In this document: in pieces, positions 1 through 64,000 of the stretch
Layout: every line of letters starts with the position of its first letter
Numbering within the stretch: position 1 is the stretch's first letter
Assembly (NCBI GenBank): GCA_902586695.1
Contig: CACIIL010000003.1
Location: 1,639 to 65,638 of the forward strand
Length of the DNA: 64,000 bases
Source: an uncultured Alphaproteobacteria bacterium
GTDB taxonomy: Bacteria; Pseudomonadota; Alphaproteobacteria; HIMB59; GCA-002718135
Direction: 5' to 3'
Position numbers and translations under genes: made by a program
The notes under the pieces: model-generated
The model's input: only the letters and a program-made list of their open reading frames with translations
What the model was told of the DNA's origin: nothing
Database searches by the model: none

Positions 1-426
1 AAAAACCAACCTATTGTTACTTATTATTGGACACCTACAAGTTTGATGGGAAAACCTGAAATTGATATGGTTCGTTTAACTGAGCCAGCTTATGATAAAG
101 CTTGTTGGGATGCTATGATGGTTGTTGTAAACAAAATCAAAGCAGATGGCCCAGATGCTTATGAACCTTCTTGTGCTAATGAGTACAAAGATATGGCTTT
201 AACTAAACTTGCTACTGGTAAATTTGCTGCTGATAATGCAGATATTATTAAATTTGCTGATGCTTATACTATTACTACTTCAGTAGTTAATAATATGTTA
301 GCATACTATGTTGATGAATCTGGCGGAGACATGGAAGCAACTGCTATGCATTACTTAGAAAACCATTCTGAATGGGAATCTTGGGTTCCTGCAGATGTAG
401 CTGCTAAAGTAAAAAGCTCATTATAA
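1..426 (+). CDS. proX: Glycine betaine/proline betaine ABC transporter substrate-binding protein, C-terminal part (5' end lies outside the window)
   Basis: Frame 1 is open from base 1 (KNQPIVTYYWTPTSLMGKP...), so the listed ORF 43..426 is only the tail of a longer CDS. The YYWxPT segment and W-rich acidic C-terminus are typical of ProX/OpuAC binding proteins. proW and proV follow directly. Confidence 0.8.
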   Translation, partial: KNQPIVTYYWTPTSLMGKPEIDMVRLTEPAYDKACWDAMMVVVNKIKADGPDAYEPSCANEYKDMALTKLATGKFAADNADIIKFADAYTITTSVVNNMLAYYVDESGGDMEATAMHYLENHSEWESWVPADVAAKVKSSL

Positions 427-440
427 TTAAATATAATTTT

Positions 441-465
441 AGCCAGGATCTAATTGATCCTGGCT
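441..465 (+). terminator. Perfect 10-bp stem / 5-nt loop hairpin between proX and proW (partial terminator or 3' stabiliser)
   Basis: AGCCAGGATC-taatt-GATCCTGGCT read directly from the sequence. It starts 15 nt after the proX stop and is followed by an A/T-rich stretch with only a weak T-tract. Confidence 0.6.
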
Positions 466-481
466 TCTAATAATTTAAATC

Positions 482-1669
482 ATGAACAATATATCAAATC
501 TTTTTATAAAAATTGCTTCGTCTATAATTTTTGTTTTACTTATTGTTTCTACTCATTATTTGTTAATACCTAAAAATATATTTTTTTTATTTTTAAAATT
601 AATTTTTATAATACCAACTATTATGTTTATTGTTAATTTAGTAAACTTAATTCCAAAAAATTTATTTTATCAAATTTCTAAAATTTTAGCTGCCATAGCT
701 ATGGTTGCTTTAATTGTTGTTAGTTATCTCTCATCTAAAAGAAAACCTGATAATGTTTCAGAACTATATACAGATTTTAGTTGGTTGATAAATTGGCCAA
801 AGTGGCTTGATACACCTTTTATGCATTGGATTAATAAAGGTTGGAGAAGTTTTATAGCAGACTATGGAGTAATATTTGATGCTATTGGTTACGGACTTCT
901 AAGAGGATATACTGAATTAAAGAGTGTTATTGTTCAGGCTCCATGGCCTGTGGTTATAATAGGAGTTATAGCTATTACTTATTTTACTAGTGGCAGAAAA
1001 CTTGGTACTACAGTTTTTGTTGGTTTTTGTACTTTCTTTATTGGATTTTTAAATCCTCGTTTTTGGGATAAGGCTATTGAAACCACTACTATGGTTGTTA
1101 TTGGAATAGCTATTTGTATTGTAATTGGAATTCCAATAGGAATAGCAATGGCAAGAAGTGAAAAAGTTAGAAATGCAATTTTGCCAATTCTTGATACAAT
1201 GCAGGTAATTCCAGCATTTTGTTATTTAATACCTGGAATTATTTTATTTGGTTTAGGAGCTATTCCTGCAATTATATCTATATTTATTTACGCTTGCCCA
1301 CCATTAATTAGATTAACTGATCTAGGAATTAGATTAGTTGATAAGGAAGTAATAGAAGCTGCTAGGTCATTTGGAGCAAGTAAAAAACAAATGTTATTAG
1401 GTGTTCAATTACCTTTGGCTTTACCAAATATTATGCAAGGAATTAATCAATGCACAATGATGGCTTTAGCAATGGTAGTTATAGCTTCAATGATAGGAAC
1501 TCGTGGTTTAGGTGATGAAGTCTTATTAGGATTGCAACAATTAAATGTTGGAGCAGCACTTGAAGCTGGTTTAGCTATTGTTTTATTAGCAATTGTGTTG
1601 GATAGAATGACTCAAGCTTATGGTGAAAAAATACAAGAACGTACTCAACCAACTAAAAAGAAAAAATAA
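482..1669 (+). CDS. proW: Glycine betaine/proline ABC transporter permease
   Basis: 395 aa multi-TM protein. The C-terminal half carries an ABC permease EAA-type loop (IEAARSFGASKKQMLLGVQLPLALPNIMQG). It has the long hydrophobic N-terminal extension seen in ProW/OpuAB and sits between proX and proV. Confidence 0.85.
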   Translation: MNNISNLFIKIASSIIFVLLIVSTHYLLIPKNIFFLFLKLIFIIPTIMFIVNLVNLIPKNLFYQISKILAAIAMVALIVVSYLSSKRKPDNVSELYTDFSWLINWPKWLDTPFMHWINKGWRSFIADYGVIFDAIGYGLLRGYTELKSVIVQAPWPVVIIGVIAITYFTSGRKLGTTVFVGFCTFFIGFLNPRFWDKAIETTTMVVIGIAICIVIGIPIGIAMARSEKVRNAILPILDTMQVIPAFCYLIPGIILFGLGAIPAIISIFIYACPPLIRLTDLGIRLVDKEVIEAARSFGASKKQMLLGVQLPLALPNIMQGINQCTMMALAMVVIASMIGTRGLGDEVLLGLQQLNVGAALEAGLAIVLLAIVLDRMTQAYGEKIQERTQPTKKKK

Positions 1670-1672
1670 TCT

Positions 1673-2719
1673 ATGCCAAAAATTGAAATCAAAAATGTAT
1701 ATAAAATTTTTGGAAATACTCCCACTGAAGTATTACCTATGGTTAAAAGTGGAGCCAACAAGGAAGAAGTTTTAGAAAAAACAGGACATACAGTTGGATT
1801 AGATAACGTGTCACTTTCAATAGAGGAGGGCGAAACATTTGTATGTATGGGGCTTTCTGGATCAGGCAAGTCAACTTTAATTAGACATTTAAATAGATTA
1901 ATCGATCCAACAGATGGTGATATTATTGTTGATGGAACTAATATTATGGAATTAGATGAACAACAATTAATTGATTTCCGTAAACATGAATTGAGCATGG
2001 TTTTTCAAAGGTTTGGTTTATTTCCTCATAAAACAGTTATTGAAAATATTGGCTATGGATTAGAAATTCAAGGTAAGGAAGCTGAAGAAAGAAGAAAACT
2101 TGCTATGATACAAATTGAGTCTGTAGGTTTACAAGGTTTTGAAGATCAATACCCAAGTCAACTTTCTGGAGGGATGCAACAAAGAGTTGGTTTAGCAAGA
2201 GCTTTAGCTACTAATCCTGAAATACTTCTCATGGATGAAGCTTTTAGTGCTTTAGATCCTTTAATTAGAAGTGACATGCAAAATCAACTTATTGAACTAC
2301 AAGCAAAATTAAAAAAAACAATTGTTTTTATCACTCATGACTTAGATGAATCTTTAAGATTGGGCGACCATATTGGTATTTTAAATGGCGGCAGACTAGT
2401 TCAGGCCGGTACGCCTGAAGAGATTATAATGAGTCCTGCAGATGATTATGTGGAAGCATTTGTTAAAGATGTAAATAGAGCAAAAGTACTTCGAGCTAAA
2501 ACAGTTATGATTAAAGCAAATGAATTTAATTCCAATGAGATAAAGCTGGCAGATGTTTTGAAAGTTGATGAAGGTTCATATATTGAACAATTTTTACCTA
2601 AGGTTCTGGCAGATAGATGTACTGTTATGGTTGTAGACAAAAAAGGCGATACTAAAGGGTATATTACTGAAAAAGAATTAGCTATTTCTCTAAGCAAAGA
2701 CGGTTACAATTTAAAATAA
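1673..2719 (+). CDS. proV: Glycine betaine/proline ABC transporter ATP-binding protein with C-terminal CBS-like tail
   Basis: Walker A GLSGSGKST, ABC signature LSGGMQQRVGLARAL and Walker B LLMDEAFSALD. A roughly 90-aa C-terminal regulatory tail resembles that of ProV/OpuAA. Confidence 0.9.
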   Translation: MPKIEIKNVYKIFGNTPTEVLPMVKSGANKEEVLEKTGHTVGLDNVSLSIEEGETFVCMGLSGSGKSTLIRHLNRLIDPTDGDIIVDGTNIMELDEQQLIDFRKHELSMVFQRFGLFPHKTVIENIGYGLEIQGKEAEERRKLAMIQIESVGLQGFEDQYPSQLSGGMQQRVGLARALATNPEILLMDEAFSALDPLIRSDMQNQLIELQAKLKKTIVFITHDLDESLRLGDHIGILNGGRLVQAGTPEEIIMSPADDYVEAFVKDVNRAKVLRAKTVMIKANEFNSNEIKLADVLKVDEGSYIEQFLPKVLADRCTVMVVDKKGDTKGYITEKELAISLSKDGYNLK

Positions 2720-2735
2720 ATTTTTTTTAAGATTT

Positions 2736-3512
2736 ATGATTTTAAAAAATAAAAAATTCATAATATCTGCTGCTGCTGATGGTATTGGATTTTCCATTTC
2801 AAAATTAATAGTTGAAAATGGTGGTAAGGTTTACTTAACTGATATTGATAAAAAAAATATTAATAAAATTAAAAGTAATAAAAAATTTAAAAATAAAATT
2901 TTTGCACAATTCCTTGATGTAAATAATTATGAAGATGTAAAAAAGTATTTTTTATCCCTTAAAAAACTAAAAAAGATTGATGGTCTAATTAATAATATAG
3001 GCATTGCTGGACCAACAAAATATCTAGAAAATATTTCAAATATAGAATGGGAAAATACTTTAAAAACTAACTTAAATAGTCATTTTTATTTTTCAAAGTT
3101 CTCAATTCCTTTTTTAAAAAAAAATAAATCTGGCTCAATTGTTAACATTTCTTCAACAGCTGGTTTATATGGTTTTCCTCAAAGAACACCTTATGCGGCA
3201 AGTAAATGGGCTATAATTGGCTTAACTAAAAGTTTAGCTATGGAGCTTGGCAAATATAATATTAGAGTAAATGCAATTTGTCCTGGCTCTGTTAAAGGTG
3301 ATAGAATGAAAAGAGTTATAAACTCTAAAGCAAAATTATTAAAGACTACCGCAAATAAAATACAAAAAGAATTTGAGTTGATGACCTCTATTCGCTCATT
3401 TGTAACAAAAGAAGATATAGCATCTATGGTGGTATATTTATTGAGTGATCATTCAAGAAATATTTCTGGACAAAGTATTTCAATTGATGGCCATACTGAA
3501 AGAATGATTTAG
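2736..3512 (+). CDS. Short-chain dehydrogenase/reductase (SDR), substrate unknown
   Basis: N-terminal dinucleotide-binding segment (ISAAADGIGFS), NISS and the YAASK (Y-x3-K) catalytic motif. Its stop overlaps the betA GTG start by 1 nt (TAGTG). Confidence 0.8.
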   Translation: MILKNKKFIISAAADGIGFSISKLIVENGGKVYLTDIDKKNINKIKSNKKFKNKIFAQFLDVNNYEDVKKYFLSLKKLKKIDGLINNIGIAGPTKYLENISNIEWENTLKTNLNSHFYFSKFSIPFLKKNKSGSIVNISSTAGLYGFPQRTPYAASKWAIIGLTKSLAMELGKYNIRVNAICPGSVKGDRMKRVINSKAKLLKTTANKIQKEFELMTSIRSFVTKEDIASMVVYLLSDHSRNISGQSISIDGHTERMI

Positions 3513-5140
3513 TGAATCAGCGATTTGACTACATAATTATAGGGGCTGGATCTGCAGGATGTGTTTTAGCCAATAGAATTGCAAAAGATAAAAAAAATAC
3601 TGTTTGCGTTTTAGAATCAGGACCTCAATCTAATTCATGGAAGGTCGATATGCCTAGTGCATTACTCTACACAATGCATGATCCGAAATATAATTGGAAG
3701 TATTACTCTGAACCAGAGCCATATTTAAATAATAGAAGAATTTTTTGCCCTAGAGGAAAAATGATTGGAGGATGCTCTTCTCATAATGGAATGGTATTTA
3801 TAAGAGGCAATCCATTAGATTTTGAAAGATGGGCATCATATGGTCTGTCAAATTGGAGTTATAAAAACGTATTACCTTATTTTAAAAAATTAGAGACTTG
3901 GTCAGGAGGAGAAAATTTGTATAGAGGAGGAAAAGGACCTCTAAAAGTCAACAGATCTAAAATTGATGAGAGATTTCCTTTATTTAAATCACTTATTAAT
4001 GCTGCTGCAGAAGCTGGTTATGAAACCTTTGAAGATGCTAATGGCTTTAAACAAGATGGATTTGGAACATTTGATGTAACAATAGATGGGGGCAAAAGAC
4101 AAAGTGTAGCAAAAGCATACTTAGAAGAAGTGAAAAATTTTAAAAATCTTATAATAAAACATAAAACAGATGTTTCAAAAATAATTTTTAAAGATAAAAA
4201 AGCTATTGGAGTAGAGATTAAAAATAATAATAAAACTGAAATATATCATTGCAATAAAGAAATTATACTTTCTGCCGGATCAATAAATTCACCAAAAATA
4301 CTTCAATTATCAGGAGTAGGGGATCCTAAGCTATTAAAGCAAAACAATATTGAGGTAATTCATGAATTACCTGGGGTTGGGCAAAATTTACAAGATCATC
4401 TTGAGATTTATATTCAGCATAAATCAAAAACAAATGACACTCTTTATAATTTATCTACTAATTATTTTACTCAAGCTATTGAGGGAATGAAATGGTTTTT
4501 ATTAAAGCAAGGAATGTTAACATATTCCCATCTTGAAGTAGGTGGTTTTGTCAAAACATCCAAAAAATATAAACATCCTAATATTCAATTACATTTTTTT
4601 CCATCATTGGTTATTAATCACGGTCTAACAAATCCTTCTTTCGATGGTTTTCAGTTTCATGCTAGTCCTAATCGTCCAAAAAGTAGAGGTTTTGTTAAAA
4701 TTAAATCTAATAATTATTTAGATAATCCAAAAATACAATTTAATTATCTTGAAGATCAAGAAGATTTGCAACAAATGCGTGATAGTGTCAAAATTGCTAA
4801 TAAAATATTTAAACAAGATAGTATGAAAAAATATCTTGGTGATCAATTAAGGCCGGGTTATGAGACTAATGACAAAGAGTTAGACGCTATAATAAGAGAA
4901 ACTGCTGATACCGCTTATCACCCATCATGTACAAATAAAATGGGAGTTGATAAGTTATCTGTCGTTGATCAGGAAACTAAAGTGCATGGTTTAGATAATA
5001 TAAGGGTAATTGACTCATCTATTATGCCAGATATTTTAAGTGGTAATTTAAATGCTGGAACCATAATGATAGCAGAAAAAGCAGCAGACATGATACTAGG
5101 AAAAGAAGAAACAACGATTAATGTGGAGTACTATAAATAG
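3512..5140 (+). CDS. betA: Choline dehydrogenase (GMC flavoprotein oxidoreductase)
   Basis: DYIIIGAGSAGCVLANRI FAD fold. It is colinear with E. coli BetA as I recall it (YNWKYYSEPEPYLNNRR, ELPGVGQNLQDHLE, AYHPSCTNKMG, NLNAGTIMIAEK). GTG start. It lies next to proXWV. Confidence 0.8.
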   Translation: MNQRFDYIIIGAGSAGCVLANRIAKDKKNTVCVLESGPQSNSWKVDMPSALLYTMHDPKYNWKYYSEPEPYLNNRRIFCPRGKMIGGCSSHNGMVFIRGNPLDFERWASYGLSNWSYKNVLPYFKKLETWSGGENLYRGGKGPLKVNRSKIDERFPLFKSLINAAAEAGYETFEDANGFKQDGFGTFDVTIDGGKRQSVAKAYLEEVKNFKNLIIKHKTDVSKIIFKDKKAIGVEIKNNNKTEIYHCNKEIILSAGSINSPKILQLSGVGDPKLLKQNNIEVIHELPGVGQNLQDHLEIYIQHKSKTNDTLYNLSTNYFTQAIEGMKWFLLKQGMLTYSHLEVGGFVKTSKKYKHPNIQLHFFPSLVINHGLTNPSFDGFQFHASPNRPKSRGFVKIKSNNYLDNPKIQFNYLEDQEDLQQMRDSVKIANKIFKQDSMKKYLGDQLRPGYETNDKELDAIIRETADTAYHPSCTNKMGVDKLSVVDQETKVHGLDNIRVIDSSIMPDILSGNLNAGTIMIAEKAADMILGKEETTINVEYYK

Positions 5141-5175
5141 GATTTAAGTATATATATATTTGTTTGTTTAAAGAT

Positions 5176-5346
5176 TTAATTTTTTCTTAATGTCCAACCA
5201 TATCTCTCTGAATAATAAGCATTAGAATTATCAATTAAATCAAGATCAATTTTTGAATCCAAAGATTTTTCTATTACTTTATTTTCAACAGTAATATTAT
5301 TAGGTTTACTAAGTTTATTTTCTTCGATTTTGTTTCTTCTTTTCAT
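5176..5346 (-). CDS. Candidate small ORF (56 aa), hypothetical, divergent from the RamB-like regulator
   Basis: Hand-translated from the minus strand as MKRRNKIEENKLSKPNNITVENKVIEKSLDSKIDLDLIDNSNAYYSERYGWTLRKN*. It is below the ORF-track cutoff. A 56-codon stop-free run is unusual in DNA this A/T-rich, and it fills most of an otherwise anomalous 318-bp spacer. Its ATG sits in the same TGTAAATTATG context as the regulator's ATG. Confidence 0.35.
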   Translation of the reverse strand: MKRRNKIEENKLSKPNNITVENKVIEKSLDSKIDLDLIDNSNAYYSERYGWTLRKN

Positions 5347-5461
5347 AATTTACATATTTTACAAATATCAAAAAAAATCAATAAAATACTAGAAAATTAG
5401 GGTAAATCTTGTAAATAAAGTATTTATATATTATGTAATTTTGTAAATTTTGTAAATTATG
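5344..5461. promoter_or_regulatory. Divergent control region bounded by an imperfect 26-bp inverted repeat that embeds both start codons; contains tandem TTTGTAAAT repeats
   Basis: The right arm, 5436..5461, reads taattttgtaaattttgtaaattATG. The reverse complement of the left arm, 5344..5369, reads gatatttgtaaaatatgtaaattATG; 21 of 26 positions are identical. TTGTAAAT occurs at 5409, 5441 and 5450. Confidence 0.5.
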
Positions 5462-6898
5462 GAAATAAACGAAATATCAAATATCGGTTCAAAAATAAGA
5501 AAAGAGAGAAGGTCTAGAGGTTTTTCTCAGTCAGAATTATCAAAAAAATTAGATATTTCAGCAAGTTATTTGAATTTATTAGAAAGTGGTAGAAGAACTA
5601 TTACTGTCCCACTTTTGATAAAAATAGGCAACGAGTTAGGTCTTTCTTTAAAAGACTTAACTTTAGAGAGTAATAAAAGAATTTTATCAGATGTAATGGA
5701 TGTATTGAGTAATGAAATGTTTGATGATCTTGATATTACAAATCAAGAAACAACTGAATTTATAAGTTCAAATCCTACCATAGCAAAGGCTTTACTTGCA
5801 TTAAATGATGCACATAAATCATTTAAGGATGATATGCAAAATAGACTTGAGTCTATGGATATAAATGCAACAGTAGTAGAGCGCCCAAGTCGTTTACCAG
5901 TAGAAATTGTATCTGATTTTCTTCAAGATAATAAAAATTACTTTGAAGATATTGAATTGGCTTCTGAAATATTAAGGAAAAAAGTTGGATTAGATGATGG
6001 TCATAATATTGGTTCTGGTCTTAAATTAACAAACTATTTAAAATTAAAACACGACGTTATAGTCGAAATTGTTCCTGCTAGTGAAGAATTAAAATCTGTT
6101 CGTAATTTTGACAAAAAAAATAAAAAATTGCAATTATCTGAAATGTTAACTTATACATCTAGAAACTTTCATTTAGCTTACCAAGCTGCTTATTTAGAAG
6201 CTGAAGATGTAATAGATAAAATTATTAATGAAAATAATATTGAATCCACAGAAGTTCTACCTCTTTTGAAAATTTCACTCATAAATTACTTTGCATCAGC
6301 AATGTTAATGCCCTACGATGATTTTTTACAAATTGCAAAAAAAAATAAATATGATATTGAAATACTAATGCATCATTATGCATGCAGCTTTGAACAAGTT
6401 ACTCATAGGCTAACTAATTTACAAAAAACAGGGAACGAAGGTGTTCCTTTTCATTTCTTAAAAACTGATATAGCTGGAAATGTCTCAAAAAGATTTTCTT
6501 TATCAGGTATACACATACCTAGACATGGCGGTTCTTGTCCAAGATGGAATGTATATATAGCTTTTTTAAACCCAGGAAGAATTCATCCACAAATATCTAG
6601 AATGCCAGATGGTAAAGTATATTTTTGTATTGCTAGAGCTTTTGAAAAAGGTATCGAAAAACATGGAATGCCAAAAAGTTTCGTATCTATTGGCTTAGGA
6701 TGCGATATAAAATATGCTAGAGATTTGATATATTCTGAAGGTATGGATATTCAAAATAAAAAATTACAAACTCCAATTGGTGTTTCATGCAGAATTTGTC
6801 CTCGAATTGACTGTCAGCAGAGAGCATTTCCTCCAATTGATAAGGAGTTAAAATTAAATATTAATTATAGAGGTACTTCACCATACGTAACACTCTAA
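5459..6898 (+). CDS. XRE-family transcriptional regulator with ImmA/IrrE-like and DUF2083-like domains (RamB/PrpR/ScfR architecture)
   Basis: N-terminal HTH (RSRGFSQSELSKKLDISASYLNLLESGRR). The 479-aa length and Cys-rich C-terminus (GGSCPRWN ... CRICPRIDCQQRAFPP) match the RamB/PrpR type of acyl-CoA-responsive regulator. Confidence 0.75.
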   Translation: MEINEISNIGSKIRKERRSRGFSQSELSKKLDISASYLNLLESGRRTITVPLLIKIGNELGLSLKDLTLESNKRILSDVMDVLSNEMFDDLDITNQETTEFISSNPTIAKALLALNDAHKSFKDDMQNRLESMDINATVVERPSRLPVEIVSDFLQDNKNYFEDIELASEILRKKVGLDDGHNIGSGLKLTNYLKLKHDVIVEIVPASEELKSVRNFDKKNKKLQLSEMLTYTSRNFHLAYQAAYLEAEDVIDKIINENNIESTEVLPLLKISLINYFASAMLMPYDDFLQIAKKNKYDIEILMHHYACSFEQVTHRLTNLQKTGNEGVPFHFLKTDIAGNVSKRFSLSGIHIPRHGGSCPRWNVYIAFLNPGRIHPQISRMPDGKVYFCIARAFEKGIEKHGMPKSFVSIGLGCDIKYARDLIYSEGMDIQNKKLQTPIGVSCRICPRIDCQQRAFPPIDKELKLNINYRGTSPYVTL

Positions 6899-7902
6899 AT
6901 CTTTACTAGCATTTTACCTATATTTTTTCCATTTAACAAATCAACAAATGCTTTTGGACAATTATTTAATCCCTCATATACAGTTTCTCTAATTTTAATT
7001 TTTTCACTTATTAACCATTCGGTCATATTTTTAGTAAACTCTCCTTTTTCATTTTCATGATCAAATATTAAGAAACCTTTAATTGTTAGTCTTTTTACTA
7101 AAACATGAGCCATATTTTTTAATCCTGATCCAGTAGTTGAAGCATTCATTTGTGATATACGACCACATATAATAATTTTGCCAAAATTTTTCATTCTGTA
7201 TATTGCGGCTTCTAGAAAATCTCCACCTACATTATCAAAATAAATATCAAAACCATCTGGAGCTATTTCTTTTAATTTTAAGACTAAATTATTCGTTTTT
7301 TTATAATTAAAAGCATGATCAACTTTCAATTCATTTTTTAACCATTCAACTTTTTCATCGGAACCTGTGCTAGCAATTACTTTACAATCATTTATTTTTG
7401 CTATTTGGCAAACAAGAGAACCAACGCTTCCTCCAGCAGATGATACTAAAACAGTTTGGCCTTTTTTAATACTAGCCATTTTGTATAAACCAATATAAGC
7501 AGTATGCCCTGTCATACCTAAGGGACCCAAAAATGATTGTAAAGGCAGGTTTTTTGAATTTATTTTTTCTAAATTAATTTCTTTCTCTACAAACTTATCT
7601 CTCCAGCCACAATTACTTAAAACAAAATCACCCGTTTTAAAATTTTTAGAATTGCTTTTTATAACCTGCCCTATAGCAGAACCTTCCATTGGTTCCCCTA
7701 ATTTAAAAGGTGGTTTGTAATTTTTCTTTTCTGTCATTCTCGCTCGCATATATGGATCTACTGACAACCATAAATTATTAACTAAAATTTCATTTTTTTC
7801 ACTAATAGATATTTTTACCTCTTTAATTTCAAAATCTTCTTCTTTTGGAATTCCGATTGGTATATAATTTTTTAGGGTGACAAACTTTGAATTAATTGAC
7901 AT
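6895..7902 (-). CDS. NADP-dependent medium-chain oxidoreductase (alkenal/enone reductase, CurA/YncB/PTGR1-like)
   Basis: 335 aa with an LSVDPYMR N-terminal motif and the nucleotide-binding segment VLVSSAGGSVGSLVCQIAK. It is the last gene of the BKACE-lcdH operon. Confidence 0.75.
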   Translation of the reverse strand: MSINSKFVTLKNYIPIGIPKEEDFEIKEVKISISEKNEILVNNLWLSVDPYMRARMTEKKNYKPPFKLGEPMEGSAIGQVIKSNSKNFKTGDFVLSNCGWRDKFVEKEINLEKINSKNLPLQSFLGPLGMTGHTAYIGLYKMASIKKGQTVLVSSAGGSVGSLVCQIAKINDCKVIASTGSDEKVEWLKNELKVDHAFNYKKTNNLVLKLKEIAPDGFDIYFDNVGGDFLEAAIYRMKNFGKIIICGRISQMNASTTGSGLKNMAHVLVKRLTIKGFLIFDHENEKGEFTKNMTEWLISEKIKIRETVYEGLNNCPKAFVDLLNGKNIGKMLVKI

Positions 7903-7904
7903 TC

Positions 7905-8840
7905 TTATATCTTATATTTTTTTAATAATTTTTGTAAATCTATTAAAAAATTATCTCTTATATTAGATAGATTTTTAATAGATTTATTTTTTGATTGTAT
8001 TTTTGTTCCTTTAATAATTTTGTTTTTTAAACTTTTAGTTAAATTTGGGGCTTTTAATTTTGTCCATGGTAGTTTTAAAGCTGGACCGAACTGCTCTAAC
8101 ATATGTTTCATCCCCATTTCACCTCCAGCAAGATGGAAAGTTAAAAAAGTGCCCATTATTGACCATCTTAATCCAGGCCCATAAATTATAGCATCGTCTA
8201 AATCTTTAGTAGAAGCATATCCTTCATTTATAATATGCAAAGACTCTCTCCACATGGATTCCTGTAATCTATCTGATAGATAGCCTGGTAATTCTTTTTT
8301 TAGAATTATGGTTTTCATTCCAATTTCAACATAAAATTTTTGAGCTTTAAAAATATTTTTTTTATCTGTCTCTTTTCCTCTAACTAATTCAACTAAAGGT
8401 AAAAGATAAACAGGATTAAAAGGATGAGCAATTATTACTCTTTTTGGGTTAATGCACTTTGATTGAATTTTTGTTGGTAATAAACCAGAAGAACTTGATG
8501 CAATAATTGAGTCTTTTTTTGAATGCAAACTTATCTCTCTTATTATTTTTTTTTTTAATTTCTCATTTTCTGGTGCATTCTCTTGAATTAGTTCAGCTTC
8601 AGCAACTGCTTCTTTAATTGATGTACAGAATTTTAACTGTTTTTTTATATTTATTTTATTTTTATAAAATTTTTTTAAAATTGGTTCTACTCTTTTTATT
8701 TCTTCTAATAAAAATTTTTTTTGCTTAATATTTGGATCATAAATATTTATTATTTTTTTATTATATAGAAATCTTATTACCCAACCTGTACCAATAACTC
8801 CTGTTCCTATAACTGCAACTTTATTAATTGAATTAGGCAC
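7905..8840 (-). CDS. lcdH: L-carnitine dehydrogenase (3-hydroxyacyl-CoA dehydrogenase fold)
   Basis: Near-colinear with Pseudomonas LcdH as I recall it: VIGTGVIGTGW, HPFNPVYLLPLVE, PGLRWSIMGTFLTFHLAGGEMGMKHMLEQFGPALKLPWT. It is adjacent to a BKACE gene. Confidence 0.85.
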   Translation of the reverse strand: MPNSINKVAVIGTGVIGTGWVIRFLYNKKIINIYDPNIKQKKFLLEEIKRVEPILKKFYKNKINIKKQLKFCTSIKEAVAEAELIQENAPENEKLKKKIIREISLHSKKDSIIASSSSGLLPTKIQSKCINPKRVIIAHPFNPVYLLPLVELVRGKETDKKNIFKAQKFYVEIGMKTIILKKELPGYLSDRLQESMWRESLHIINEGYASTKDLDDAIIYGPGLRWSIMGTFLTFHLAGGEMGMKHMLEQFGPALKLPWTKLKAPNLTKSLKNKIIKGTKIQSKNKSIKNLSNIRDNFLIDLQKLLKKYKI

Positions 8841-8844
8841 TTAT

Positions 8845-9735
8845 TTAAAAATGTTTTTTTAAATTTAATTTATCTCTTGCTTCTTTAGGATTAAGTATTT
8901 TAGCACCTAAATCATTTATTATTCTTGAAGATTTCTCAACTAATTGAGCATTAGAAGCTAGGACACCTCTTTCTAAATATAAATTATCCTCTAGACCAAC
9001 TCTTACATTGCCTCCCAGAATAACTGATTGGGCAACCATTGGCATTTGATGTCTTCCTATTCCAAAACCAGCCCAATTAGCTTCTTTAGGGATCATATCT
9101 GCCATTACTTTCATTGAAGATGTGTTTGCCGGTGCCCCCCAAGGAATTCCCAAACAAATTTGATATAATGGAGGTGAGTCAATTAAACCTTCTTTATATA
9201 ATTGATTTGCAAACCATAAATGACCCATTTCAAAAGCTTCCATTTCTGGTTTAATTCCTAAATCTTGCATTTTTTTTGCAGCTGCTCTTAATTGAACAGG
9301 AGTATGAATAAATGTCATATTTGAGTCTCCAAAATTTAATGAACCACAATCTAATGTACAAATTTCTGGCAATAATTCCTCAATATGTTCTAATCTATCC
9401 AAAGCATGTATCATGTCTGTATTTGGTCCTAAAGGATTTAAAGGATTTTTACCTTCTCCAACTTCAAAATCTCCACCCATTCCTGTGGTAAAATTAATTA
9501 TTACATCTGTATCTGAAGATCGAATTCTGTCCGCAACCTCTTTATAGTATTCAAGTTTTCTACTTGGTTTTCCATCTGTTTCTCTTACATGTATGTGCGC
9601 GACAGCAGCTCCAGCCTTTGCAGCATCAATAGAAGCTTCAGCTATTTCTTTGGGAGTAATAGGTAGGTCTGGATGCTTGCTAACAGTATCACCAGAGCCA
9701 GTTACAGCACAACTTATAACAACTTCATTATTCAT
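8845..9735 (-). CDS. Beta-keto acid cleavage enzyme (BKACE/DUF849), probable 3-dehydrocarnitine cleavage enzyme
   Basis: 296 aa TIM-barrel-type BKACE pattern ([12 protein letters not shown] ... VAHIHVR ... [12 protein letters not shown]). The gene is immediately upstream of lcdH, the context described for dehydrocarnitine cleavage. Confidence 0.8.
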
Positions 9736-9778
9736 TTTTCTAAAAAAATGATGTATCTCACTTACAGGAAATTAACAA

Positions 9779-10246
9779 GTGTCTATATATTTAAAAACAG
9801 GAAAAGTTTTACCAGAGTGGACTGACTATAACGGTCATATGAATTTAGCTTTTTATATTCACCTTTTTGACTCTTCTTGGGAGGTATTGCTAGAGAAGTT
9901 TAACATAGGCGAAAATTCAGCAAAAAACGAAAAAAGAACTACATTTGCAGTAGAGTCTCATACTACATACGACATGGAGGTCAAAGTAGATGATGAAGTA
10001 GAAATGAACCTTCTTTTTCTAGATTTTGATAAAAAAAGATTAGTTTACAAATTAGAAATGATACATAAAAAAGAAAAATATTTAGCCTCAACTTCTGAGG
10101 TTTGTTCTTTATATGTCGATTTAAATTCAAGAAGGGTGACTGAATTTGAAGATAGCAAAAAAAAATTAATTCAAAACTTTATTGATACAAATAAAGATCA
10201 ATTCAATTCGGATAATTTGCATCTTATTAATAAATTAAAAAAATAA
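9779..10246 (+). CDS. Hotdog-fold (4HBT-like) acyl-CoA thioesterase, probable betainyl-CoA thioesterase
   Basis: 155 aa with a GTG start. The N-terminal WTDYNGHMNLAFY pattern is typical of hotdog thioesterases. It is divergent from the BKACE/lcdH operon. Confidence 0.65.
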   Translation: MSIYLKTGKVLPEWTDYNGHMNLAFYIHLFDSSWEVLLEKFNIGENSAKNEKRTTFAVESHTTYDMEVKVDDEVEMNLLFLDFDKKRLVYKLEMIHKKEKYLASTSEVCSLYVDLNSRRVTEFEDSKKKLIQNFIDTNKDQFNSDNLHLINKLKK

Positions 10247-10816
10247 TTACAGACCAAGATAAACATGTTTATGTGGCTCTCTGTTAAATATTCTGTGTAC
10301 CATAGGAATAAATTCTTTTAATTTAATAGTATCATAATTTGGATCAAATGAATTTTGATCATAGGTTTCACAAAAATTTACAGTATCTTTAAAAAAAGGA
10401 TGATCAATAAACTTGTCTCTTAAGTTTCTATCTTGTCCATAGTGATGGTTATAATAATATGATTGAAACAAGCCATGTTTTTGTACAATCCAATGAGTTT
10501 TTTCGGAAACAAAAGGTCTTAAAACAGCAGCAGAAATTTCAGAATGATTCAAGGGTGCTATTTCATCACCAATATCATGAAGAAGTGAAGCAACAATCAT
10601 TTCTTCATCTGCATTATCTCTTAAAGCTCTTGAGGCTGCCTGTAATGAGTGCTCTAGTCTAGATACTTGATATCCACCCAAAGAAGAATCAAGACTTTTC
10701 AAAATTCTTATCACTCTATCTGCAGTTCCTTCAATATACTTATCTTCAAATTTGGCGAGAAGATCATAATCTTCTTTATCACCATCCTTCATTTCAATAA
10801 ATTTTACTTTATCCAT
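10247..10816 (-). CDS. HD-domain protein resembling PhnZ/TmpB/MIOX mixed-valent di-iron oxygenases
   Basis: 189 aa. Candidate ligands are H56 (RLEHSLQAA), H80-D81 (LLHDIGD), H91 (NHSEISAAVLR), H114 (QKHGLF) and D153 (TYDQ). They line up with the six metal ligands of PhnZ as I recall that sequence. Confidence 0.6.
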   Translation of the reverse strand: MDKVKFIEMKDGDKEDYDLLAKFEDKYIEGTADRVIRILKSLDSSLGGYQVSRLEHSLQAASRALRDNADEEMIVASLLHDIGDEIAPLNHSEISAAVLRPFVSEKTHWIVQKHGLFQSYYYNHHYGQDRNLRDKFIDHPFFKDTVNFCETYDQNSFDPNYDTIKLKEFIPMVHRIFNREPHKHVYLGL

Positions 10817-10817
10817 A

Positions 10818-11264
10818 CTAAATCTCTAAATAATAATTATAATATTCTCTGTCTCTTTTGTAATCAAGTGATTCATACAGCGCTTGAGCTTTTTTATTAT
10901 TAATAGCAGTTGATAATTCTATTAATTTAATCTTTTTTTTACGACCAAATTTTTTAGCAATATCCATTAAAGATTTGCCTATTCCATTTTGTCTAAATTC
11001 TTTTTTTACATATAAATCATACAAAACTAATTTTTTGTTAATATTTAAAGAATCAAATGTTTCATAAAGTTGTACAAAACCCACGGGTTCTTTATCGCAA
11101 AAACACAAAAAAATAGTAGATTCTTTTTTAGAAATTCTTTCCTTAATATATTGAGTTGATTTTTTAATTTCAGTTTTATATTTGTAAAACTGTCTATATA
11201 AATCAAATAGAAAACCAACTTCTTTATAATTTTCTTTTTTTGCTTTAATAATTTTTATTTTCAT
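10818..11264 (-). CDS. GNAT-family N-acetyltransferase
   Basis: 148 aa with the acetyl-CoA-binding segment (RQNGIGKSLMDIAKKFG). It overlaps the upstream MFS gene by 4 nt. Confidence 0.75.
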   Translation of the reverse strand: MKIKIIKAKKENYKEVGFLFDLYRQFYKYKTEIKKSTQYIKERISKKESTIFLCFCDKEPVGFVQLYETFDSLNINKKLVLYDLYVKKEFRQNGIGKSLMDIAKKFGRKKKIKLIELSTAINNKKAQALYESLDYKRDREYYNYYLEI

Positions 11265-12430
11265 TTTTTAAAAGATCTAATAAAACCAATTATAATACTA
11301 AAACTAGTAAAAATTAATAGACTATAAATAAACCCCTCATTTCCAGTTTGATCCATAACTAAACCTACCGATATTGGTCCAATAAACTCACCTAATTCAT
11401 ATATTATTATAAATACAGAGGTAACAATTGCAATTTGCTTAATATCATATCTTTCACCTAAATATGCTAATGAAACAGTATATAGACTAATGCTGGAACA
11501 TCCCCATATTATTACTGAAAAATAAACTGCAATATTTAAGTTTATTATTTTTAAAAGCAATATTGGCCATATAATATTTCCAAATAGAAGAATAAAAATA
11601 AATTTTCTTTTATCTACTTTATCAGACAAGGCTCCAACTAAAGGTTGCGTTATAACGCCAACAAAAGCTCCTAAGAAAAAATACAAACCAATTTGTTTAT
11701 CTGAAAAAAATTCATTTATCATAAAAGCTGGAAAAAGAGCTCCGAATGAAGAGTCATTTACGCCTGCCACAAATATAGCTATAAAAATGAAAGGAGCAAA
11801 TAAAACAAAAGAAAAATTTATTTTATTATTTTGACTAGGTATCTTTACTTCATGAATATGTTTTTTAATAAAAATGATAGTTAAAATTCTCAAAGACATT
11901 AGGATTAAGCAAATTATTACAGGTAAATTTCCTGAGCTTCCATAAAATGCAACAATTAATGGACCAACTCCAAACCCTATAGAAATAGAAGAATTATATA
12001 AACCTATAGCTTTCCCTCTATTTTTATCACTAGAAACTATGTTAGCCCAAGCATCCATTGTCATCCAATTCATCCCTCCCATAAGACCCATAACAAAATG
12101 ACAAATTGCTAGATTAATTGGATTAAAATAAGCAAACATAGAAATTATACATACAGTTTGTAAAGATACTGAAAATATAAGTGTCAAAAATAAACCAATT
12201 TTATTAAGTACTTTTGTGACTATAAAACCTGCTGACATTAATCCAAAAGAAAAACAAGAAGCTACAATTCCAATTGTAAATTCTGAATAACCTGCGTATT
12301 TTTGTAAAATTACTATAATTGTAAAAAAATATCCTAAAACAACGCCAGTAAAAAAAGCAACAATTGATAAATATTTAATACTAGAATTTACAGTGCTAAA
12401 ATCTGCATAATTTTTAATTGCAGAAAACAT
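11261..12430 (-). CDS. MFS transporter
   Basis: 389 aa, about 12 hydrophobic segments and an MFS loop motif (DKVDKRK). Confidence 0.75.
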   Translation of the reverse strand: MFSAIKNYADFSTVNSSIKYLSIVAFFTGVVLGYFFTIIVILQKYAGYSEFTIGIVASCFSFGLMSAGFIVTKVLNKIGLFLTLIFSVSLQTVCIISMFAYFNPINLAICHFVMGLMGGMNWMTMDAWANIVSSDKNRGKAIGLYNSSISIGFGVGPLIVAFYGSSGNLPVIICLILMSLRILTIIFIKKHIHEVKIPSQNNKINFSFVLFAPFIFIAIFVAGVNDSSFGALFPAFMINEFFSDKQIGLYFFLGAFVGVITQPLVGALSDKVDKRKFIFILLFGNIIWPILLLKIINLNIAVYFSVIIWGCSSISLYTVSLAYLGERYDIKQIAIVTSVFIIIYELGEFIGPISVGLVMDQTGNEGFIYSLLIFTSFSIIIGFIRSFKK

Positions 12431-12439
12431 TACGTAAAT

Positions 12440-13816
12440 TTAATCTTTCCATAAACCTTCTGTTTTAAGTTGTTGAAGAGAATTTTGAATAGCAGTAAAT
12501 AATTTTTCAACAAGATCATCAATTTGTGATTTTGTAATTATTAAAGCAGGAGATAAAACACAAATATGATAGAGCGGTCTAATAATTAAGCCTAATTTAA
12601 TTGATTCCTCATCAATTCTTGATCCTATAGCTTTATCTAAAATAAGTGCTTCCTTACTATCTTTATTTATTACACATTCTATGCCTGCCATTAATCCTTT
12701 ACCTCTTACATCTCCAACAATTGGTAATTCATACAATTTTTGTAATTTATTATGAAAGTAGGGTTCAATTTCTTGAACATGTTCAAGAATTTTATCTCGT
12801 TTGATTATTTCTATGTTTTTTAGTGCTGCAGCACAACATGCTGGATGCCCTGAATAAGTATAGCCGTGAAAAAAAAGTGCTGATTCTTTTTTAATATCAT
12901 TTAGTAATTTGTCAGAAAATAGGACAGCTCCAAGAGGCATATATCCTGAAGTAATTCCTTTAGCACAAGTTATGATATCTGGAACTATGTCAAAAACTTC
13001 TTCAGAAGAAAAAAAATGACCCATTCTTCCAAATCCTGTTACTACTTCATCTGATATATATAAAACATCATATTTTTTGCATATTTGCCATATTCTTTTT
13101 AAGTATCCTTCAGGAGGGACAATACAACCACCTGAAGCCATGACTGGTTCAGCAATAAAAGCTGCAACATTTTCTGATCCTAATTCTATTATTTTATCTT
13201 CAAATTCTTTTACAAGTTCATCACAAAATTCTTCAATTGTTTGGTTATTTTTTCTTCTATAAGAAAGAGGTGAGCTCAAATGATGAATGAAATTTTTTTC
13301 AAAATCAAAATTATTTTTTTCCCTATCTTTACCTGTTATCGATCCTGTAAGGTAAGTGCTTCCATGATAAGCTTTATGCCTAGTGATAAAATGTTTTTTA
13401 TTAGGTCTATCTAATATGTTATTATAAAACATAATAAATCGTAGAGCAGTATCATTGGCTGTAGAGCCATCAGTAGTAAAAAAAACTGTATTAAGATCGC
13501 CAGGAGACAATTCAGATAGAACAGAAGCTAATTCAGCAGAAATTTCACTAGATTCTGAAAAAGGGCTGCAATATTCCAATTTTTCAAGTTGATTTTTAAC
13601 AGCCTCACCTATCTCTTTATTTCCGTGCCCTATGTTATTGCACCACATTCCTCCAGGTCCATCAATGTATTCTTTTCCATTCTCATCATAAAGATATATA
13701 TTATCTGATTTTACAATAAGCTTGCGGTCATATGTTCCTCTACTTTCCATATCTTCATAAGGATGGAGAACAAGTTTATCTTTCTTATGGATTTCACTAA
13801 CATAATCATTTTTCAT
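12440..13816 (-). CDS. Class-III (omega) aminotransferase, PLP-dependent
   Basis: 458 aa with HGYTYSGHP, DEVVTGFGRMG and the PLP-lysine context ITCAKGITSGYMPLGA. Confidence 0.85.
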   Translation of the reverse strand: MKNDYVSEIHKKDKLVLHPYEDMESRGTYDRKLIVKSDNIYLYDENGKEYIDGPGGMWCNNIGHGNKEIGEAVKNQLEKLEYCSPFSESSEISAELASVLSELSPGDLNTVFFTTDGSTANDTALRFIMFYNNILDRPNKKHFITRHKAYHGSTYLTGSITGKDREKNNFDFEKNFIHHLSSPLSYRRKNNQTIEEFCDELVKEFEDKIIELGSENVAAFIAEPVMASGGCIVPPEGYLKRIWQICKKYDVLYISDEVVTGFGRMGHFFSSEEVFDIVPDIITCAKGITSGYMPLGAVLFSDKLLNDIKKESALFFHGYTYSGHPACCAAALKNIEIIKRDKILEHVQEIEPYFHNKLQKLYELPIVGDVRGKGLMAGIECVINKDSKEALILDKAIGSRIDEESIKLGLIIRPLYHICVLSPALIITKSQIDDLVEKLFTAIQNSLQQLKTEGLWKD

Positions 13817-13836
13817 GATTTAACTGTATCATTCAC

Positions 13837-13850
13837 TGAATGAGCATTCA
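13837..13850. promoter_or_regulatory. Palindromic operator candidate TGAATGAGCATTCA (site 1)
   Basis: Perfect 14-bp palindrome, flanked by further ATTCA/TGAAT half-sites (attcacTGAATgagcATTCAatgaaa). It lies exactly 20 nt upstream of the aminotransferase ATG at 13816. Confidence 0.6.
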
Positions 13851-13869
13851 ATGAAATAATTTTTATATT

Positions 13870-14646
13870 CTATTTATCTTTCCAATTCGGATCTGTTTTT
13901 TTAACAAAAGAAGAAGCTCCTTCTTTTAGATCTTCACTTCCATAAACTTTTTTTACCGATTCTAATGATCGCAAAATTTTAAATGATGGTATTTCCTTTT
14001 CGTTTTCTGTTTCTCTTAAAACTTCTTTAATTGAAGAATAAATTAAATTAGGTCCTTTTGAAATTTTATCAGCTATTTCCCAGGCTCTTTTTAATAAATC
14101 ATTTGTTTTAACAATTTCATTTACTAAACCCCAGTGTTTTGCTTCTTTGACATCCATCCATCTTCCAGTCATTAAAAACTCAACAGCTATGTGATAGGGT
14201 ATGCGTCTTCTTAATTTTATTGTAGCTGCGTCAGCTACAACTCCTACATTGATTTCAGGTAACGCAAATGTTGCGTGTTCTGCTGCAATTATAATATCTG
14301 CTGAAATCATAATTTCAAAACCACCACCGCACGCAATACCATTAACAGCTGCTATAATAGGTTTGTTCATATTAGGTAACTCTTGCAGTCCTCCAAATCC
14401 ACCAACACCATAATCTGCATCAGCAGCTTCTCCTTCATTAACAGCCTTTAGATCCCATCCGGCAGAAAAAAATTTTTCTCCGCCACCTGTAACGATAGCT
14501 ACTTTAAGTTTTGGATTATCTCTAAAGTCAGCAAATATGTCTCCCAACATTATACTTGTCTTAGCATCTATCGCATTAGCTTTTGGTCGATCGATAGTTA
14601 TCTCTAATATTGATCCTTCAATTCTTGTTTTAACTGGTTTGTCCAT
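13870..14646 (-). CDS. caiD: Crotonobetainyl/carnitinyl-CoA hydratase-like enoyl-CoA hydratase
   Basis: Near-colinear with E. coli CaiD as I recall it: GSILEITIDRPKANAIDAKTS, GEKFFSAGWDLKA, IAAVNGIACGGGFE, DPNWKDK C-terminus. Confidence 0.75.
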   Translation of the reverse strand: MDKPVKTRIEGSILEITIDRPKANAIDAKTSIMLGDIFADFRDNPKLKVAIVTGGGEKFFSAGWDLKAVNEGEAADADYGVGGFGGLQELPNMNKPIIAAVNGIACGGGFEIMISADIIIAAEHATFALPEINVGVVADAATIKLRRRIPYHIAVEFLMTGRWMDVKEAKHWGLVNEIVKTNDLLKRAWEIADKISKGPNLIYSSIKEVLRETENEKEIPSFKILRSLESVKKVYGSEDLKEGASSFVKKTDPNWKDK

Positions 14647-14654
14647 AAATTAAA

Positions 14655-16691
14655 CTATATTAAATAATGTATTAAAGCATCTACAGCAAATACACCTTTA
14701 CCTTTTTTACAAACTATTAGTGGATTTATATCAACTTCTGAAATTTTATCTGAATTTTTTTCAGCAAAAACAGCTACTTTTAATATTGTATTTATTAATG
14801 CATCAATATCAGCACTATCACTTCCTCTAAAACCAAATAATATTTTGCTAAATTTAAGTTTTTTTATTTCATCCAAAATTATTTTTTTATTTAAAGGTAA
14901 AAGTAGGGTAGTCGTATCTTTAAATAATTCGGTATAAATACCACCAGCACCTAATATTATTGTAGGTCCAAATTGGTTATCATTTTTTATGCCTATTATC
15001 ATTTCAAAAATCGAATTTGATATCATTTTTTCAATTAAAATATTACCTCTAAATTTATTTGTCTTTTGCTTTAATTCTTTTTCATTATTAATGTTAGTAA
15101 TAACACCTCCAATTTCAGTTTTATGAAAAACTGTAGTTGAATGTATTTTTGCAACTAAAGGAAATCCTATTTTTTTACAATCTCGCAAAATATTTTTTTT
15201 ATTTGTAATTAAAGATTTTGGTGTAGATATTTTAAATTTTTTTAGGATTAATTTTGATTCATATTCTGTATATGTTTTAATTTTATTTTTATAATTTTGT
15301 AAATTTTTTGAAATTTTAATTTCACTAAAATTACTCCAAGCTTTTGAAATTTTTATTGAATTACTTATGGCTAGTAAACTCTCTGACATACCCTGAAGTG
15401 GGACAACTCCTGACCTGAGACATTTTTCTCTTAGATGTTTAGGAAGGGTATCTGAAAGTGAAGAAATAATCGCTCCATTTTTTTTTATTTTTGATGATTT
15501 TATAAATTGATCTACTATAGCATCCCATTCTGCAGTGTCACAATCTTCTATATTTGGAAAATCTAACATCAGTGCATTTAAACCAAAATTAGTTTTAAAT
15601 ATTAATTTAAATGTTTTTGCTAATTGCTTAGGGTCATTCCAGTTGTATGTTTGTAGATCAAATGGATTTGAAATTATAACACTTGGGTGATTAACTTTTT
15701 TTAATTCATTTTTTATTTTTGTAGGTATTTTACCAAAATTTAACGACAAATTTTCTGCTACGTCTCCTATCATAGCCATATCACCACCTGATGGGCCCAT
15801 AATTGAAATTTTATCGTTATTTAAAACACCATGAGTGTGAAATAATTTTAAAATTTCACATAATTCTCCTAATGTATTACATCTAGCTACACCCATTCTT
15901 TGAAATAAAGAATCATATATATCTTCTTTCCCACTTAATGATCCAGTATGTGTTAATATTGTTTGAGACGCAGTTTTAGATCTGCCTACTTTAACTAATG
16001 CTATAGGAATTTTTTTTAATCTGGATTTTTTAAATACTTTTATTAACTTTTCTGTATTGGTAAAACTTTCAGCATAAATTCCAATAGCAGTAACTCTCTT
16101 ATCATCTAAAGCAAAATTAATGGCATCTTCTATAGTTATTTGTGATTGATTGCCGAGAGAAATTATATACCCAATTGGTAAAGATCTATTATTAAAACTA
16201 ATCGTATTACCAATAGTTCCGCTTTGACATATAATAGCAACACCTTTTTTAGTGGGTTTGCCTGCTACTTGATCAGACCATACTGAAATTCTATCCAAGT
16301 AATTTATAAATCCATAACAGTTTGGTCCAAGGAATGGCATTTCGCCAGCATTCCTAATTAGCTCATTAGTTTTATTAGTACCTTCTTTAGAATTAAGTTC
16401 AGAAAATCTCGAAGCTAAACAAACAGTTCCTCCAACACCTATGTCAGCAATATCTTTTATTAATTTTACTGTTTGATCTCTTGAGACAGCTAGATAAACG
16501 CAATCAGGTACTTCTGGAAGATCTTTAATATTTTTATAATATTTTTTTGCTTTGGAACTTTTACGTGAAGGATTAATATGCCAAACTTTACCTTGATAGC
16601 CAATAGTTTTATTGCCATCATAAACAAAGTCTGCCCAATACCCTCCAACTAAAGCAAGGCTTTTTGGTCTAAAAAGTTTTTTTAAATTCAA
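14655..16691 (-). CDS. ADP-forming (NDP-forming) acyl-CoA synthetase, fused CoA-binding/ligase and ATP-grasp domains
   Basis: 678 aa. The N-terminal CoA-binding fold (FRPKSLALVGG) and succinyl-CoA-synthetase-like flavodoxin domains are followed by a C-terminal ATP-grasp (FPLVAKIHSTTVFHKTEIGGV). Confidence 0.75.
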   Translation of the reverse strand: MNLKKLFRPKSLALVGGYWADFVYDGNKTIGYQGKVWHINPSRKSSKAKKYYKNIKDLPEVPDCVYLAVSRDQTVKLIKDIADIGVGGTVCLASRFSELNSKEGTNKTNELIRNAGEMPFLGPNCYGFINYLDRISVWSDQVAGKPTKKGVAIICQSGTIGNTISFNNRSLPIGYIISLGNQSQITIEDAINFALDDKRVTAIGIYAESFTNTEKLIKVFKKSRLKKIPIALVKVGRSKTASQTILTHTGSLSGKEDIYDSLFQRMGVARCNTLGELCEILKLFHTHGVLNNDKISIMGPSGGDMAMIGDVAENLSLNFGKIPTKIKNELKKVNHPSVIISNPFDLQTYNWNDPKQLAKTFKLIFKTNFGLNALMLDFPNIEDCDTAEWDAIVDQFIKSSKIKKNGAIISSLSDTLPKHLREKCLRSGVVPLQGMSESLLAISNSIKISKAWSNFSEIKISKNLQNYKNKIKTYTEYESKLILKKFKISTPKSLITNKKNILRDCKKIGFPLVAKIHSTTVFHKTEIGGVITNINNEKELKQKTNKFRGNILIEKMISNSIFEMIIGIKNDNQFGPTIILGAGGIYTELFKDTTTLLLPLNKKIILDEIKKLKFSKILFGFRGSDSADIDALINTILKVAVFAEKNSDKISEVDINPLIVCKKGKGVFAVDALIHYLI

Positions 16692-16694
16692 AGA

Positions 16695-17846
16695 TTATGC
16701 TCCAAGGGGTCTTAGAAGTGAACGTGAAATAATATGACGTTGAATTTCACTGGTTCCTTCCCAAATTCTTTCTATTCTTGCATCTCGCCATATTCTTTCA
16801 AGTGGAATATCTGACATCAATCCCATTCCACCAAGGATTTGAATAGCTTCATCTGAGATTCTGCTTAACATTTCAGTACAAAATAATTTTGTCATAGCCG
16901 CATCTTGAGATGTTAATGTTTTTTGATCAATTTTCCAAGCAGACTCCATTAATATCAAGTTTGCTAGTTTAATTTCTGTAGCCATATCAGCTAATTTAAA
17001 TGAAACACCCTGAAATTTTCCAATTACTTTTCCAAATTGTTTTCTATTTGCAGACCAATCCAAGGCTATATCAAAAGCTCTTTCGGCTCTAGATACAGAA
17101 GTTGCCGCAACAGTTAAACGAGTTGCTTCTAACCAAACATTCATTAGCTCAAAGCCTTTATCTTTTTCACCAAGAATATTTCTTGCAGGAATTCTGCAAT
17201 CATTAAAGTTTAAAATATTATTAACGTATCCTCTGTGAGAAACACAGTCATAACCTTTTGCAACCTCAACTCCTTTTTGTTTTAAATCAACTAAGAAACA
17301 CGAAAGTAAATTTCTACCTTTTTCATCTTCACCTGTTGAGGCAAAAAGTACTACAAAGTCAGATATGTGTGCATTAGATATAAAATGTTTTGTTCCATTA
17401 ATCACCCAATCATTACCATCCTTAACTGCTTTTGTTTTCATCCCCCGTAAATCTGAACCAGCTCCTGGTTCTGTCATTGCTATGCAATCTTTTCTCTCAC
17501 CTGTGATAGCTGGTTTTAAGTATTCATCGATTAATTCACCTTCACAGGCCATTAAGATATTTTGTGGTCGCCAAGCAACTTCCGCTAAAGCAAGTGATGC
17601 AAAACCGAGATGTTTTTCAACTAAAGTTAAATCAAAAGCATTTAAACCACCACCACCATGTTCAGTGGGCATATTGCAAGCATACAAACCTGCTTTAATA
17701 CTTTTTTGCTTAATTTCATCATACAATTCTTTTGGTAAATTATTTGTTTTTTCTAATAATTCTTCGTGTTGAAGCAATTCTGCTTTTACAAATGACTTAG
17801 TAGTATCAATTAAAAGATTCTGTTCTTCTGAAAGATTAAATTCCAT
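16695..17846 (-). CDS. Acyl-CoA dehydrogenase
   Basis: 383 aa with TEPGAGSD, QFGK.IG.FQ and the C-terminal IWEGTSEIQRHIISR. Confidence 0.85.
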   Translation of the reverse strand: MEFNLSEEQNLLIDTTKSFVKAELLQHEELLEKTNNLPKELYDEIKQKSIKAGLYACNMPTEHGGGGLNAFDLTLVEKHLGFASLALAEVAWRPQNILMACEGELIDEYLKPAITGERKDCIAMTEPGAGSDLRGMKTKAVKDGNDWVINGTKHFISNAHISDFVVLFASTGEDEKGRNLLSCFLVDLKQKGVEVAKGYDCVSHRGYVNNILNFNDCRIPARNILGEKDKGFELMNVWLEATRLTVAATSVSRAERAFDIALDWSANRKQFGKVIGKFQGVSFKLADMATEIKLANLILMESAWKIDQKTLTSQDAAMTKLFCTEMLSRISDEAIQILGGMGLMSDIPLERIWRDARIERIWEGTSEIQRHIISRSLLRPLGA

Positions 17847-17852
17847 TATTCT

Positions 17853-19055
17853 TTATGTAAACGCAGGTGTTTCATTTCTTCTTGGATTGTTAAAAAATTG
17901 CTTTTTAACCACTTTACATTCAGCCCAAATTTTTCTGTAATCCAGCTCTTCTGGATGATAAATTTCAGCATAAACATTTGATCCTAATTTATAATGTTCT
18001 TTGCTAACAAATCCAATCGCAATATTAGATTTTAGGACAGGGGACCACATTGCAGCTGTCACTATACCAATTTCTTTGGCTTGATTTTTTTTACTATTAT
18101 CGTAGAGTACAGAACCAACGGCAGGTTTATCTCCTTCAATATCTAATCCCACGAGTTTTTTTTCAGGACCTTTTTCTTTGTGTCTAATTAATGCCTGTTT
18201 TCCAGTAAAATACTCTTTATTTAGATTTACTAACCAGCCCAAACCTAATTCATAGGGGTTTCTCATTCTATTGGGTCTTAAAGCTTGTTCCGCAGACATA
18301 AAATCTACATTAGGTTGGATAAAACCAGCTTCAATTCTCACCATCTCAAGTGCATTCATTCCAGCTGCTAGTACTTTATAGTCTCTATTAAATTTAAATA
18401 AACTATCCCATACACCAATGGCTTGAGAAGGGTCACACCATATTTCATAACCTAAGTCTCCAGAAAAACCTGTTCTGGAAATTGTAACATTATGATTTTC
18501 AATATTATAATTATTAAAATGAAATGGTTTTAGGTTTTCTATATTTTCTACTTTTAATAAATTTAATATCTTACAAGATAATGGCCCTTGAAAAGCTAAA
18601 GCTGCAATTGATGGACTTATATCCTCAACACTTGCTTTAAATCCCGTAGCTGTGTCAGAAAACCAATTTAGATTTCGTTCTGCACAAAAAATTCTAAAAT
18701 GATTTTCATTAAAGCAAAATATTGTTCCATCATCAATTACCATTCCATCTTCATTGCACCATATGCCATAGACAACTTGGTTTGATTGAATATTAGTAAT
18801 ATCTTTTGTGATTAATTTATTAATAAACTTTTTAGCATCCTCACCTTTGATATCATATTTATGCATAGGAGTAATATCAATTACCCCAGCTGTATTTCTC
18901 ATTGAAGTATATTCAAGTTCTGTTGATGAGTACTCTTTAGCAACTTTATAACCAGCCCATCTATACCAATCATTTGCATAACAATGCTCAGATGTTCTTT
19001 CGTGAAAAGGTGTCTCTAAGAGAGGTTTTTTGTATGATATTTTTGATGTATTCAT
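17853..19055 (-). CDS. Aminomethyltransferase-family (GcvT/DmdA-like) folate-binding protein, stand-alone
   Basis: 400 aa with TPFHERT, EYTSMRNTAGVIDITP, SRTGFSGDLGYEIW and VRIEAGF, all typical of the GcvT fold. Its start overlaps the upstream flavoprotein's stop by 1 nt (TAATG). Confidence 0.75.
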   Translation of the reverse strand: MNTSKISYKKPLLETPFHERTSEHCYANDWYRWAGYKVAKEYSSTELEYTSMRNTAGVIDITPMHKYDIKGEDAKKFINKLITKDITNIQSNQVVYGIWCNEDGMVIDDGTIFCFNENHFRIFCAERNLNWFSDTATGFKASVEDISPSIAALAFQGPLSCKILNLLKVENIENLKPFHFNNYNIENHNVTISRTGFSGDLGYEIWCDPSQAIGVWDSLFKFNRDYKVLAAGMNALEMVRIEAGFIQPNVDFMSAEQALRPNRMRNPYELGLGWLVNLNKEYFTGKQALIRHKEKGPEKKLVGLDIEGDKPAVGSVLYDNSKKNQAKEIGIVTAAMWSPVLKSNIAIGFVSKEHYKLGSNVYAEIYHPEELDYRKIWAECKVVKKQFFNNPRRNETPAFT

Positions 19056-20521
19056 TATTTTAAATCCTCTATTACTTTTTTTGCAGCATTAAGACCGTTG
19101 ATACCTGTTAATCCTCCTCCAGGATGGGTTCCTGCACCACATAAATATAAACCATTTATAGGTGTAGAATATTGAGCTGATCCATAAAAAGGTCTCATCA
19201 TTAATAATTGATCTATTTCTAAATCACCGTGATGCCAATGCCCTCCTGCTATATTAAACTTTTCTTCCATTTTATTGGGAGTGATGAGTTTTTGTTTTAC
19301 TATTTTCATATCTGGAATAAATTTACTTAAAACTGAAACACATCTTTCAATTATTTCATTTTCTTGATGATTAGTATTAATTAAATACGGAACATAATAA
19401 ACATTAGCTGATAAGGTTTTTTGATTAACGTAAAACTCAAGGCATGGATTTTCAGAATATTTGTTATATTTATTAGCATTAAATGCATGTTCTATGTACT
19501 TAATACCAGGAGCATAAATAAACTTTCCGTTCATTTTTTTATCAATATTATTAATGTTAATTTCATTTTCTAACTCTAATTCAAGCTTAGCAACATTTCC
19601 TTTATTTCTAAAATTTTTAGTTCTTCTAATAAAATCAGTATCTAGGATTTCTGCACCTAATAAATTTAAATAAGTTGTTTTAGGGTCAGCATTAGACATT
19701 ACATATTTTGATTCAAAAACCTCACCATTTGTTAATTGAACGCCAGTGACAGAGTTATTTTGAGTTAATATTTTTTTAACTTCAGAGGATTTAATGATTT
19801 CAACAGTATTTTTATTACAGCAATCTTCTAACTGATTAATATATTCTGCAACTTCTATTTTGTTTAAATTAAAAATATTGTCATTGATAGCTTGTTTATA
19901 AAGTAAAGTTAATATTGAGCCTGGAGATCTTGGACCTAGGTTTGTTCCTAAAACAGCTTCATGGGATAATAGACCCATTAGATTATTGCTATTTAAATTA
20001 TCTTCTAAGTCATCTGCGATATTTAAACCAATTACTCTTAATAGTTCACGCATATTTTTTTTACCTAATTTTCTAATTTTCCATCCCATAGAAATTAATT
20101 GAAATAAGTCAGCTCTTTTACCTGATTTAACTCTTGGTGGTTTTTGAAACATAAATGCACCAAGAGTTTTTGAAAAGAATTTGTAGTTATTGATAATTGA
20201 CAAGAATTTCTTTTGATCATTTTCATCAGCATTTGTTTGAACAAAAGATAATTTGCCATTTTTATCTGACAAAATTGTATGATTTTGATTATCCTCTAGT
20301 GATATAATATTATTTGAATGATTAATATTATTAACATTAATCCCTAATTCTTTTTTAATGATTGGTGAGATACAGTTTATTGATTCTGCATATTCCGCTA
20401 ATCCTCCAACGTTTTCGTTTTTTTCAATTACCAAAACTTTTTTTCCTTTTTTTGATAAGTATGAAGATGCAACTAATCCATTGTGACCTCCACCAATTAT
20501 TATGACATCAAATTTTTTCAT
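19055..20521 (-). CDS. FAD/NAD(P)-dependent oxidoreductase, CrtI/PYROXD2-like (divergent paralogue)
   Basis: 488 aa with DVIIIGGGHNGLVASSYL and the C-terminal GLYLCGAGTHPGGGLTGINGLNAAK. It overlaps the upstream paralogue by 4 nt (ATGA). Confidence 0.75.
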   Translation of the reverse strand: MKKFDVIIIGGGHNGLVASSYLSKKGKKVLVIEKNENVGGLAEYAESINCISPIIKKELGINVNNINHSNNIISLEDNQNHTILSDKNGKLSFVQTNADENDQKKFLSIINNYKFFSKTLGAFMFQKPPRVKSGKRADLFQLISMGWKIRKLGKKNMRELLRVIGLNIADDLEDNLNSNNLMGLLSHEAVLGTNLGPRSPGSILTLLYKQAINDNIFNLNKIEVAEYINQLEDCCNKNTVEIIKSSEVKKILTQNNSVTGVQLTNGEVFESKYVMSNADPKTTYLNLLGAEILDTDFIRRTKNFRNKGNVAKLELELENEININNIDKKMNGKFIYAPGIKYIEHAFNANKYNKYSENPCLEFYVNQKTLSANVYYVPYLINTNHQENEIIERCVSVLSKFIPDMKIVKQKLITPNKMEEKFNIAGGHWHHGDLEIDQLLMMRPFYGSAQYSTPINGLYLCGAGTHPGGGLTGINGLNAAKKVIEDLK

Positions 20522-22146
20522 ATGTAATGTGTTGATATTTTCATCTTTAAATCTTTTAATATTTCTCTTGCTGCATTAGCTCCAGGTGCACCCATAACAC
20601 CTCCGCCAGGATGTGTGCTTGATCCGCACATATATAGATTTTTGATCGGTGTCTTATATTGAGCATAACCAGGTACTGGACGATTAAACATTAATTGGTC
20701 CATGGTTAGTTCACCTTGGAATATATTGCCTTCAGTTAAACCAACCTCAGCTTCTATTTCTTTAGGAGTTCTAATTTCTGCATGATTGATAATATCATTA
20801 AAGTTTGTGGAGTAATTGCCAATTCTATTCATTACATGTTTACCAAATTCAAGACGTTTCTCCTCAGTCCAACCTCCATTAGCTAAATTGTAGGGTACAT
20901 ATTGAATAAATACAGACATATAATGTTTTCCTTGTGGTGCCATAGTTGGATCATTGATGCTTGGAATGCACATATCAACATAAGGAAATTGTGACCACTT
21001 ACCATCCTTCCAATCATCGTAAGCTCCTTCCATCTCTTCTATGTTTTGCGTTATATGCAGATCACCAGTGCCAGCAGGATCACCAACTGGAATACTCTTC
21101 CAAATAGGAAGATCATCAAGAGCAATATTTAATTTTCCTGATGAGCCTCTAATTTTAAAATTTTTAACAGCTTTATAAAAATCACTAGGTAATTCTTTTT
21201 CTTCTACAACTTTTAAAAAAGTTCTTTTTACATCAAGGTTAGAAACTATTTTATCTGCATAAATTTCATCACCATTCTCAAGAACAAGTCCGTAACTTTT
21301 GTTATTTTTGATAAGAATCTGACTTACTGGTGAACCAGCTTTTATTTCACCATTGTTTGATTTTAAAGATGACGCCATAGCTTTTGTAATCGAGCCCATT
21401 CCTCCTCTGGAATAACCCCAAGCTCCAACAGTCCCATCTACTTCTCCCATGTAATGATGTAATAATACATAAGCTGATCCAGGGGAATAAGGCCCAAGCG
21501 CTGTACCTATTATTGCAGATCCTGCTAAATGTACTTTTACTATATCTGATTCAAAATATTCTTCTAAATAATCTCTTACGCTCATTGTCCAAAATCTTAT
21601 GGTGTCGTAAATTTCTTTTTCACCCAAACCACCAAGCTCATCTTTAGCTGCAAAGTATTTTGCAAATTCAAAAAGACCCATAATATCTTTTGGTTTAAAA
21701 GAAGTAGGGTCAGGAGGAGTCATTTTTAAAAGAGGTTTGATAATTTTGCACTGCCTCATTACATCTTTGCCAAACCTATCATAAGCTTCAGCATCTTTTT
21801 TTGAAAATTGAGCGATAGATCTGTAAGTTAAATCATGATCTTGATAATGTGCATAAAATCTACCATCATTAAGCATACTCGCACTACCTTCATAAGGTAT
21901 AATTTGAAGCCCATGATTTGATAATTCTAAATCTCTAAATATCTCAGGTCTTAATAAGCTGCAAACATATGAGCAATTAGAATAAGTCCAACCTGGATGC
22001 AATTCTCTGCTAACAGCTGCGCCTCCAACATATTCATGTCGTTCCACAACAATGACTTTGAGACCCGCCTTAGCCAAATAACAAGCTGTGGTTAATCCAT
22101 TATGACCACCACCAATTATAGCAACATCATATTTAGTTTTGTTCAT
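20518..22146 (-). CDS. FAD/NAD(P)-dependent oxidoreductase, PYROXD2-like (phytoene-desaturase superfamily)
   Basis: 542 aa, colinear with human PYROXD2 as I recall it: YDVAIIGGGHNGL, SYVCSLLRPEIFRDLEL, IAQFSKKDAEAY, GSAYVLLHHYMG, GAWGYSRGGMG, NIFQGELTMDQLMFNRPVPG, LYMCGSSTHPGGGVMGAPG. Confidence 0.75.
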   Translation of the reverse strand: MNKTKYDVAIIGGGHNGLTTACYLAKAGLKVIVVERHEYVGGAAVSRELHPGWTYSNCSYVCSLLRPEIFRDLELSNHGLQIIPYEGSASMLNDGRFYAHYQDHDLTYRSIAQFSKKDAEAYDRFGKDVMRQCKIIKPLLKMTPPDPTSFKPKDIMGLFEFAKYFAAKDELGGLGEKEIYDTIRFWTMSVRDYLEEYFESDIVKVHLAGSAIIGTALGPYSPGSAYVLLHHYMGEVDGTVGAWGYSRGGMGSITKAMASSLKSNNGEIKAGSPVSQILIKNNKSYGLVLENGDEIYADKIVSNLDVKRTFLKVVEEKELPSDFYKAVKNFKIRGSSGKLNIALDDLPIWKSIPVGDPAGTGDLHITQNIEEMEGAYDDWKDGKWSQFPYVDMCIPSINDPTMAPQGKHYMSVFIQYVPYNLANGGWTEEKRLEFGKHVMNRIGNYSTNFNDIINHAEIRTPKEIEAEVGLTEGNIFQGELTMDQLMFNRPVPGYAQYKTPIKNLYMCGSSTHPGGGVMGAPGANAAREILKDLKMKISTHYI

Positions 22147-22166
22147 TGTATTTTCTTATATTTCTT

Positions 22167-22180
22167 TGAATGAGCATTCA
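22167..22180. promoter_or_regulatory. Palindromic operator candidate TGAATGAGCATTCA (site 2) in the divergent tetR / flavoprotein-operon spacer
   Basis: The 14-mer is identical to site 1. It lies exactly 20 nt upstream of the minus-strand ATG at 22146 and 42 nt upstream of the TetR ATG. Confidence 0.65.
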
Positions 22181-22222
22181 ACCAAATTTCTTGTAAAATC
22201 AAGCTTTTTATGAAAAACTGTA

Positions 22223-22861
22223 ATGAATTTATTAAATATGAAACAAAGAAATCTTAGATCAGAAAATAAGAAAAATAGTAATTTAAAATTAATTTCTTCA
22301 ACAATTAAAAATTTATCAAAAAAAGGAATAAATGAATTAACTATGCATGATGTTTCGCAGGGAGCAGGCCTTTCCCAAGGTATAGTAAATTTTCATTTTA
22401 AAAGTAAGGAACTTTTATTAATAGAAACATTAAAGTATATTTCTAACGAGTATCTAGATTCATTTCAAAGAAGTATCGCAAAAAAAGGTAATGATCCAAG
22501 AAAAAAAATCATTGGAATTGTAGAAAATGATTTTAGTAAAAAAATTTGCACTAGAGAAAAAATTGCAGTGTGGTTTACTTTTTTTAGTGAAATTAAATAT
22601 AAACCCGCTTATCATCAAATTTGTAAAGAACGAGATATGTATTACCAATCTTTAACTGAAAATATATTTGATGAACTTATAAAAAAAGAAAAAGTGAAAT
22701 TATCTAAAAAAAATATTTCTAGAGGATTTCAAGCTTTGATTATGGGATTATGGTTGGATCAACTTGAAGATCCTGATACTTTTAACAGGATACAAGCAAA
22801 GAAAATATGTTTTGAGTTTATTAAATCTAATTTCCCCAAACAATTTAAGGGAATGTTTTAA
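22223..22861 (+). CDS. TetR-family transcriptional repressor, BetI-like
   Basis: HTH (LTMHDVSQGAGLSQGIVNFHFKSK). The effector-domain segments AVWFTFFSEIKYKPAY and ALIMGLWLD parallel E. coli BetI (KAWLAFWASSMHQP, ALIDGLWLR) as I recall it. Confidence 0.75.
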   Translation: MNLLNMKQRNLRSENKKNSNLKLISSTIKNLSKKGINELTMHDVSQGAGLSQGIVNFHFKSKELLLIETLKYISNEYLDSFQRSIAKKGNDPRKKIIGIVENDFSKKICTREKIAVWFTFFSEIKYKPAYHQICKERDMYYQSLTENIFDELIKKEKVKLSKKNISRGFQALIMGLWLDQLEDPDTFNRIQAKKICFEFIKSNFPKQFKGMF

Positions 22862-22863
22862 CA

Positions 22864-24042
22864 ATGTATAGCGGCATGACACCAAAAGCTTTGGAATGGC
22901 AATTAAAGATAAAAAAATTTGTTAATGATGAATTAATTCCTTGGGAGGTGCATGCAGAAAAAAATGAAGGTGAGTTACCCAAGGAAATTGAAAAAAAACA
23001 TCGGGAGATTGCTATTTCACTAGGTTTGCCGGGTATGGGTATTTCAAAAGAAAGCGGAGGCTTAGGATTAAATATGTTTGAACAGATGATAGTTTGGGAA
23101 CAATTAGGCCGAGTTACAAATGCATTATGCTGGTGTTTTTCAGAAGCTCAAGATTGGATGGAAAATAATTTTACTGATTATCAAAAAGAAAATTATTTTA
23201 GACCACTTTTAAACGGTACTAAAAAAGAATGTTATGCGATTACAGAAAAAGGCGCAGGTTCAGATGTGGAAGGCTCAATTGAAACAACAGCAGAAAAAAA
23301 GGGAGATCAATATATTATTAATGGCGAAAAATGGTATGTTACAAGTGCAAATCTAGCTGATTTTTTCTTTTTACAGGCAAAAATTAAATCTGGTTCAAAT
23401 GAGGGCAAGCATTCACTATTTATAATTGATAAGGATGAGAAAGGTATTGAGTTAATAGATAGCCCTAAGTTTAGTCATACATATGCTCATCATCATTCTA
23501 TTTATAGGTTTGATAATGTTTCAATTTCAGAAAAAAACATAATTGGTAATGAAGGTATTGGCATGGATTATACGCATTCCTGGTTTAGGCATGAAAGACT
23601 AGGTATAGCTGCAAGATGCTGTGGGGCTGCTCAAAGATTAATTGATGAAGCAACAATTTTTGCAAAAGAAAGAGAATCTTTTGGTGATAAAATTTCAAAC
23701 TATCAAGCTATACAATTCATGTTAGCAGATAGTGTAAATGAATTAGCTTCAACTAGATTGATGCTTTATGAGGTTTGTAAAGCTCATGATGCAAAACAAG
23801 ATGTAAAAATTTTACATGGAAAATGTTCTATGATTAAATTACTTGCATCTGAAATGGCTAATAGAATTGCTGATCGTGCAGTGCAGATTTTTGGTGGAAG
23901 AGGATATATGAGAGAAAATGTTGCAGAGCGTTATTATAGAGAATTAAGAGTGGACCGTATTTGGGAAGGAACAAGTGAAATTCATAGAATTATTATTGCA
24001 AATTCTCTTTATAAAAGAGGTTTGAAATCTTTAATTGAATAA
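22864..24042 (+). CDS. Acyl-CoA dehydrogenase (second copy)
   Basis: 392 aa with TEKGAGSD, FGDKISNYQAIQF and the C-terminal IWEGTSEIHRIIIAN. Confidence 0.85.
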   Translation: MYSGMTPKALEWQLKIKKFVNDELIPWEVHAEKNEGELPKEIEKKHREIAISLGLPGMGISKESGGLGLNMFEQMIVWEQLGRVTNALCWCFSEAQDWMENNFTDYQKENYFRPLLNGTKKECYAITEKGAGSDVEGSIETTAEKKGDQYIINGEKWYVTSANLADFFFLQAKIKSGSNEGKHSLFIIDKDEKGIELIDSPKFSHTYAHHHSIYRFDNVSISEKNIIGNEGIGMDYTHSWFRHERLGIAARCCGAAQRLIDEATIFAKERESFGDKISNYQAIQFMLADSVNELASTRLMLYEVCKAHDAKQDVKILHGKCSMIKLLASEMANRIADRAVQIFGGRGYMRENVAERYYRELRVDRIWEGTSEIHRIIIANSLYKRGLKSLIE

Positions 24043-24063
24043 ATAGGGAGCTGAAAAAAAATT

Positions 24064-24948
24064 ATGATAGGTTATTGGAAAAAAGTTTATGCAAAAAATG
24101 ATAATGTTAAAGCCTATACTTTATTATCACCCGCTCTAATTTTAATTATTTTGGCTATGGTTGTGCCAATGGCACTAATGTTGAGCTTTAGTATGTTTAC
24201 TCAAGTTAACATGATGGAGATAGATTATACTTTTACATTTCAAAGATATATTGATTTCTTTCAAAAAAATTTGCTGGTCACACTTCTCATAAAGTCTATC
24301 AAAATATCATTTTTAGTAACTTTAATTACACTGATCACAGCATACCCAGTTTGTTATTACATCGCTTTTTATGTCAAAAAAAACAAAATGTTGTGGCTTG
24401 TTTTACTCACTTTGCCTTTTTGGACATCTTATTTACTAAGAGTATTCTCTTGGAAGATTATTCTTGGAACAAAAGGAGTTATAAACTCTTCATTGATCAA
24501 CGCTGGAATTCTCAGCGAACCTCTTACATTTCTTATGTATTCAGAAACCGCGGTAGTTATTACGCTTACTCACGCATGGGCAGCATTTGCATTACTACCT
24601 TTATATGTTTCGTTAGAAAAAATTGACTTTTCGTTTATTGAAGCAGGAAGAGATCTTGGACTCTCTCGATTTGAAGTTTTTTGGAAAATTACATTTCCAT
24701 TATCTTTACCTGGTGTAATAGGAGCGATATTAATCATATTCATTCCTACAGTAGGTGATTATGTCACTCCAGCCTTACTTGGAGGAACTGATGGTCGTAT
24801 GCTTTCGAATATGATCCAGGCTTACTTTGGAAAAATAAATAATATTCCTCTTGGCGCAGCTTCAGCTACAATTATGTTAACAACTGTTATACTCATAACA
24901 ATAATTGTGTCGAATGTAACAAAAAGACTTACACAAAGGTTAACTTAA
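24064..24948 (+). CDS. ABC transporter permease, PotB-like
   Basis: 294 aa, 6 TM segments, EAA loop IEAGRDLGLSRFEVFWKITFPLSLPG. Confidence 0.8.
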   Translation: MIGYWKKVYAKNDNVKAYTLLSPALILIILAMVVPMALMLSFSMFTQVNMMEIDYTFTFQRYIDFFQKNLLVTLLIKSIKISFLVTLITLITAYPVCYYIAFYVKKNKMLWLVLLTLPFWTSYLLRVFSWKIILGTKGVINSSLINAGILSEPLTFLMYSETAVVITLTHAWAAFALLPLYVSLEKIDFSFIEAGRDLGLSRFEVFWKITFPLSLPGVIGAILIIFIPTVGDYVTPALLGGTDGRMLSNMIQAYFGKINNIPLGAASATIMLTTVILITIIVSNVTKRLTQRLT

Positions 24949-24950
24949 AA

Positions 24951-25760
24951 ATGAACGAAAAAAATAATACATTACTGATTTATACCCTTCTTTATTTTGT
25001 ATTTCTTTATGTGCCAGTTTTATTCTTACCTATATTTAGTTTTAACGATGCAAATTATATGTCATTCCCTCTCGCTGGATTTACAACGGAGCACTATGAA
25101 GAGATGTGGTCAAAAAGAAATCTACATAAGGCTCTATGGGCAAGTATAAAAGTAGGAGTTGTTGCGAGTGTCATTAGTACAACAATTGCACTATTTGCAG
25201 CAAAGGCATTTGCTCGATATAAATTTAGAGGGGAAAAGATTTCTTATGGAGGTATTATGATGCCATTTTTGATACCTGAAATTATCTTGGCTGTAGCTAT
25301 ACTGATAATTTGGATCAATCTTGGATTTAAATTAGGGCTAGTCCCAGTAACAATTGGCCATACTTTATTTTGTACACCTTTTGCAATGTTAATACTTATA
25401 GCCCGTATTGAAGGTTTTGATTTTTCACTTGAAGAGGCCTCTAGGGATTTAGGAGAGAATGCTTGGGGAACATTTTTTAGAGTTTCTTTTCCATTGTATT
25501 TACCTGGAATAGTTGCAGCTCTTCTTCTTAGTTTCATAATTTCTTTTGATGAATTTATTCTTGCATTTTTTTTAACTGGAAGTGACGCAACGTTACCTAT
25601 GTATATGTGGGGTCAAATGAGATTTGTTCAGAAGTTACCTCATGTACTGGCTTTAGGAGCAGTAATTATTGTTTTTACTACGTTTATTGTTTTGTTAGCA
25701 TTCTGGTTAAGAAATGTTGGACAAGGTAAAGCAAAGAAAGATATAGCTTTAAAATTATAA
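24951..25760 (+). CDS. ABC transporter permease, PotC-like
   Basis: 269 aa, EAA loop EEASRDLGENAWGTFFRVSFPLYLPG. Confidence 0.8.
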   Translation: MNEKNNTLLIYTLLYFVFLYVPVLFLPIFSFNDANYMSFPLAGFTTEHYEEMWSKRNLHKALWASIKVGVVASVISTTIALFAAKAFARYKFRGEKISYGGIMMPFLIPEIILAVAILIIWINLGFKLGLVPVTIGHTLFCTPFAMLILIARIEGFDFSLEEASRDLGENAWGTFFRVSFPLYLPGIVAALLLSFIISFDEFILAFFLTGSDATLPMYMWGQMRFVQKLPHVLALGAVIIVFTTFIVLLAFWLRNVGQGKAKKDIALKL

Positions 25761-25766
25761 AAAATT

Positions 25767-26849
25767 ATGAGCAATTCATTTATACAAATCAATAATATTT
25801 CAAAACATTTTAAAGATGTAAAGGCAGTTGATGATGTTTCATTTGAGATTAAAGAAGGTGAATTTTTTTCACTTTTAGGACCTTCTGGATGTGGAAAAAC
25901 AACATTGTTGAGGTTATTGGCAGGATTTGAATATCCAACTTCTGGAAATCTATTAATTGATGGGATAGATATTACTGCATTACCTCCAGACAAAAGACCT
26001 ACAAATATGGTTTTTCAAAACTATGCAATTTTTCCTCATCTTAATGTTGAAAAAAATATTAAATTTGGACTAAGAAAACTTGGCTTAAGTCATGATGAGA
26101 TAGGTAATAGAGTTAAAGATGTTCTTAAATTAGTAAAGCTTGAGGGCTATGAAGAAAGGTTTAGCAATCAACTATCTGGTGGTCAAAGACAGCGTGTTGC
26201 TCTTGCTAGAGCTTTAGTAAGGCAACCAAAAGTTCTATTATTAGATGAACCTCTAGGTGCTTTAGATAAAAAACTAAGAGATGAAATGCAATTAGAATTA
26301 AGAACTCTTCAAAAAAATATTGGAATTACTTTTGTATTTGTCACTCATGATCAACAAGAAGCCATAAGTATGTCAGACAGAGTTGCAGTTATGAATGATG
26401 GAAAAATTCAACAATTATCAGCACCCAACGAACTTTATAAGAATCCAAAAAATATATTTGTAAGTGATTTTATAGGTGAAACAAATTTTCTTAAAGCTGA
26501 GACTAAATCAAGTGATGGAGGATTCATCAATGTTTCAATCGAAGAATTGGGAGAATTTAAAATTAAAAATAATTTAAATATCGCAGCAAATTCTTCTGAT
26601 GTTGTTTGTAGTGTTCGCCCAGAATCTATGATGATTTCAAACGTGAAATCCGATTGGGATATTTGTCTTGATGCTAAGATTAGACAGACTTCATATTTAG
26701 GAGAAATGACTAGATTTTACGTTGAAGTTAAAGGAATAGATAAGACTATCACTGTTTCTTCACAACATTTTGACAACCAATCTTTTGAAAATAACGAGTG
26801 TTTTATAAGTATTAGTTTAGAAGATATTTCTTTATTGAATAAAAAATAG
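25767..26849 (+). CDS. ABC transporter ATP-binding protein, PotA-like
   Basis: Walker A GPSGCGKTT, signature LSGGQRQRVALARAL, Walker B LLLDEPLGALD and a C-terminal TOBE-like domain. Confidence 0.85.
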   Translation: MSNSFIQINNISKHFKDVKAVDDVSFEIKEGEFFSLLGPSGCGKTTLLRLLAGFEYPTSGNLLIDGIDITALPPDKRPTNMVFQNYAIFPHLNVEKNIKFGLRKLGLSHDEIGNRVKDVLKLVKLEGYEERFSNQLSGGQRQRVALARALVRQPKVLLLDEPLGALDKKLRDEMQLELRTLQKNIGITFVFVTHDQQEAISMSDRVAVMNDGKIQQLSAPNELYKNPKNIFVSDFIGETNFLKAETKSSDGGFINVSIEELGEFKIKNNLNIAANSSDVVCSVRPESMMISNVKSDWDICLDAKIRQTSYLGEMTRFYVEVKGIDKTITVSSQHFDNQSFENNECFISISLEDISLLNKK

Positions 26850-26874
26850 CCAGTCCTCAAAAAGAGAACAGGCT
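26848..26874 (-). terminator. Imperfect hairpin plus T-run; terminator of the binding-protein gene, overlapping the potA-like stop codon
   Basis: AGCCAGTCCTC-aaaaa-GAGAACAGGCT pairs at 9 of 11 positions. On the minus strand it is followed by TTTTTT. Confidence 0.5.
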
Positions 26875-26899
26875 ATTTAGATATTGAACTAAACTTTGA

Positions 26900-27988
26900 T
26901 CAACCGCCAGCAACCATTTCAGCCCATTGAGCTTCCATGTAATCAGTTACTTCATCTGAAGGCATCACAGAGAACATTCCATTTGAAAGGTGTTCTGCAG
27001 GATTAGATGCTACTCCACGTTCAGCTAATTCATCAGCAGTAATTGTGCTAAAGCCTTTCATGTTTGAATGACCATAACCCCACTCACTTAGTAAGTAAGC
27101 AGAAGTTTCAGCACTCGTAGCTCCATTAATCATTGCATATGCTTTATCAAGGTTTGCACCTTTAACAATGGCAAGCCCACAAGCCCACGTCATTGTTCCA
27201 TTAGCAGGTTGCATCATTTTTGCTCCCGCATTCCATGCAATTTCGTTCCAACCAAGAGCTACATCTATTTCTTCGTTACCTAGCGCCTCTACCATTGAGG
27301 AAGTGTCTCCGAAGAATGCACGTATTTGTCCGTTATCTCTCATTTCACGAAACTTATTGATACCTTTATCAATAGCAGCTTTAGTTAATTGATCTTTTTC
27401 TCTGATATCAATTCCAAGATGATGCATCATTAAAAATAATGAGTCAGCAGCTGAGTCTAATATACCAACTTTACCTTTTACTCTTGGATCTTCCATTAGA
27501 TCAAAACTTTCATTGTCAGCATTCATCCATGGAATTCGATCAGCCATGTAAAATAAAGTTGTATCACCCCAATCGATAGGTGCAAAATAGTTTTGACCAT
27601 CAACAATACCGCTTGGCAGGTCTCTGACTTCAGGGAACATATCATCCCAATTATCTATACGAGAAGTGTCTAATGGTTCAAGCACTCCAGCTCTTACCCA
27701 TCGAGCTATTTCACCTTGGCATGGCCAAGCTAAATCCACTTCAAAACCAGCTTTTAATTTTTGTAATCCTTCTTCAGCATCACCAAATGTTGCGTATTCT
27801 GGTGATCCATGTTCTTCTACATAAGATCCAAATAGTCCATCATCATCATATCCACCCCATAGAAAAACACTTCCAGGCTCATCAGCAAAAACCTTTGATG
27901 TGGTAAATAATCCGGTTATAAAAACCATCAATATTGCCACACCTAAAGTTTTTACTAAATAATTTTTAGTTTCATAGTATTTAGGCAT
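26900..27988 (-). CDS. Periplasmic substrate-binding protein, PotD/PotF-like, transcribed separately and convergent to the permease/ATPase genes
   Basis: 362 aa. It has an N-terminal signal peptide (LGVAILMVFITGLFTTSKVFA/DE), an acidic W-rich mature part and a G5 SD-like tract 4 nt before the ATG. Confidence 0.8.
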   Translation of the reverse strand: MPKYYETKNYLVKTLGVAILMVFITGLFTTSKVFADEPGSVFLWGGYDDDGLFGSYVEEHGSPEYATFGDAEEGLQKLKAGFEVDLAWPCQGEIARWVRAGVLEPLDTSRIDNWDDMFPEVRDLPSGIVDGQNYFAPIDWGDTTLFYMADRIPWMNADNESFDLMEDPRVKGKVGILDSAADSLFLMMHHLGIDIREKDQLTKAAIDKGINKFREMRDNGQIRAFFGDTSSMVEALGNEEIDVALGWNEIAWNAGAKMMQPANGTMTWACGLAIVKGANLDKAYAMINGATSAETSAYLLSEWGYGHSNMKGFSTITADELAERGVASNPAEHLSNGMFSVMPSDEVTDYMEAQWAEMVAGG

Positions 27989-28003
27989 TTTACCCCCAAT
28001 AAA

Positions 28004-28023
28004 AATTAATTAATTAATTAATT
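28004..28023. repeat. (AATT)5 self-complementary tetranucleotide repeat in the binding-protein gene leader/promoter
   Basis: Read directly: aatt aatt aatt aatt aatt, ending 16 nt upstream of the ATG at 27988. Confidence 0.9.
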
Positions 28024-28071
28024 GCTACATGAACAATAATTTGAGAAAATTTCAATAAAAAATAGCAATTT

Positions 28072-29547
28072 TTATAAATTAGGTTTTAATTTATTATTTT
28101 GAAACCATGGTTCTATCTGCTCTAATTGATAGCCTGCTTGGAAAACGGGTATATCATCATAAGGCTTTCCAACTATTTGTACCCCAGTAGGCACGCCATT
28201 ACTAGCTATTCCTGAAGGGATTGATAATACTGGTAATCGACAGAGTATATTAAAAGGATAACACAAAGTCCATCCAAGATCGGGTGAATTTATTTCTTTT
28301 CCATTAATTACTATTTTATCTTTAAACAGATTAATATCTGCCCTAACGGCAGGTATTGATAATGTAGGACAAATAAATGCATCGTATTTGTGTATTATAG
28401 GTCCAAATTCTTCATACATTTTACCAGCTATTTTATTGCATTCATATAATGTCATGCCTAAATCAACACCCATACTAGGATGATTAATTTTTTTTCTTTC
28501 AACTAATGCTTTGTTAATAATTCTAGCAGTCAAGCCAACATCTCTTGCATAATCTGTCAGCTCCTCTTCATGCTCAGGTATTAATTCTGCAATAAAATTA
28601 GCAAAAAGATGGGCATAATAATTATAACAAGTATCCTCAAGTTCTTTTTTGTTCCAGTTTATTTTAACTTCTTCAACTTTTGCACCTAATTCTTTTAATT
28701 TATTAATTATATCGAGTGTATTTTTTTCTACCTCTTTATCAATTTCAAAAAAACCAAGATTCATTGAATAAGCTATTTTCCAATTTTTAATATTATCAAA
28801 TTTATTAGGGATATTTAATTTGGGTTTTAAACTAGTAATATCTTTAGGATGTGGTCCTGACATTACATTTTGCATTAGAGCACAATCTTTTACTGTTCTT
28901 GCCATTGGACCAACTACACAATATTGATCATGATTAAAAGGAGCTGCCTGAGGATTTCGACCATGAGGAGGTTTAAATCCAACTAGACCACAGGCAGAAG
29001 CAGGTATTCTTATTGAACCTCCAATATCAGAACCAGTTGCGAGAGTTGAACATCCAGCAGCTAGAGATGCACCTGAACCTCCTGATGAACCTCCAGGTGT
29101 ATATTCCAAATTCCATGGATTTCTTGTAACGCCCCACAATTTCGAATGAGTGAATGAGGTAGTGGAAAATTCAGGCGTAGTTGTTCTGCAATGAATAACT
29201 GCTCCAGAATTAATAATTCTTTCAACATCAACCATAGTTTTTTTTGCTATGCGATCTTTTAATATCAAAGAACCATTAGTATTTGGCTGACCTTCGATAT
29301 CCTCTTCATCTTTGATAGCAACAGGTATACCTTCTAGAGGGAGTGTTTTGGAGTTTGTAAAATATTTTTGTTCTGATTTTTTTGCATATTCAATCGCTTT
29401 TTCATAAAAAGTAAAGTTATGAGCATTTATTTTAGGATTAATCTTTTGCGATCTTTCAATTACAGAATTTACTAGTTCTACAGGAGATAATGACTTATTT
29501 TTAAATTTTTTAATTGCTTCAACAGCTGATATATAATGTAGATCCAT
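28072..29547 (-). CDS. Amidase-signature (AS) family amidase
   Basis: 491 aa with the GGSSGGSGASLAAG signature, GSDIGGSIRIPA and a conserved K in AIKDE. Confidence 0.85.
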   Translation of the reverse strand: MDLHYISAVEAIKKFKNKSLSPVELVNSVIERSQKINPKINAHNFTFYEKAIEYAKKSEQKYFTNSKTLPLEGIPVAIKDEEDIEGQPNTNGSLILKDRIAKKTMVDVERIINSGAVIHCRTTTPEFSTTSFTHSKLWGVTRNPWNLEYTPGGSSGGSGASLAAGCSTLATGSDIGGSIRIPASACGLVGFKPPHGRNPQAAPFNHDQYCVVGPMARTVKDCALMQNVMSGPHPKDITSLKPKLNIPNKFDNIKNWKIAYSMNLGFFEIDKEVEKNTLDIINKLKELGAKVEEVKINWNKKELEDTCYNYYAHLFANFIAELIPEHEEELTDYARDVGLTARIINKALVERKKINHPSMGVDLGMTLYECNKIAGKMYEEFGPIIHKYDAFICPTLSIPAVRADINLFKDKIVINGKEINSPDLGWTLCYPFNILCRLPVLSIPSGIASNGVPTGVQIVGKPYDDIPVFQAGYQLEQIEPWFQNNKLKPNL

Positions 29548-29567
29548 AGATATTGCTTTAATTTAAT

Positions 29568-29581
29568 TAAATAGACATTCA
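29568..29581. promoter_or_regulatory. Degenerate operator candidate TAAATAGACATTCA (site 4)
   Basis: 9 of 10 half-site positions match TGAAT-N4-ATTCA. It lies 20 nt upstream of the amidase ATG at 29547, in the divergent amidase/GS-like spacer. Confidence 0.4.
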
Positions 29582-29605
29582 ATTATTTTTTTCATATAAA
29601 TTTAT

Positions 29606-30991
29606 ATGACTTTTAAAAATAGCAAAGTTTTAATTGCTACAGCTGATGAATTTAATTCTTTTAAAGAAAAAAATCCTGAAATTAAATATATAGATGCTAT
29701 TTTAAGTGACTTATCAGGTGTTATTAGAGGTAAAAGATTGCCAATTAACGATGCTGAAAAACTATTTAAGTCAGGAATTCAATTTTGTTATTCAACATTT
29801 TTACTAGATGTAACTGGTTATTGTCCTGATGCCGCAGGGAGAGGTTTTACTGATGGAGATCCAGATGCAACTTATTTTCCTGTGGCTGGCACTTTAAAAA
29901 AAATGCCATGGCATAAAGATTCTTTGGGGCAAGTTTTAATTACAATTCAAGATGACTCACGTTACAGCTCTATAATAGATCCAAGAAATGTACTAGCTAG
30001 AGTTTTAGAAAGAATTGAAGATTTAAATTTACATTTTAAAGTTGCTTTTGAATTGGAATTTTATCTTTTTAAAAAAAGAAAAAATATTTCTGAAAAACCA
30101 GAACCGGCAATATCAAATGAAACTAATAAACAAAGTGAAGGAACTCAAGTTTATGGAATGCGAGAATTAGATGAATTTTATGATTTTTTAGAAGATGTTA
30201 ATGAATTTTGCAAAATACAAAATATTCCTGCATCTACAGCTTCATCTGAATTTGCTCCTGGACAATTTGAAATAAATTTAAATCATACAAATGATATTCT
30301 TAAAGCAGCAGATGAATCAGCATTACTAAGAAGAGTGATAAAAGAAACTGCAATTAAGCATGATTATGAAGCAAGTTTTATTTCTAAACCATTTATTGAA
30401 CAAACAGGTAGTGGCATGCATGTTCATATAAGTTTATTTAATGAAAAAAATCAAAATATTTTTTCTGGAGCTGAAGAAGAGGGAACTGAACAATTACATT
30501 ACGCAATCGGTGGTTTACAACAAACATTATATGATAATTTTTTGATTTTTGCTTCTAATGTAAATTCCTATAGGCGTTTTGAGCCTGATCAATTTGTTCC
30601 TGTTAACAATTCATGGGGACCAAATAATAGATCAGTGGCTTTTAGAATACCAAGAAGTGATGAAAAATCTAAAAGGATTGAACATAGAGTTGCAGGAGCT
30701 GAAGCTAATTCTTATTTAGTTCTTTCTGCTATTTTATCTGGGATTCATTATGGTCTTATTAATAAAATATCTCCTACAAAATTTAGGATTGATAATGCTT
30801 GTACTGACCCAGATCCTAATATGCCCAAATCTATTGAAAAAGCTATTCAATTATTTGAAGACTCAAAATTTTGTATTGATTATTATTCAAAAGAATATGT
30901 GACAATGTATTCTGATTTAAAAAGAAAAGAAATTGAATCTTTTCGTTCTGAAATTTCTGATATTGAATATAAGTGGTATCTTAATCTTTAA
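29606..30991 (+). CDS. Glutamine-synthetase-family protein, gamma-glutamyl-amine ligase type (PuuA/GmaS-like)
   Basis: 461 aa with the GS catalytic motifs EFAPGQFEINL, GSGMHVHISLF, NSYRRF and NRSVAFRIP. Confidence 0.75.
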   Translation: MTFKNSKVLIATADEFNSFKEKNPEIKYIDAILSDLSGVIRGKRLPINDAEKLFKSGIQFCYSTFLLDVTGYCPDAAGRGFTDGDPDATYFPVAGTLKKMPWHKDSLGQVLITIQDDSRYSSIIDPRNVLARVLERIEDLNLHFKVAFELEFYLFKKRKNISEKPEPAISNETNKQSEGTQVYGMRELDEFYDFLEDVNEFCKIQNIPASTASSEFAPGQFEINLNHTNDILKAADESALLRRVIKETAIKHDYEASFISKPFIEQTGSGMHVHISLFNEKNQNIFSGAEEEGTEQLHYAIGGLQQTLYDNFLIFASNVNSYRRFEPDQFVPVNNSWGPNNRSVAFRIPRSDEKSKRIEHRVAGAEANSYLVLSAILSGIHYGLINKISPTKFRIDNACTDPDPNMPKSIEKAIQLFEDSKFCIDYYSKEYVTMYSDLKRKEIESFRSEISDIEYKWYLNL

Positions 30992-31850
30992 TTTTACCAT
31001 CCAGTGTTAATATTTCATGATATAAATCAGTTCTTCTATCTCTAAAAAGTCCCCAATTTCTTCTAAATAAATGATCTTCTTCAGTATTAATTTCAGCAAC
31101 AATTATTTCTTCTTTATCCTTTGATGCCTCTTCTAATATCTTACCTGATCTATCACATATAAAAGATCTACCATAAAAACCATTTGTTTGACCTTTAACT
31201 GATTCTGAACCAATTCTATTTGAAGCAACAACAGGAATTATATTTGCAGCGGCATGACCTTGCATCACTCTTTGCCAAGCTCCAGAGCTATCATAATCAC
31301 TCATTAATTCATCACCTATAGCTGTCGGATAGAACAAAACTTCTGCTCCTTTTAAAGCCATTATTCTCGCCACTTCAGGAAACCATTGATCCCAACAAAT
31401 ACCTATACCAATTTTACCATAAGCTGTTTCCCAAACTTTAAAACCAGTATTACCAGGATTAAAATAATATTTTTCTAAATAACCTGCTCCATCAGGAATG
31501 TGTGATTTTCTATATTTGCCAAGAATTCTTCCATCAGCGTCAATCACTGCTATCGAATTAAAATATGCATTGTTATCTTTTTCAAAAAAGCTAATTGGAA
31601 GAACAACTTGATATTTTTTTGCGATTTCGCTCATTTTATTTAATAAGCTATTATTTTCAAAAGTTTGGGCTAATTTAAAAATTTCTTCATCATACTGTAT
31701 GCAAAAATAAGGAGTTTGAAATAATTCTTGTAATAAGATTATATTTGCACCTTCTTTCGCAGCTTTTTCGATTAAATGGATAGATTTTTTTATATTATTT
31801 TCAATTTTCCAATCACAACTCATTTGAGTCGCAGCTACTTTAATCTTCAT
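30981..31850 (-). CDS. aguB: N-carbamoylputrescine amidase
   Basis: Nitrilase-superfamily protein, colinear with AguB as I recall it: VAATQMSC, LLQELFQTPYFC, YFNSIAVIDADG, YRKSHIPDGAGY, IGICWDQWFPE, LFYPTAIG. Confidence 0.88.
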   Translation of the reverse strand: MKIKVAATQMSCDWKIENNIKKSIHLIEKAAKEGANIILLQELFQTPYFCIQYDEEIFKLAQTFENNSLLNKMSEIAKKYQVVLPISFFEKDNNAYFNSIAVIDADGRILGKYRKSHIPDGAGYLEKYYFNPGNTGFKVWETAYGKIGIGICWDQWFPEVARIMALKGAEVLFYPTAIGDELMSDYDSSGAWQRVMQGHAAANIIPVVASNRIGSESVKGQTNGFYGRSFICDRSGKILEEASKDKEEIIVAEINTEEDHLFRRNWGLFRDRRTDLYHEILTLDGKIKD

Positions 31851-32064
31851 TTTTTAATCTCTTTTTTTCTTCTAAATAGTTATTTAAACTTATAATTTTT
31901 TTACTTGCATTTGTTTGAAAAAATGCTGGTATTAGAGAGTGAATAAAAGCCATTATTGAAGCTTTTAATAAATCAAATGATATTTTTTGAGCTACATACA
32001 TATGTTGTAAATATGTTTCGTTTGCATCTGTACAGTGTTTCTTTGATTTTTTAAACAAATTCAT
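31840..32064 (-). CDS. Small conserved hypothetical protein (DUF6356-like), between aguA and aguB
   Basis: The listed ORF runs 31840..32100. I place the start at the internal Met (MNLFKKSKKH...), 2 nt after the aguA stop, which avoids a 34-nt overlap. The ETYLQHM...IHSLIPAFFQT pattern matches my recollection of DUF6356 proteins. Confidence 0.5.
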   Translation of the reverse strand: MNLFKKSKKHCTDANETYLQHMYVAQKISFDLLKASIMAFIHSLIPAFFQTNASKKIISLNNYLEEKKRLKNED

Positions 32065-32066
32065 TT

Positions 32067-33110
32067 CTAAATGCTTAATGGTTGTTGTTGGGTTATGCAA
32101 TGAATATTTCCACCACCAAGAGAAATATCTATTCCATTAATTGCTATAACTTTTCTGTTAGGAAAAACTGATTGAATAATATTTTGAGCATTTTTATCAT
32201 ATTTTTCATCATCAAAAATAGGCATTACTATTCCATTATTTACAATATAAAAATTTATATAAGAGCTTGGCTCATCATCATTAGGTATGAGCCTTTTATA
32301 AGACATTTCAATTTCTATAATTTCTAATGGATGTTCTTTTGCATCCCGAGATGTTTTTAATATTTCTAAATTTTCATTTATCTTTTCATAAAAAGGATCT
32401 TGTTTATCATGACAGGATAAGGCTAGAACTTTTGATTGATCAACAAAACACGCAATATTATCAATGTGCCCATCAGTCCCTTCATCAGTCCCATTTTTTA
32501 GCCAGATAATTTTTTTAATATTTAAATATTTTTTTATATTATCTTCTATTTCTTCTCTAGTTAATCCAGGGTTTCTGTTTTTATTCAATAAGCATTGTTC
32601 AGTTGTGATCAATGTACCCTCACCATCTACGTGAATTGATCCTCCTTCAAGTACCATAGATGATTTAAAATATGTTGCAGAACTTTTATCGATCATGAAT
32701 TTAGCAATTTTGTTATCAGAGTCATGTGGAGAAAATTTTCCCCATCCATTAAATTCCCAATCAACACCTCCTAATTTTTTTTGATCATTGATTAGAAATG
32801 TAGCCCCAGAATCTCTTGCCCAACAATCATCATTTTTAAACTCATAAATTTTTATAGAATTATCAAGAAGTTTTTTTGCAGTTTCTATATCTTTAGGGTG
32901 GACAATCATGTTTACTTTTTCAAAATTTGATATTGCTTTGGCAACTTCGGCCCATTTGTGTCTTCCTTTTTCAAAATCAAAATGAGACCAGCTTTCAATT
33001 TCTGTATATGAATTTTTATTTTCAAATTCATGAGGCCATTGCATCCAACAACATTCATGAGGATACCATTCTGGAGGCATAAAAAAATTAAATTTTTGAG
33101 GATATGACAT
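32067..33110 (-). CDS. aguA: Agmatine deiminase
   Basis: 347 aa with MPPEWYPHECCWMQWPH, WARDSGATF, GGSIHVDGEGT, TDGHIDN and the C-terminal GGGNIHCITQQQP catalytic Cys. Confidence 0.88.
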   Translation of the reverse strand: MSYPQKFNFFMPPEWYPHECCWMQWPHEFENKNSYTEIESWSHFDFEKGRHKWAEVAKAISNFEKVNMIVHPKDIETAKKLLDNSIKIYEFKNDDCWARDSGATFLINDQKKLGGVDWEFNGWGKFSPHDSDNKIAKFMIDKSSATYFKSSMVLEGGSIHVDGEGTLITTEQCLLNKNRNPGLTREEIEDNIKKYLNIKKIIWLKNGTDEGTDGHIDNIACFVDQSKVLALSCHDKQDPFYEKINENLEILKTSRDAKEHPLEIIEIEMSYKRLIPNDDEPSSYINFYIVNNGIVMPIFDDEKYDKNAQNIIQSVFPNRKVIAINGIDISLGGGNIHCITQQQPLSI

Positions 33111-33185
33111 TCAATAAGTTACGTTACAGTTTTTAGATTTTGTAAATGAGTAATCATCTTTGTACCTTTTTTATTTGGTAAAACA

Positions 33186-34524
33186 TTAATTTTTATCCAT
33201 ATATTTATAATAAGCTAAGACTAATTTTAAGTAAAATAATCTTAGTTTTGGAAAAGGGAATTTGCTTGGTAAACCTTTGTAAAGTTTTGATATATTCAAA
33301 TTCTTACTGTTCGATACTATTAATTTTGCAAGTTCATTACCTGACCAAGGAGCTGTGTTCACTCCGTTTGCTTGATAGCCAAAACTATAATATATTTCAT
33401 CATCTTCGATTTTACCTATTGAGGGTGAAAATTTAGTTGTTATTGCAATAAGACCTCTCCAATGAAAATCAATATTAACATTATTCCAGTTAGGGAAAAC
33501 CTTTTTCATTTGAAGTTCCATATTTTTAGATTTTTCTAATGAAGATTTTTCACTACCAACCAAATCACCTCTTGCTCCAAATAGAAATCTATTATCTTTT
33601 AATAACCTATAATAAAAAAGAAGATTTCTTATGTTTAAAACTGGATTATTTGTAATAAAATTATGAGATTTAATTTCTTCAGTAGTAAGCGGTCTTGTAA
33701 TAATAATATTTGATATTACTGGCAAAATCATATTATTAAGTTTTGGAAAGATATCATCTTTATAGAAACCATTAGTTGCCATAACAACTTTATTTGCTTT
33801 TATAATACTACCATTTGAAATTATTATAAATTTACCTTTAGATTTTTCAATTTTTATAACTTTACTTTTTTGAAAAATTTTAACTCCAGCATTCTTAGCT
33901 GCATTTGCAATACCTAATAAAAATTTTAATGGGTTAATTGCAAAACCAGGTTTATATGACATTGCTCCATACTGCTCAATACCTCCGTGACCTACTTCAT
34001 TAAATTCTTCTTTCGAAAAAAACTTTTGTTTCAATTCCAAATTCTTTTTTATATGTTTCAGCTGCTTTTTTTATCTCATCAAAATAATTTGGATGTGGAG
34101 CTACTTCATAGTTACTATCACCTGTTAAATCACAATCTATATTATATTCCTTAATTGTATTTTTTGTAAATTTTGAACCTTCAATAGTATTTTGAAAAAA
34201 CTTTTTCGTTTCATCTTTTCCATATTTGTTAAACATTTTTTTAACAGACATTTTTGCTGGTGGGATACAGCAGAATCCAGCATTTCTTCCTGAAGAACCC
34301 CAACCAATATGACCTGCTTCAAGTAATATTACATCCTCATTATATTTCTTCGCTAATGATAATGCACATGACAATCCAGTATAACCACCACCTATTACAA
34401 CCACATTTGCATTCATATCTTGATCTAGTGTTTTATATTTATTTTTTGTATCAATTGTGGATTCCCAATAACTATTTACTGGTTTTTCAAAATTATAAAT
34501 ATCATTGTGATATAAGTTAGACAT
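33186..34524 (-). pseudogene. FAD-dependent oxidoreductase (DAO family, PuuB-like), interrupted by a frameshift in an A7/T7 run
   Basis: The N-terminal fragment is 34000..34524 (VVVIGGGYTGLSCAL FAD fold). The C-terminal fragment is 33186..34040 and starts only at a TTG. The frames join inside the A7 run 34016..34022. Removing one base gives ...GIETKVFSKEEFNEVGHGG..., which is colinear with the intact paralogue at 37238..38554. Confidence 0.75.
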
Positions 34525-34543
34525 AAGTTAGTATAAATTTCAT

Positions 34544-34557
34544 TGAATGCTTATTCA
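34544..34557. promoter_or_regulatory. Palindromic operator candidate TGAATGCTTATTCA (site 3)
   Basis: TGAAT-gctt-ATTCA has perfect 5-bp arms. It lies 19 nt upstream of the minus-strand ATG at 34524 and 11 nt upstream of the Rieske ORF, centred in a 44-bp divergent spacer. Confidence 0.55.
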
Positions 34558-34568
34558 ATCAATATTAT

Positions 34569-35810
34569 ATGATACATATGAATAATGCTGATCTAAAAAA
34601 TTTAATTCATAAGCAAAAACTTAATTTTTCTCTCGATCAGGAATTTTATGTAAATCAAGATATCTTTGATTTAGATATTAAAAATATTTTTTCTAAACAA
34701 TGGGTTTTTGTAGGACATATTTCAAGAATACCAAACCATGGTGATTATTTTCTTTTTAATATTGGCAAAGAATCAATAATTATTGTTCGTGATAATGATA
34801 ATTCAGTACATGCTCACTACAATGTATGTCGTCATCGTGGTTCTAAAATCTGCTTAGATAATGAAGGTAATTCAAAAACTCTAATTTGCCCTTATCATGC
34901 TTGGACATACAATTTAGATGGATCTTTAAAGGGGGCCAGACTAATGGATAAAGATTTTAACAAAAATGATTGGAATTTGCATAAATGCAATTCAAAAATA
35001 TTTGAGGGTTTAATATTCATTAATTTATCTGAAAAGCCAAATGATTTTGAAGAATTTATTTCTCCTACAAAAAAATTTATAGAATTTCATGATTTATCTA
35101 ATGCAAAGATAGCACATAGACAATATTATCCTACAAATGGAAATTGGAAACTTACACTCGATAATTTCCATGAATGTTATCATTGTCATCCATCACACCC
35201 AGAATACTGTCAAGTTCATGACAAAGATTATATCTTAGCATATGGGGCAGGAAGCAATACAGGTCCTTCTTCTGAAAAATTTAATAAAATATTATCAGAA
35301 TGGAATAAGAGAGTAAAAAAAATGGGTCATATTACAGGAGAATATTTTGAAACAGAATTTAACGATTATTCAAGAAGTGCTGAAAGAACACCATTAAAAG
35401 AAGGAATGTTTACAGAGACAAAATCTGGAAAACCAGTTTCTATTTTAATGGGAAAATTTAAAGAATATGATTGTGGATATACATCTGTTGGAACATCACC
35501 TTTTAATAGCCTTCTGATGTGTAATGATTTTGCTACCTTATTTACATTTATACCAGTTTCACCTTTATTAACTCAAGTTGAATTAATGTGGTTGGTTCAC
35601 AAAGATGCTGAAGAAGACAAAGATTACAATATTGAAGAAATGAAGTGGATGTGGGATGTTACTACTATTGCTGATAAAAGAATAATAGAAGATAATCAAA
35701 AAGGAGTGCTTTCTGATAAATATATACCAGGACCTCTATCTCAAATGGAAAAAGGATTAGTAAAATTTAAATCATGGTATTTGAAGCATCTGGAAAATAG
35801 TATAAGCTAA
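34569..35810 (+). CDS. Rieske [2Fe-2S] non-haem-iron oxygenase alpha subunit, GbcA (glycine betaine monooxygenase)-like
   Basis: Rieske motif CRHRGSKIC...CPYHAWTY. The catalytic-domain segments NWKLTLDNFHECYHCHPSHPE and WLVHKDAEEDKDYN...DNQKGVLSDKYIPGP parallel P. aeruginosa GbcA as I recall it. An alternative start is Met4 at 34578. Confidence 0.75.
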   Translation: MIHMNNADLKNLIHKQKLNFSLDQEFYVNQDIFDLDIKNIFSKQWVFVGHISRIPNHGDYFLFNIGKESIIIVRDNDNSVHAHYNVCRHRGSKICLDNEGNSKTLICPYHAWTYNLDGSLKGARLMDKDFNKNDWNLHKCNSKIFEGLIFINLSEKPNDFEEFISPTKKFIEFHDLSNAKIAHRQYYPTNGNWKLTLDNFHECYHCHPSHPEYCQVHDKDYILAYGAGSNTGPSSEKFNKILSEWNKRVKKMGHITGEYFETEFNDYSRSAERTPLKEGMFTETKSGKPVSILMGKFKEYDCGYTSVGTSPFNSLLMCNDFATLFTFIPVSPLLTQVELMWLVHKDAEEDKDYNIEEMKWMWDVTTIADKRIIEDNQKGVLSDKYIPGPLSQMEKGLVKFKSWYLKHLENSIS

Positions 35811-37171
35811 ACATTAAGTAGTAGATATTCTCTCTCCCAAGAACTTATAACCTTTAAATATGCTTGATTTTCAACTCTTCTTATTGCCGCAATTGTTCTA
35901 ATAAATTTTTGATTAAACACTTCATTAATTTGTTCATTATTTTCAAAAATTGAAATTGCTTCTTCAACATTTTTAGGTAGCGTACTTTTATCTTTACCAA
36001 ATACACTTTTTTTTGTTTCAGCAGTTGGTTTTAGTTTATTTTTAATACCCAAATAGCCAGCAGCTAAATTAGCTGCAAACACGAGATAGGGATTAGTATC
36101 CGCTCCAGATATTCTGTTTTCAATCCTCATACTATGTTCTTCATTTGATGGAATTCTAAAACCACAGGATCTATTTCCTAAACCCCAATTAGTATTTTTA
36201 GGAGCATCCCAAGTAGCATATAATCTTCTATATGAATTAATATTAGGCGCATGTATAGGCATAAGTATCGGTGTATAAGTCTGAAGTCCGCCTATATAAT
36301 TTTTCATTAAATTAGATATTGTATTTGTTTTACTGAAGAAAACATTCTTTTTATTTTTTTTCCTAACTAAGGATTGATGTAAATGTAAAGAACTACCAGG
36401 TTGATTTTCCATAGGCTTAGCCATAAATGTTGCATATAGTTTATGTTTTATAGCTGCTTGTCTTAAAGTTCTTTTAAATAAAAAAACTTGATCGGCTAAC
36501 TCTAATGGATCACCATGTTGAAAATTAATTTCCATTTGAGCTGAGCCACTTTCATGATTTATAGTATCTATTTCGATATCTTGTTGTTCACAAAAATTAT
36601 AAACATCTTCAAATAAATTATCAAATTCATTAACTGCATCAATTCCAAACGCTTGCTTGCCTGTTTCTTCCCTACCAGATTGTCCGACAGGAACCTCAAG
36701 AGGATAATCGGAGTCAGGATTAGGCTTAACCAAATAAAACTCAACTTCTGGTGATACAATAGGTTCATAACCTAAATCATCAAACAGTTTTAAAATTTTC
36801 TTAAGAACAGATCTGCTTGAATTAATAACGTTTGTTCCATTTAGGTTAATAGCATCACAAATTACTTGAGCAGTAGGATCTTCGTACCAAGGTACATTTC
36901 TAATAGTATTAAAATCAGGTCTTAAAATTACATCAATATCTGTTGGATTATAAACATCCATAGGAAGTTCTTCATCTTCTGTAGCATAACCTCCTGATAT
37001 TGTTTGGATAAAAACAGATTGTGGGAGTCTATGACTGTCGTTATCTAAACCTTTAATAAATTTTTTAGTAGGTAAAATTTTGCCCCTAGCTATTCCACCT
37101 AAATCTGGAACTAGACACTCAACTTCAGTAATAGAGTTATCTTTTAGCCATTTTTTAAATTTTTCTTTCAT
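35807..37171 (-). CDS. Glutamine-synthetase-family protein, gamma-glutamyl-amine ligase type (second copy)
   Basis: 454 aa with GSAQMEINFQHG, GSSLHLHQSL, NSYRRL and NRSCGFRIP. Confidence 0.75.
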   Translation of the reverse strand: MKEKFKKWLKDNSITEVECLVPDLGGIARGKILPTKKFIKGLDNDSHRLPQSVFIQTISGGYATEDEELPMDVYNPTDIDVILRPDFNTIRNVPWYEDPTAQVICDAINLNGTNVINSSRSVLKKILKLFDDLGYEPIVSPEVEFYLVKPNPDSDYPLEVPVGQSGREETGKQAFGIDAVNEFDNLFEDVYNFCEQQDIEIDTINHESGSAQMEINFQHGDPLELADQVFLFKRTLRQAAIKHKLYATFMAKPMENQPGSSLHLHQSLVRKKNKKNVFFSKTNTISNLMKNYIGGLQTYTPILMPIHAPNINSYRRLYATWDAPKNTNWGLGNRSCGFRIPSNEEHSMRIENRISGADTNPYLVFAANLAAGYLGIKNKLKPTAETKKSVFGKDKSTLPKNVEEAISIFENNEQINEVFNQKFIRTIAAIRRVENQAYLKVISSWEREYLLLNV

Positions 37172-37237
37172 ATGGATTAATAATTGGACTTATTCTTGTT
37201 TAGAGAAATAAATTAGATAAAGACATATATATTCTTT

Positions 37238-38554
37238 ATGTTTAACAAAAATAAAACCTATGAACAACATGATAATGAAAAAATAAGTTTTTATAGGAGT
37301 TCTGTATTAGATTTAAACTCAAAAGAACATTTAACTTCGGATATTGATATAGATGTTTGTGTCATTGGTGGAGGTTTAACTGGAATATCAACTGCATTAA
37401 ATCTAAGCAAAAAAGGATACTCAATTGTTTTATGCGAAGCTAGAAAAATAGGTTGGGGTGCGTCTGGAAGAAATGGTGGTCAACTAGGCATTGGGATGAG
37501 AAAAGACCAGTATACTATTGAGAAAAAGTTTGGGTTAACTCATGCAAAAGAGCTATGGAACATGGGATTAGAGTCTGTTGAAGAAGTAAAAACCTTAATC
37601 AATAAAAATAGAATTGATTGCCATCTTGTAAATGGAGTGATGTCTGCAGCATGTTTTAAAAAAGATTTAGAAGATTATCAATTTGAAATAGATCATATGT
37701 CAAAAAATTATCAATTTGAAGGATATAAATTTTTTAATAAAAGTGAAATCATGGATGAAATAAGTTCAGATATTTACTTATCTGGTATGTTAAATACAGG
37801 AAGTTATCACTTGAATCCTCTAAAATTAACAATAGGTTTAGCTAAATTAATACAAAAAAATAATGTAAGTATATTTGAAAATACTCCTGTTTTAAAAATT
37901 GTAGAAAAAAATGACAAGATTAATGTTTATACAAAAGATGCTTTAATAAAAGCAAGTAAAGTCGTAGTTGCCTGTAATGGTTACTTAGATAATCTTTTAG
38001 GAAGTAATAAAAATAAATTTATTCCAATAAATAACTATATTATTGCCACAGAACCTTTAGGAGAAAAAAAAGCAAAAGAGATAATTAGAAACAATTATGC
38101 GGTTTGTGATACTCGTTTCATAATAGATTATTATAGATTTTCAGAAGATTGGAGAATGATATTTGGAGGAGGTGAAACCTTAACTTCAAAGTTTGTTAAA
38201 AATTCTAATAATTTTGTAAAAAAACGAATGTTTAAAGTTTTTCCACAACTTAAAAAATATAAAATAGATTATTCATGGGGTGGCACTTTAGCAATAACTG
38301 TAAATAGACTTCCTTATTTTGGTACATCGATGAATGATAAATTATTATATGCTTTTGGATATTCTGGACATGGATTAGCTTTAAGTATTTTAGCTGGTAA
38401 GTTAATTGCAGAAAAAATAAATGGTGAGAGTGATAGATTTAAATTTTTTAGTGACATTAATCATTTATCTATTCCCTTTAGAGGTTTATTAAGAAGACCT
38501 ATCTATTCTAGTGCAATCTTATATTATAAGTTTAGAGATTTCTTGAATAGTTAA
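37238..38554 (+). CDS. FAD-dependent oxidoreductase (DAO family, gamma-glutamylputrescine oxidase PuuB-like), intact copy
   Basis: 438 aa with VCVIGGGLTGISTAL and GWGASGRNGG. It is divergent from the second GS-like gene. Confidence 0.75.
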   Translation: MFNKNKTYEQHDNEKISFYRSSVLDLNSKEHLTSDIDIDVCVIGGGLTGISTALNLSKKGYSIVLCEARKIGWGASGRNGGQLGIGMRKDQYTIEKKFGLTHAKELWNMGLESVEEVKTLINKNRIDCHLVNGVMSAACFKKDLEDYQFEIDHMSKNYQFEGYKFFNKSEIMDEISSDIYLSGMLNTGSYHLNPLKLTIGLAKLIQKNNVSIFENTPVLKIVEKNDKINVYTKDALIKASKVVVACNGYLDNLLGSNKNKFIPINNYIIATEPLGEKKAKEIIRNNYAVCDTRFIIDYYRFSEDWRMIFGGGETLTSKFVKNSNNFVKKRMFKVFPQLKKYKIDYSWGGTLAITVNRLPYFGTSMNDKLLYAFGYSGHGLALSILAGKLIAEKINGESDRFKFFSDINHLSIPFRGLLRRPIYSSAILYYKFRDFLNS

Positions 38555-38555
38555 A

Positions 38556-39497
38556 TTAATTATTGAATAATTTTTTATCTTTATATGTTGCTCTTTTTAG
38601 ACGATCATTAATTGTTTTACCCAGTCCAACTTCAGGAATGGGCGCAACAGCAATAGAAGCACAATCTGTTTTGTCTAAAATATTAAGATAATGATAAAAA
38701 TTGTGACTTGCCTCAATCAAATCTTCATCTTTGCTAAGATTCATATTTTTAATATTTGAATTTAGTTTATTTTTTCCATAATTTAATAAAGTTTCATTCT
38801 CTTTAACATAATCAACATTGATTCTTATTGGCTTAACAGGTGAGTAGTGTTTTTTTTGATTTCCTGGAGATATTTTAGAACCGTTTATATTAATAATATA
38901 GTGAGAAAATTTATTTTTTATTTCTTCTATTGTTAGGCTACCTAATCTTAAAATTTTACACCCGTCGCTAGTAGTTTGTATTACTGTGGACTCTAAACCT
39001 AATACTGATGCACCACCATCAATATAAAATATTTTTTTTAGATTATCATCTAAATCTTTTATAGAAGTAGTAGACGTTCTTGTTGCTATATTTGCACTAG
39101 GAGCTGCTAAAGGAAAATCTAAAATTGATAAAAGATTTAAAGCTATTTTATTATTAGGAATTCTACAACCTACAAGTTTTTGATTGTTTGAAACTAAATG
39201 TGAGATTTGAGAACTTTGCTTTTTCTCTAAAATTAAAGTTAAAGGTCCAGGCCAAAAAACACTTGCTAACTCATAGTCTTTTTCTTTTAGTATAAAATCT
39301 TTTTCTATTTGATTTAAATTAGCAAAATGACATATTAGGGGATTGCTTATTGGTCTTTCTTTTATTTCATATATCAATTCAATTGCTTGTAAGTTATTTG
39401 CATTAGCACCAATTCCATACACAGTTTCTGTGGGAAAAATAACAAGTTGACCATTAAAAAGTCTTTTTTTTGCTTCATCTATAGTTTTTTGATGCAT
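38556..39497 (-). CDS. tsaC: L-threonylcarbamoyladenylate synthase, Sua5 type (YrdC domain plus Sua5 C-terminal domain)
   Basis: 313 aa with VIFPTETVYGIGANA, GPLTLIL and APSAN. Confidence 0.85.
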   Translation of the reverse strand: MHQKTIDEAKKRLFNGQLVIFPTETVYGIGANANNLQAIELIYEIKERPISNPLICHFANLNQIEKDFILKEKDYELASVFWPGPLTLILEKKQSSQISHLVSNNQKLVGCRIPNNKIALNLLSILDFPLAAPSANIATRTSTTSIKDLDDNLKKIFYIDGGASVLGLESTVIQTTSDGCKILRLGSLTIEEIKNKFSHYIININGSKISPGNQKKHYSPVKPIRINVDYVKENETLLNYGKNKLNSNIKNMNLSKDEDLIEASHNFYHYLNILDKTDCASIAVAPIPEVGLGKTINDRLKRATYKDKKLFNN

Positions 39498-39558
39498 ATT
39501 TGTCTAAAATTTGTTTCATATAGTATTAAAATTGTTATTATCGCATTAATATTCTATC

Positions 39559-40191
39559 ATGGGAAAAGTCATAGCATTTTCTAATCAAAAAGGGGGGTCG
39601 GGAAAATCAACCCTCTCTGCTAATATTGCAGTTTTATGGAGTAATAGTGGATATAAAGTTGCAGTAATTGACGCAGATGCTCAAAAAAGCTTAACCTATT
39701 GGCTATCAGAAAGAACAAAATATTATGGTGCTGATGACATTGGTATAGATTCATATAATTTTGACATAAGAAGTATTGCAGAAGAAATTAAAAAAATTAA
39801 AAGAAAATATGATTTTATAATTATAGATAGCCCTCCCTCTATTACATTTGAGACTATTCAAATTATAAAAGTATCTAATGGTATATTTGTACCCGTTCAA
39901 CCAAGTCCATTGGATCTTATGGCCACTTTACCTTTTCTGCAAATAGCAAGAGATGAAAGAAAAAAACCATTGATTATTTTAAATAGAGTTATGCCAAGAG
40001 CTAGACTTACAGATGCTATGATATTAAGATTGAGATATTCTGGGGCAAAAATTGCTAGATCAAGGGTTTCGAGTAAAGTTATTTTTGCTGAAACATTTGC
40101 TGTTGGAAGGGGTGTTATAGATATTAACGTTACCTCTGACGCTTCGAAAGAGATTATTAATGTTGGAAATGAGATTTTAAGAAATCTCTAG
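39559..40191 (+). CDS. ParA/MinD-superfamily ATPase, orphan (no parB nearby)
   Basis: 210 aa with the deviant Walker A NQKGGSGKST and Walker B FIIIDSPP. Confidence 0.75.
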   Translation: MGKVIAFSNQKGGSGKSTLSANIAVLWSNSGYKVAVIDADAQKSLTYWLSERTKYYGADDIGIDSYNFDIRSIAEEIKKIKRKYDFIIIDSPPSITFETIQIIKVSNGIFVPVQPSPLDLMATLPFLQIARDERKKPLIILNRVMPRARLTDAMILRLRYSGAKIARSRVSSKVIFAETFAVGRGVIDINVTSDASKEIINVGNEILRNL

Positions 40192-40195
40192 AATA

Positions 40196-41474
40196 ATGAA
40201 TAATACAACGTCAGTTATTCTTGCAGCAGGTAAAAGTACAAGATTTATTTCAAAAAAATCAAAACTTGTACATGAATTAGCAGGACTTCCTGTTATTTCT
40301 CATGTTTACAATACTGCTAAAAAAATTTCTGGTAAAAATATCATTGTTGTATGCAATAGTCAAAATTACTATGAAATAAAGACTCTAATTAAAGGTTGTA
40401 AGTTTGTAATACAAAAAAACCAAAAAGGCACAGCAGATGCAATTGAAAAAGCAAGAAACTATATTAAAACTGAAAATTTTATTGTTTTATTTGGTGATGT
40501 ACCTTTAGTAAATAGTAATTCATTAAAAAAATTATCAAGAAATTTTAAAAATAATAAAATTGCAAGTATGATTTTATTTAATTCATCAAATCCTAAAGGT
40601 TATGGAAGAGTAATACTTAATAATAAAAAAGTGGAAAAAGTAGTTGAAGAAATAAATACTAGTAATTCTGAAAAGTTAATAAAGTTATGTAACTCAGGTA
40701 TTATGATGGTTAATAAAACTATTTTTTTTAAAAATATAAAGTTTATTAAATATCATAAAGAGAAAAAAGAGAGATTTTTACCCGACATTTTTAATATTTA
40801 TTTTACAAAGAATATTCCATTTTCATTTGTGGTATCTTCTGAGGATGAAATGAGTGGAATCAATAATTTATTTGATTATAACAAAGTCGAAAATCTTTTG
40901 CAGAGAAAATTAGTAAATAAATTTTTAAATAATGGTGTTTTAATTAAAAATCCAGAAACAAGTTATTTTAGCATAGATACTAAAATAGGTAAAAATGTTA
41001 TCATTGAAGAAAATGTTAAAGTAAGAAAAAAACGTGATTATTAAATCAGGTAGTCTAATTAAAAATTTTTCTGACCTAGAAGGTGTAGTTATAAAAGAAA
41101 ACTGTTCAATTGGTCCACATGCTCGAATAAGACCTGATTCAAAAATTAATCAAAATTGTAAAATTGGTAATTATGTTGAAATTAAAAATTCCAGTATTGG
41201 TAACAATACATCTATTAGTCATCTTGCATATGTTGGTGATACTAAAATTGGAAATAAAGTAAATATTGGAGCCGGATGTATTACTTGCAATTATGATGGT
41301 GTAAAAAAAAATAAGACAATTATTGGTAATAAAGCTTTTATTGGATCTAACACCTCTTTAATAGCTCCCGTAAAAATTGGAAATAATGTAAAAATTGCTG
41401 CTGGGAGTGTTATAAATAAGGATATTCCTAGTAATAAACTAGCAATTAGACGCCCTAATCTTAAAATTTACTAA
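40196..41474 (+). CDS. glmU: Bifunctional UDP-N-acetylglucosamine pyrophosphorylase / glucosamine-1-phosphate N-acetyltransferase, split by a frameshift in an A7 run
   Basis: The fragment 40196..41044 holds the nucleotidyltransferase domain (ILAAGKSTRF) and the start of the left-handed beta-helix. The fragment 41034..41474 (GTG start) holds the rest (IGAGCITCNYDG). The frames meet at A7, 41026..41032. Deleting one A gives ...NVKVRKNVIIKSGS..., which is colinear with E. coli GlmU. Confidence 0.8.
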
Positions 41475-41542
41475 ATTCTTAACTCTACAAGTTACATTAA
41501 TCTTGTTTACAGATTCTATTAAGTTTAATAGCCTAAATTAAT

Positions 41543-42916
41543 ATGAAAGAACAATGGTCACCAAATTCCTGGCGCTTAAAGCCTGCTAAACATCTTCCTA
41601 TTTATAAGGATGAGGATGTTTTAAATAATGCTTTAGATAAAATTAAAAAATTTCCTCCATTAGTTTTTGCTGGTGAAGCGAGATCTCTTAAATCAAGACT
41701 CTCCGATGTTTCAAAAGGAAAAGCTTTTCTATTGCAAGGAGGCGATTGTGCTGAAAGTTTTGCAGATTTTCATCCTGATAATATCAAAAATACTTTCAAA
41801 GTTATTCTTCAAATGGCTGTAGTATTAACTTTTGGAGCTTCATGTCCTATCGTAAAAGTAGGTAGGATAGCTGGTCAATTTGCTAAACCTAGATCATCTG
41901 ACAAAGAGACAATAAATGGAGTTGAGCTTGAGTCATACAAAGGCGATATAATAAATGGAATTAATTTTACAAAAGTTGATAGATCTCCTGATCCTGCTAG
42001 ACTGATTCAAGCATATAATCAATCTGCATCTACTTTAAATTTATTAAGAGCTTTTTCTCAAGGAGGTTATGCGAATTTAAATAAAATTCATCAATGGAAT
42101 TTAAACTTTGTTGAGGAAGAAAAAGCAAATAAATTTTCAGAAATTGCTGATAGAATTGATGAATGTTTAGCTTTTATGAAAGCTTGTGGAATTAATGATA
42201 ATAATGTTAGACAAATTAATGAAACAGAGTTTTTTACTAGTCATGAAGCTCTTTTATTAGAATATGAAGAAGCTTTGACTAGAATAGATAGTACATCAGG
42301 AAAATGGTACGATGTTTCCGCTCATATGTTGTGGGTAGGTGATAGAACTCGCCAATTAGATGGTGCACATATAGAGTTTGTAAGAGGTATTGAAAATCCT
42401 ATAGGAATTAAGATTGGTCCAACTACAGATGAAAATGAACTTCTTAAAATCATTGATTATGTAAATCCAGATAATGAAGGTGGTAAAATTACTTTAATTT
42501 GTCGTATGGGTGCCGATAAAATAGATAATCATCTTCCTAAAATCGTTAAAAAAATAAAAAGTGAAGGAAGGGCAGTAATTTGGGCTTGTGATCCTATGCA
42601 TGGCAACACTATTAAATCCAATACTGGATATAAGACTAGACCTGTAAGTAATATTTTTTCTGAAATTCAAAAATTTTTTGCAATTCACAGATCTTTAGGA
42701 TCATACCCAGGTGGGATTCACTTGGAAATGACAGGGTCTGATGTTACAGAATGTATGGGTGGTTTGCAGCAAATCACCGATGAAGATTTAAAAAATAGAT
42801 ATCATACCTTTTGTGATCCAAGATTAAATGCATCACAATCTATTGAAATAGCATTTTTAATTTCTGAATATTTAAAAGATGATAAATTTTTATCTTTAAA
42901 GTCTTCTCAAATTTAA
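41543..42916 (+). CDS. 3-deoxy-7-phosphoheptulonate (DAHP) synthase, class II
   Basis: 457 aa. The N-terminus [17 protein letters not shown], together with [11 protein letters not shown] and [13 protein letters not shown], is typical of class II (plant-like) DAHP synthases. Confidence 0.88.
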
Positions 42917-42937
42917 TTTTAAATATAAATTAATATT

Positions 42938-43678
42938 ATGAATTCAGACAAAAAAATTGAGTATATAACTAATTGGATAAAACAATACGCAAATTCACTA
43001 ATATTTCAGCCTCCTAGTCTTGTTATAGGAGTCTCTGGAGGGATAGATTCAGCAGTTACCAGTACTCTTTGTGCCAAAACAGGTTTTAAAACTATTGCTA
43101 TTTCAATGCCTATAAAACAAAACTCTTCTCAACATGATTTAAGCATAAAACATCTAGATTGGCTAAAAAATAATTTTGATAATGTTCAAACTCTAACCAT
43201 TGATCTTGATAAAGTTTTTGACTCTTTTTCATCTTTAATGAAAGGTTTTAATAATACTTTAGCATTTGCAAATTCAAGATCAAGATTAAGAATGATCACC
43301 CTTTATCAAGTTGCACAAGCTAAAAAAGGCATAGTAGTTGGAACAGGGAATAAAGTAGAAGATTTTGGTGTAGGATTTTATACTAAATATGGTGATGGAG
43401 GTGTAGATATCTCTCCAATCGCTGATTGCACTAAATCAGATGTATGGAATATGGGAAAATTACTTGGGGTAATTAATGAAATAATTGAAGCTGCTCCAAC
43501 AGATGGACTTTGGGATGATAGTCGAAATGATGAAAGTCAATTAGGTCTAACTTATCAACAAATAGAAGAAGCTATGGAAAACCCATCTAGTAAATTTTAT
43601 AATCGTTATTTAAAAATAAGAGAACCTAATATACACAAAATGAAACCAATACCCGTATGTATTTTACCAAAAAAATAA
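42938..43678 (+). CDS. nadE: Ammonia-dependent NAD+ synthetase
   Basis: 246 aa with the PP-loop GVSGGIDSAV, plus GTGNKVEDFGVGFYTKYGDG. Confidence 0.85.
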   Translation: MNSDKKIEYITNWIKQYANSLIFQPPSLVIGVSGGIDSAVTSTLCAKTGFKTIAISMPIKQNSSQHDLSIKHLDWLKNNFDNVQTLTIDLDKVFDSFSSLMKGFNNTLAFANSRSRLRMITLYQVAQAKKGIVVGTGNKVEDFGVGFYTKYGDGGVDISPIADCTKSDVWNMGKLLGVINEIIEAAPTDGLWDDSRNDESQLGLTYQQIEEAMENPSSKFYNRYLKIREPNIHKMKPIPVCILPKK

Positions 43679-43679
43679 A

Positions 43680-45014
43680 ATGAAATGTAGATTTGCTCCT
43701 AGTCCAACAGGTTTATTGCACGTTGGTAATGTAAGATCAGCTGTTTTAAACTGGGCATATTCAAAAAAAAATAATGGGAATTTTATCTTAAGATTAGATG
43801 ATACTGACAAGTCAAGATCCACAAAAGAATTTGAAAAAAAAATTAAAGAAAATTTAAATTGGCTTGGAATTAATTGGGATAAAACTTTTAATCAATCTAA
43901 ACGAGTTGAAAATTATAATTTTAAAATAGAAAAACTTAAAAATGATGGCCGTCTTTACCCATGTTTTGAAAGTTCAGAAGAGCTTTCTTTAAAAAAGAAA
44001 TCATTACTTGCTTCTGGTAAACCACCCATTTATGATAGATCTTCATTATTACTTAATGAAGAAGAAATTATAAAAAAAATAAGTTCTGGAAAGAAACCAC
44101 ATTGGAGATTTAAACTTGAGGAAGGCATAATTGAATGGGATGATTTAATCAAAGGAAATGTAAATTTTGATCCAAAAAATTTAAGTGACCCTATATTAAT
44201 TAGAGAAGATGGTTCACTTTTATATCACTTACCTTCAGTAATAGATGATATTGAAGAAGAAATTACACATATTATTAGAGGAGAAGACCATATATCTAAT
44301 ACTGCATTTCATATTCAGTTATTTAAAGCTTTGGATGCTAAAACTCCTCATTTCGCTCATCATCCTTTTTTAACCGATCAAGAAGGTAAAGGTTTTGGAA
44401 AGAGGATAGGTAGTCTTTCGATTGAGAATTTAAAATCAGATGGTTATGAACAAATTACTATTTTAAATTATTTAATTAATATAGGTTCAAGCGAAGAAAT
44501 TAAACCTGAAACAAGAATTGAAAATATAGTTGAATGTTTTGATATAAAAAATATATCAAATTCATCTGCAAAATTTTCAGAAAGAGTTCTAAAGTCTTTA
44601 AATTCAGATGTTTTAAAAAACTATAAATTTGAACAAGTAAATGAAAAATTAAATTTGGAAATTAAAGGAATTGATTTGGAAAAACTTTGGATATTTTCAC
44701 AAAATAATATTGAATTTTTAAATGATGTAAAAAATTGGGTTAAAACAATTGATGCTATTATTCCAATTGAACAACATGACATACCTAATAATTTAATAAA
44801 AGCAGCTATAGAAAACATTCCAGAAGAACCATTTACATATGAAACGTGGGATAAGTGGACTAAATCCATAATAGAACAAACAGGTTTAAAAGGTAAAAAC
44901 TTATTTATGCCTTTAAGGTTACTTTTGACTGGAAAAGACAAAGGGCCAGAGCTTAAAAATTTCTTACCTTTGCTTGACAAACAGACATTACTTAGAAAAT
45001 TTGGAAAAATCTAG
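43680..45014 (+). CDS. gltX: Glutamate--tRNA ligase (short form)
   Basis: 444 aa with RFAPSPTGLLHVGNVRSAVLNW and IIRGEDHISNT. The KMSKS-equivalent reads GFGKR. Confidence 0.8.
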   Translation: MKCRFAPSPTGLLHVGNVRSAVLNWAYSKKNNGNFILRLDDTDKSRSTKEFEKKIKENLNWLGINWDKTFNQSKRVENYNFKIEKLKNDGRLYPCFESSEELSLKKKSLLASGKPPIYDRSSLLLNEEEIIKKISSGKKPHWRFKLEEGIIEWDDLIKGNVNFDPKNLSDPILIREDGSLLYHLPSVIDDIEEEITHIIRGEDHISNTAFHIQLFKALDAKTPHFAHHPFLTDQEGKGFGKRIGSLSIENLKSDGYEQITILNYLINIGSSEEIKPETRIENIVECFDIKNISNSSAKFSERVLKSLNSDVLKNYKFEQVNEKLNLEIKGIDLEKLWIFSQNNIEFLNDVKNWVKTIDAIIPIEQHDIPNNLIKAAIENIPEEPFTYETWDKWTKSIIEQTGLKGKNLFMPLRLLLTGKDKGPELKNFLPLLDKQTLLRKFGKI

Positions 45015-45050
45015 AAAATTTTATTTATTTGTCTAATAGCTATTTTAAAT

Positions 45051-46637
45051 ATGAATATTGAAAATAAAATTTATTTATTTGATACAACTTTAAGAGATGG
45101 TCAGCAAACTACAGGAGTGAATTTTTCTGTCAGTGATAAAATGACAATTGCTAAGAGTCTTGATGATTTAGGTGTTGATTATATTGAAGGAGGTTGGCCA
45201 GGAGCAAACCCTACAGATAATGATTTTTTTTCTAGAAATTTAAACTTTTCTAAATCAAAATTTACAGCATTTGGAATGACTAGAAGACCTGGAAGAAGTG
45301 CTGAGAATGATCCTGGATTAAATTCTTTAATTAATAGTAATGCTAATACAATTTGTCTTGTTGGAAAATCATCATCTTTTCAAGTAAAAAGTGCATTAGG
45401 TATTTCAGAAGATGAGAACCTTTCAATGTTATCTGATAGTTTTAATTATTTAAGTATTAAAAACAAAGAATCTATTTATGATGCAGAACATTTTTTTGAT
45501 GGATTTAAACAAAACAAAGATTACTCACTTAAATGCTTAAGCATAGCACTAAATTCTGATGCTAGATGGATTGTTTTGTGTGATACTAATGGTGGAACAT
45601 TACCAAATGAAATCTCAGAGATAATTGATGAAGTTAAGAAAGTTATTCCTAAAGAAAGATTAGGTATACATGCTCATAATGATACAGAAAATGGTGTAGC
45701 AAATGCTTTAGCCGCTGTTAATACGGGTGTTAGACATGTTCAAGGAACAATTAATGGCCTTGGTGAAAGATGTGGAAATACAAACCTAGTTTCTTTGATA
45801 CCCTCGCTAGTATTGAAAACCAATTTTCATACAAATATTAGTAAAGAAAATTTAAAATCACTTACTAAATTATCTAATACCTTAAGTGAAATTTTAAACG
45901 AAACAAAACCTAAAAATGCACCCTATGTAGGTGAAAATGCATTTTCTCATAAAGGTGGTTTGCATGCTTCTGCTGTTGCTAAAAATCCATCAACTTATGA
46001 GCATATAGACCCAGAATTAGTTGGAAATTCTAGAAATGTTATTATCTCAGATCAAGCAGGTAAAGCTAATTTAATTAGTCAGTTAAAAAAATTATCAATT
46101 AAAATAGATAGTGAAGAATTAAATCAAATATTAGAATTGATTAAGCAAAAAGAAGCTGAAGGTTTTTCATATGATACTGCTTTAGCTAGTTTTGAATTAT
46201 TGGTAAGGAGACAAGTAGGTCAAATACAAGAGTATTTTAATCTTAATAAATTTAGAGTAACTGATGAAAGAAGATGGAATGCCAAAGGTAAATTAGTTAT
46301 AGATTCTGAAGCAACTGTTCATTTACAAGTTAAAAATGAAGAAAAAATGACAGTAGGTGTAGGAAATGGTCCAGTTAATGCAATAGACAGTGCTTTACGA
46401 CAAGCTTTAATTGATTTTTATCCAACATTAAATGATTTAAAACTTACAGATTATAAAGTTATGATTCTTTCCTCTGATAAAGGTACTGGTGCGATCACAA
46501 GGGTTCATATTGAATCAACAGATGATAGTAAACAACACTGGACAACAGTTGGAGTATCTTCAAATATTATTGATGCATCTTATAATGCAATCTATGACAG
46601 TATTACTTACAAACTATTTAATGATTTGAATAAGTAA
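45051..46637 (+). CDS. cimA: Citramalate synthase / 2-isopropylmalate-synthase family
   Basis: 528 aa with LFDTTLRDGQQ, HAHNDTENGVANALAAV and a C-terminal LeuA-type dimerisation/regulatory domain. The length and N-terminus fit the CimA subfamily. Confidence 0.75.
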   Translation: MNIENKIYLFDTTLRDGQQTTGVNFSVSDKMTIAKSLDDLGVDYIEGGWPGANPTDNDFFSRNLNFSKSKFTAFGMTRRPGRSAENDPGLNSLINSNANTICLVGKSSSFQVKSALGISEDENLSMLSDSFNYLSIKNKESIYDAEHFFDGFKQNKDYSLKCLSIALNSDARWIVLCDTNGGTLPNEISEIIDEVKKVIPKERLGIHAHNDTENGVANALAAVNTGVRHVQGTINGLGERCGNTNLVSLIPSLVLKTNFHTNISKENLKSLTKLSNTLSEILNETKPKNAPYVGENAFSHKGGLHASAVAKNPSTYEHIDPELVGNSRNVIISDQAGKANLISQLKKLSIKIDSEELNQILELIKQKEAEGFSYDTALASFELLVRRQVGQIQEYFNLNKFRVTDERRWNAKGKLVIDSEATVHLQVKNEEKMTVGVGNGPVNAIDSALRQALIDFYPTLNDLKLTDYKVMILSSDKGTGAITRVHIESTDDSKQHWTTVGVSSNIIDASYNAIYDSITYKLFNDLNK

Positions 46638-46638
46638 A

Positions 46639-47367
46639 TTGAAAAAAATAAATCCTACTATTATTTTAGTTAGACCCCAATTATCTGAAAACATTGGTAT
46701 GACTGCTAGAGTAATGGATAATTTTGGTCTTTCAAAGTTATCTATTGTAAATCCAAGAGATGGTTGGCCAAATAAAAAAGCAGAAACTTCATCTAAACAT
46801 GCAATAAAAATAATTGATAAAGCAAAAATTTACAGCAGTTTAGATAATGCAATATTAAAATATGATTTGGTAATTGCAACTTCTAATAGGAAGCGTTTTT
46901 TGACAAAAAAGTCATATAATAATTTTAATATTTTTAAAAAAAAAATTAAAAATTTTAAAAATATTGCAATATTATTTGGTCCTGAAAATTCAGGACTATC
47001 AAATAAAGATTTAAGATTGTCAAATTTTATATTTACTATACCCACTGCTTATTCAAATAAATCACTTAATTTATCACATTCTGTTTCTATAATTTCATAC
47101 GAATTATTTAATTTTAATCATGATTTAATAAAAAATAATAAAAATCAAAATATATATAATAACAAAGTAGATAAGAGAGAATTGATGATTTTTTTAAATT
47201 CCTTAATTAATGATCTGGATTTAAAAGGTTTTTTTAAACCTTTAGAGAAAAAGGAAAGTATGATTGATAATATTTATTCTATTTATAATAAAATTGATTT
47301 AACCAAGAAAGAGCTTCAAATGCTTTGGGGTATGCATAAAAAGCTTAAAAAACAGCCAAAATCATAA
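46639..47367 (+). CDS. SpoU/TrmJ-family RNA 2'-O-methyltransferase
   Basis: 242 aa, TTG start, with ENIGMTARVMDNFGL, LFGPENSGLSN and LNLSHSVSI. Confidence 0.75.
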   Translation: MKKINPTIILVRPQLSENIGMTARVMDNFGLSKLSIVNPRDGWPNKKAETSSKHAIKIIDKAKIYSSLDNAILKYDLVIATSNRKRFLTKKSYNNFNIFKKKIKNFKNIAILFGPENSGLSNKDLRLSNFIFTIPTAYSNKSLNLSHSVSIISYELFNFNHDLIKNNKNQNIYNNKVDKRELMIFLNSLINDLDLKGFFKPLEKKESMIDNIYSIYNKIDLTKKELQMLWGMHKKLKKQPKS

Positions 47368-47377
47368 AATATTCGGT

Positions 47378-47405
47378 TTGACATCAAAAAATTAATGTCT
47401 ATAAA
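47378..47405 (+). promoter_or_regulatory. Sigma-70-like promoter candidate upstream of rpsD
   Basis: TTGACA (47378..47383), a 16-nt spacer, then TATAAA (47400..47405). This predicts a very short leader before the ATG at 47418. Confidence 0.45.
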
Positions 47406-47417
47406 CCGCAATAATTA

Positions 47418-48038
47418 ATGACAAAAAGAATTTCTGCAAAATACAAAATAGATAGAAGATTAGGCTGTAATCTGTGGGGTAGACCAAAAAGCCCATATAA
47501 TAAAAGAAATACAAAGCCTGGTCAACATGGTGCAATAGCATTAAGAAAAAAACAATCAGATTATGGAAATCAACTTTTTGCAAAACAAAAACTTAAATTC
47601 TATTATGGTGATTTGACTGAAAAACAATTTAGAAGAATTTATACAAAAGCATCAAATATTAGAGGTGATACAAGCCAAATTCTTATTGAGCTTCTTGAAA
47701 GAAGATTAGATGCTATTGTTTATAGAATGAAATTTGTACCTACTATTTTTGCCGCTAGGCAATTAGTTAACCATGGTCATGTAAAAGTAAATGGTAAAAG
47801 AGTTAATATACCATCTTATTCCGTGAAGGATGGAGATGAGATTTCACTTAAAGATGGAAGTAAACAAATAAATATTGTTCAAGAATCTATTGTTTCTCAA
47901 GAAAGAGAAATACCTGAATACATAGAAGTTGATATTAAAGAATTTAAAGGAAGATTCTTGAGAGCCCCATTAATTCATGATGTTCCTTATCCAGTTACCA
48001 TGGAACCAAATTTAGTAATTGAGTTCTATTCTAGATAA
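47418..48038 (+). CDS. rpsD: 30S ribosomal protein S4
   Basis: 206 aa. It has an S4 N-terminal domain (KYKIDRRLG) and an S4 RNA-binding domain ([31 protein letters not shown]). Confidence 0.92.
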
Positions 48039-48042
48039 TTCA

Positions 48043-48912
48043 TTACTTTTTTATTGCATCATAAATAAATATTCCAACTCCAAACCAGATTATTATAAAA
48101 GCTAATAATTTTTCAAATTCCATATATTCCTCAAGAATAAAAATTGATGTAATAAAATGAAAACTTGGTGCAATGTAGAACAGCACACCAGCTAATCCTA
48201 ATGTTGTATATTTAAGTCCAAGATTAAACAAAAATAAAGGTATAATAGTCACAATACCTGTAAAAGCTAACATAATTGAATCAAAATTAAATTGAAAATT
48301 GAAATAACCAATGTTTAGAAAATTTAGGTATAATAAATAAGGAAGTGAAAATAATGAAATAAGACCTGACTCATAGAGTAATCCTAATCCAGGTGAAACT
48401 CTAATCTGTTTTCTGAGCAAACCATATATACCCCATGTTGTTCCAATTAAAATAGCAATATAAGGAAAATTATTTAGATTAAATACTAAAATCAAACATG
48501 CGGAAATCATTAATGATACTGAAATAAATTTTCTTATGTTTAGTTTTTCGTTTAAAAAAAAATATCCAAGAGAAATACTAATCATTGGGGTTAAGAAATA
48601 ACCTAGTGAAGCATCTTGCACTTTATCAATATTAACAGAATAAATAAAGCCTAACCAATTTGTTGCTATTAATAATGATGTAATTGATAAGATTATAATT
48701 TTTTTAAATGATTTAAATAATAATAAAAAATCTTTAATTTCATTTAAAAAAAATAAACAAATAAAAAGAAATACAAAAGACCAAATACCTCTATGCATTG
48801 CTACTTCTAATGATGGAACATATTTTATTTCATTAAAAAATAGTGGTTGAGGCATTCCCCACCAAATAGAGGCTAAACAGGCATAAAATATGCCTCTAGT
48901 TAAGTTATTCAA
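48043..48912 (-). CDS. rarD: EamA/RarD-family (DMT) transporter
   Basis: 289 aa, 10 TM segments. The N-terminus GIFYACLASIWWGMPQPLFF is typical of RarD. Confidence 0.7.
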   Translation of the reverse strand: MNNLTRGIFYACLASIWWGMPQPLFFNEIKYVPSLEVAMHRGIWSFVFLFICLFFLNEIKDFLLLFKSFKKIIILSITSLLIATNWLGFIYSVNIDKVQDASLGYFLTPMISISLGYFFLNEKLNIRKFISVSLMISACLILVFNLNNFPYIAILIGTTWGIYGLLRKQIRVSPGLGLLYESGLISLFSLPYLLYLNFLNIGYFNFQFNFDSIMLAFTGIVTIIPLFLFNLGLKYTTLGLAGVLFYIAPSFHFITSIFILEEYMEFEKLLAFIIIWFGVGIFIYDAIKK

Positions 48913-48913
48913 T

Positions 48914-49261
48914 TTAGGAGGGTTTTACGTCAATTCCTCGACTATTAAAAAATTCTATTAGTTCACCCGTTTCATGCATTTCTTTAACAATATCACATCC
49001 ACCAATAAATTCCTCTTTTACATATAGCTGAGGTATAGTCGGCCAATTAGAGAATTTTTTAATTCCCTCCCTCATTTCATTACTATCTAGAACATTTACA
49101 CTGCTATATTTGATACTTAAGTCTGAAAGAACTTGTACAATAGCAGCAGAAAAACCACACATTGGAAACACGGGAGTACCTTTCATAAATAAAACAACAT
49201 CATTTGATTTAATTTCATTTTTAATATTTTCTGTTACATCTATCATATTACTATCTTCCAT
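48914..49261 (-). CDS. grxD: Monothiol glutaredoxin (Grx4 family)
   Basis: CGFS active site (PMCGFSAA) and WPTIPQLYV. The true start may be the Met at residue 6. Confidence 0.88.
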   Translation of the reverse strand: MEDSNMIDVTENIKNEIKSNDVVLFMKGTPVFPMCGFSAAIVQVLSDLSIKYSSVNVLDSNEMREGIKKFSNWPTIPQLYVKEEFIGGCDIVKEMHETGELIEFFNSRGIDVKPS

Positions 49262-49264
49262 TTA

Positions 49265-49495
49265 TTACTCCGTTTTTGTTTTTAACATTAATGCATGCAA
49301 TTCATTACCCATTCTCCCTTTTAAAGAATCATAGACCATTTTATGTTGTTCAATTTTTGATTTCCCCTCAAATGATTTTGAAATAACGGTTGCGCTATAA
49401 TGATCTCCATCTCCACGCAAATCCTCAATAGTTATTATTGAATCAGGTATATTTTCTTTTATATATTTTTCTAAATCTTCTTTTGATAAAGGCAT
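49265..49495 (-). CDS. BolA-family protein
   Basis: 76 aa with a BolA-like pattern (GDGDHYSATVISKSFEGKSKIEQHKMVY). It is adjacent to grxD, the usual partner. Confidence 0.8.
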   Translation of the reverse strand: MPLSKEDLEKYIKENIPDSIITIEDLRGDGDHYSATVISKSFEGKSKIEQHKMVYDSLKGRMGNELHALMLKTKTE

Positions 49496-49532
49496 ATAAT
49501 TTAAATAGTTTATAAATATTCAAAAATAAAGA

Positions 49533-50825
49533 TTATTTAATTTTATTTTTAAATATCCAATCAATTTGATTACTTTTTGTCTTATTTTCAAGAATTTCTT
49601 CAAGTTCAAGTATAGTTATTGTTTTCATTAGTTTTTTATCATTTTTAAGCACGTTATAAAAACTCATTTTGGTAGACCATGCTTTCATTGCATTTTTTTG
49701 GATAATAGAGTAAGCAATTTCTCTAGAAAGTCCTTTTTTTGTTAATTTTAGAAGCAATTTTTGACTATAATGAAGTCCACCAAGCAAGTTTAAATTTTTT
49801 TTCATATTATCTGGGTATACTTTCATTGTAAGAATAATTTCATTAAGTCTATTAAGAGCAAAATCTAATGCTATTGAAATATCAGGAGCCATAATACGTT
49901 CTACACTAGAATGACTTATGTCTCTTTCATGCCATAAGACAACATTTTCCATAGATGGAATGACTGCACTTCGAATATATCTAGATAATCCAGTTAAATT
50001 TTCACTTAAAACAGGATTTCTTTTGTGTGGCATAGCTGAAGAACCTTTTTGATTAGGTCTAAATTTCTCTTCTACTTCTAATAATTCTGTTCTTTGCAAA
50101 TGTCTTATTTCAACTGCAAAACGTTCTATAGAAGATCCTATAATACCCAGTATTGAAAAAAAGAAAGCATGCCTATCTCTTGGTATTACTTGTGTTGAAA
50201 CATCTTCACATTTTAATTTAAATTTTTTAGCAACATATTTTTCTACACTAGGGTCTATACTGTCGTAAGTTCCAACTGGGCCTGAAATTGAACAAATACT
50301 TATTTCTTCAATTGCAAGTTCTAATCTATTTAAATTTCTTTTAAATTCATTGTAAAAAGATCCTAGTTTTAAACCGAAAGTAATAGGCTCTGCATGTATA
50401 CCATGACTTCTTCCTATCATCTGAGTGTATTTATATTTTAAGGATTTAGATTTTAAATTTTTTAACAAAGTTTTTAATTGTTTACGAATAATTTCACCTG
50501 TTTGTTTTAATTGAATTGAAAAACCTGTATCAATTATATCACTAGAAGTGACTCCATAATGAAAAAATTTAGATTGCTTTCCTATATATTTACTTACATT
50601 ATTAATGTATGCAACAACATCATGCTTTGTTTCTTTTTCTAATTTATTTATTTCTTTTACATTAAATTTAGCTTTTTTTCTTATTTCCTTTGCAGCTATT
50701 TTTGGAATAATTCCAATATGTGATAATTTTTCTGCAATTAATATTTCTATATCTGTCCAAATTTTGAATTTATTTTCTATTTTCCAGATATTTTCAATAT
50801 TAGGTCTATTATATCTAGGTATCAT
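49533..50825 (-). CDS. purB: Adenylosuccinate lyase
   Basis: 430 aa with the fumarate-lyase signature GSSAMPHKRNP. Confidence 0.9.
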   Translation of the reverse strand: MIPRYNRPNIENIWKIENKFKIWTDIEILIAEKLSHIGIIPKIAAKEIRKKAKFNVKEINKLEKETKHDVVAYINNVSKYIGKQSKFFHYGVTSSDIIDTGFSIQLKQTGEIIRKQLKTLLKNLKSKSLKYKYTQMIGRSHGIHAEPITFGLKLGSFYNEFKRNLNRLELAIEEISICSISGPVGTYDSIDPSVEKYVAKKFKLKCEDVSTQVIPRDRHAFFFSILGIIGSSIERFAVEIRHLQRTELLEVEEKFRPNQKGSSAMPHKRNPVLSENLTGLSRYIRSAVIPSMENVVLWHERDISHSSVERIMAPDISIALDFALNRLNEIILTMKVYPDNMKKNLNLLGGLHYSQKLLLKLTKKGLSREIAYSIIQKNAMKAWSTKMSFYNVLKNDKKLMKTITILELEEILENKTKSNQIDWIFKNKIK

Positions 50826-50833
50826 ATTATTTT

Positions 50834-51628
50834 TTATAAATCATTTATTGGAAAATCTGTATTGTTTTCTGACAATGTAAATATTTCATTACCATCCTCT
50901 GTAATTCCTATGGTATGCTCAAACTGAGCTGATAAAGATTTATCTTTTGTTACAGCGGTCCAACCATCATTTAAAATTTTAACTTTCCAGTCTCCTAAGT
51001 TAATCATAGGTTCAATAGTAAAAAACATACCTGGTTTTAGTTCGCTACCTTCACCATAATTACCATAATGAAGAACGCTAGGTGGTGTATGAAATTGCAT
51101 TCCTATTCCATGACCACAAAAGTCTCTTACAACAGAATATTTTTTTGATTCTGCATATTCTTGAATTTTATAACCTATATCACCTATATGTTTCCCTGGT
51201 TGAGCTTCTTTTATACCTATGTGAAGGCATTCAAAGGTGGTTTTTAATAAATCTAAATTTTTTTTATTAATTTTTCCAGCCACAAACATTCTTGAGCTAT
51301 CTCCATGCCATCCATCAAGTATTACAGTCACATCAACATTTATTATATCTCCATTATTTAATATTTTTTTTTCATTTGGTATACCATGACAGACAACATG
51401 ATTTACTGATGTGCAAACTGATTTTGGAAATCCTTTATAATTAAGAGGTGCTGGAATTGCCTTATTTTTAATAATTAGGTCATGACAAAAGTTATTAATA
51501 TCAAGAGTTGAGACTCCTGGTTTAATAAAATTGTATAGCTGATCTAAAACATATGCTGCTAATTTACCTGCCTTTCGCATTTTTATAAAATCATCTTTTT
51601 GATAAATAGGGATATTATTTGTTATCAT
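50834..51628 (-). CDS. map: Type I methionine aminopeptidase
   Basis: 264 aa with VCHGIP, DVTVILDGWHGD, FCGHGIG and TIEPM. Confidence 0.9.
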   Translation of the reverse strand: MITNNIPIYQKDDFIKMRKAGKLAAYVLDQLYNFIKPGVSTLDINNFCHDLIIKNKAIPAPLNYKGFPKSVCTSVNHVVCHGIPNEKKILNNGDIINVDVTVILDGWHGDSSRMFVAGKINKKNLDLLKTTFECLHIGIKEAQPGKHIGDIGYKIQEYAESKKYSVVRDFCGHGIGMQFHTPPSVLHYGNYGEGSELKPGMFFTIEPMINLGDWKVKILNDGWTAVTKDKSLSAQFEHTIGITEDGNEIFTLSENNTDFPINDL

Positions 51629-51691
51629 TTAATATTCTATTTAATGTTTTTATTTGTTAAATAACAGAATAATTATAGAAATATTTTATTT

Positions 51692-52438
51692 ATGAGTGTT
51701 TTTACAGCTGGAATTATAATAATTGGAGATGAAATATTATCAGGAAGAACTAAAGATACTAACGGAAACTTTATTGCTAAAAATTTAATTTCTTCTGGTA
51801 TTAAACTTGAGGAAATCAGAGTGATTCAAGATAACAAAGCAATAATAAAGGAATCTGTTAAATTATTTAGTGATAAGTATAATTACGTTTTCACAACTGG
51901 TGGAATTGGTCCTACACATGATGATATTACTTCTGAAAGTATAGCTGAAGCTTTTGATAAAGATTATAAAATTAATTCTGAAGCTTTTAAAATTTTAGAG
52001 AAATATTATCCAAAAGGAGAATTTAATACTAGTCGTCAAAAAATGTCTAAAATGCCTACTGATGTTGAATTAATTTATAATCCAATTACAGCTGCTCCAG
52101 GGTTTAAATTAAAAAATGTATTTGTGCTTCCTGGGGTTCCAAAGATGATGGAACAAATGTTTATTAATGTTTTAAAAAACTTAAAAAAAGGAAACCCCAA
52201 AAACATAACAACAATAGAGACTGATTTGTATGAAAGTAAGATAGCTCCATTTTTAAATGATATTCAAAATAAGTTTAATGAATGTTCAATAGGTAGTTAT
52301 CCTTATTTTAATTTTATTTCTAAGACAGGAGGAGTGAATATTGTTATTTCTTCATGGACGATGAATTCTTTAGATCAGGTAGAGAAAGAAATTATTAAGA
52401 TGATAAAATTTAATGGTGGAAATTGCTCTATTGTCTGA
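51692..52438 (+). CDS. CinA-like molybdopterin-binding (MoCF_BD) domain protein
   Basis: 248 aa with IIIGDEILSGRTKDTN and TTGGIGPTHDDIT. It lacks the C-terminal PncC deamidase domain. Confidence 0.75.
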   Translation: MSVFTAGIIIIGDEILSGRTKDTNGNFIAKNLISSGIKLEEIRVIQDNKAIIKESVKLFSDKYNYVFTTGGIGPTHDDITSESIAEAFDKDYKINSEAFKILEKYYPKGEFNTSRQKMSKMPTDVELIYNPITAAPGFKLKNVFVLPGVPKMMEQMFINVLKNLKKGNPKNITTIETDLYESKIAPFLNDIQNKFNECSIGSYPYFNFISKTGGVNIVISSWTMNSLDQVEKEIIKMIKFNGGNCSIV

Positions 52439-52456
52439 TAATACTTTTTTTTAATT

Positions 52457-52541
52457 GGCCTCGTGGTGGAATGGTAGACACAAAGGACTTAAAATCCTTG
52501 CCCTTTTGGGAGTGCCGGTTCAAGTCCGGCCGAGGCTACCA
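52457..52541 (+). tRNA. tRNA-Leu (anticodon UAA), class II with long variable arm, CCA encoded
   Basis: Folded by hand:
- Acceptor stem GGCCTCG/CGAGGCT, with a G1:U72 pair.
- D stem GTG/CAC.
- Anticodon stem AAGGA/TCCTT with loop CTTAAAA.
- Variable arm CCC-tttt-GGG.
- T arm GCCGG-TTCAAGT-CCGGC.
- Discriminator A, then CCA. Confidence 0.92.
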
Positions 52542-52557
52542 TTAATATTAAATAATT

Positions 52558-52932
52558 ATGTTTAGTTTTGTAACTTTAGGCACTAATGATTTGAATAAAA
52601 GTAAATTATTTTATGATGAATTACTTCAATATATTAATATTATAAATGTTGAGGAGACTGATAGATATATCGGCTATGCAAAAAAAAATACGTCAGAAAA
52701 AATTCAATTTTATCTTATGTTACCTCATAATAAACAAAAGGCGACTTTTGGTAATGGTAGCATGATTACATTTAATATTGATACAAAAAAAGAAGTTGAC
52801 AGTTTTTATCACTTAGCATTAAAACTAGGAGCAACTGATGAAGGCTTACCAGGACCAAGACATAATAAAGATTACTATGCATATTTTAGAGACTTAGAAG
52901 GAAATAAAATTTGTGCTTTTAGTTCAGATTAA
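52558..52932 (+). CDS. VOC (glyoxalase/bleomycin-resistance/dioxygenase fold) family protein
   Basis: 124 aa. The VOC assignment rests on N- and C-terminal segments (VTLGTNDLNKSKLFYDELL, YYAYFRDLEGNKICAF). Confidence 0.65.
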   Translation: MFSFVTLGTNDLNKSKLFYDELLQYINIINVEETDRYIGYAKKNTSEKIQFYLMLPHNKQKATFGNGSMITFNIDTKKEVDSFYHLALKLGATDEGLPGPRHNKDYYAYFRDLEGNKICAFSSD

Positions 52933-52934
52933 AC

Positions 52935-53693
52935 TTAAAATTGAAATTGTTCATTTAAAATTTTATCCTCGATAGAGTGATTGTTGTCGAATAAAATTTT
53001 ACAGTTTTTATCTTTAGATGATTGAATAGTAACCTCTTTAATATTTCTAAACTCTATATTATCTGCAGTTACACTAACTTTTCTATCTTTATAGTTTAGT
53101 ACATTAATTTTAATTATATTTTGTTCTGAAAGTAGGGCGCCTCTCCATCTTCTAGGTCTAAAAGCACTTATAGGTGTTAAAGCTAATAATTTTGAATCTA
53201 ATGGAAGTATACTTCCATGAGCAGATAAATTATATGCTGTACTCCCAGCAGAAGTAGAAACAAGTACTCCATCACAAATAAGTTCATTCATTCTTATTAT
53301 TTCGTTTATTTTAATTTGAAATTTAGATGCTTGATGACTTTGTCTCATTAATGATACTTCGTTATAAGCAATTGAGTCATATATTTTATCATTTTCATCT
53401 TTTGCTATCATTTTCAGAGGTTTTAAATCTGTTGATTTTGAATTCTTAATTAATTTTTCTAGGTTTTTATTAATGTTTGAGTTCATAAGAAAACCTACTG
53501 AACCATAGTTAATACCAAAAAAAGGTTTATTTAGTTGATTAAAATCATGAAGAGATTTTAATAAAATACCATCTCCCCCAATCGGGATAATTATGTCTGC
53601 TGTTTTAGGGTCTGTTTGTTTATATAAATTAACGTATTCGTCTTTAGCTTTAATAGCTTCTGAAGCGTTAGAGGAAATAAAATGAAATTTCAT
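52935..53693 (-). CDS. nadK: NAD kinase
   Basis: 252 aa with the GGDG motif (IIPIGGDGILL), NEVS and STSAGSTAYNLSAHG. Confidence 0.88.
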   Translation of the reverse strand: MKFHFISSNASEAIKAKDEYVNLYKQTDPKTADIIIPIGGDGILLKSLHDFNQLNKPFFGINYGSVGFLMNSNINKNLEKLIKNSKSTDLKPLKMIAKDENDKIYDSIAYNEVSLMRQSHQASKFQIKINEIIRMNELICDGVLVSTSAGSTAYNLSAHGSILPLDSKLLALTPISAFRPRRWRGALLSEQNIIKINVLNYKDRKVSVTADNIEFRNIKEVTIQSSKDKNCKILFDNNHSIEDKILNEQFQF

Positions 53694-54685
53694 TATCCAC
53701 CTGTCTCATTCATATGCCTAATAATATAAGGTTTAACCTCTGAGTTAATCATAAAATCATGTTTTTTAGGCTTTACACTTAAAGCAAATTTTATTTTTTC
53801 TTTTATATATTCATCACCTCTATCAGACCTTAAAATTTCCCTAAAATCTACATAATCATTTTGACCAAGACACATATACATTTTTCCTGTACTCGATATT
53901 CTTACTCTATTACATGTTGCACAAAAATTATTTGATAAAGGAGTTATAAAACCAATTTTTATATTTAGTTTTTCACTAGTGTAATAATTTGATGGACCGC
54001 CAGTTTTATAATCCGATTTATTAAAATTATAGACATCATTCAATTCTTTAAAAATTTTATCTAAGCTAACAAATTGCATATGCCTAGGCATATCAGTATC
54101 ACTCATTGGCATAACTTCAATAAATGTAAGATCTAGTGATTTACTATTTGCCCAATCAATAAGATTCTGTGATTGATCTTCATTAAAATTTTTAAATACT
54201 ACTGTATTAATTTTAACTTTAATCTTATTTTTTATTGCCTCTTCTATTCCTTCTAATGTATTTTTCAAGTTTCCAAAGCGCGTTATTTCTCTAAATTTTT
54301 TTTCTACAATTGTATCTAGTGATACATTAATTCTGTTAATCCCATTATTTTTTAAATCTTTTGCATATCTTTTTAATAAGCTTCCATTAGTTGTAAGGGT
54401 TATTTCTTTTAAGTTTGTATTTAATTTTTTCTTATTGAGATTTTGTATAAGGTGAATAATATTTTTTCTCACTAGAGGCTCACCACCAGTTAATCTTATT
54501 TTTTCTACACCTAATTCAATAAAATTATCACATAATCTTTCAATTTCTTCTAAAGTTAAAACTTCATTTTTAGGTAAAAAATTCATTTTTTCTTTCATGC
54601 AATAAACACATCTTAAATCGCATCTGTCAGTAACAGATACTCTTAAGTAGTTTATCTTTCTAAGAAATTGATCTACTAGTTTCAT
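53693..54685 (-). CDS. moaA: GTP 3',8-cyclase (molybdenum cofactor biosynthesis, radical SAM)
   Basis: YLRVSVTDRCDLRCVYCM (CxxxCxxC), a second cluster CATCNRVRISSTGKMYMCL and the C-terminal GG tail. Confidence 0.88.
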   Translation of the reverse strand: MKLVDQFLRKINYLRVSVTDRCDLRCVYCMKEKMNFLPKNEVLTLEEIERLCDNFIELGVEKIRLTGGEPLVRKNIIHLIQNLNKKKLNTNLKEITLTTNGSLLKRYAKDLKNNGINRINVSLDTIVEKKFREITRFGNLKNTLEGIEEAIKNKIKVKINTVVFKNFNEDQSQNLIDWANSKSLDLTFIEVMPMSDTDMPRHMQFVSLDKIFKELNDVYNFNKSDYKTGGPSNYYTSEKLNIKIGFITPLSNNFCATCNRVRISSTGKMYMCLGQNDYVDFREILRSDRGDEYIKEKIKFALSVKPKKHDFMINSEVKPYIIRHMNETGG

Positions 54686-54869
54686 TTATATTTATAATTT
54701 CAAGATTAATTTCAGAAATATCGATTGTTTTCTTTCCAACATTTTCAAAATTAACTGTTATTAATTCATTGATTGAAGATTGGATTTGACCAATTCCCCA
54801 TTCATTTTTTTTATTAGGGTTTATAACAAATATTCCAGGTGTAAAAAGACTTGAATAGTTTTCAATCAT
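54660..54869 (-). CDS. Small conserved hypothetical protein (DUF3553-like)
   Basis: 69 aa. The WGIGQIQS...VNFENVGKK pattern matches my recollection of DUF3553. Its 3' end overlaps the annotated moaA start by 26 nt. Confidence 0.5.
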   Translation of the reverse strand: MIENYSSLFTPGIFVINPNKKNEWGIGQIQSSINELITVNFENVGKKTIDISEINLEIININETSRSIS

Positions 54870-54894
54870 AAATAATTCTTATATATTATTTAGA

Positions 54895-55302
54895 TTAATT
54901 TAATCTTTTTTCAGCTTTTTCATGCATCTCTTGAGCTTCTAAACTTAAGGTCGCAACAGGTCTTGCTTCAAGTCGTTTTAATCCGATAGGTTCTCCAGTT
55001 TCTTCACAATAACCGTATGTTCCATCTTCAATTCTATGAAGTGCAGCATCAATTTTATTAATTAATTTTCTTTCTCTATCCCTTGTTCTTAGTTCAAATG
55101 CTCTATCAATCTCTTCAGAAGCTCTATCAGTGATATCTGGTTTGGCTACATTATCAGATTGTAAATTACTTAGAGTTTGATTGGATTCTTTCAGTAGATC
55201 AGTTTTCCAATCTAATAATTTTTGTCTAAAATATTGTTTCATTTTAGAATTCATAAACTTTTCTTTATTAGTTGGTTTGTAAGATTTTGATTTTTTTACC
55301 AT
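54895..55302 (-). CDS. dksA: RNA polymerase-binding transcription factor DksA (cysteine-poor, alphaproteobacterial type)
   Basis: It has the coiled-coil DxxDxA tip (DITDRASEE). The C-terminus YGYCEETGEPIGLKRLEARPVATLSLEAQ is colinear with DksA. I place the start at Met16 (MVKKSKSYKP...) by length comparison with alphaproteobacterial DksA; the ORF track extends to 55347. Confidence 0.8.
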   Translation of the reverse strand: MVKKSKSYKPTNKEKFMNSKMKQYFRQKLLDWKTDLLKESNQTLSNLQSDNVAKPDITDRASEEIDRAFELRTRDRERKLINKIDAALHRIEDGTYGYCEETGEPIGLKRLEARPVATLSLEAQEMHEKAEKRLN

Positions 55303-55408
55303 AATTTTCAACTCGAAACGATTTATCAAAAGATTTTTATAATTCAAGATTTATATATTCAAAAAAAATATTCATATATATCATATAGTTAATATTATTT
55401 TTATAAAA

Positions 55409-55423
55409 GAACAAAAATAGAAC
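55409..55423 (+). promoter_or_regulatory. Candidate alphaproteobacterial SOS (LexA) box GAAC-N7-GAAC upstream of recA
   Basis: GAACaaaaataGAAC read directly, 73 nt upstream of the first possible recA ATG. This is the direct-repeat LexA operator form established for Rhodobacter and Rhizobium. Confidence 0.5.
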
Positions 55424-55495
55424 TTTAAAAATGAGAACAAAACGTGTACAAAAAAAACATGATTTGCAAGAATCTTAATAAAAAACTAACAAATA

Positions 55496-56605
55496 ATGGA
55501 GAAAACAATGTCTCAAGCTAAATTAAAAGTAATAGATAATAATACGATGGATAAAGAAAACAGAGGTAAATCATTGGAAGCTGCCGTTAGTTTAATTGAA
55601 AAGAACTATGGAAAAGGCTCAATTATGAAGTTAGGTTCTAAAACAAATGTAGATATAGAATCAATTTCAACAGGTTCACTGGGTCTAGATATAGCTTTAG
55701 GTATTGGCGGTGTTCCAAAAGGTAGGATAGTTGAAATTTATGGTCCAGAAAGTTCAGGAAAAACTACTTTAGCAACTCATATTGTTGCAGAGTCACAAAA
55801 ACTTGGAGGCAATTGTGCATTTATTGATGCTGAGCATGCTCTTGACCCAGCATATGCAAAAAAACTTGGAGTTAATTTAGAAGAATTATTAATTTCACAG
55901 CCAGATACAGGAGAGCAAGGTTTAGAGATAGCGGATTCTCTTATAAAATCTGGCGGAATAGATGTTCTAGTAATAGATTCGGTGGCGGCACTAGTACCAA
56001 GAGCAGAACTAGAGGGTGATATGGGCGACTCTTTGCCAGGACTCCAAGCGCGGTTAATGAGTCAGGCTTTAAGAAAACTAACAAGCTCTATTGCTCAATC
56101 AAATACTTTAGTTGTGTTCATTAATCAGCTTAGAATGAAAATTGGTGTAATGTTTGGCAGTCCTGAAACAACTACCGGAGGTAATGCGCTTAAATTTTAT
56201 TCTTCAGTTAGAATGGACATAAGGAGAATTGGAGCTATTAAAGATAAAGATGAAATTATTGGAAACCAGACAAGAGTCAAAATAGTAAAAAATAAAGTTG
56301 CTCCGCCATTTAAAGTTGTTGAGTTTGATATTATGTATGGCGAAGGGATTTCTAAACTTGGAGAACTTGTAGATTTGGGTGTTAAAGCAGAAATTATTGA
56401 TAAAGCAGGTTCTTGGTTTGCCTATAAAGATCAAAAAATTGGCCAAGGAAGAGAAAATGTTAAAAACTTCCTTAAAGATAACCCACCAATTGCAAAAGAG
56501 ATTGAGAATAAAATTCTTGAAAATGCAGGTATAGTTGAAAAAGCTATGATGGAGGGCGAGACCAAGGTTAATAAAGAAAAAACTCAAGAAAAAACTGAAG
56601 AATAA
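55496..56605 (+). CDS. recA: Recombinase RecA
   Basis: Walker [10 protein letters not shown], plus [10 protein letters not shown] and an acidic C-terminal tail. By alignment to other RecA N-termini the true start may be Met18 (55547, [14 protein letters not shown]...). Confidence 0.95.
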
Positions 56606-56628
56606 ATTTTTTTTATAAGCAATAAAAA

Positions 56629-56652
56629 GAAGGGGCTCCGCCCCTTTTTTTT
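56629..56652 (+). terminator. Rho-independent terminator after recA
   Basis: A GGGGC-tcc-GCCCC stem is extended by A/T pairs and followed by a T8 run. Confidence 0.8.
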
Positions 56653-56691
56653 GTATTAGACATAATAATAATCAGGTTATAATACATCTTC

Positions 56692-59364
56692 ATGAATTCT
56701 AATCAAATTAGATCGACATTTTTAAATTACTTTAAAAAAAATAAACATAAAATTGTTCATTCAAGTCCACTAGTACCACATAATGACCCTACACTTATGT
56801 TTGCAAATTCTGGTATGGTGCAATTTAAAAATATTTTTACTGGTAAAGAAAAAAGAGATTATAATCGCGCAGTTACCTCTCAAAAATGTGTAAGGGCTGG
56901 AGGTAAACACAATGACTTAGAGAATGTGGGTTACACTACAAGGCACCATACATTTTTTGAAATGTTAGGAAATTTTTCTTTTGGAGATTATTTTAAAGAT
57001 TATGCAATAGAATTTGCATGGGATTTAATTACAAAAGAATTTGGTATAGATAAAAAAAAATTACTAGTTACTGTTTTTAATGAAGATGAAGATTCTTACC
57101 ATCTTTGGAAAAAAATTTCAGGTTTAGATGATGATAAAATTATAAAGATAAGTACATCAGATAATTTTTGGTCTATGGGTGATACAGGACCATGTGGTCC
57201 GTGTTCTGAAATTTTTTATGATCATGGTGATAAATTTCCTGGAGGTCCCCCAGGTAGTCCTGATGAAGATGGAGATCGATTTATTGAAATTTGGAATTTA
57301 GTTTTTATGCAATATGAGCAAATTAACTCCTCTCAAAGAATCAATCTTCCAAAACCTTCAATTGATACAGGGATGGGTTTAGAAAGAATGACAGCTTTAT
57401 TAAATGGTACAAATGATAATTATGATACTGATCTTTTTAAACCATTAATTAATAAGTCGATTGAGTTACTCAATATCGAAAGTTTAAATACAAGTCCGAG
57501 TCATAGAGTAATAGCAGATCATTTGAGAGCATCTTCATTTCTAATTGCAGATGGAGTTATGCCTTCTAATGAAGGTAGGGGCTATGTTTTGAGAAGAATA
57601 ATGAGAAGGGGGATGAGGCATGCCCATTCTCTTGGAAATAAAGATCCAATTTTTGCCAACATGTTTCCTAAATTATTGGAAACATTTCAGAATTCTTATC
57701 CTGAACTCGAGAGAGCCAAGGATTTAATTTTAAGTACTTTTTTGAATGAGGAAACCAAATTCAAAGAAACAGTAGAAAAGGGGCTTAAAATTTTAGAAGA
57801 AGAAGTTGCCTTATCTACACAAAAATTAGATGGAGAAATTGCATTTAAATTATATGACACATATGGTTTTCCTCTAGATTTAACTCAAGATTATCTCAGG
57901 TCAAAAAATATTGAGGTAGATATTGATTCATTCAATTTAAAAATGAAAGAGCAGAAGGATAGGGCACGACAAAGTTGGAAGGGTACTGGCGATATTGAAG
58001 ATCAAAAAAAATGGTTTCAAATTACTGAAAATTTAAACCCAACTGAATTTTTAGGATATGAGCAAACTGAAACTGAAAGTGAAATTATTTCTATTATTAA
58101 AAATGATTCTGAATCTGAACTTCTATCAGCGGGTGATGAAGCTATTATCATTCTTAATCAAACACCTTTCTATGGAGAAAGTGGAGGGCAAATTGGAGAT
58201 AATGGAAAAATTATTTGTGGTGATAATATTTTTGAAGTTTATGATACGACTAAATTATTCGGATCATTTTTTTTACATCATGGAAAAGTTAAAAATGGTC
58301 AATTTGCAAAAAAAGAGAGTGTGACTGCAATAATTGATACAAATAAACGTCAACTAACTAAGTGTAATCACTCTTCTACGCATTTATTACATTCTTCTCT
58401 TAGAAAAGTACTAGGCAATCATGTTTCTCAAAAGGGATCTTTAGTTAATAATGAAAAATTGAGATTTGATTTTAGTCATAATGAGCCAATAAGCTCTGAT
58501 AATATTATTAAAATTGAAAATTATGTTAAAATGGAAATTACTAAAAATTCTCCTGTTAATACAAAAATAATAGATCATCAAAAAGCTATTGAAGAAGGCG
58601 CTATAGCTTTATTTGGAGAAAAATATGGTGATGAAGTGCGTGTTGTATCTATGGGCAGTAAAGAGGGTGAAAAAATATTCTCAAAAGAGTTGTGTGGCGG
58701 TACACATGTGAATCATACAGGTGATATAATTGATTTTAAAATTATTAATCAGTCAAGTGTGGCATCAGGTATCAGAAGGTTAGAGGCTTTAACTAATATT
58801 TCTGTTAAGCAATTTGAAAATGAACAAATTCGATTAAATAAAAAAAAAGAAGATGATAATAAAATAAAAATTGATCAACTTATTAAAGAGATACAAAAAA
58901 TAGATGGTAACTTTACATATTCCAATAAAAATAATGATAGTTTGCCAAATCAAATTAAAGAATTAAGAAAAAGCTTAGATAATAAGAAGCAAAATTTAAA
59001 TAAAGAAAATACATCTCAAAATATTTTAAGTGAAAAGATTAACGATACAACATTTGTATATCTCGTTACGGATGATTACCCACCTAAGTTACTAAAGCAA
59101 TTTGTAGATGACCAGAAAAATAAATATCAACAAAAGTGTGTATCTTTAATTATATCTTCAAATGCTAATAAATTATCAATTGTTCTTGGTGCCACAAATG
59201 ACCTTATTGATAGTTTTGACTCATCAAAGATTATTCAGGAAGTTTCAAAAATATTAGGAGGAAAAGGTGGAGGAGGTCGTAAGGATATTGCTCAAGCTGG
59301 AGGAGCTGATTTAACTAACTTAGAAGATGCAATAAATAAAATTAGAGACAGTCTAAATTTTTAG
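56692..59364 (+). CDS. alaS: Alanine--tRNA ligase
   Basis: 890 aa with [10 protein letters not shown], the editing-domain HSSTHLLH...CGGTH motif and a C-terminal DHHA1-like domain ([16 protein letters not shown]). Confidence 0.95.
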
Positions 59365-60570
59365 TTTTTCTTCCAAATTTACTTTTAAAGCTTCTAGAAA
59401 GTCTTGAGTATTTAGCCATTTTTGATCAGAGCTAATTAGAATAGCTAAATCCTTTGTCATTTTCCCTGATTGAACAGTATTTATACATGTATCTTCAAGA
59501 CTCTTAGCAAAATTGACCAAATTAATATTGTCATCAAATTTACCTCTAAATTGCAAACCCCTAGTCCATGCAAATATTGACGCTATCGGGTTGGTCGATG
59601 TCTCTAAACCTTGTTGATGATTTCTATAATGTCTTGTTACTGTTCCATGAGCTGCTTCAGCCTCTACTGTTTTACCATCAGGTGTCATCAAAACACTTGT
59701 CATTAATCCAAGTGATCCATATCCTTGTGCAACAGAGTCAGATTGGACATCTCCATCATAGTTTTTACAAGCCCAAATAAAATTACCTTCCCATTTAAGA
59801 GCTGTTGCAACCATATCATCTATCAATCTATGTTCGTAAACTATATTTTTTTCTTTAAATTTTTCAGCAAACTCAGTTTGAAAGACATCTTCGAATAAAT
59901 CTTTGAATCTTCCATCATATACTTTCAAAATTGTGTTTTTAGTAGATAGATAAACTGGCCAACCTAGTTCTAATCCATAGTTAAAACATGCTCTTGCAAA
60001 ATCAATAATTGACTGATCAAGATTGTACATCGATAGAGCTATTCCTTCTTTTTCAAAATTATAAACATCTTTTGTGAAACCTTCACTTCCATCTGATGGT
60101 TCAAATACCATTTTTAGTTTTCCAGGTTTTGATATTAGTGTGTCTGTAGCTCTATACTGATCTCCAAAAGCATGTCTTGCTACTACAATAGGTTTATTCC
60201 AGTTTGTAACAATTCTTGGAACATTCTTGCAGATAATGGGTTGTCTGAAAATTGTACCTCCTAATATATTTCTTATTGTCCCATTAGGAGAACGCCACAT
60301 TTTTTTTAAATTAAATTCTTTCACTCTATCTTCATCGGGGGTAATAGTTGCACATTTAATGCCAACTCTATATTTTTTTACGGCTTCAGCTGCATCAATT
60401 GTAATTTGATCGTCAGTATTATCACGACTAGTAACACCTAAATCATAGTATTTTATGTCAATATCAACATAGGGAAGGATTAATTTATCTTTGATAAATT
60501 CCCATATTATTCTCGTCATTTCGTCCCCATCCATCTCAACGACAGGTGAATTAACTTTTATTTTGTCCAT
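59353..60570 (-). CDS. icd: NADP-dependent isocitrate dehydrogenase (homodimeric, eukaryote-like subfamily)
   Basis: 405 aa with [20 protein letters not shown] and NYDGDVQSD. Confidence 0.92.
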
Positions 60571-61109
60571 GATTTTAATATTTTATTTAATTCTTTAGGG
60601 TTCTTTATTACTTGGAATTGATTTTGTAAATTTTTATTTCCAAATTTATTTTCAATAATCTTTTCAAATTGTTTTATTAATGGAGACCAATAGTTATCAA
60701 AATTTAAAAAAATAATTGGTTTGTTATGCAATTTAAGTATCTTCCAAGATAAAACTTCTACTACTTCTTCTAAAGTTCCTGTTCCTCCAGGTAAGATTAA
60801 AAAAGCATCACCTAATTTAAATAATTTTTCTTTTCTCTTGCTCATATTTGAAACAATTTTTAAACTAGTTAGTTTAAGATTTAATTTTTCTTTTTTTATT
60901 AAAAATTTTGGAATAATTCCAATAACTTCATTATTTAAACTTATTAGAGTTCTTGCAATTTCACCCATTAATCCTATGTTACCACCTCCATAAATAACTT
61001 TAATATTATAATTTGATATAATTTCTGCGGTTTCTCTTGCCATTTTGTAAAATTTTTTATTTAATTTTTGTGATGAAGAACAGTAGATTGTTAGAGATTT
61101 TATTTTCAT
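60558..61109 (-). CDS. LOG-family (TIGR00730) nucleotide phosphoribohydrolase-like protein
   Basis: 183 aa with the [10 protein letters not shown] and PGGTGTLEE motifs. Confidence 0.8.
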
Positions 61110-61133
61110 AATTCTATATTAGCTCATTATTTT

Positions 61134-61802
61134 ATGCAGTTTAGAATACATAATGAAGGTTGGGTATATTTTGTTATTAGTTGCTTAATTACCATAATAA
61201 TAATACCTTTTTATACAGTTTTAGGTATATTATTATGTATTTTATCAGCATACATTTTTTATTTTTTTAGAGATCCAATTAGATCTATACCTAAAGATGA
61301 TGTAATTGTTTCTCCGGCAGACGGTTTAGTAACTTTTATAGGCAATAAAAAGAATCCATTAAAAGATAGTTTAGATGATAATAATTATACAAAAATTAGC
61401 ATTTTTCTTAGTGTGTTTGATGTTCATGTTAATAGGATGCCATTAGATGCTTCTATTCAGTCAATTAATTATATTCCTGGAAAATTTTTCAATGCAACAT
61501 TAGATAAATCTAGTAATGATAATGAAAGAAATATTATTTATGCAAAAAAAAATGGGGAAAGTTTTTTTATAGTCCAAATTGCTGGATTGATTGCTAGACG
61601 TATTGTTTGTAATTTAAAAAATAATCAAGAAGTAATAAAAGGTGATAGAATTGGAATTATTAAATTTGGAAGTAGGGTAGACTTATATTTACCTCAAAAT
61701 TACAATATTTTAATATCAAAAGGTCAAAAAGTTGTAGGTGGTGAAACAATAATTTCAAATCCAAATAATATACAAAATATAAAAAGCTCTATTTTAAAAT
61801 GA
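61134..61802 (+). CDS. psd: Phosphatidylserine decarboxylase proenzyme (short form)
   Basis: 222 aa with an N-terminal TM segment and an FGSR self-cleavage-type motif near the C-terminus (IKFGSRVDLYLP). It is coupled to pssA. Confidence 0.8.
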   Translation: MQFRIHNEGWVYFVISCLITIIIIPFYTVLGILLCILSAYIFYFFRDPIRSIPKDDVIVSPADGLVTFIGNKKNPLKDSLDDNNYTKISIFLSVFDVHVNRMPLDASIQSINYIPGKFFNATLDKSSNDNERNIIYAKKNGESFFIVQIAGLIARRIVCNLKNNQEVIKGDRIGIIKFGSRVDLYLPQNYNILISKGQKVVGGETIISNPNNIQNIKSSILK

Positions 61803-62512
61803 ATGAACAAAATATTATAAGTAAGTATGTGCCAAATTTTATTACACTACTTTCATTAAGTAGTGGTTTTACATCAATTAGATTTTCACTAAATAGTGAA
61901 TGGGAGTTAGCTATATATTTAATATTATTAGCAACTATATTTGATTTTTTTGATGGATGGTTTGCAAGAAAACTTAAGAGCGGATCAAATTTTGGTGCAG
62001 AATTAGATTCTTTAAGTGATTTCGTATCTTTTGGAGTGGCCCCAAGTTTTTTAATCTTTATGTGGTCTACACATTCTCTTGGATCTCTTGGTTGGGGATC
62101 AACTTTATTTTTTGTAATTTGTAGTGCACTTAGATTGGCAAGATTTACAGCTGATATCTATATTACTAATAAACCAATTGATAATAATGAATATTTTGTA
62201 GGTTTACCATCTCCAGCAGCAGCTGGATTAATACTTTTGCCATTGTTTATTTATTTTGAGTTTAATTTAAATTTTCTTAAAAATGAATATTTAAATTTAC
62301 TTATCACAGTTATTATTGGATTTATGATGATAAGTAAGATTCCCACTATTTCTCTAAAAAAAATTAAAGTAAGTCAAAAATACAAAAATTGGATATTCTT
62401 AATATTTGTTATTGTTAGTGTAGCCTTAATTTCTAAAATTTGGCTTACTTTAGTTATAGTTTCTGGATTTTATTTATTATCGATTGGTTATACTGTTTTA
62501 AAGAGCAGATAG
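61799..62512 (+). CDS. pssA: CDP-diacylglycerol--serine O-phosphatidyltransferase
   Basis: CDP-alcohol phosphatidyltransferase motif DFFDGWFARKLKSGSNFGAELDSLSD. It overlaps psd by 4 nt. Confidence 0.85.
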   Translation: MNEQNIISKYVPNFITLLSLSSGFTSIRFSLNSEWELAIYLILLATIFDFFDGWFARKLKSGSNFGAELDSLSDFVSFGVAPSFLIFMWSTHSLGSLGWGSTLFFVICSALRLARFTADIYITNKPIDNNEYFVGLPSPAAAGLILLPLFIYFEFNLNFLKNEYLNLLITVIIGFMMISKIPTISLKKIKVSQKYKNWIFLIFVIVSVALISKIWLTLVIVSGFYLLSIGYTVLKSR

Positions 62513-62513
62513 T

Positions 62514-64000
62514 TTAAGAATTAACTTTTTTTCTATACCAATTAGCAATGTTTTCTTTTAACATTAATGCTGAAGGAGTAACAATCAATGTTAGTATTGT
62601 TGCAAATATTAAACCGAAAACTATCGCTGTAGATAACTGCACCCACCATTGAGTGTCAGGAGAACCTCTTGTTACTTCTCTAGTAACAAAATCTATATTT
62701 GTCATAGTTACCATTGGAAGCAAACCAAGCACAGTTGTAGTAGTAGTTAGCAAAACTGGCCTTAATCTTTGTGCCCCTGTTTTAATAATTGCCTCTTTAA
62801 CAGTGTCAGTTTTATTTTTTAAAAAATCAAAAGTATCAATTAATATAATGTTATTATTAACTACAATTCCTGCAAGTGCTATTACACCAACACCTGTCAT
62901 AACAATACCAAAGGCTTGTCCAGTAATCATTAAACCTATTAAGACACCTGCTGTAGACATCACAACTGCAAAAAGTATTAATAAACCACTATAGAAACTA
63001 TTAAATTGTAAAAGCAAAATCATTAACATCATAAATAAAGCTACGCTAAAAGCTTTAGTTAAAAAAGATTGTGCCTCTTGCTGGTCTTGATTTTCTCCTA
63101 TCAATTCTGCTCTTACATTTGCATCTAATTTATATCTTGGTAAATCATTCATTAATTTACCTCTGATAAAAGGAGCTTCATCAGTTATACCAAGAACATA
63201 TTCTAACTCTCTCACCTTAAAATCTGCGAAAACTCCAGGTTTAACATCAGCTTGTATATTTATCGCATTTTTTGAGTCAACTCTAACAATGTTACCTTTT
63301 GTATTTGCAGCATTTATTTCAACAAAATTTGAAATAGGAACAAGTCCATTTTGAGTTGATATCCTTAAATTATTTATTGTATCTAAAGTTCTTCCTTCGT
63401 TTGGATATCTTAAATACATTGGAATACTATCATTGGAATCATCAGGTCTATACTCTCCTAATTTAAGTCCATTAGTTGCAAGTTTTATTACATTACCAAT
63501 TGAATTTATATTAACACCAAATTTAGAAGCCTGTTTTCTATCTACATTTATTTCCCATTCAATTCCAGGAGCAGGTAAATTATCTTCAATATTCATGAGA
63601 TCAGGGTATTTATCTATGAATGTTTTTAATTTTTCAGATTCAAGAAGAAGTAAATTTTTATTATTACTTGTTAATTTAATATTAACAGGCTTACCAGCAG
63701 ATGGCCCACCTTCTTGCTCTCTAGTCTCTACTTTTATCCCTTTTATTGATTTTGTAGAATTAAGTATTTCATCTAATATTACTAAAGAAGGTCTTCTTTT
63801 ATTCCAATCATTATATTCTAAACTTATTGAGCCTATAAAATCTTCAGATGCTTCAGATTGTTCAGAAACATTACCACTAAGAGAATAAATGCTTTTAAAT
63901 TCATTATTTCTATTTTGTATTTGTAGAATTATATTCTCAACTCTTGCAACATAATCTCTTTTTTCTTCTACTGATAAATTGCCTCTAGCAAATACAACTA
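62514..64000 (-). CDS. RND (AcrB/HAE1-type) efflux transporter permease, C-terminal part (5' end outside the window)
   Basis: The listed ORF 62514..63596 starts at an internal Met. Hand-translating upstream of 63596 keeps the frame open (...REQEGGPSAGKPVNIKLTSNNKNLLLLESEKLKTFIDKYPDLMNIED...). The C-terminal TM bundle and periplasmic-loop pattern are typical of AcrB-like pumps. Confidence 0.8.
   Translation of the reverse strand, partial: VVFARGNLSVEEKRDYVARVENIILQIQNRNNEFKSIYSLSGNVSEQSEASEDFIGSISLEYNDWNKRRPSLVILDEILNSTKSIKGIKVETREQEGGPSAGKPVNIKLTSNNKNLLLLESEKLKTFIDKYPDLMNIEDNLPAPGIEWEINVDRKQASKFGVNINSIGNVIKLATNGLKLGEYRPDDSNDSIPMYLRYPNEGRTLDTINNLRISTQNGLVPISNFVEINAANTKGNIVRVDSKNAINIQADVKPGVFADFKVRELEYVLGITDEAPFIRGKLMNDLPRYKLDANVRAELIGENQDQQEAQSFLTKAFSVALFMMLMILLLQFNSFYSGLLILFAVVMSTAGVLIGLMITGQAFGIVMTGVGVIALAGIVVNNNIILIDTFDFLKNKTDTVKEAIIKTGAQRLRPVLLTTTTTVLGLLPMVTMTNIDFVTREVTRGSPDTQWWVQLSTAIVFGLIFATILTLIVTPSALMLKENIANWYRKKVNS

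What the first reader, a model, noticed from the sequence alone, without database searches (positions are those of the whole stretch)
5141..5461. Anomalously long spacer hides a 56-codon ORF and a mirrored 26-bp module that embeds both divergent start codons
Seen: the 318-bp gap between betA and the RamB-like regulator is by far the longest spacer in the window. On the minus strand it holds an uninterrupted 56-codon ORF (5176..5346). Its ATG and the regulator's ATG both sit in TGTAAATTATG. The 26 nt ending at each ATG are mutual reverse complements at 21 of 26 positions (5344..5369 versus 5436..5461). The right arm is a tandem TTTGTAAAT repeat, and another TTGTAAAT lies at 5409.

Known: regulators with the XRE + ImmA-like + DUF2083 architecture (RamB, PrpR, ScfR) bind A/T-rich boxes. 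From memory, the Corynebacterium RamB box is about AACTTTGCAAA, which AATTTTGTAAA matches at 9 of 11 positions.

Inference: the regulator autoregulates and co-regulates a divergent small protein through symmetric operators that overlap both translation starts.
Basis: partly seen in the sequence, partly recalled or inferred. Interest (0 to 1): 0.6.

Follow-up and report, generated by a model that had tools for sequence, protein, structure and literature searches.

The report
Regulator operators flanking a conserved small gene
The long spacer holds a real, conserved 56-residue protein gene of unknown function, transcribed away from an acyl-CoA-sensing regulator, and the two genes share repeated binding boxes typical of that regulator family; marine phages carry copies of the small gene together with its boxes.

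Summary
The window comes from an AT-rich (29% GC) marine alphaproteobacterium of the HIMB59 / AEGEAN-169 type.

- **The small gene is real.** The ORF at 5176..5346 (-) is present and in frame in 32 of 32 related genomes, and in more than 80 metagenome loci. Its C-terminal motif AYYSxRYGWTLR[KR] is under purifying selection (pN/pS 0.22). It matches no known family.
- **The "mirrored module" is two operators.** Each is TTTGTAAA-N-TtTGTAAA, two 8-bp boxes 1 bp apart. This is the design footprinted for M. tuberculosis PrpR (TTTGCAAA-N-TTTGCgAA). A weaker central pair and one extra box lie between them. The boxes are conserved while the rest of the spacer drifts.
- **The regulator is a clear PrpR/RamB (ScfR) homologue.** All three domains and all four Fe-S cysteines are present.
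- **Most likely mechanism.** The regulator autoregulates and co-regulates the small gene, probably by repression. The boxes appear to overlap a -10-like hexamer, although promoter positions are only inferred.
- **Unexpected.** Podovirus contigs related to pelagiphage HTVC023P carry a homologue of the small gene with the same box layout but no regulator.

The small protein's function is unknown. Binding was not tested.

The parts
5176..5346 (-). Gene for a 56-residue basic, hydrophilic protein (MKRRNK...AYYSERYGWTLRKN; pI 9.4) belonging to an uncharacterised family
   Evidence: ORF and translation. 711 homologues. A profile search of 1.8 billion representatives gave 51 hits, most of them 36-102 aa and ending in the C-terminal motif, with some chimeric or fragmentary calls. 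Frame kept in 32 of 32 genome loci. pN/pS is 0.22 in the C-terminal motif and 0.84 in the N-terminus. No Pfam, NCBIfam, PHROG or PDB match. AlphaFold2 predicts a disordered N-terminus, then helix, then a C-terminal beta-hairpin with block-mean pLDDT about 83-93.
5349..5365 (-). Operator O_S. Read on the - strand it is TTTGTAAA-A-TATGTAAA, two 8-bp boxes 1 bp apart, ending 2 nt before the small gene's ATG
   Evidence: One mismatch to the consensus and second-best weight-matrix hit in 64 kb. Conserved in the orthologous spacers. By inspection of the sequences, its junction forms a -10-like hexamer (TAnTGT in relatives, ATATGT here) about 18 nt downstream of a TTGAtt/TTGCAt -35-like hexamer.
5399..5415 (+). 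Degenerate central box pair O_C, AGGGTAAA-T-CTTGTAAA. The TGTAAA at 5410..5415 is invariant
   Evidence: TGTAAA is invariant in 33 spacers. GGTAAAt..tGTAAA is conserved in the 77-spacer consensus. On the - strand it reads as a TTTACA -35-like hexamer.
5432..5439 (+). Extra box TATGTAAT, directly next to O_R. In many relatives it is the second box of a further pair
5440..5456 (+). Operator O_R, TTTGTAAA-T-TTTGTAAA, ending 2 nt before the regulator's ATG
   Evidence: The only perfect match and the best weight-matrix hit in the window. Nearly invariant in 77 distinct spacers. Same 8-1-8 design as the footprinted MtPrpR site.
5459..6898 (+). ScfR-family (PrpR/RamB-like) regulator, 479 aa: XRE helix-turn-helix, degenerate M78/IrrE-like domain, and ScfRs C-terminal domain with [4Fe-4S] ligands
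   Evidence: Pfam HTH_3 4.7e-12, Peptidase_M78 4.8e-15, ScfRs 3.3e-60. Match to MtPrpR structures 6CZ6/6CYY at 2e-70. Cys360 and C444-X2-C447-X4-C452 are present and there is no HExxH. Ligand assignment taken from PMC6765138. Public annotation is 'short-chain fatty acyl-CoA regulator family protein'.
5141..5175 (.). 35-nt remnant between the stop codons of the GMC oxidoreductase gene and the small gene. In the closest relatives a 341-aa aldo/keto reductase gene sits here, on the small gene's strand
   Evidence: Synteny. Aldo/keto reductase Pfam match 1.1e-67. The reductase lies within about 100 nt downstream of the small gene in 12 loci only. No terminator-like site.

Best explanation
The spacer is a compact divergent control region shared by two real genes.

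One gene encodes an ScfR-family, acyl-CoA-sensing transcription factor homologous to PrpR and RamB. The other encodes a conserved small protein of about 56 residues and unknown function.

The regulator most likely binds tandem 8-bp boxes with consensus TTTGTAAA, arranged 8 bp, 1 bp, 8 bp. One pair lies next to each start codon, and the two pairs face in opposite directions. A weaker central pair and one extra box lie between them.

The outer pairs appear to overlap a -10-like hexamer and sit next to the start codon of the adjacent gene, although promoter positions are only inferred. The most likely effect is therefore repression of both genes: negative autoregulation plus co-repression of the small gene. 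An acyl-CoA ligand would relieve or modulate it.

What is shown here:
- both genes are real;
- the regulator belongs to the ScfR family;
- the boxes are conserved and match the family's operator design.

What is inferred:
- that the regulator binds these boxes;
- the sign of regulation;
- the identity of the ligand.

The small protein is the most constant neighbour of this regulator subfamily. It has also been taken up, boxes included, by marine podoviruses. My best guess is that it is a small effector of the regulon, possibly a modulator of the regulator itself.
For: **Small gene**
- It is conserved in frame, divergent from the regulator, in 32 of 32 genome loci. Of 99 distinct upstream regions, 84 have both box pairs and the regulator.
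- Selection acts at the protein level on the C-terminal motif.

**Regulator**
- All three ScfR domains are present.
- It matches MtPrpR at 2e-70, with the Fe-S cysteines aligned.

**Boxes**
- The MtPrpR footprint is two 8-bp palindromes, TTTGCAAA and TTTGCgAA, separated by one nucleotide, in its own divergent promoter region.
- Paired, nearly identical boxes are described as typical of ScfR sites.
- RamB negatively autoregulates in Corynebacterium and Mycobacterium.
- The boxes are the most conserved part of the spacer and the only strong matches in 64 kb.
- Distant ScfR homologues in 61-69% GC genomes that lack the small gene still carry TGT[AC]AA-type boxes upstream of their own start. In L036 four boxes are phased at 9 bp.

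**Position**
- By inspection of the sequences, the junction of the small-gene-proximal pair forms TAnTGT 17-18 nt downstream of TTGayy in most lineages, with 5 nt to the ATG in this window.
Against: - There are no binding, transcript or protein data.
- The box has T where characterised ScfR boxes have C (TTTGTAAA versus TTTGCAAA).
- Several characterised family members are activators: PrpR and Paracoccus RamB, and Rhodobacter PccR, which describes as an activator. The sign of regulation is therefore uncertain.
- The boxes also accompany the small gene where no regulator is adjacent: in phage, and next to a 317-aa enzyme gene that looks like a ureohydrolase.
- Promoter positions are only consensus matches, and the scan found no more promoter-like sites than in shuffles (5 versus 4.3).
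- No other strong site was found in the 64-kb window. In particular there is none ahead of the neighbouring carnitine-type operon, so the regulon is undefined.
Confidence: 0.72

Rival explanations
1. Same parts, opposite sign. The regulator activates transcription, as PrpR, PccR and Paracoccus RamB do. Each box pair would then act as an upstream activator site for the opposite, divergent promoter, roughly 75-110 bp from that gene's start.
For: Family members are documented activators, and Paracoccus RamB binds two boxes 82 bp upstream of its target. PrpR activates prpDC from the shared divergent region. O_R lies 94-110 nt upstream of the small gene's ATG, and O_S lies a similar distance upstream of the regulator's ATG.
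Against: By inspection of the sequences, the pair nearest each gene overlaps a -10-like hexamer and lies 0-6 nt from the regulator's ATG in the 77 spacers examined, which is a typical repressor position. RamB proteins repress and negatively autoregulate. The two modes could coexist.
Confidence: 0.25
2. The boxes are operators of the small protein itself. In this view the small gene and its boxes form a self-contained, self-regulated cassette, and its position next to the ScfR gene says nothing about who binds.
For: The boxes travel with the small gene into phage genomes, and next to an enzyme gene that looks like a ureohydrolase, where no ScfR gene is adjacent. The protein is basic (pI 9.35), with a predicted helix and beta-hairpin.
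Against: The box sequence and the 8-1-8 spacing match the experimentally defined ScfR operator. ScfR homologues without any small gene, in high-GC genomes, carry the same kind of boxes ahead of their own start (no small-ORF hit there). The protein has no recognisable DNA-binding fold.
Confidence: 0.08
3. The repeats act at the RNA level. Either they form a shared 5' leader element (UUUGUAAAnUUUGUAAA) that controls translation of both mRNAs, or the two arms pair as a long hairpin in one transcript.
For: Both motifs have the same orientation relative to their gene, so both mRNAs could carry them if transcription starts upstream. The region folds with a z-score of -4.2.
Against: The fold score is simply a consequence of the inverted repeat. 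The variable positions of the two arms do not covary: 197 identities observed against 203.7 expected, and 1876 of 2000 shuffles reach the observed value. The distance from the boxes to the small gene's ATG varies from 2 to about 38 nt, with a Shine-Dalgarno sequence inserted in between. There is no Rfam match. The boxes appear to contain the likely -10 element, so much of the motif would not be transcribed.
Confidence: 0.04
4. Nothing functional is here: a chance ORF and low-complexity A/T repeats in an AT-rich spacer.
For: The spacer is only 18% GC. An ORF of 56 codons or more arises in 2.6% of shuffles.
Against: The ORF is conserved across lineages with protein-level constraint. The boxes persist in 36-39% GC phage contigs and in 61-69% GC genomes. 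The 21-of-26 match has P = 2e-6.
Confidence: 0.01

Closest known systems
Mycobacterium tuberculosis PrpR (Rv1129c) and its prpR-prpDC divergent promoter
   Same: Same protein family and domain order, matching at 2e-70, with the C-X2-C-X4-C motif and the fourth cysteine conserved. The operator consists of two 8-bp boxes separated by 1 bp, inside the regulator's own divergent intergenic region.
   Different: The box core is TTTGTAAA rather than the palindrome TTTGCAAA. There are two oppositely oriented outer pairs plus extra boxes, rather than one pair. The divergent partner is a 56-aa protein of unknown function, not methylcitrate-cycle enzymes. PrpR is an activator, whereas the box positions here suggest repression.
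RamB of Corynebacterium glutamicum and M. tuberculosis
   Same: ScfR-family regulator with a TTTGCAAA-type box, A(A/G)AACTTTGCAAA. It represses target genes and negatively autoregulates.
   Different: RamB targets are acetate and glyoxylate-cycle genes, often through single 13-bp sites. The pairing of the regulator with a small gene and the mirror-image operator layout are not described for RamB.
Paracoccus denitrificans RamB (class 2) and Rhodobacter PccR
   Same: Alphaproteobacterial ScfR regulators that bind two nearly identical boxes upstream of a neighbouring target and respond to CoA esters.
   Different: The Paracoccus boxes are 18 bp apart and lie 82 bp upstream of malate synthase, and the protein is an activator. 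The PccR paper (PMC4560284) could not be read here, so its motif was not compared.
Host transcription-factor sites carried by marine phages (from my own knowledge: PhoB and NtcA sites in cyanophages, LexA boxes in temperate phages)
   Same: The phage contigs carry boxes of a presumed host regulator ahead of phage genes.
   Different: Here the phage carries a homologue of the host's regulated small gene together with the whole two-sided box layout. The regulator involved would be an acyl-CoA sensor. No experimental link exists.

Membership tests
ScfR family (short-chain fatty acyl-CoA regulators: PrpR, RamB, PccR, MccR), for the regulator at 5459..6898 | N-terminal XRE-type helix-turn-helix domain | tested here: met
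   Pfam HTH_3, 4.7e-12, residues 13-67.
ScfR family (short-chain fatty acyl-CoA regulators: PrpR, RamB, PccR, MccR), for the regulator at 5459..6898 | Central IrrE/M78-like domain without the catalytic HExxH motif | tested here: met
   Peptidase_M78, 4.8e-15, residues 198-319. No HExxH anywhere in the protein.
ScfR family (short-chain fatty acyl-CoA regulators: PrpR, RamB, PccR, MccR), for the regulator at 5459..6898 | C-terminal ScfRs (DUF2083) domain | tested here: met
   PF09856, 3.3e-60, covering 156 of 157 model positions. Match to MtPrpR structures at 2e-70 over residues 64-476.
ScfR family (short-chain fatty acyl-CoA regulators: PrpR, RamB, PccR, MccR), for the regulator at 5459..6898 | [4Fe-4S] ligands: C-X2-C-X4-C plus one cysteine in the GAF-like domain (MtPrpR Cys447, 450, 455 and 363) | tested here: met
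   C444-X2-C447-X4-C452 and Cys360 (GGSCPRW) align to the MtPrpR residues.
ScfR family (short-chain fatty acyl-CoA regulators: PrpR, RamB, PccR, MccR), for the regulator at 5459..6898 | Operator made of paired TTTGCAAA-type 8-bp boxes in or near its own promoter region | tested here: met
   TTTGTAAA-N-TTTGTAAA at 5440..5456 and TTTGTAAA-N-TATGTAAA at 5349..5365 (-). Each box matches at 7 of 8 or 6 of 8 positions, with the same 8-1-8 spacing as the MtPrpR footprint. This is a sequence match only.
ScfR family (short-chain fatty acyl-CoA regulators: PrpR, RamB, PccR, MccR), for the regulator at 5459..6898 | Binds CoA or acyl-CoA, and binds these boxes in vitro or in vivo | not testable with these tools
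   Needs purified protein (gel shift, footprinting, ligand binding).
ScfR family (short-chain fatty acyl-CoA regulators: PrpR, RamB, PccR, MccR), for the regulator at 5459..6898 | Divergent or adjacent target is an acyl-CoA-metabolising enzyme operon (prpDC, pccB, aceA/aceB) | tested here: not met
   The divergent gene is the 56-aa ORF. A carnitine-type operon (3-hydroxyacyl-CoA dehydrogenase family, BKACE, thioesterase) is convergent with the regulator, and its 43-nt promoter region has no box. This is a typical feature of the family rather than a defining one.
Any described protein family, for the small ORF at 5176..5346 | Significant match to a Pfam, NCBIfam, PHROG or PDB sequence profile, or to a solved or predicted fold | tested here: not met
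   No family passes: best Pfam E-value 0.048, NCBIfam 0.047, PDB profile 0.11, no PHROG hit. Foldseek against PDB and BFVD gives E of 1 or more.
Known structured RNA (riboswitch, leader, small RNA) in the spacer | Match to an Rfam covariance model, or covariation supporting a helix | tested here: not met
   Nothing at gathering score, and the best relaxed hits have E above 2. No covariation between the two arms.

The most novel reading that the evidence does not exclude
The small protein is a dedicated partner of this ScfR regulator. It could be an anti-repressor-like or co-regulatory peptide whose C-terminal beta-hairpin docks on the regulator, closing a feedback loop. Relatives of pelagiphage HTVC023P would then have captured the gene together with the host operators. 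That would let them sense the host's acyl-CoA state, or override its acyl-CoA-responsive regulon, during infection.
Probability: 0.2. Interest if true: 0.75.

Novelty: new variant of a known kind. Interest (0 to 1): 0.55.

Why it matters
HIMB59 / AEGEAN-169 and SAR11-type bacteria have very few transcription factors and almost no intergenic DNA. A fully conserved regulator, operator and target module is therefore one of the few regulatory circuits in these abundant ocean bacteria that can be read directly from sequence and tested.

It yields four things:
- a concrete operator consensus for a marine ScfR subfamily;
- a new, widespread small-protein family, with 711 homologues (the 120 listed are all clusters at 90% identity), tied to acyl-CoA sensing;
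- an example of phages carrying both a host regulon member and what look like the host regulator's binding sites, which would link phage gene expression to host carbon metabolism;
- a genomic context (carnitine and choline-type catabolic genes) that suggests which acyl-CoA ligands to test.

Tried and rejected
- **Rfam.** Scans of the window and of the spacer found only a tRNA elsewhere.
- **Family searches for the small protein.** Pfam, NCBIfam, PHROGs and a PDB profile search gave nothing.
- **Structure.** Two AlphaFold2 models (pTM 0.29 and 0.38) show a helix plus a C-terminal hairpin. Foldseek against PDB and BFVD gave no hit with E below 1. The top BFVD hits are small Caulobacter phage proteins, too weak to use.
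- **Most distant genome copy.** A homologue search with the MarineAlpha5 copy returned only itself.
- **Isolated phages.** tblastn of both phage-type small proteins against INPHARED found no match.
- **RNA hairpin.** Rejected for lack of covariation.
- **Missing Shine-Dalgarno as evidence for leaderless mRNA.** Rejected, because only 7 of 63 genes in the window have a Shine-Dalgarno-like sequence.
- **Operon with the aldo/keto reductase.** This holds only for a subset of close relatives, 12 loci.
- **Other box hits in the window.** 41376 and 44715 lie inside coding regions. 33130 is intergenic but weak. All were treated as chance.
- **Literature.** The PccR paper (PMC4560284) is not held. No paper links ScfR regulators to SAR11-type bacteria.
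- **Promoters.** The promoter scan found no more sites than in shuffles, so promoter assignments remain inference.

Full report
**1. What is in the sequence**

The window is 29% GC and very densely coded: 97% coding, with a median intergenic gap of 4 nt. Record titles of the nearest relatives place it with the HIMB59 / AEGEAN-169 group of marine Alphaproteobacteria.

The stretch 5141..5458 is the longest apparent gap in the window, 318 nt against 209 nt for the next.
- a 56-codon ATG ORF at 5176..5346 on the minus strand;
- TGTAAATTATG at both start codons and nowhere else in 64 kb;
- 21 of 26 reverse-complement identity between 5344..5369 and 5436..5461, with P = 2e-6 at the local base composition;
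- a further TTGTAAAT at 5409.

An ORF this long arises in 2.6% of shuffles of the spacer, so the ORF alone is only suggestive.

**2. The small ORF is a real, conserved gene**

- It has 711 homologues in the 5.8-billion-protein set.
- In all 32 related genome loci with enough upstream sequence, a homologue lies divergent from the regulator. The regulators there are 69-91% identical, the gap between the start codons is 109-124 nt, and the small protein is 51-59 aa long.
- The N-terminal third is variable and Lys/Asn-rich (pN/pS 0.84).
- The C-terminal AYYS[EN]RYGW[TS]LR[KR] is essentially invariant (pN/pS 0.22), even though synonymous differences are near saturation at pS 0.54. The constraint therefore acts on the protein, not on the DNA.
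- A profile search of 1.8 billion cluster representatives found 51 hits. Most are 36-102 aa and end in the same motif, and a few are chimeric or fragmentary calls. More distant members also share a central K-I-L-s-d-i-T-R-k-D-I-E-K-S segment.
- Nothing matches in Pfam, NCBIfam, PHROGs or the PDB.
- AlphaFold2 predicts a disordered N-terminus, a helix, and a fairly confident C-terminal beta-hairpin with block-mean pLDDT about 83-93. Overall pTM is low (0.29 and 0.38) and there are no fold matches.
- Public gene calls already include this protein, but without a name.

**3. The regulator**

The gene at 5459..6898 encodes an XRE helix-turn-helix, a degenerate M78/IrrE-like domain with no HExxH, and the ScfRs C-terminal domain. 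It matches the crystal-structure sequences of M. tuberculosis PrpR at 2e-70. The four [4Fe-4S] ligands are conserved: Cys360 and C444-X2-C447-X4-C452, corresponding to MtPrpR Cys363, 447, 450 and 455. This is firm membership of the ScfR family.

**4. The "mirrored module" is a set of ScfR-type operators**

| Site | Coordinates | Strand | Sequence |
|---|---|---|---|
| O_R | 5440..5456 | + | TTTGTAAA-T-TTTGTAAA |
| O_S | 5349..5365 | - | TTTGTAAA-A-TATGTAAA |
| O_C (weaker central pair) | 5399..5415 | + | AGGGTAAA-T-CTTGTAAA |
| Extra box | 5432..5439 | + | TATGTAAT |

The footprinted MtPrpR site is two 8-bp palindromes, TTTGCAAA and TTTGCgAA, separated by one nucleotide. It lies between prpR and the divergent prpD (PMC3420887, PMC6765138). 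Paired, nearly identical boxes are described as usual for ScfR sites (PMC10370305). The Corynebacterium RamB box is A(A/G)AACTTTGCAAA (PMC4448153).

Evidence that the boxes are functional:
- In an alignment of 33 orthologous spacers, the boxes and the central TGTAAA are the conserved columns, while the rest diverges.
- Across 77 distinct spacers the regulator-side consensus is ggTAAAt..tGTAAA(15 nt)TgTAAAaaaTGTAAtTTTGTAAAt.TTGTAAA. That is up to three pairs at 9-bp phasing, ending 0-6 nt before the regulator's ATG.
- The two strongest weight-matrix hits in the whole window are O_R and O_S.
- Variable positions of the two arms do not covary. They are therefore independent protein-binding sites, not the two halves of a hairpin.
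- No Rfam family matches.

**5. Who binds the boxes**

Two observations pull in opposite directions.

- *The boxes follow the small gene.* Of 99 distinct upstream regions of family members, 84 have both box pairs and the divergent regulator. A further 14 keep the boxes without an adjacent regulator, and one has neither.
- *The boxes also follow the regulator.* Distant ScfR homologues (33-41% identity) in 61-69% GC genomes have no small gene. They still carry TGT[AC]AA-type boxes just upstream of their own start. An example is TTGTCAAC-G-ATGTAAAC-T-GGTCAACG-TTGTCAAT in L036.

Together with the literature match, the regulator is by far the best candidate binder. The small gene is then its most constant target.

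**6. Likely mode of action (inference)**

By inspection of the sequences, in most lineages the junction of the small-gene-proximal pair reads TAnTGT. This is a -10-like hexamer. It lies 17-18 nt downstream of a TTGAtt or TTGCAt hexamer.

In this window the arrangement is TTGATT (5381..5376), 18 nt, ATATGT (5357..5352), 5 nt, then the ATG. Deeper clades insert a leader with an AAGGAG Shine-Dalgarno sequence after the boxes, so the boxes are not a ribosome-binding site.

On the regulator side, many lineages show TTGTAA, 18 nt, TATTGT, then 4-5 nt to the ATG. This again places the -10 inside the operator.

Occupied boxes would therefore block RNA polymerase at both promoters. The result would be negative autoregulation, as documented for RamB, together with co-repression of the small gene.

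The opposite sign cannot be excluded. PrpR, PccR and Paracoccus RamB are activators, and each pair also lies about 75-110 bp upstream of the opposite gene. The consensus promoter scan was no better than shuffles. This genome rarely uses Shine-Dalgarno sequences (7 of 63 genes), so the missing Shine-Dalgarno here is uninformative.

**7. Genomic context**

- Downstream, convergent with the regulator, are a 335-aa oxidoreductase, a 3-hydroxyacyl-CoA dehydrogenase-family protein and a BKACE enzyme. A 4HBT thioesterase on the opposite strand follows. From my own knowledge this set resembles the carnitine-to-glycine-betaine route, which proceeds through CoA esters, so it is a plausible source of the ligand.
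- The 43-nt promoter region of that operon contains no box.
- In the closest relatives a 341-aa aldo/keto reductase gene follows the small gene on the same strand. It is absent from this window.

**8. Unexpected: phage copies**

One subgroup of the family lies on phage contigs. Its typical sequence is MEQDNSLKKSIEILAEMTR..AHYSERYGW.LKKK.

- L085 and L115 carry DNA polymerase (phrog_17, 1e-116), endonuclease VII, a 2OG-Fe(II) oxygenase and an endolysin.
- A scan of IMG/VR found seven viral contigs of 6.9-35.9 kb. In L125 the homologue sits between a virion-protein module and the replication module (DNA polymerase, exonuclease, helicase).
- Their polymerase is closest to phage 023Pt_psg01 (56%) and to Pelagibacter phages HTVC023P (53%) and HTVC027P (48%).
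- Both phage groups keep the two-sided layout, for example CAT-N8-TTTACACC-TTTACACG ... TTTGTAAAA-ATGTAAATA-GTGTCAATT-GT-ATG. The distal pair abuts a divergent 79-96-aa gene instead of the regulator.
- No isolated phage in INPHARED carries the gene.

The simplest reading is that these phages acquired a host regulon member together with its operators. Expression of that phage region would then depend on the host's ScfR regulator. This is inference.

**9. Verdict**

The regulator and operator part is a new member of a well-known kind. It has an unusually clean, mirror-symmetric, multi-box layout.

The novelty lies in two things: the conserved, uncharacterised small-protein partner, and its capture by phages along with the boxes.

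The function of the small protein remains unknown. I favour a small effector or modulator within the acyl-CoA-responsive circuit, and I give about 0.2 probability to the stronger claim that it acts directly on the regulator.

Noticed in passing
L085 (small gene 709..888), L115 (2669..2848), L123-L129 (e.g. L125 8010..8171): Homologues of the small protein sit inside podovirus-like phage contigs. These carry DNA polymerase A, endonuclease VII, exonuclease, helicase, an internal virion protein and an endolysin, and their closest isolates are phage 023Pt_psg01 and Pelagibacter phages HTVC023P and HTVC027P. The phage copies keep the same two-sided TGTAAA/TTTACA box layout but have no regulator gene nearby.
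   Followed up: partly
window 5141..5175, compared with L001 2646..3671: The closest relatives have a 341-aa aldo/keto reductase gene directly downstream of the small gene on the same strand. In this window it is missing, leaving only 35 nt between two convergent stop codons.
   Followed up: partly
L041 147..644 (a 722-bp metagenome contig): A 165-aa ORF joins the N-terminal helix-turn-helix part of a related regulator (about 125 residues) to the small protein's C-terminal motif (..EVHYSERYGWTLKK). A single inversion with break points inside both divergent genes could produce it. There is only one short contig, so a rearranged or chimeric sequence cannot be excluded.
   Followed up: partly
window 6895..10246: Convergent with the regulator: a 335-aa oxidoreductase, a 3-hydroxyacyl-CoA dehydrogenase-family protein and a BKACE enzyme, followed by a divergent 4HBT thioesterase. 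From my own knowledge this set resembles carnitine catabolism through CoA esters. There are no regulator boxes in its 43-nt promoter region (9736..9778).
   Followed up: partly
L073 (small gene at 1037) and L081 (1537..1740): In these metagenome contigs the small gene and both box pairs lie divergent from a 317-aa gene instead of the regulator. That gene looks like an arginase/agmatinase-type ureohydrolase to me; this was judged by eye and not checked with a family search. The gene-plus-operator unit therefore seems to move as a cassette.
   Followed up: no
L036 (about 20-55 nt upstream of the regulator start at 1736); L038-L040 (upstream of 4001): Distant ScfR homologues in 61-69% GC genomes have A/T-rich TGT[AC]AA-type boxes immediately ahead of their own start. 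In L036 there are four boxes at 9-bp phasing, and the divergent gene looks like malate synthase by eye.
   Followed up: partly
window 54686..54894 and 55348..55495: These are the next-longest apparent intergenic gaps in the window (209 and 148 nt), in a genome whose median gap is 4 nt. They were not examined, and there is no Rfam hit at gathering score.
   Followed up: no
whole window: Only 7 of 63 predicted genes have a Shine-Dalgarno-like sequence within 20 nt of the start codon. In contrast, several deeper-branching relatives of the small gene carry a clear AAGGAG.
   Followed up: partly
window 33130..33146: A weak box-pair match (TTTTTAGATTTTGTAAA, weight-matrix score 13.5 against 23.9 for O_R) lies in the 75-nt gap upstream of the gene at 32067..33110 (-). 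It is probably chance, but it is the only intergenic candidate outside the spacer.
   Followed up: no

Follow-up and report, generated by a model that had tools for sequence, protein, structure and literature searches.

Candidate SAR11 counterparts of the rhizobial bco/cdh genes for a route from gamma-butyrobetaine through carnitine to glycine betaine

The bco/cdh system of Sinorhizobium meliloti reportedly consists of BcoA/B, BcoC, BcoD, a fused carnitine dehydrogenase-thioesterase and a BKACE enzyme. Pseudomonas aeruginosa converts carnitine to glycine betaine with the products of cdhCAB (BKACE, carnitine dehydrogenase and the separate small thioesterase CdhB, with the regulator CdhR); to our knowledge, the Pseudomonas cdh operon stands without a bco trio. 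In Escherichia coli, the cai operon (CaiTABCDE) serves anaerobic carnitine respiration. The BcoAB protein of S. meliloti has been used as a gamma-butyrobetaine:CoA ligase (PMC8364193), and the fused enzyme of the same organism was reported to have two activities, that of a carnitine dehydrogenase and one on betainyl-CoA (PMC12482172). For the related Lonza strain HK4, the route from butyrobetaine to carnitine has been termed 'analogous to fatty acid degradation' (PMC2131755). Within SAR11, an Arctic genomic island carries ADH-CDH-BKACE genes, an acyl-CoA thioesterase, choline dehydrogenase, a betaine-type ABC transporter and two annotated gamma-butyrobetaine dioxygenase-like genes, and no trio (PMC12421898).

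The DNA analysed here, referred to as the window, is a stretch of 64,000 nucleotides from SAR11 (Pelagibacterales), with the single-cell genome AG-457-I08 as best match (99% identity); the whole gene string is kept in 13 additional Pelagibacterales genomes. Families were assigned by NCBIfam and Pfam profile searches (Table 1). The seven genes named in the initial annotation are all present and intact at the positions given there and belong to the families proposed, and the family matches are not due to chance, given the length of the ORFs and E-values between 1e-16 and 1e-100. For each of the five enzyme types in the rhizobial bco/cdh pathway, which leads from gamma-butyrobetaine to carnitine and on to glycine betaine, positions 6895-17846 probably hold the SAR11 version. 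As a reading of sequence and gene order, this is well supported by the orthology and synteny of the acyl-CoA dehydrogenase (ACAD), acyl-CoA synthetase (ACS) and CaiD genes with cdh-bco loci and by the homology of the thioesterase to the domain fused to carnitine dehydrogenase (LcdH) elsewhere. The CoA-dependent route proposed in the initial annotation has an intact candidate gene for each step. Counting against it, the equivalog scores of CaiD, LcdH and also the CurA-like protein all lie below the NCBI curated cutoffs. A pathway known from soil rhizobia can now be annotated in an abundant ocean host, where the carnitine/butyrobetaine genes are embedded in a bigger, poorly understood amine-breakdown island.

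Table 1. Genes and candidate operator sites of the SAR11 locus (positions in the window)
Feature	Position	Strand	Basis or remark
ScfR/RamB-type regulator	5459..6898	+	HTH_3, M78-like and ScfRs domains; convergent with CurA-like gene
CurA/PTGR1-like NADP-dependent MDR oxidoreductase, candidate	6895..7902	-	NF058644 329 bits (cutoff 440); Pfam ADH_N_2 and ADH_zinc_N
Candidate L-carnitine 3-dehydrogenase of LcdH/CdhA type, lacking a fused thioesterase	7905..8840	-	NF005471 335 bits (cutoff 414), NF005716 329 bits
BKACE, candidate dehydrocarnitine cleavage enzyme	8845..9735	-	PF05853 321 bits
Hotdog (4HBT_2) thioesterase, candidate betainyl-CoA (possibly carnitinyl-CoA) thioesterase	9779..10246	+	PF13279 75 bits
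PhnZ/TmpB-like HD-domain protein, putative diiron oxygenase	10247..10816	-	Sequence match to PhnZ (E 9e-7) and TmpB
GNAT N-acetyltransferase	10818..11264	-	PF00583 63 bits; conserved across SAR11 loci
MFS transporter	11261..12430	-	PF07690 158 bits
Class III (omega) aminotransferase	12440..13816	-	NF005447 662 bits, above cutoff 618
Candidate BetI/TetR operator palindrome, copy 2, CTGAATGAGCATTCAA	13836..13851		53-nt CaiD/aminotransferase spacer
Crotonobetainyl-CoA hydratase candidate (CaiD/BcoD type)	13870..14646	-	NF002936 297 bits (cutoff 500; next family 205)
ADP-forming acyl-CoA synthetase (fused), BcoA/B-type candidate for gamma-butyrobetaine-CoA synthetase	14655..16691	-	Pfam CoA_binding_2, Succ_CoA_lig and ATP-grasp_5
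Acyl-CoA dehydrogenase, candidate gamma-butyrobetainyl-CoA dehydrogenase (BcoC type)	16695..17846	-	Four ACAD domains
GcvT-like folate-binding protein	17853-19055	-	Part of three-gene block 17853..22146
CrtI/amine-oxidase-like flavoproteins, two	19055-20521, 20518-22146	-	First genes of ten-gene string
Candidate BetI/TetR operator palindrome TTGAATGAGCATTCAA	22166..22181		76-nt divergent spacer
BetI-type TetR regulator	22223-22861	+	TIGR03384 106 bits; PF13977
Second acyl-CoA dehydrogenase (ACAD2)	22864-24042	+	62% identity to TetR-adjoining ACAD of L083
PotB, PotC and PotA-like ABC transporter	within 24064..27988	+	Candidate uptake system
PotD-type binding protein	26900-27988	-	Candidate uptake system

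In the proposed route, the fused ADP-forming synthetase would ligate gamma-butyrobetaine to CoA, the acyl-CoA dehydrogenase would form crotonobetainyl-CoA, presumably passing its electrons to ETF, and the CaiD-type hydratase would make L-carnitinyl-CoA. L-carnitine would then be freed by the hotdog thioesterase or by the synthetase running in reverse, and oxidised by LcdH to 3-dehydrocarnitine, which BKACE would convert with acetyl-CoA to betainyl-CoA and acetoacetate; hydrolysis of betainyl-CoA, again by the thioesterase, would yield glycine betaine. Here we infer the substrates, the direction of flux and the identity of the enzyme that frees carnitine from its CoA ester. The type of enzyme at each step (ADP-forming synthetase, ACAD, CaiD type, LcdH, BKACE and hotdog thioesterase) is the same as in S. 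meliloti, whereas the arrangement differs: in SAR11 the genes of the single operon are divided and stand in a new order, the trio having been inserted elsewhere, in another operon, and the HD-domain, CurA-like, GNAT, MFS and aminotransferase genes are SAR11-specific extras. In SAR11 the canonical single operon BKACE-LcdH-ACAD-ACS-CaiD has been taken apart: the bco trio lies in a separate operon, probably controlled by a BetI-type repressor, where it parts the GcvT-like gene from the aminotransferase gene, and the cdh part lies downstream, behind the HD-domain gene.

Rhizobiales and many marine bacteria have the same gene order, ACAD-ACS-CaiD, in their cdh-bco operons. With the ACS as query, 64 non-SAR11 loci were found, from taxa that include Rhizobiales (Hoeflea, Mesorhizobium), roseobacters and Gammaproteobacteria; 54 of the 64 have the same order, with the ACS between the ACAD and CaiD orthologues, and 32 of the 64 have BKACE and LcdH beside the trio, which is the rhizobial bco/cdh layout. 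Gene presence and intactness, family and subfamily, conservation of catalytic motifs, and the orthology and synteny with these operons are matters of observation. The window trio is collinear with and orthologous to the cdh-linked trios (CaiD up to 63% identity); its ACAD shares 52-66% identity with the ACADs of bco-type trios and carries the catalytic Glu in an ...IWEGTSEIQ motif. The hydratase had been described as very close to E. coli CaiD; the homology holds over the full length, but 49% identity is not very close. Both proteins have the CaiD-specific motifs DRPKANAID, GEKFFSAGWDLKA and DxDYGVGGFGGL and both catalytic Glu residues, and close homologues of the window protein are named carnitinyl-CoA dehydratase or crotonobetainyl-CoA hydratase in the sources; motif comparison found no CaiD-specific motifs in the unrelated hydratase of locus L083. 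Apart from this homologue, the window differs from the cai operon: it has no CaiB CoA-transferase, AMP-forming ligase CaiC, antiporter CaiT or CaiE, its ACAD is only 29% identical to CaiA, and the physiology differs, the proposed SAR11 direction being oxidative, towards carnitine. The ACS matches the bco-type ACSs strongly (tblastn E 1e-130 to 1e-179), and in the ACS tree the SAR11 clade lies inside the bco-type family, far from the non-orthologous ACS of L083, with L015 and the cdh-linked L016 as closest outgroups. Several points weigh against the carnitine reading: the ACS shares only 31-40% identity with the bco-type ACSs from the loci retrieved, which also sets it apart from the S. meliloti system; L015, one of its two nearest outgroups, has no carnitine context; and about six loci with at least 8 kb of flank on each side have the trio without BKACE or LcdH.

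The initial annotation had the route split over two operons, one of them confined to the trio. The two gene groups are there, but the trio does not have an operon of its own: it lies within a ten-gene co-directional string that opens with the three further genes upstream, for two CrtI-like flavoproteins and a GcvT-like protein. 'Two operons' oversimplifies this, as the trio is part of that larger operon, which has an apparent BetI-type operator. The flavoprotein and GcvT genes overlap or lie no more than 6 nt apart, and between 22146 and 13870 every gene overlaps its neighbour or follows it within 8 nt. The candidate operator palindrome of this string occurs twice, with four sites seen versus 0.34 expected; the site in the divergent spacer is conserved across 11 SAR11 loci and, outside SAR11, in the corresponding spacer of locus L082, and the exact core of the second copy is conserved in L001, L002, L003, L012 and L017. 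The two flavoproteins and the GcvT-like protein are predicted to form an N-demethylation module. In L082-L084 these genes stand together with genes for a BetI-type TetR, a PotABC transporter and an aminotransferase, and no BKACE or LcdH is found there; the module thus exists in other bacteria without any carnitine genes. For a potD-annotated protein of HTCC1062, binding of glycine betaine and DMSP has been described (PMC11485210); it shares its potD annotation with the PotD-type binding protein of the window.

This arrangement makes room for a different reading, in which the trio mainly serves its host operon by activating and beta-oxidising another N-methylated or onium carboxylate skeleton, the conversion of butyrobetaine to carnitine being secondary or absent. 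The host operon meant here comprises the two flavoproteins, the GcvT-like protein, the aminotransferase and the second ACAD, with a Rieske GbcA-like oxygenase close by. The tight gene spacing, one candidate operator upstream of the flavoprotein gene and the apparent co-transcription of the trio with the flavoprotein/GcvT module all favour it, as does the L083/L084 module, which has an ACAD2 orthologue and, directly after GcvT, at the trio position, an ACS and hydratase of its own. In L087, the aminotransferase gene directly follows GcvT and the trio is absent; the trio is therefore an insert. We nevertheless regard this reading as unlikely, as the SAR11 trio is orthologous to the cdh-linked trios and not to the ACS and hydratase pair of L083 (25% and 28%), L088 and L089 have the trio and cdh genes with the flavoprotein and GcvT genes absent, and the same cluster contains BKACE, LcdH and the thioesterase. 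A role on sulfur analogues is hardly credible: here the GcvT-family protein would be a demethylase, the synthetase would take DMSP or methylmercaptopropionate as substrate, and DmdC and DmdD would have their analogues in the ACAD and hydratase. Such a Dmd/DddX-like role is suggested by a DmdA-like gene (371 bits versus a cutoff of 410) directly 5' of the trio in two roseobacter loci (L051, L054), which counts against the carnitine reading, and by the ATP-dependent DMSP lyase DddX (7cm9, 179 bits) as a solved relative of the ACS. However, the ACS matches bco-type ACSs far better than DddX, the hydratase has the CaiD-specific motifs, and the DmdA model gives the GcvT-like protein of the window only 166 bits (cutoff 410), the protein being more similar to the TMAO demethylase folate domain (252 bits).

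In the cdh part, LcdH, BKACE and a separate small thioesterase correspond to the P. aeruginosa enzymes that lead from carnitine to glycine betaine. A CdhR-type regulator is absent from the SAR11 window, in contrast to P. aeruginosa; a CdhR-like AraC/DJ-1 regulator gene is divergent from BKACE in L025. The best matches of LcdH are both carnitine dehydrogenase models, followed by 3-hydroxyacyl-CoA dehydrogenase at 204 bits, and among solved structures it lies closest to lambda-crystallin/L-gulonate 3-dehydrogenase and not to hydroxyacyl-CoA dehydrogenases; by these matches the protein is nearer to the free-acid dehydrogenases than to the hydroxyacyl-CoA enzymes. It is 39-51% identical to LcdH of cdh-bco operons and keeps the family His/Glu pair (AHPFNP...LVELV). 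BKACE matches PDB entries 3c6c (305 bits) and 2y7d (Kce, 164 bits), and its metal-binding and catalytic motifs HxH and GxEDN are aligned and conserved. The thioesterase gene is the sole one on the opposite strand among these carnitine-route genes. Whereas the S. meliloti thioesterase is the C-terminal domain of LcdH, the SAR11 protein is separate; it aligns with residues 345-477 of PRK07531, a model of fused carnitine dehydrogenases that is 495 residues long (E 4e-16), and is homologous to the C-terminal domain of LcdH proteins of 465-507 residues from non-SAR11 loci (24-32% identity, E 1e-7 to 1e-16). This domain is fused to LcdH in about 19 loci.

LcdH lies directly 3' of BKACE in 15 of 18 SAR11 loci. 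As noted in the initial annotation, which assigned it no role, the CurA-like enone reductase gene ends the BKACE-LcdH string, starting 2 nt past LcdH. Either gene may be missing singly, LcdH in L003, L017 and L087, where the CurA-like gene is kept, and the CurA-like gene in L004 and L085; none of the 18 loci lacks both. The invariant SAR11 core is instead HD-TE-BKACE (TE, thioesterase), the HD gene adjoining TE-BKACE in every cluster variant. The three loci with BKACE but no LcdH count against the carnitine reading, and together with the invariant core they would fit a BKACE that cleaves another beta-keto acid, derived from the aminotransferase and a beta-amino acid or from the CurA-like dehydrogenase, so that the core would belong to a pathway other than that of carnitine. 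Aminotransferase, MFS and GNAT genes beside the core in most variants agree with this, and the BKACE family accepts diverse beta-keto acids (NetSyn preprint). It is distinctly improbable, however, given the usual LcdH-BKACE adjacency, the 47-64% identity of BKACE to the LcdH-adjoining BKACEs of cdh operons, the thioesterase homology to the dehydrogenase-fused domain, and L085, which has HD-TE-BKACE-LcdH with the aminotransferase absent. The CurA-like gene also bears on the direction of flux. Some PTGR-family enzymes reduce enoyl thioesters, which counts for a synthetic direction, in which glycine betaine or carnitine would be turned into carnitine and gamma-butyrobetaine to serve as compatible solutes and the NADPH-dependent CurA-like enzyme would reduce crotonobetainyl-CoA. 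ADP-forming synthetases, LcdH and hydratases are in principle reversible, and field isotope label passed from glycine betaine to carnitine and trimethylammoniobutyrate, in organisms and by pathways that are unknown (PMC9321204). Yet this is very unlikely, since the betainyl-CoA step is effectively irreversible with a thioesterase, the CurA-like gene stays with BKACE even in the trio-less L087, and SAR11 is known to break down glycine betaine for its methyl groups (PMC9321204).

For the preferred oxidative route, the initial annotation held that no gamma-butyrobetaine hydroxylase is needed; no TauD/BBOX-type gene occurs among the annotated ORFs across the 64-kb window, and the absence of such a hydroxylase applies to the window, not to the genome. 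Like the Arctic SAR11 island, the window has CurA-like, LcdH, BKACE, thioesterase, choline dehydrogenase and ABC transporter genes. The trio in one and the dioxygenase-like genes in the other therefore look like alternative entries for butyrobetaine-type compounds to one shared cdh core.

The initial annotation named no genes for the 3.6 kb that separates the two gene groups; this stretch carries the aminotransferase, MFS, GNAT and HD-domain genes. The aminotransferase is 57% identical to the one directly after GcvT in L082. In the HD-domain protein, H56, H80, D81, H91, H114 and D153/D158 are invariant, and PhnZ and TmpB are the sole matches of its AF2 model (pLDDT 71) among solved structures in the best ten Foldseek hits, which suggests the fold of these mixed-valent diiron oxygenases. 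The LEHSLQ...LLHD motif is also shared, but the sequence similarity is limited to about 50 residues, and no PhnY*/TmpA-type hydroxylase was found in the window. TmpB yields glycine betaine from a 2-hydroxy-trimethylammonium compound (cf. the title of PDB 6npa). At the downstream border, the ScfR/RamB-type regulator gene flanks the cluster in all SAR11 variants; this regulator may instead act on isocitrate lyase, since its gene is divergent from the isocitrate lyase gene in L088 and L089.

The genes of the route that the initial annotation had drawn from gamma-butyrobetaine over carnitine to glycine betaine were recovered as described: the seven ORFs all exist, undamaged and closely spaced, the thioesterase gene (TE) on the plus strand and the other six on the minus strand, and NCBIfam and Pfam profile searches returned the families claimed for them. 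Gene content, intactness and orthology are direct observations. For the candidate carnitine dehydrogenase LcdH, the CaiD-type hydratase and the CurA-like protein of the MDR family, the named family is the top-scoring one for each protein, yet each score lies below the NCBI curated cutoff. With LcdH, the first two places go to models for carnitine dehydrogenase (335 and 329 bits, under cutoffs of 414 and 592), and among solved structures free-acid dehydrogenases (lambda-crystallin) come nearest to it, rather than hydroxyacyl-CoA dehydrogenases. The BKACE gene lies 4 nt upstream of LcdH, and its product keeps the HxH and ED motifs when aligned with the structurally studied Kce. The motifs DRPKANAID, GEKFFSAGWDLKA, DxDYGVGGFGGL, GGGFE and FALPE are common to the hydratase, E. 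coli CaiD and the operon-linked homologs, and the hydratase keeps both catalytic Glu residues; the CaiD-specific motifs are missing from an unrelated hydratase used for comparison. Its kinship to the E. coli enzyme, earlier called very close, holds as full-length homology at 49% identity, but not in that degree. An exact-sequence look-up of this protein gave no record.

Features of the window discussed in the text, with their positions and supporting matches or context
Feature	Position (nt)	Strand	Match or context
SDR	2736-3512		between ABC transporter and choline dehydrogenase genes
Near-copy of palindrome	3441-3456		56 nt upstream of choline dehydrogenase gene
CurA/PTGR-like MDR	6895-7902	-	329 bits, cutoff 440
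Candidate carnitine dehydrogenase (LcdH)	7905-8840	-	two models, 335 and 329 bits; next family 204
BKACE	8845-9735	-	PF05853, 321 bits
4HBT_2 thioesterase (TE)	9779-10246	+	aligns with residues 345-477 of PRK07531, a model of 495 residues for fused carnitine dehydrogenase
HD-domain protein	10247-10816		
One-mismatch copy of palindrome	13836-13851		53-nt CaiD/aminotransferase spacer
Crotonobetainyl-CoA hydratase (CaiD-type)	13870-14646	-	NF002936, 297 bits, curated cutoff 500; next family 205
Fused ADP-forming (NDP-forming) acyl-CoA synthetase (ACS)	14655-16691	-	CoA_binding_2, Succ_CoA_lig and ATP-grasp_5
Acyl-CoA dehydrogenase (ACAD)	16695-17846	-	domain searches
Recombination breakpoint	~17400-18000		junction of two modules
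GcvT-like protein	17853-19055		
Flavoprotein FADox1	19055-20521		
Flavoprotein FADox2	20518-22146		
Palindrome	22166-22181		76-nt divergent spacer, FADox2/BetI-type TetR gene
Second acyl-CoA dehydrogenase (ACAD2)	22864-24042		
Amine genes	28072-33110, 35807-38554		beside the cluster
Near-copy of palindrome	29567-29582		amidase/GlnA-like spacer
DAO-family ORF, C-terminal part	33186-34040	-	residues 164-434
DAO-family ORF, N-terminal part	34000-34524	-	residues 17-131
Near-copy of palindrome	34543-34558		directly upstream of Rieske gene
Rieske oxygenase, GbcA-like	34569-35810		340 bits, cutoff 670
Intact DAO-family paralog	37238-38554		

The best-supported account of the locus is the bco/cdh route known from Sinorhizobium meliloti. 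We infer the substrates and the direction of flux as follows. The synthetase would make gamma-butyrobetainyl-CoA, which the ACAD would desaturate and the CaiD-type enzyme hydrate to L-carnitinyl-CoA; carnitine would be freed from CoA by the thioesterase or by reversal of the synthetase. LcdH would then oxidise carnitine, BKACE would move the betainyl moiety to CoA with release of acetoacetate, and the thioesterase would yield glycine betaine. Uptake may proceed through the ChoXWV-like and PotABCD-like transporters encoded on the flanks; in SAR11, a binding protein annotated as potD binds glycine betaine and DMSP (PMC11485210). In S. meliloti, BcoAB ligates gamma-butyrobetaine to CoA (PMC8364193) and one fused enzyme catalyses carnitine oxidation as well as betainyl-CoA hydrolysis (PMC12482172); a gamma-butyrobetaine/carnitine pathway is also known from the Lonza strain HK4 (PMC2131755). 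An assignment to the E. coli Cai system was considered and rejected: a close counterpart exists for CaiD alone, the ACAD shows 29% identity to CaiA, and no CoA-transferase (CaiB), AMP-forming ligase (CaiC) or BCCT antiporter (CaiT) was found among the annotated genes of the window. The earlier proposal that the route dispenses with a gamma-butyrobetaine hydroxylase stands for the window alone, whose annotated ORFs include none of the TauD/BBOX type.

Carnitine genes have been seen in SAR11 before. An Arctic SAR11 island holds carnitine dehydrogenase, BKACE and thioesterase together with dioxygenase-like genes (PMC12421898), whereas the route proposed here needs no oxygenase, and 'carnitine metabolism' genes were noted in offshore SAR11 genera (PMC12636525). 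Our literature search found no description of the CoA-dependent ACAD-ACS-CaiD trio in SAR11, nor of the composite operon in which it lies.

When one genome per species was scanned with the window ACS, AG-457-I08, a single-cell genome of SAR11, matched best (99%), and another 13 genomes of Pelagibacterales came next (64-86%); the whole gene string is kept in these genomes. The same protein served to gather 64 non-SAR11 loci, from Hoeflea, Mesorhizobium and other Rhizobiales, many roseobacters and Gammaproteobacteria. The trio occurs in the same order in 54 of these, and BKACE and LcdH are both present in half of them (32/64), the usual order being BKACE-LcdH-(SDR)-ACAD-ACS-CaiD. Identities to the window proteins are 52-66% for ACAD, up to 63% for CaiD, 47-64% for BKACE, 39-51% for LcdH and 31-40% for ACS. 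In a neighbour-joining tree rooted on an unrelated ACS, the SAR11 ACS clade nests inside the bco-type family, far from the root, with the loci L015 and L016 (the latter cdh-linked, from Rhodobiaceae) as its closest outgroups. About 19 loci encode a fused LcdH of 465-507 residues with a C-terminal domain homologous to the separate thioesterase of the window, and other loci carry a short LcdH and a separate thioesterase; SAR11 thus follows one of two architectures that already exist. Close homologs of the CaiD-type hydratase are numerous in ocean metagenomes, Tara included, and are publicly annotated as carnitinyl-CoA dehydratase. The SDR of the window, whose gene is flanked by those for the ABC transporter and for choline dehydrogenase, has homologs (33-49% identity) in several non-SAR11 cdh-bco operons, where they stand between or beside BKACE and LcdH (loci L025 and L033, among others); it may act as a dehydrogenase of D-carnitine or of 3-hydroxybutyrate.

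The description of the genes as two operons proved too simple. Ten co-directional genes run from position 22146 down to 10247 in the order FADox2, FADox1, GcvT-like, ACAD, ACS, CaiD, aminotransferase, MFS, GNAT and HD, with overlaps or gaps of at most 9 nt and a 53-nt spacer between the CaiD and aminotransferase genes as the sole exception. In the single bco/cdh operon the order is BKACE-LcdH-ACAD-ACS-CaiD, whereas in SAR11 ACAD-ACS-CaiD is followed by four other genes, TE on the opposite strand, and BKACE-LcdH.

The composition of the cluster varies among SAR11 genomes around an invariant HD-TE-BKACE core, the HD gene adjoining TE and BKACE in every variant seen. Loci L088 and L089 lack the flavoprotein and GcvT genes and read trio-aminotransferase, further genes, then HD-TE-BKACE-LcdH-CurA; L087 lacks the trio and LcdH (GcvT-aminotransferase-MFS-GNAT-HD-TE-BKACE-CurA); and L085, in which PotDABC precedes HD-TE-BKACE-LcdH, has neither trio, aminotransferase nor CurA-like gene. 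The remaining variants are organized as the window, L003 and L017 without LcdH and L004 without the CurA-like gene. In L003 (16964-18868), L017 and L087 (4467-6371) LcdH is cleanly absent and the CurA-like gene directly follows BKACE; the genomes without LcdH at the locus are AG-447-P01, AG-426-I04 and MarineAlpha5_Bin9. Among 18 loci both genes occur in 13, the CurA-like gene alone in 3 and LcdH alone in 2, and none lacks both; these counts, too small for proof, are suggestive of LcdH and the CurA-like protein being interchangeable.

The palindrome TTGAATGAGCATTCAA stands in the 76 nt that separate FADox2 from a divergent BetI-type TetR gene, and the CaiD/aminotransferase spacer holds a copy with one mismatch. 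Its 14-nt core occurs with at most one mismatch at 4 sites in the window against 0.34 expected. The FADox2/BetI-spacer palindrome is kept in 11 SAR11 loci, and the non-SAR11 contig L082 has it too, in the corresponding spacer. The 43-nt TE/BKACE spacer has neither a copy of TTGAATGAGCATTCAA nor any palindrome; a conserved block is present there. The palindrome and its near-copies (positions in the table) all sit in promoter-proximal spacers, an arrangement that looks like one BetI-type regulon spanning much of the first 38 kb. Scans for sigma-70 promoters and terminators gave sites no commoner than in shuffled sequence in this AT-rich DNA (G+C of the window ~29%) and were therefore left out of account.

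FADox1 and FADox2, both CrtI/amine-oxidase-like flavoproteins, the GcvT-like folate-binding protein and ACAD2 form a conserved and very abundant module. The non-SAR11 contigs L082-L084 combine FADox2-FADox1-GcvT with a BetI-type TetR gene, PotABC, an omega-aminotransferase and an ortholog of ACAD2 (62% identity), and BKACE and LcdH are absent from these contigs. In L083 and L084 an ACS and a hydratase gene follow GcvT; with 25% and 28% identity to the window ACS and CaiD these are not orthologs of the window pair, and they were rejected as such. The module probably represents a folate-linked N-demethylation pathway, and our literature search found no description of it. Its junction with the trio is visible at the DNA level. 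The window and the homologous locus L008 are 98-99% identical from about 24000 to 18000 (ACAD2-BetI-FADox2-FADox1-GcvT), and identity drops to 92%, 81% and eventually 68-77% across ACAD and ACS, which puts a sharp recombination breakpoint where the two modules meet. The SAR11 ACS falls into two allele classes (84-86% and 64-67% identity), with flanking genes steady at 85-96%.

A DmdA-like gene of the GcvT family lies directly upstream of ACAD-ACS-CaiD in two roseobacter MAG loci, L051 (2149-7300) and L054 (7665-12804). This gene scores 371 bits on the DMSP demethylase model (cutoff 410), and the trio there carries the CaiD motifs; in L054 neither BKACE nor LcdH was found on the upstream (8.8 kb) or downstream (9.2 kb) side of the trio. 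L054, together with the DddX structure (PDB 7cm9), raised a Dmd/DddX-type reading of the window, in which the GcvT-like protein and the ACS would act on DMSP-type substrates. We judge it unlikely: the GcvT-like protein of the window reaches only 166 bits on the DmdA model against the cutoff of 410, and the ACS matches DddX with 179 bits, well below its bco-type relatives.

The N-terminal part of the HD protein matches PhnZ and TmpB in sequence. Seven His/Asp positions are invariant in 18 homologs and in number could supply the six metal ligands (H, HD, H, H, D) of this type of HD fold. For the predicted model, whose quality is moderate (pLDDT 71), each of the ten best Foldseek matches is to PhnZ or TmpB (TM 0.5-0.63), the next HD hydrolases following at E>=0.17. 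Sequence and model are consistent with a putative PhnZ/TmpB-like diiron oxygenase. TmpB converts a hydroxylated trimethylammonium phosphonate to glycine betaine. A partner Fe/2-oxoglutarate hydroxylase (PhnY*/TmpA; TauD/BBOX type) was not found among the ORFs annotated across the window. Outside SAR11 the gene is no regular member of cdh-bco clusters: only 2 of the 64 loci have it, and in a single one it stands next to the cluster.

It is conceivable, if rather doubtful, that these parts make the SAR11 locus more than a copy of the rhizobial route, namely a modular 'betaine funnel' with three features that have gone unrecognised: HD-TE-BKACE as its core, LcdH and the CurA-like protein exchanged for one another, and the trio inserted in a BetI-controlled demethylation operon. 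The core would then point to an O2-dependent step on a hydroxy-trimethylammonium compound, possibly carnitine or a phosphonate analogue, and the CurA-like MDR that feeds BKACE would represent a novel type of dehydrogenase for carnitine (or D-carnitine). The widespread operon of flavoproteins, GcvT-like protein and omega-aminotransferase would provide a new folate-linked N-demethylation of methylated amines in marine bacteria.

In the surface ocean no heterotroph is more abundant than SAR11. Should the cluster work as predicted by the rhizobial route, part of the SAR11 population can turn carnitine and gamma-butyrobetaine into glycine betaine and acetoacetate, which supply methyl groups, nitrogen and carbon. 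Both carnitine and gamma-butyrobetaine, the latter also named trimethylammoniobutyrate, have been measured as marine metabolites, and their microbial sinks and sources have been called unexplored (PMC9321204). The pathway itself is already known, and the accessory genes pose the more interesting questions. As abundant as the hydratase homologs, the flavoproteins (at least 8000 homologs of FADox2) and the HD protein (5313 homologs at E<=1e-10) are candidates for new amine-catabolic chemistry.

The ORFs of the window were annotated to its end, and housekeeping genes set in beyond ~38.5 kb. Beside the cluster lie genes for an amidase, two glutamine-synthetase-like proteins, an N-carbamoylputrescine amidase, an agmatine deiminase and a DAO-family oxidase, so that the first 38.5 kb can be viewed as one amine and osmolyte catabolic island. 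The Rieske oxygenase encoded there resembles GbcA, a glycine betaine monooxygenase subunit, and is a candidate quaternary-amine demethylase. Two overlapping ORFs next to it correspond to the C-terminal and N-terminal parts of one DAO-family oxidoreductase, of which an intact paralog is encoded nearby; the split indicates a frameshift, in either a pseudogene or as a sequencing error.

Follow-up and report, generated by a model that had tools for sequence, protein, structure and literature searches.

What controls the amine-catabolism genes clustered in this 64-kb stretch of DNA (referred to in its entirety as the window), and do the palindromes in its spacers mark the operators of a local repressor? 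Our data point toward three boxes, at 13836, 22166, and 34543, that most probably serve as operators, each bound by a dimer of a TetR-family repressor that is a paralogue of BetI (gene at 22223-22861) and each lying over the predicted -35 and spacer region of a sigma-70-type promoter. This would be an ordinary kind of local regulon in a streamlined alphaproteobacterium of marine origin, with several operons for amine catabolism as its members, and the comparative support for it is good. The organism belongs to the HIMB59/AEGEAN-169 lineage and not to SAR11 proper, the frame in which the preliminary description had placed it.

A 7-2-7 palindrome confined to intergenic spacers

The 64 kb contain three exact matches to TGAAT-N4-ATTCA (at 13837, 22167, and 34544), and the full element is a 16-mer palindrome, TTGAATG-N2-CATTCAA (7-2-7). 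Since 5 of 100 shuffled windows reached three or more exact matches (mean of 0.52), the count by itself is only marginal; it becomes significant by location, because all three matches fall within intergenic DNA, which makes up 3.8% of the window (2399 nt) and in which about 0.015 would be expected (by arithmetic from the intergenic composition, GC 0.215). All three are 19 to 20 nt from a minus-strand ATG. When the 16-mer was scored at a threshold of at least 12/14, four matches were found in 2581 intergenic positions versus one in 61404 coding positions, so that the comparison of spacers with coding sequence proposed in the preliminary description came out in favor of the spacers in the window. 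The same description had listed four copies with gaps of 20, 20, 19, and 20 nt to the minus-strand ATGs; all four sequences are present where it placed them, and recounting gave identical gaps. Beyond ~18 bp, the likeness between the copies ends.

The boxes, to which no strand was assigned, are here called O1 to O4. O2 (22166..22181; TTGAATGAGCATTCAA) is a perfect 16-bp palindrome (14/14) in the 76-nt spacer between a flavoprotein operon on the minus strand and the TetR operon on the plus strand. The former (13870..22146; Pfam and NCBIfam annotation) encodes two CrtI/amine-oxidase-like flavoproteins, a GcvT-like aminomethyltransferase, an acyl-CoA dehydrogenase, an NDP-forming acyl-CoA synthetase, and an enoyl-CoA hydratase; its synteny is conserved, and the core is retained even in a member of the Kordiimonadaceae (L029). 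On the plus strand, tetR presumably forms one operon with the codirectional genes at 22864..26849, which encode an acyl-CoA dehydrogenase, two ABC permeases, and a PotA-type ABC ATPase. O2 is kept in 22 of 23 HIMB59-lineage loci, with a 12/14 variant in L020.

O1 (13836..13851; 13/14; minus strand TTGAATGCTCATTCAG) is located between the stop of the enoyl-CoA hydratase gene and the start of an aminotransferase gene, the first of a minus-strand operon (10247..13816; Pfam/NCBIfam annotation) for a class-III aminotransferase, an MFS transporter, a GNAT acetyltransferase, and a 189-aa protein with no Pfam match. A third half-site, TGAATGA, adjoins O1 at 13829-13835. O1 is conserved in 17 loci and missing only from L011, where the aminotransferase gene is fused into the O2 operon; in L011 as in L029, this gene has no box of its own and sits inside a box-controlled operon, which is consistent with one regulon.

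O3 (34543..34558; TTGAATGCTTATTCAA; 13/14) is centered between two divergent genes. On the minus strand lies the gene for a DAO-family (PuuB-like) oxidase (33186..34524), which an additional T in a run of Ts near 34027 splits into two open reading frames, its orthologues being intact (443 to 445 aa); on the plus strand lies the gene for a Rieske oxygenase (34578..35810), GbcA-like with a score below the NCBIfam cutoff. The Rieske gene most likely starts at the conserved ATG at 34578 and not at 34569, which puts O3 19/20 nt from this start as well. The block TATAAATTTCA-box-TCAATATTATA hardly varies across 26 of 30 metagenome loci, even at protein identities as low as 71%.

As a set, O1 to O3 hold their positions in 22 genomes of HIMB59/AEGEAN-169 relatives and in 26 contigs from metagenomes, and O1 and O2 are conserved in HIMB59-lineage genomes down to 65 to 70% TetR identity; related loci totaling 594 kb gave no further intergenic match scoring 12/14 or better. 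Conservation upstream of orthologues, which the preliminary description had named as a check, is thus given for these three. They alone cover five transcription units as predicted operators, in line with the earlier estimate of at least four. The further idea that the box ties the whole island together was not borne out, since only three to four of its ~8 promoter regions have one.

The fourth copy, O4 (29567..29582; 12/14; minus strand TTGAATGTCTATTTAA), lies between the genes for an amidase and a glutamine-synthetase-like protein. It is not significant on sequence alone, because 14-mers with one mismatch allowed are found 10 times in the window versus 12.5 expected; only the 12/14 score of the 16-mer in a spacer and the identical register to the ATG distinguish it. 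Of its two halves, the left is the conserved one; the right has eroded in L006 and L010, the box is absent in most of the lineage (L011 to L019 and L020), and a relic is left in L002, L005, and L021, where the amidase gene is deleted. The amidase site of the preliminary description does exist, 20 nt from the ATG, but its right half is not conserved; it is a decayed copy whose function is doubtful and whose palindrome is not maintained, and it may act as a weak fourth operator. A further degenerate copy had been suggested at 33143, upstream of aguA; 309 other positions score as high as this match (9/14), which lies in the remnant of a small open reading frame, is due to chance, and is not a site.

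The adjacent regulator is a BetI paralogue

The proposed repressor (22223..22861, plus strand) has a TetR_N domain (PF00440; residues 24 to 68; E = 5.5e-8) with the recognition helix GLSQGIVNFHF and a BetI-type C-terminal ligand domain (PF13977, TetR_C_6; E = 2.9e-12), and its PDB relatives are all TetR-family proteins. By domain annotation, it is the only TetR protein of the window, as had been said before. A second DNA-binding regulator in the window, of the ScfR type, is encoded at 5459-6898.

The earlier label "BetI-like" is apt, but the protein is not BetI itself. BetI models are the best NCBIfam matches, yet the regulator stays below both cutoffs (105.7 bits versus 201.3 for TIGR03384 and 101.4 bits versus 118 for NF001978). 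The canonical BetI box, ATTGACG*CGTCAAT, has TTGA and TCAA 4 bp apart, whereas they are 8 bp apart here. Furthermore, the BetI targets betA, betB, betT, and betC are not linked to the gene, whose neighbors encode flavoproteins, a GcvT-like protein, acyl-CoA dehydrogenase, and an ABC transporter; the only GMC oxidoreductase gene (3512-5140) is 17 kb from tetR and has no intergenic box. BetI sensu stricto was therefore rejected, and by these sequence criteria the regulator is a BetI paralogue.

Box and TetR co-occur and coevolve

Distant TetR homologues (31 to 38% identity) from seven GC-rich alphaproteobacteria (48 to 68% GC) are accompanied by the box. Each of these loci (up to ~20 kb) has just this one match of at least 12/14, which lies 51 to 126 nt upstream of tetR or, alternatively, at the head of an SBP-permease-ATPase-TetR operon. 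Helices of the type LS[Q/L/I/T/V]G pair with TTGAATG..CATTCAA in seven of seven cases. Paralogues of the same subfamily with an LSHG helix (29 to 38% identity; L024 to L033 and L039, from Thalassospiraceae, Rhodospirillales, and other alphaproteobacterial MAGs) have His where the window protein has Gln. They share operator geometry and placement, at the start of a PotD-like ABC operon ending in tetR or directly upstream of tetR; unlike in the window, their box is TTGACTG-N2-CAGTCA(G/A), with C for A at half-site position 5, and this variant is found at the equivalent places in ~9 of 12. The association of box and TetR is partly built in, because all of these loci were retrieved via TetR itself, a bias that is mitigated by the position of the box in the locus and by the covariation with the helix. 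Across the genomes compared, sequence comparison shows that box and TetR co-occur and coevolve.

These observations also bear on the possibility that the palindrome is the operator of another factor, either the ScfR-type protein or a regulator encoded outside the window, and that the TetR protein has another, unrecognized site. There is indeed a second helix-turn-helix regulator in the window, and the target genes handle nitrogen-rich substrates, which global regulators could control. However, the box tracks the TetR gene or the start of its operon in seven distant genomes with otherwise different neighbors, its sequence switches with a residue of the TetR recognition helix, and a 7-2-7 palindrome is of the right size for the operator of a TetR dimer. 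Control by another factor is therefore unlikely.

Boxes and predicted promoters share one geometry

TTGAAT takes the place expected of a -35 hexamer and is followed 15 to 17 nt downstream by TAnnnT or TATAnn and 5 to 9 nt further by the ATG. At O3, the -10-like hexamer TATACT (34530..34535, minus strand) is 17 nt from TTGAAT (34553-34558) and 5 nt from the oxidase ATG, and TATAnn is retained at this position in orthologues; on the plus strand, TATATG (34566..34571) is 17 nt from TTGAAT (34543-34548); orthologues have TATAAT or TATATA instead, always equally far from the box but 6 to 20 nt from the ATG. At O1, TACAGT (13823..13828, minus strand) is 17 nt from TTGAAT and 6 nt from the aminotransferase ATG, and TAnnnT is kept in seven of eight sequence variants. 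At O2, TATAAG (22155..22160, minus strand) is 15 nt from TTGAAT and 8 nt from the flavoprotein ATG, and the position is conserved as TATAAG, TATAAA, or TATATG; the promoter model for O2 requires an unusual 15-nt spacer. Among orthologues, the -10-like elements thus have a fixed distance to the box and a variable distance to the ATG. In a consensus promoter scan of the relevant strand, which is not discriminating in 21%-GC spacers, TTGAAT-17-TATACT passed at O3 (minus strand) and nothing was found at O1, O2, and O4.

From this spacing, we infer that leaders are very short or absent. A missing Shine-Dalgarno sequence cannot support leaderless starts, because only 8 of the 59 genes in the window have one. 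At O3, the two halves of the box probably serve two overlapping divergent promoters. The earlier proposal that the box overlaps predicted promoters with starts next to the ATG is in line with the -10-like elements at conserved distances.

The same geometry could mean that the shared element is merely a strong -35 hexamer of compact promoters, the right half being coincidental and no dedicated repressor being involved: the first base of TTGAAT is always exactly 35 nt upstream of the ATG, -10-like elements follow at ~17 nt, and O4 conserves the left half only. In O1 to O3, however, many orthologues keep the right half just as strictly as the left one, and O1 has no divergent gene that could use its right half. 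Moreover, TTGAAT in this register is found at no other promoter region of the window, the full palindrome recurs at TetR promoters of genomes with 48 to 68% GC, and paralogues with His in the helix are accompanied by a matching variant palindrome. Taken together, a mere -35 hexamer is more unlikely still.

An RNA hairpin in the 5' untranslated region that acts on stability, translation, or attenuation, an alternative already raised in the preliminary description, fared worse. There is an inverted repeat near start codons, and the G-to-A change in one half of O3 would still permit a G-U pair. Yet the predicted energy is only -1.7 kcal/mol (0 for O4), no Rfam family except a tRNA was matched, inner positions 7 and 10 of O3 vary among orthologues without compensation, and the same element serves both strands at O2 and O3. 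In addition, the box should not be transcribed, because conserved -10-like elements lie downstream of it. A hairpin is highly improbable. Least probable of all is a dispersed repeat or recombination site (REP-like or a mobile-element end) bounding acquired island cassettes, as might be imagined from the 14-mer that is identical in two copies and the variably present amidase gene beside O4, since the copies share no similarity past ~18 bp, each is stable at its own locus across deep divergence, and the annotated region contains no flanking direct repeats, transposase genes, or integrase genes.

A model for repression, and its relation to known systems

The palindromic operator of an adjacent TetR/BetI-like repressor, the core of the preliminary description, is thus the reading supported by spacer enrichment, conservation in orthologues, the boxes of distant homologues, and helix covariation. 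In our model, each operator would cover the -35 hexamer and the spacer of a sigma-70-type promoter, the TTGAAT half-site itself being the -35 element. Transcripts would be leaderless or nearly so, which would explain why the box is 19 to 20 nt from the start codons. A single operator would block two overlapping divergent promoters at O3 and probably also at O2. The bound repressor would thereby shut off five units, i.e., its own operon including the ABC importer, the flavoprotein/GcvT/acyl-CoA operon, the aminotransferase operon, and the genes for the DAO-type oxidase and the Rieske oxygenase. An amine ligand (e.g., a methylated amine, betaine, or polyamine-derived compound) may bind to the BetI-type C-terminal domain and release the repressor.

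Choline-responsive BetI likewise joins TetR_N to a BetI-type C-terminal domain. Its operator, too, is a palindrome with TTGA...TCAA as the outer core and lies over the -35 box, and BetI is autoregulated and controls amine or betaine metabolism; operator function, autoregulation, and metabolic control are predicted here. The targets of BetI are the bet genes, whereas here they are genes for CrtI-like flavoproteins, a GcvT-like protein, acyl-CoA enzymes, an aminotransferase, a DAO-type oxidase, and a Rieske oxygenase. In Ruegeria pomeroyi DSS-3, the characterized boxes of both BetI1 and BetI2 overlap -35 elements, and in one divergon a single BetI2 box does so at both promoters (PMC12442346). 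The arrangement proposed here for O3 and O2 is the same.

TetR of Tn10 binds as a dimer to a ~15-bp palindrome, tetO, in a short spacer with overlapping divergent promoters, represses its own gene and the structural gene tetA, and is released by a small ligand. Palindrome size, divergent promoters, repression of self and target, and ligand release are alike in our proposal. In Tn10, two operators lie in tandem and only one gene is targeted, whereas single operators at three or four promoters would form a multioperon regulon here; also unlike in Tn10, the half-sites coincide with -35 hexamers and leaders appear to be almost absent.

Another TetR-family protein, RutR of Escherichia coli, controls an operon for the catabolism of nitrogen compounds, has pyrimidines as effectors, and recognizes the box TTGACCAnnTGGTCAA. 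Its inner half-site is CCA instead of ATG, and it differs in the family of the C-terminal domain and in its pyrimidine effectors; as a lead only, we note that it shares the 7-2-7 geometry and the outer bases TTGA...TCAA.

Distribution and conservation of the palindrome

The palindrome TGAAT-N4-ATTCA has three exact matches in the 64-kb window, at 13837, 22167, and 34544, confirming the preliminary description, and all three are intergenic in a window in which intergenic DNA makes up 3.8% (2399 nt). Dinucleotide shuffles gave a mean of 0.52 matches, and at least three were found in 5 of 100 shuffles, so the count by itself is marginal; at the base composition of the intergenic DNA (GC 0.215), we calculate that ~0.015 exact matches would be expected there. 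The flanks of the 14-mer extend the palindrome to a 16-mer, TTGAATG-N2-CATTCAA (the box, scored out of 14 positions). At a threshold of at least 12/14, four matches in 2581 intergenic positions stand against one in 61404 coding positions, and the enrichment in spacers over coding sequence is thus borne out within the window. The single coding match, a 13/14 sequence (TTGAGTGATCATTCAA, 3441-3456) in the 3' end of an SDR gene, lies 55 nt ahead of the gene for a GMC oxidoreductase of the choline dehydrogenase family (start 3512) and could be read as an internal operator; it is probably a chance match, because its codons spell the conserved SDR peptide LSDHSR. In related loci, matches of 12/14 recur within the genes for the Rieske protein, acyl-CoA synthetase, and AguA, where they occupy orthologous coding positions and were not accepted as sites, and no further intergenic match of at least 12/14 was found in 594 kb of these loci.

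The four intergenic matches are candidate operators, named O1 to O4. O2 (22166-22181) is located between a minus-strand flavoprotein operon, which encodes two CrtI/amine-oxidase-like flavoproteins, a GcvT-like protein, an acyl-CoA dehydrogenase, an NDP-forming acyl-CoA synthetase, and an enoyl-CoA hydratase, and the plus-strand gene of the TetR-family regulator (22223-22861, 212 aa), which is followed by genes for an acyl-CoA dehydrogenase and for ABC permease and ATPase components. O1 (13836-13851) follows the hydratase stop codon and precedes an operon for a class-III aminotransferase, an MFS protein, and a GNAT protein. O3 (34543-34558) separates the divergent genes for a DAO-type oxidase and a Rieske oxygenase, and O4 (29567-29582) lies between an amidase and a glutamine-synthetase-like (GS-like) gene. 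The gaps of 20, 20, 19, and 20 nt between palindrome and minus-strand ATG that had been described for O1 to O4 are correct; the ATGs next to O1, O2, and O3 are at 13816, 22146, and 34524. O4 is weaker than described: it has one mismatch to the 14-mer, a class that occurs at chance level (10 found, 12.5 expected). The degenerate copy proposed at 33143, upstream of aguA, was rejected; it matches at 9 of 14 positions, like ~300 other positions, and falls within the remnant of a small ORF.

Synteny across the whole region is retained in 23 genome loci, in 22 of which O2 is a perfect 14/14 palindrome (12/14 in the remaining one, L020). O1 was kept in all 17 loci that retain the hydratase-aminotransferase junction. 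In two further loci, L011 and the Kordiimonadaceae locus L029, the aminotransferase gene has no box of its own and belongs to the operon headed by the TetR-proximal box; hence, the gene would be under control of the box either way. Among 30 metagenome loci with Rieske orthologues, 26, down to 71% identity, show almost no variation in the O3 block TATAAATTTCA-TTGAATGCTTATTCAA-TCAATATTATA, on either side of which the sequence is variable. O4 is retained in close relatives and absent from about half of the lineage, and its right half is further decayed in L006 and L010. The amidase gene itself (28072-29547) is present in only some members of the lineage (relevant loci: L002, L005, L021, and L011 to L019). 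Three loci that lack it, L002, L005, and L021, still carry its first codons and an O4-like sequence as a relic beside the GS-like gene.

At O1, a conserved third half-site immediately follows the palindrome (13829-13835, minus strand; TTGAATG-CT-CATTCAG-TGAATGA), so that CATTCA-G-TGAATG makes up another inverted repeat in the opposite orientation. This arrangement might provide a second register for binding or belong to the promoter spacer.

Linking the box to the TetR regulator

The regulator gene next to O2 is, as previously noted, the only TetR gene in the window; the other regulators are an ScfR-type HTH protein (5459-6898) and DksA. Its product is 100% identical to a protein of SAG AG-457-I08, and its relatives come from HIMB59-type SAGs and MAGs. 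Judging from these relatives, the source of the window is the HIMB59/AEGEAN-169/'MarineAlpha5' lineage, formerly SAR11 subclade V, and the earlier SAR11 placement is corrected accordingly.

Comparison of 22 distant TetR homologues (29-38% identity) revealed the box, at 12 to 14 of 14 positions, in 7 of the 22 loci. In each of the seven (loci of up to ~20 kb), it is the sole match of that strength, and the genomes have 48-68% GC, at which such a box is very improbable by chance. In five loci, it precedes the TetR gene by 51-126 nt; TetR is divergent from a dimethylglycine-dehydrogenase-like DAO-FAO_M-GCV_T gene in four of them, and the fifth, L029, retains the gene cluster of the window. In the other two, the box lies 4.3 kb upstream of TetR, at the start of an operon with the order SBP, permease, permease, ATPase, TetR, and OYE-like flavoprotein.

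The recognition helix covaries with the box. All seven box-bearing homologues, like the HIMB59 proteins, have a helix LSxG in which x is Gln, Leu, Ile, Thr, or Val, whereas the box is absent from all 12 loci of homologues with LSHG, counts that refer to loci retrieved through TetR and to phylogenetically related sequences and thus not to independent events. Instead, a variant, TTGACTG-N2-CAGTCA(G/A), is found at equivalent positions, either heading PotD-like ABC operons or immediately ahead of TetR, in ~9 of the 12 (L024 to L027, L030 to L033, and L039). This suggests a specificity switch of one residue and one base in the His-helix paralogues. Covariation of the helix with position 5 of the half-site is the strongest evidence for recognition of these palindromes by this TetR subfamily. 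It also disfavours the possible alternative that a different transcription factor reads the palindrome.

The interpretation as a TetR regulon is supported with corrections. At least four transcription units had been proposed; three solid sites would serve five transcription units, the fourth site is doubtful, and the box would cover only part of the island of amine-catabolism genes that it had been thought to tie together.

Proposed promoter geometry

At every site, TTGAAT starts 35 nt ahead of the ATG. On the minus strand of O3, it is followed after 17 nt by TATACT and, 5 nt further on, by the ATG, an arrangement that passes a consensus promoter scan. On the plus strand, the TTGAAT of the other half is followed after 17 nt by TATATG (TATAAT or TATATA in orthologues) and, 6 nt on, by ATG 34578. 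This conserved ATG is most likely the Rieske start; ATG 34569 would lie inside the putative -10 element and is missing from most orthologues. Since the distance from box to -10 element is constant among O3 orthologues, whereas that from -10 element to Rieske ATG varies from 6 to 20 nt, the conserved unit appears to be promoter plus operator and not the distance to the ATG. At O1, 17 nt separate TTGAAT from TAnnnT, which precedes the ATG by 6-9 nt; at O2, the conserved element is TATAAG or TATAAA, 15 nt from TTGAAT and 8 nt from the ATG. The promoter scan was informative at one of the four sites and near background in the 21%-GC spacers.

From these spacings we propose a model in which the operator overlaps the -35 element and spacer of each promoter and the transcripts would have no leader or one of a few nucleotides. 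O3 would be a single operator shared, within 53 nt, by two divergent promoters that overlap. A Shine-Dalgarno-like sequence (at least 4 nt) precedes only 8 of the 59 genes of the window, and its absence therefore says nothing about leaderless starts. Many start codons have a promoter-like -10 element no more than ~12 nt away, as at rpsD (47418) and 56692; together with the rarity of Shine-Dalgarno sequences, this indicates that very short leaders may be general in this genome.

If the element were a -35 hexamer only, with no operator, the spacing to the -10 element would be accounted for, but not the right half, which is conserved equally, above all at O1; nor would the box at TetR promoters in GC-rich genomes. 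The alternative raised in the preliminary description, an RNA hairpin in a 5' leader, is unsupported: an Rfam scan of the whole window returned only a tRNA, so that a known RNA element is rejected, the predicted stability is just -1.7 kcal/mol, the palindrome is used on both strands, and its predicted position is upstream of the transcription start. A dispersed repeat is excluded, because similarity between copies ends by ~18 bp and every copy is stable in place.

A strictly conserved TTTTATGAAAAA follows O2 after 29 nt (ATG 22210-22212; aligned in L004, L007, L011, L012, L016, and L020). In some lineages its ATG shares the reading frame of tetR (217-219 aa); in the window and several others the frames differ, and uORFs of 4-26 codons begin there. 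The element may act as a 5'-terminal start codon, as a uORF influencing TetR translation, or as part of a promoter.

Relation to BetI and significance

The TetR protein has a BetI-type C-terminal domain, and its best NCBIfam matches are BetI models, although it scores far below the cut-off of one and slightly below that of the other. The canonical betI box of R. pomeroyi BetI1 is ATTGACG*CGTCAAT (PMC12442346); it has the outer TTGA/TCAA in common with the box in the window but is 4 bp shorter. Unlike those of BetI, the targets in the window include no bet genes. The scores, the box, and the targets thus identify the regulator, at the level of sequence, as a paralogue of BetI; the BetI likeness noted earlier holds for the C-terminal domain but not for BetI proper. 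The BetI1 box covers a -35 element, and a single BetI2 box overlaps those of both promoters of a divergon (PMC12442346). The overlap proposed for O3 would match this characterised arrangement. The classical Tn10 tetR/tetA arrangement is also similar.

Near box-bearing homologues lie genes for GcvT-linked flavoprotein dehydrogenases, for PotD-like importers, and for OYE-like flavoproteins resembling those of amine dehydrogenases; this gene content suggests a methylated amine, a betaine, or a polyamine-type compound as the effector. For the substrate route of the island, gamma-butyrobetaine/carnitine and polyamines are the candidates that were weighed. A further group of genes at 7905-10246 encodes a 3-hydroxyacyl-CoA dehydrogenase, a BKACE beta-keto-acid cleavage enzyme, and a thioesterase, a set that we take to resemble carnitine dehydrogenase pathways; its 43-nt divergent spacer contains no box.

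A bolder reading, to which we give slightly less than an even chance, is that a BetI-paralogous TetR subfamily spread through marine Alphaproteobacteria would recognize 7-2-7 operators of the form TTGAxTG-N2-CAxTCAA, with one helix residue setting the fifth base of the half-site (A where the residue is Gln, Leu, Ile, Thr, or Val, and C where it is His). In the streamlined HIMB59 lineage, a single local repressor of this kind would govern a multi-operon amine or methylamine catabolic island, through half-sites that double as -35 hexamers; the promoters would overlap, diverge, and be essentially leaderless, so that two of them fit with an operator into ~53 nt.

Streamlined oligotrophic bacterioplankton such as SAR11 and HIMB59/AEGEAN-169 carry very few transcription factors, and to our knowledge, almost no regulons have been defined for them. 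The AEGEAN-169 genome paper was not found to mention this regulon, and searches for HIMB59/AEGEAN-169, for TetR with polyamine and SAR11, and for leaderless mRNA in Pelagibacter yielded neither a description of it nor 5'-end data; a search with the two half-site strings returned only primer noise, and a Rhizobiaceae glycine-betaine preprint held no regulator or motif of use here. The present case would be among the few definable regulons of these organisms, which is useful but not surprising and overturns nothing. With a defined operator, a candidate repressor, and a list of ~20 target genes, it becomes testable how these cells induce the import and oxidation of dissolved organic nitrogen compounds, and the operator could serve as an EMSA probe in effector screening that might reveal the substrate of the CrtI-like/GcvT-like/acyl-CoA pathway. 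Furthermore, the promoters would be a compact instance of promoter-operator economy in a 29%-GC genome, and the apparent switch of His for Gln and C for A is a small, testable addition to the recognition rules of TetR proteins.

Additional observations

The DAO-type oxidase gene downstream of O3 (33186-34524) is split into overlapping ORFs (34000-34524 and 33186-34040) by one extra T in a homopolymer near 34027 (T7, compared to T6 in orthologues, whose intact genes encode 443-445 aa), which would be either an assembly error or a recent frameshift. In relatives, the interval between oxidase and aguA holds a small conserved ORF (L012, ~19350-19486; L016, ~19351-19511; also L019 and L023), whose product of ~43 aa has a signal peptide and a lipobox-like ...GC motif and ends in KKGKKGDFSFRKCTNCNVTD; only its C-terminal remnant is left in the window (33111-33185, containing the copy at 33143).

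The ScfR-type regulator comprises HTH_3, M78 peptidase, and ScfRs domains. In the 318-nt spacer upstream of its gene (5141-5458), TTGTAAAT occurs three times within ~50 nt of the start codon, and these copies may be the regulator's own operator.
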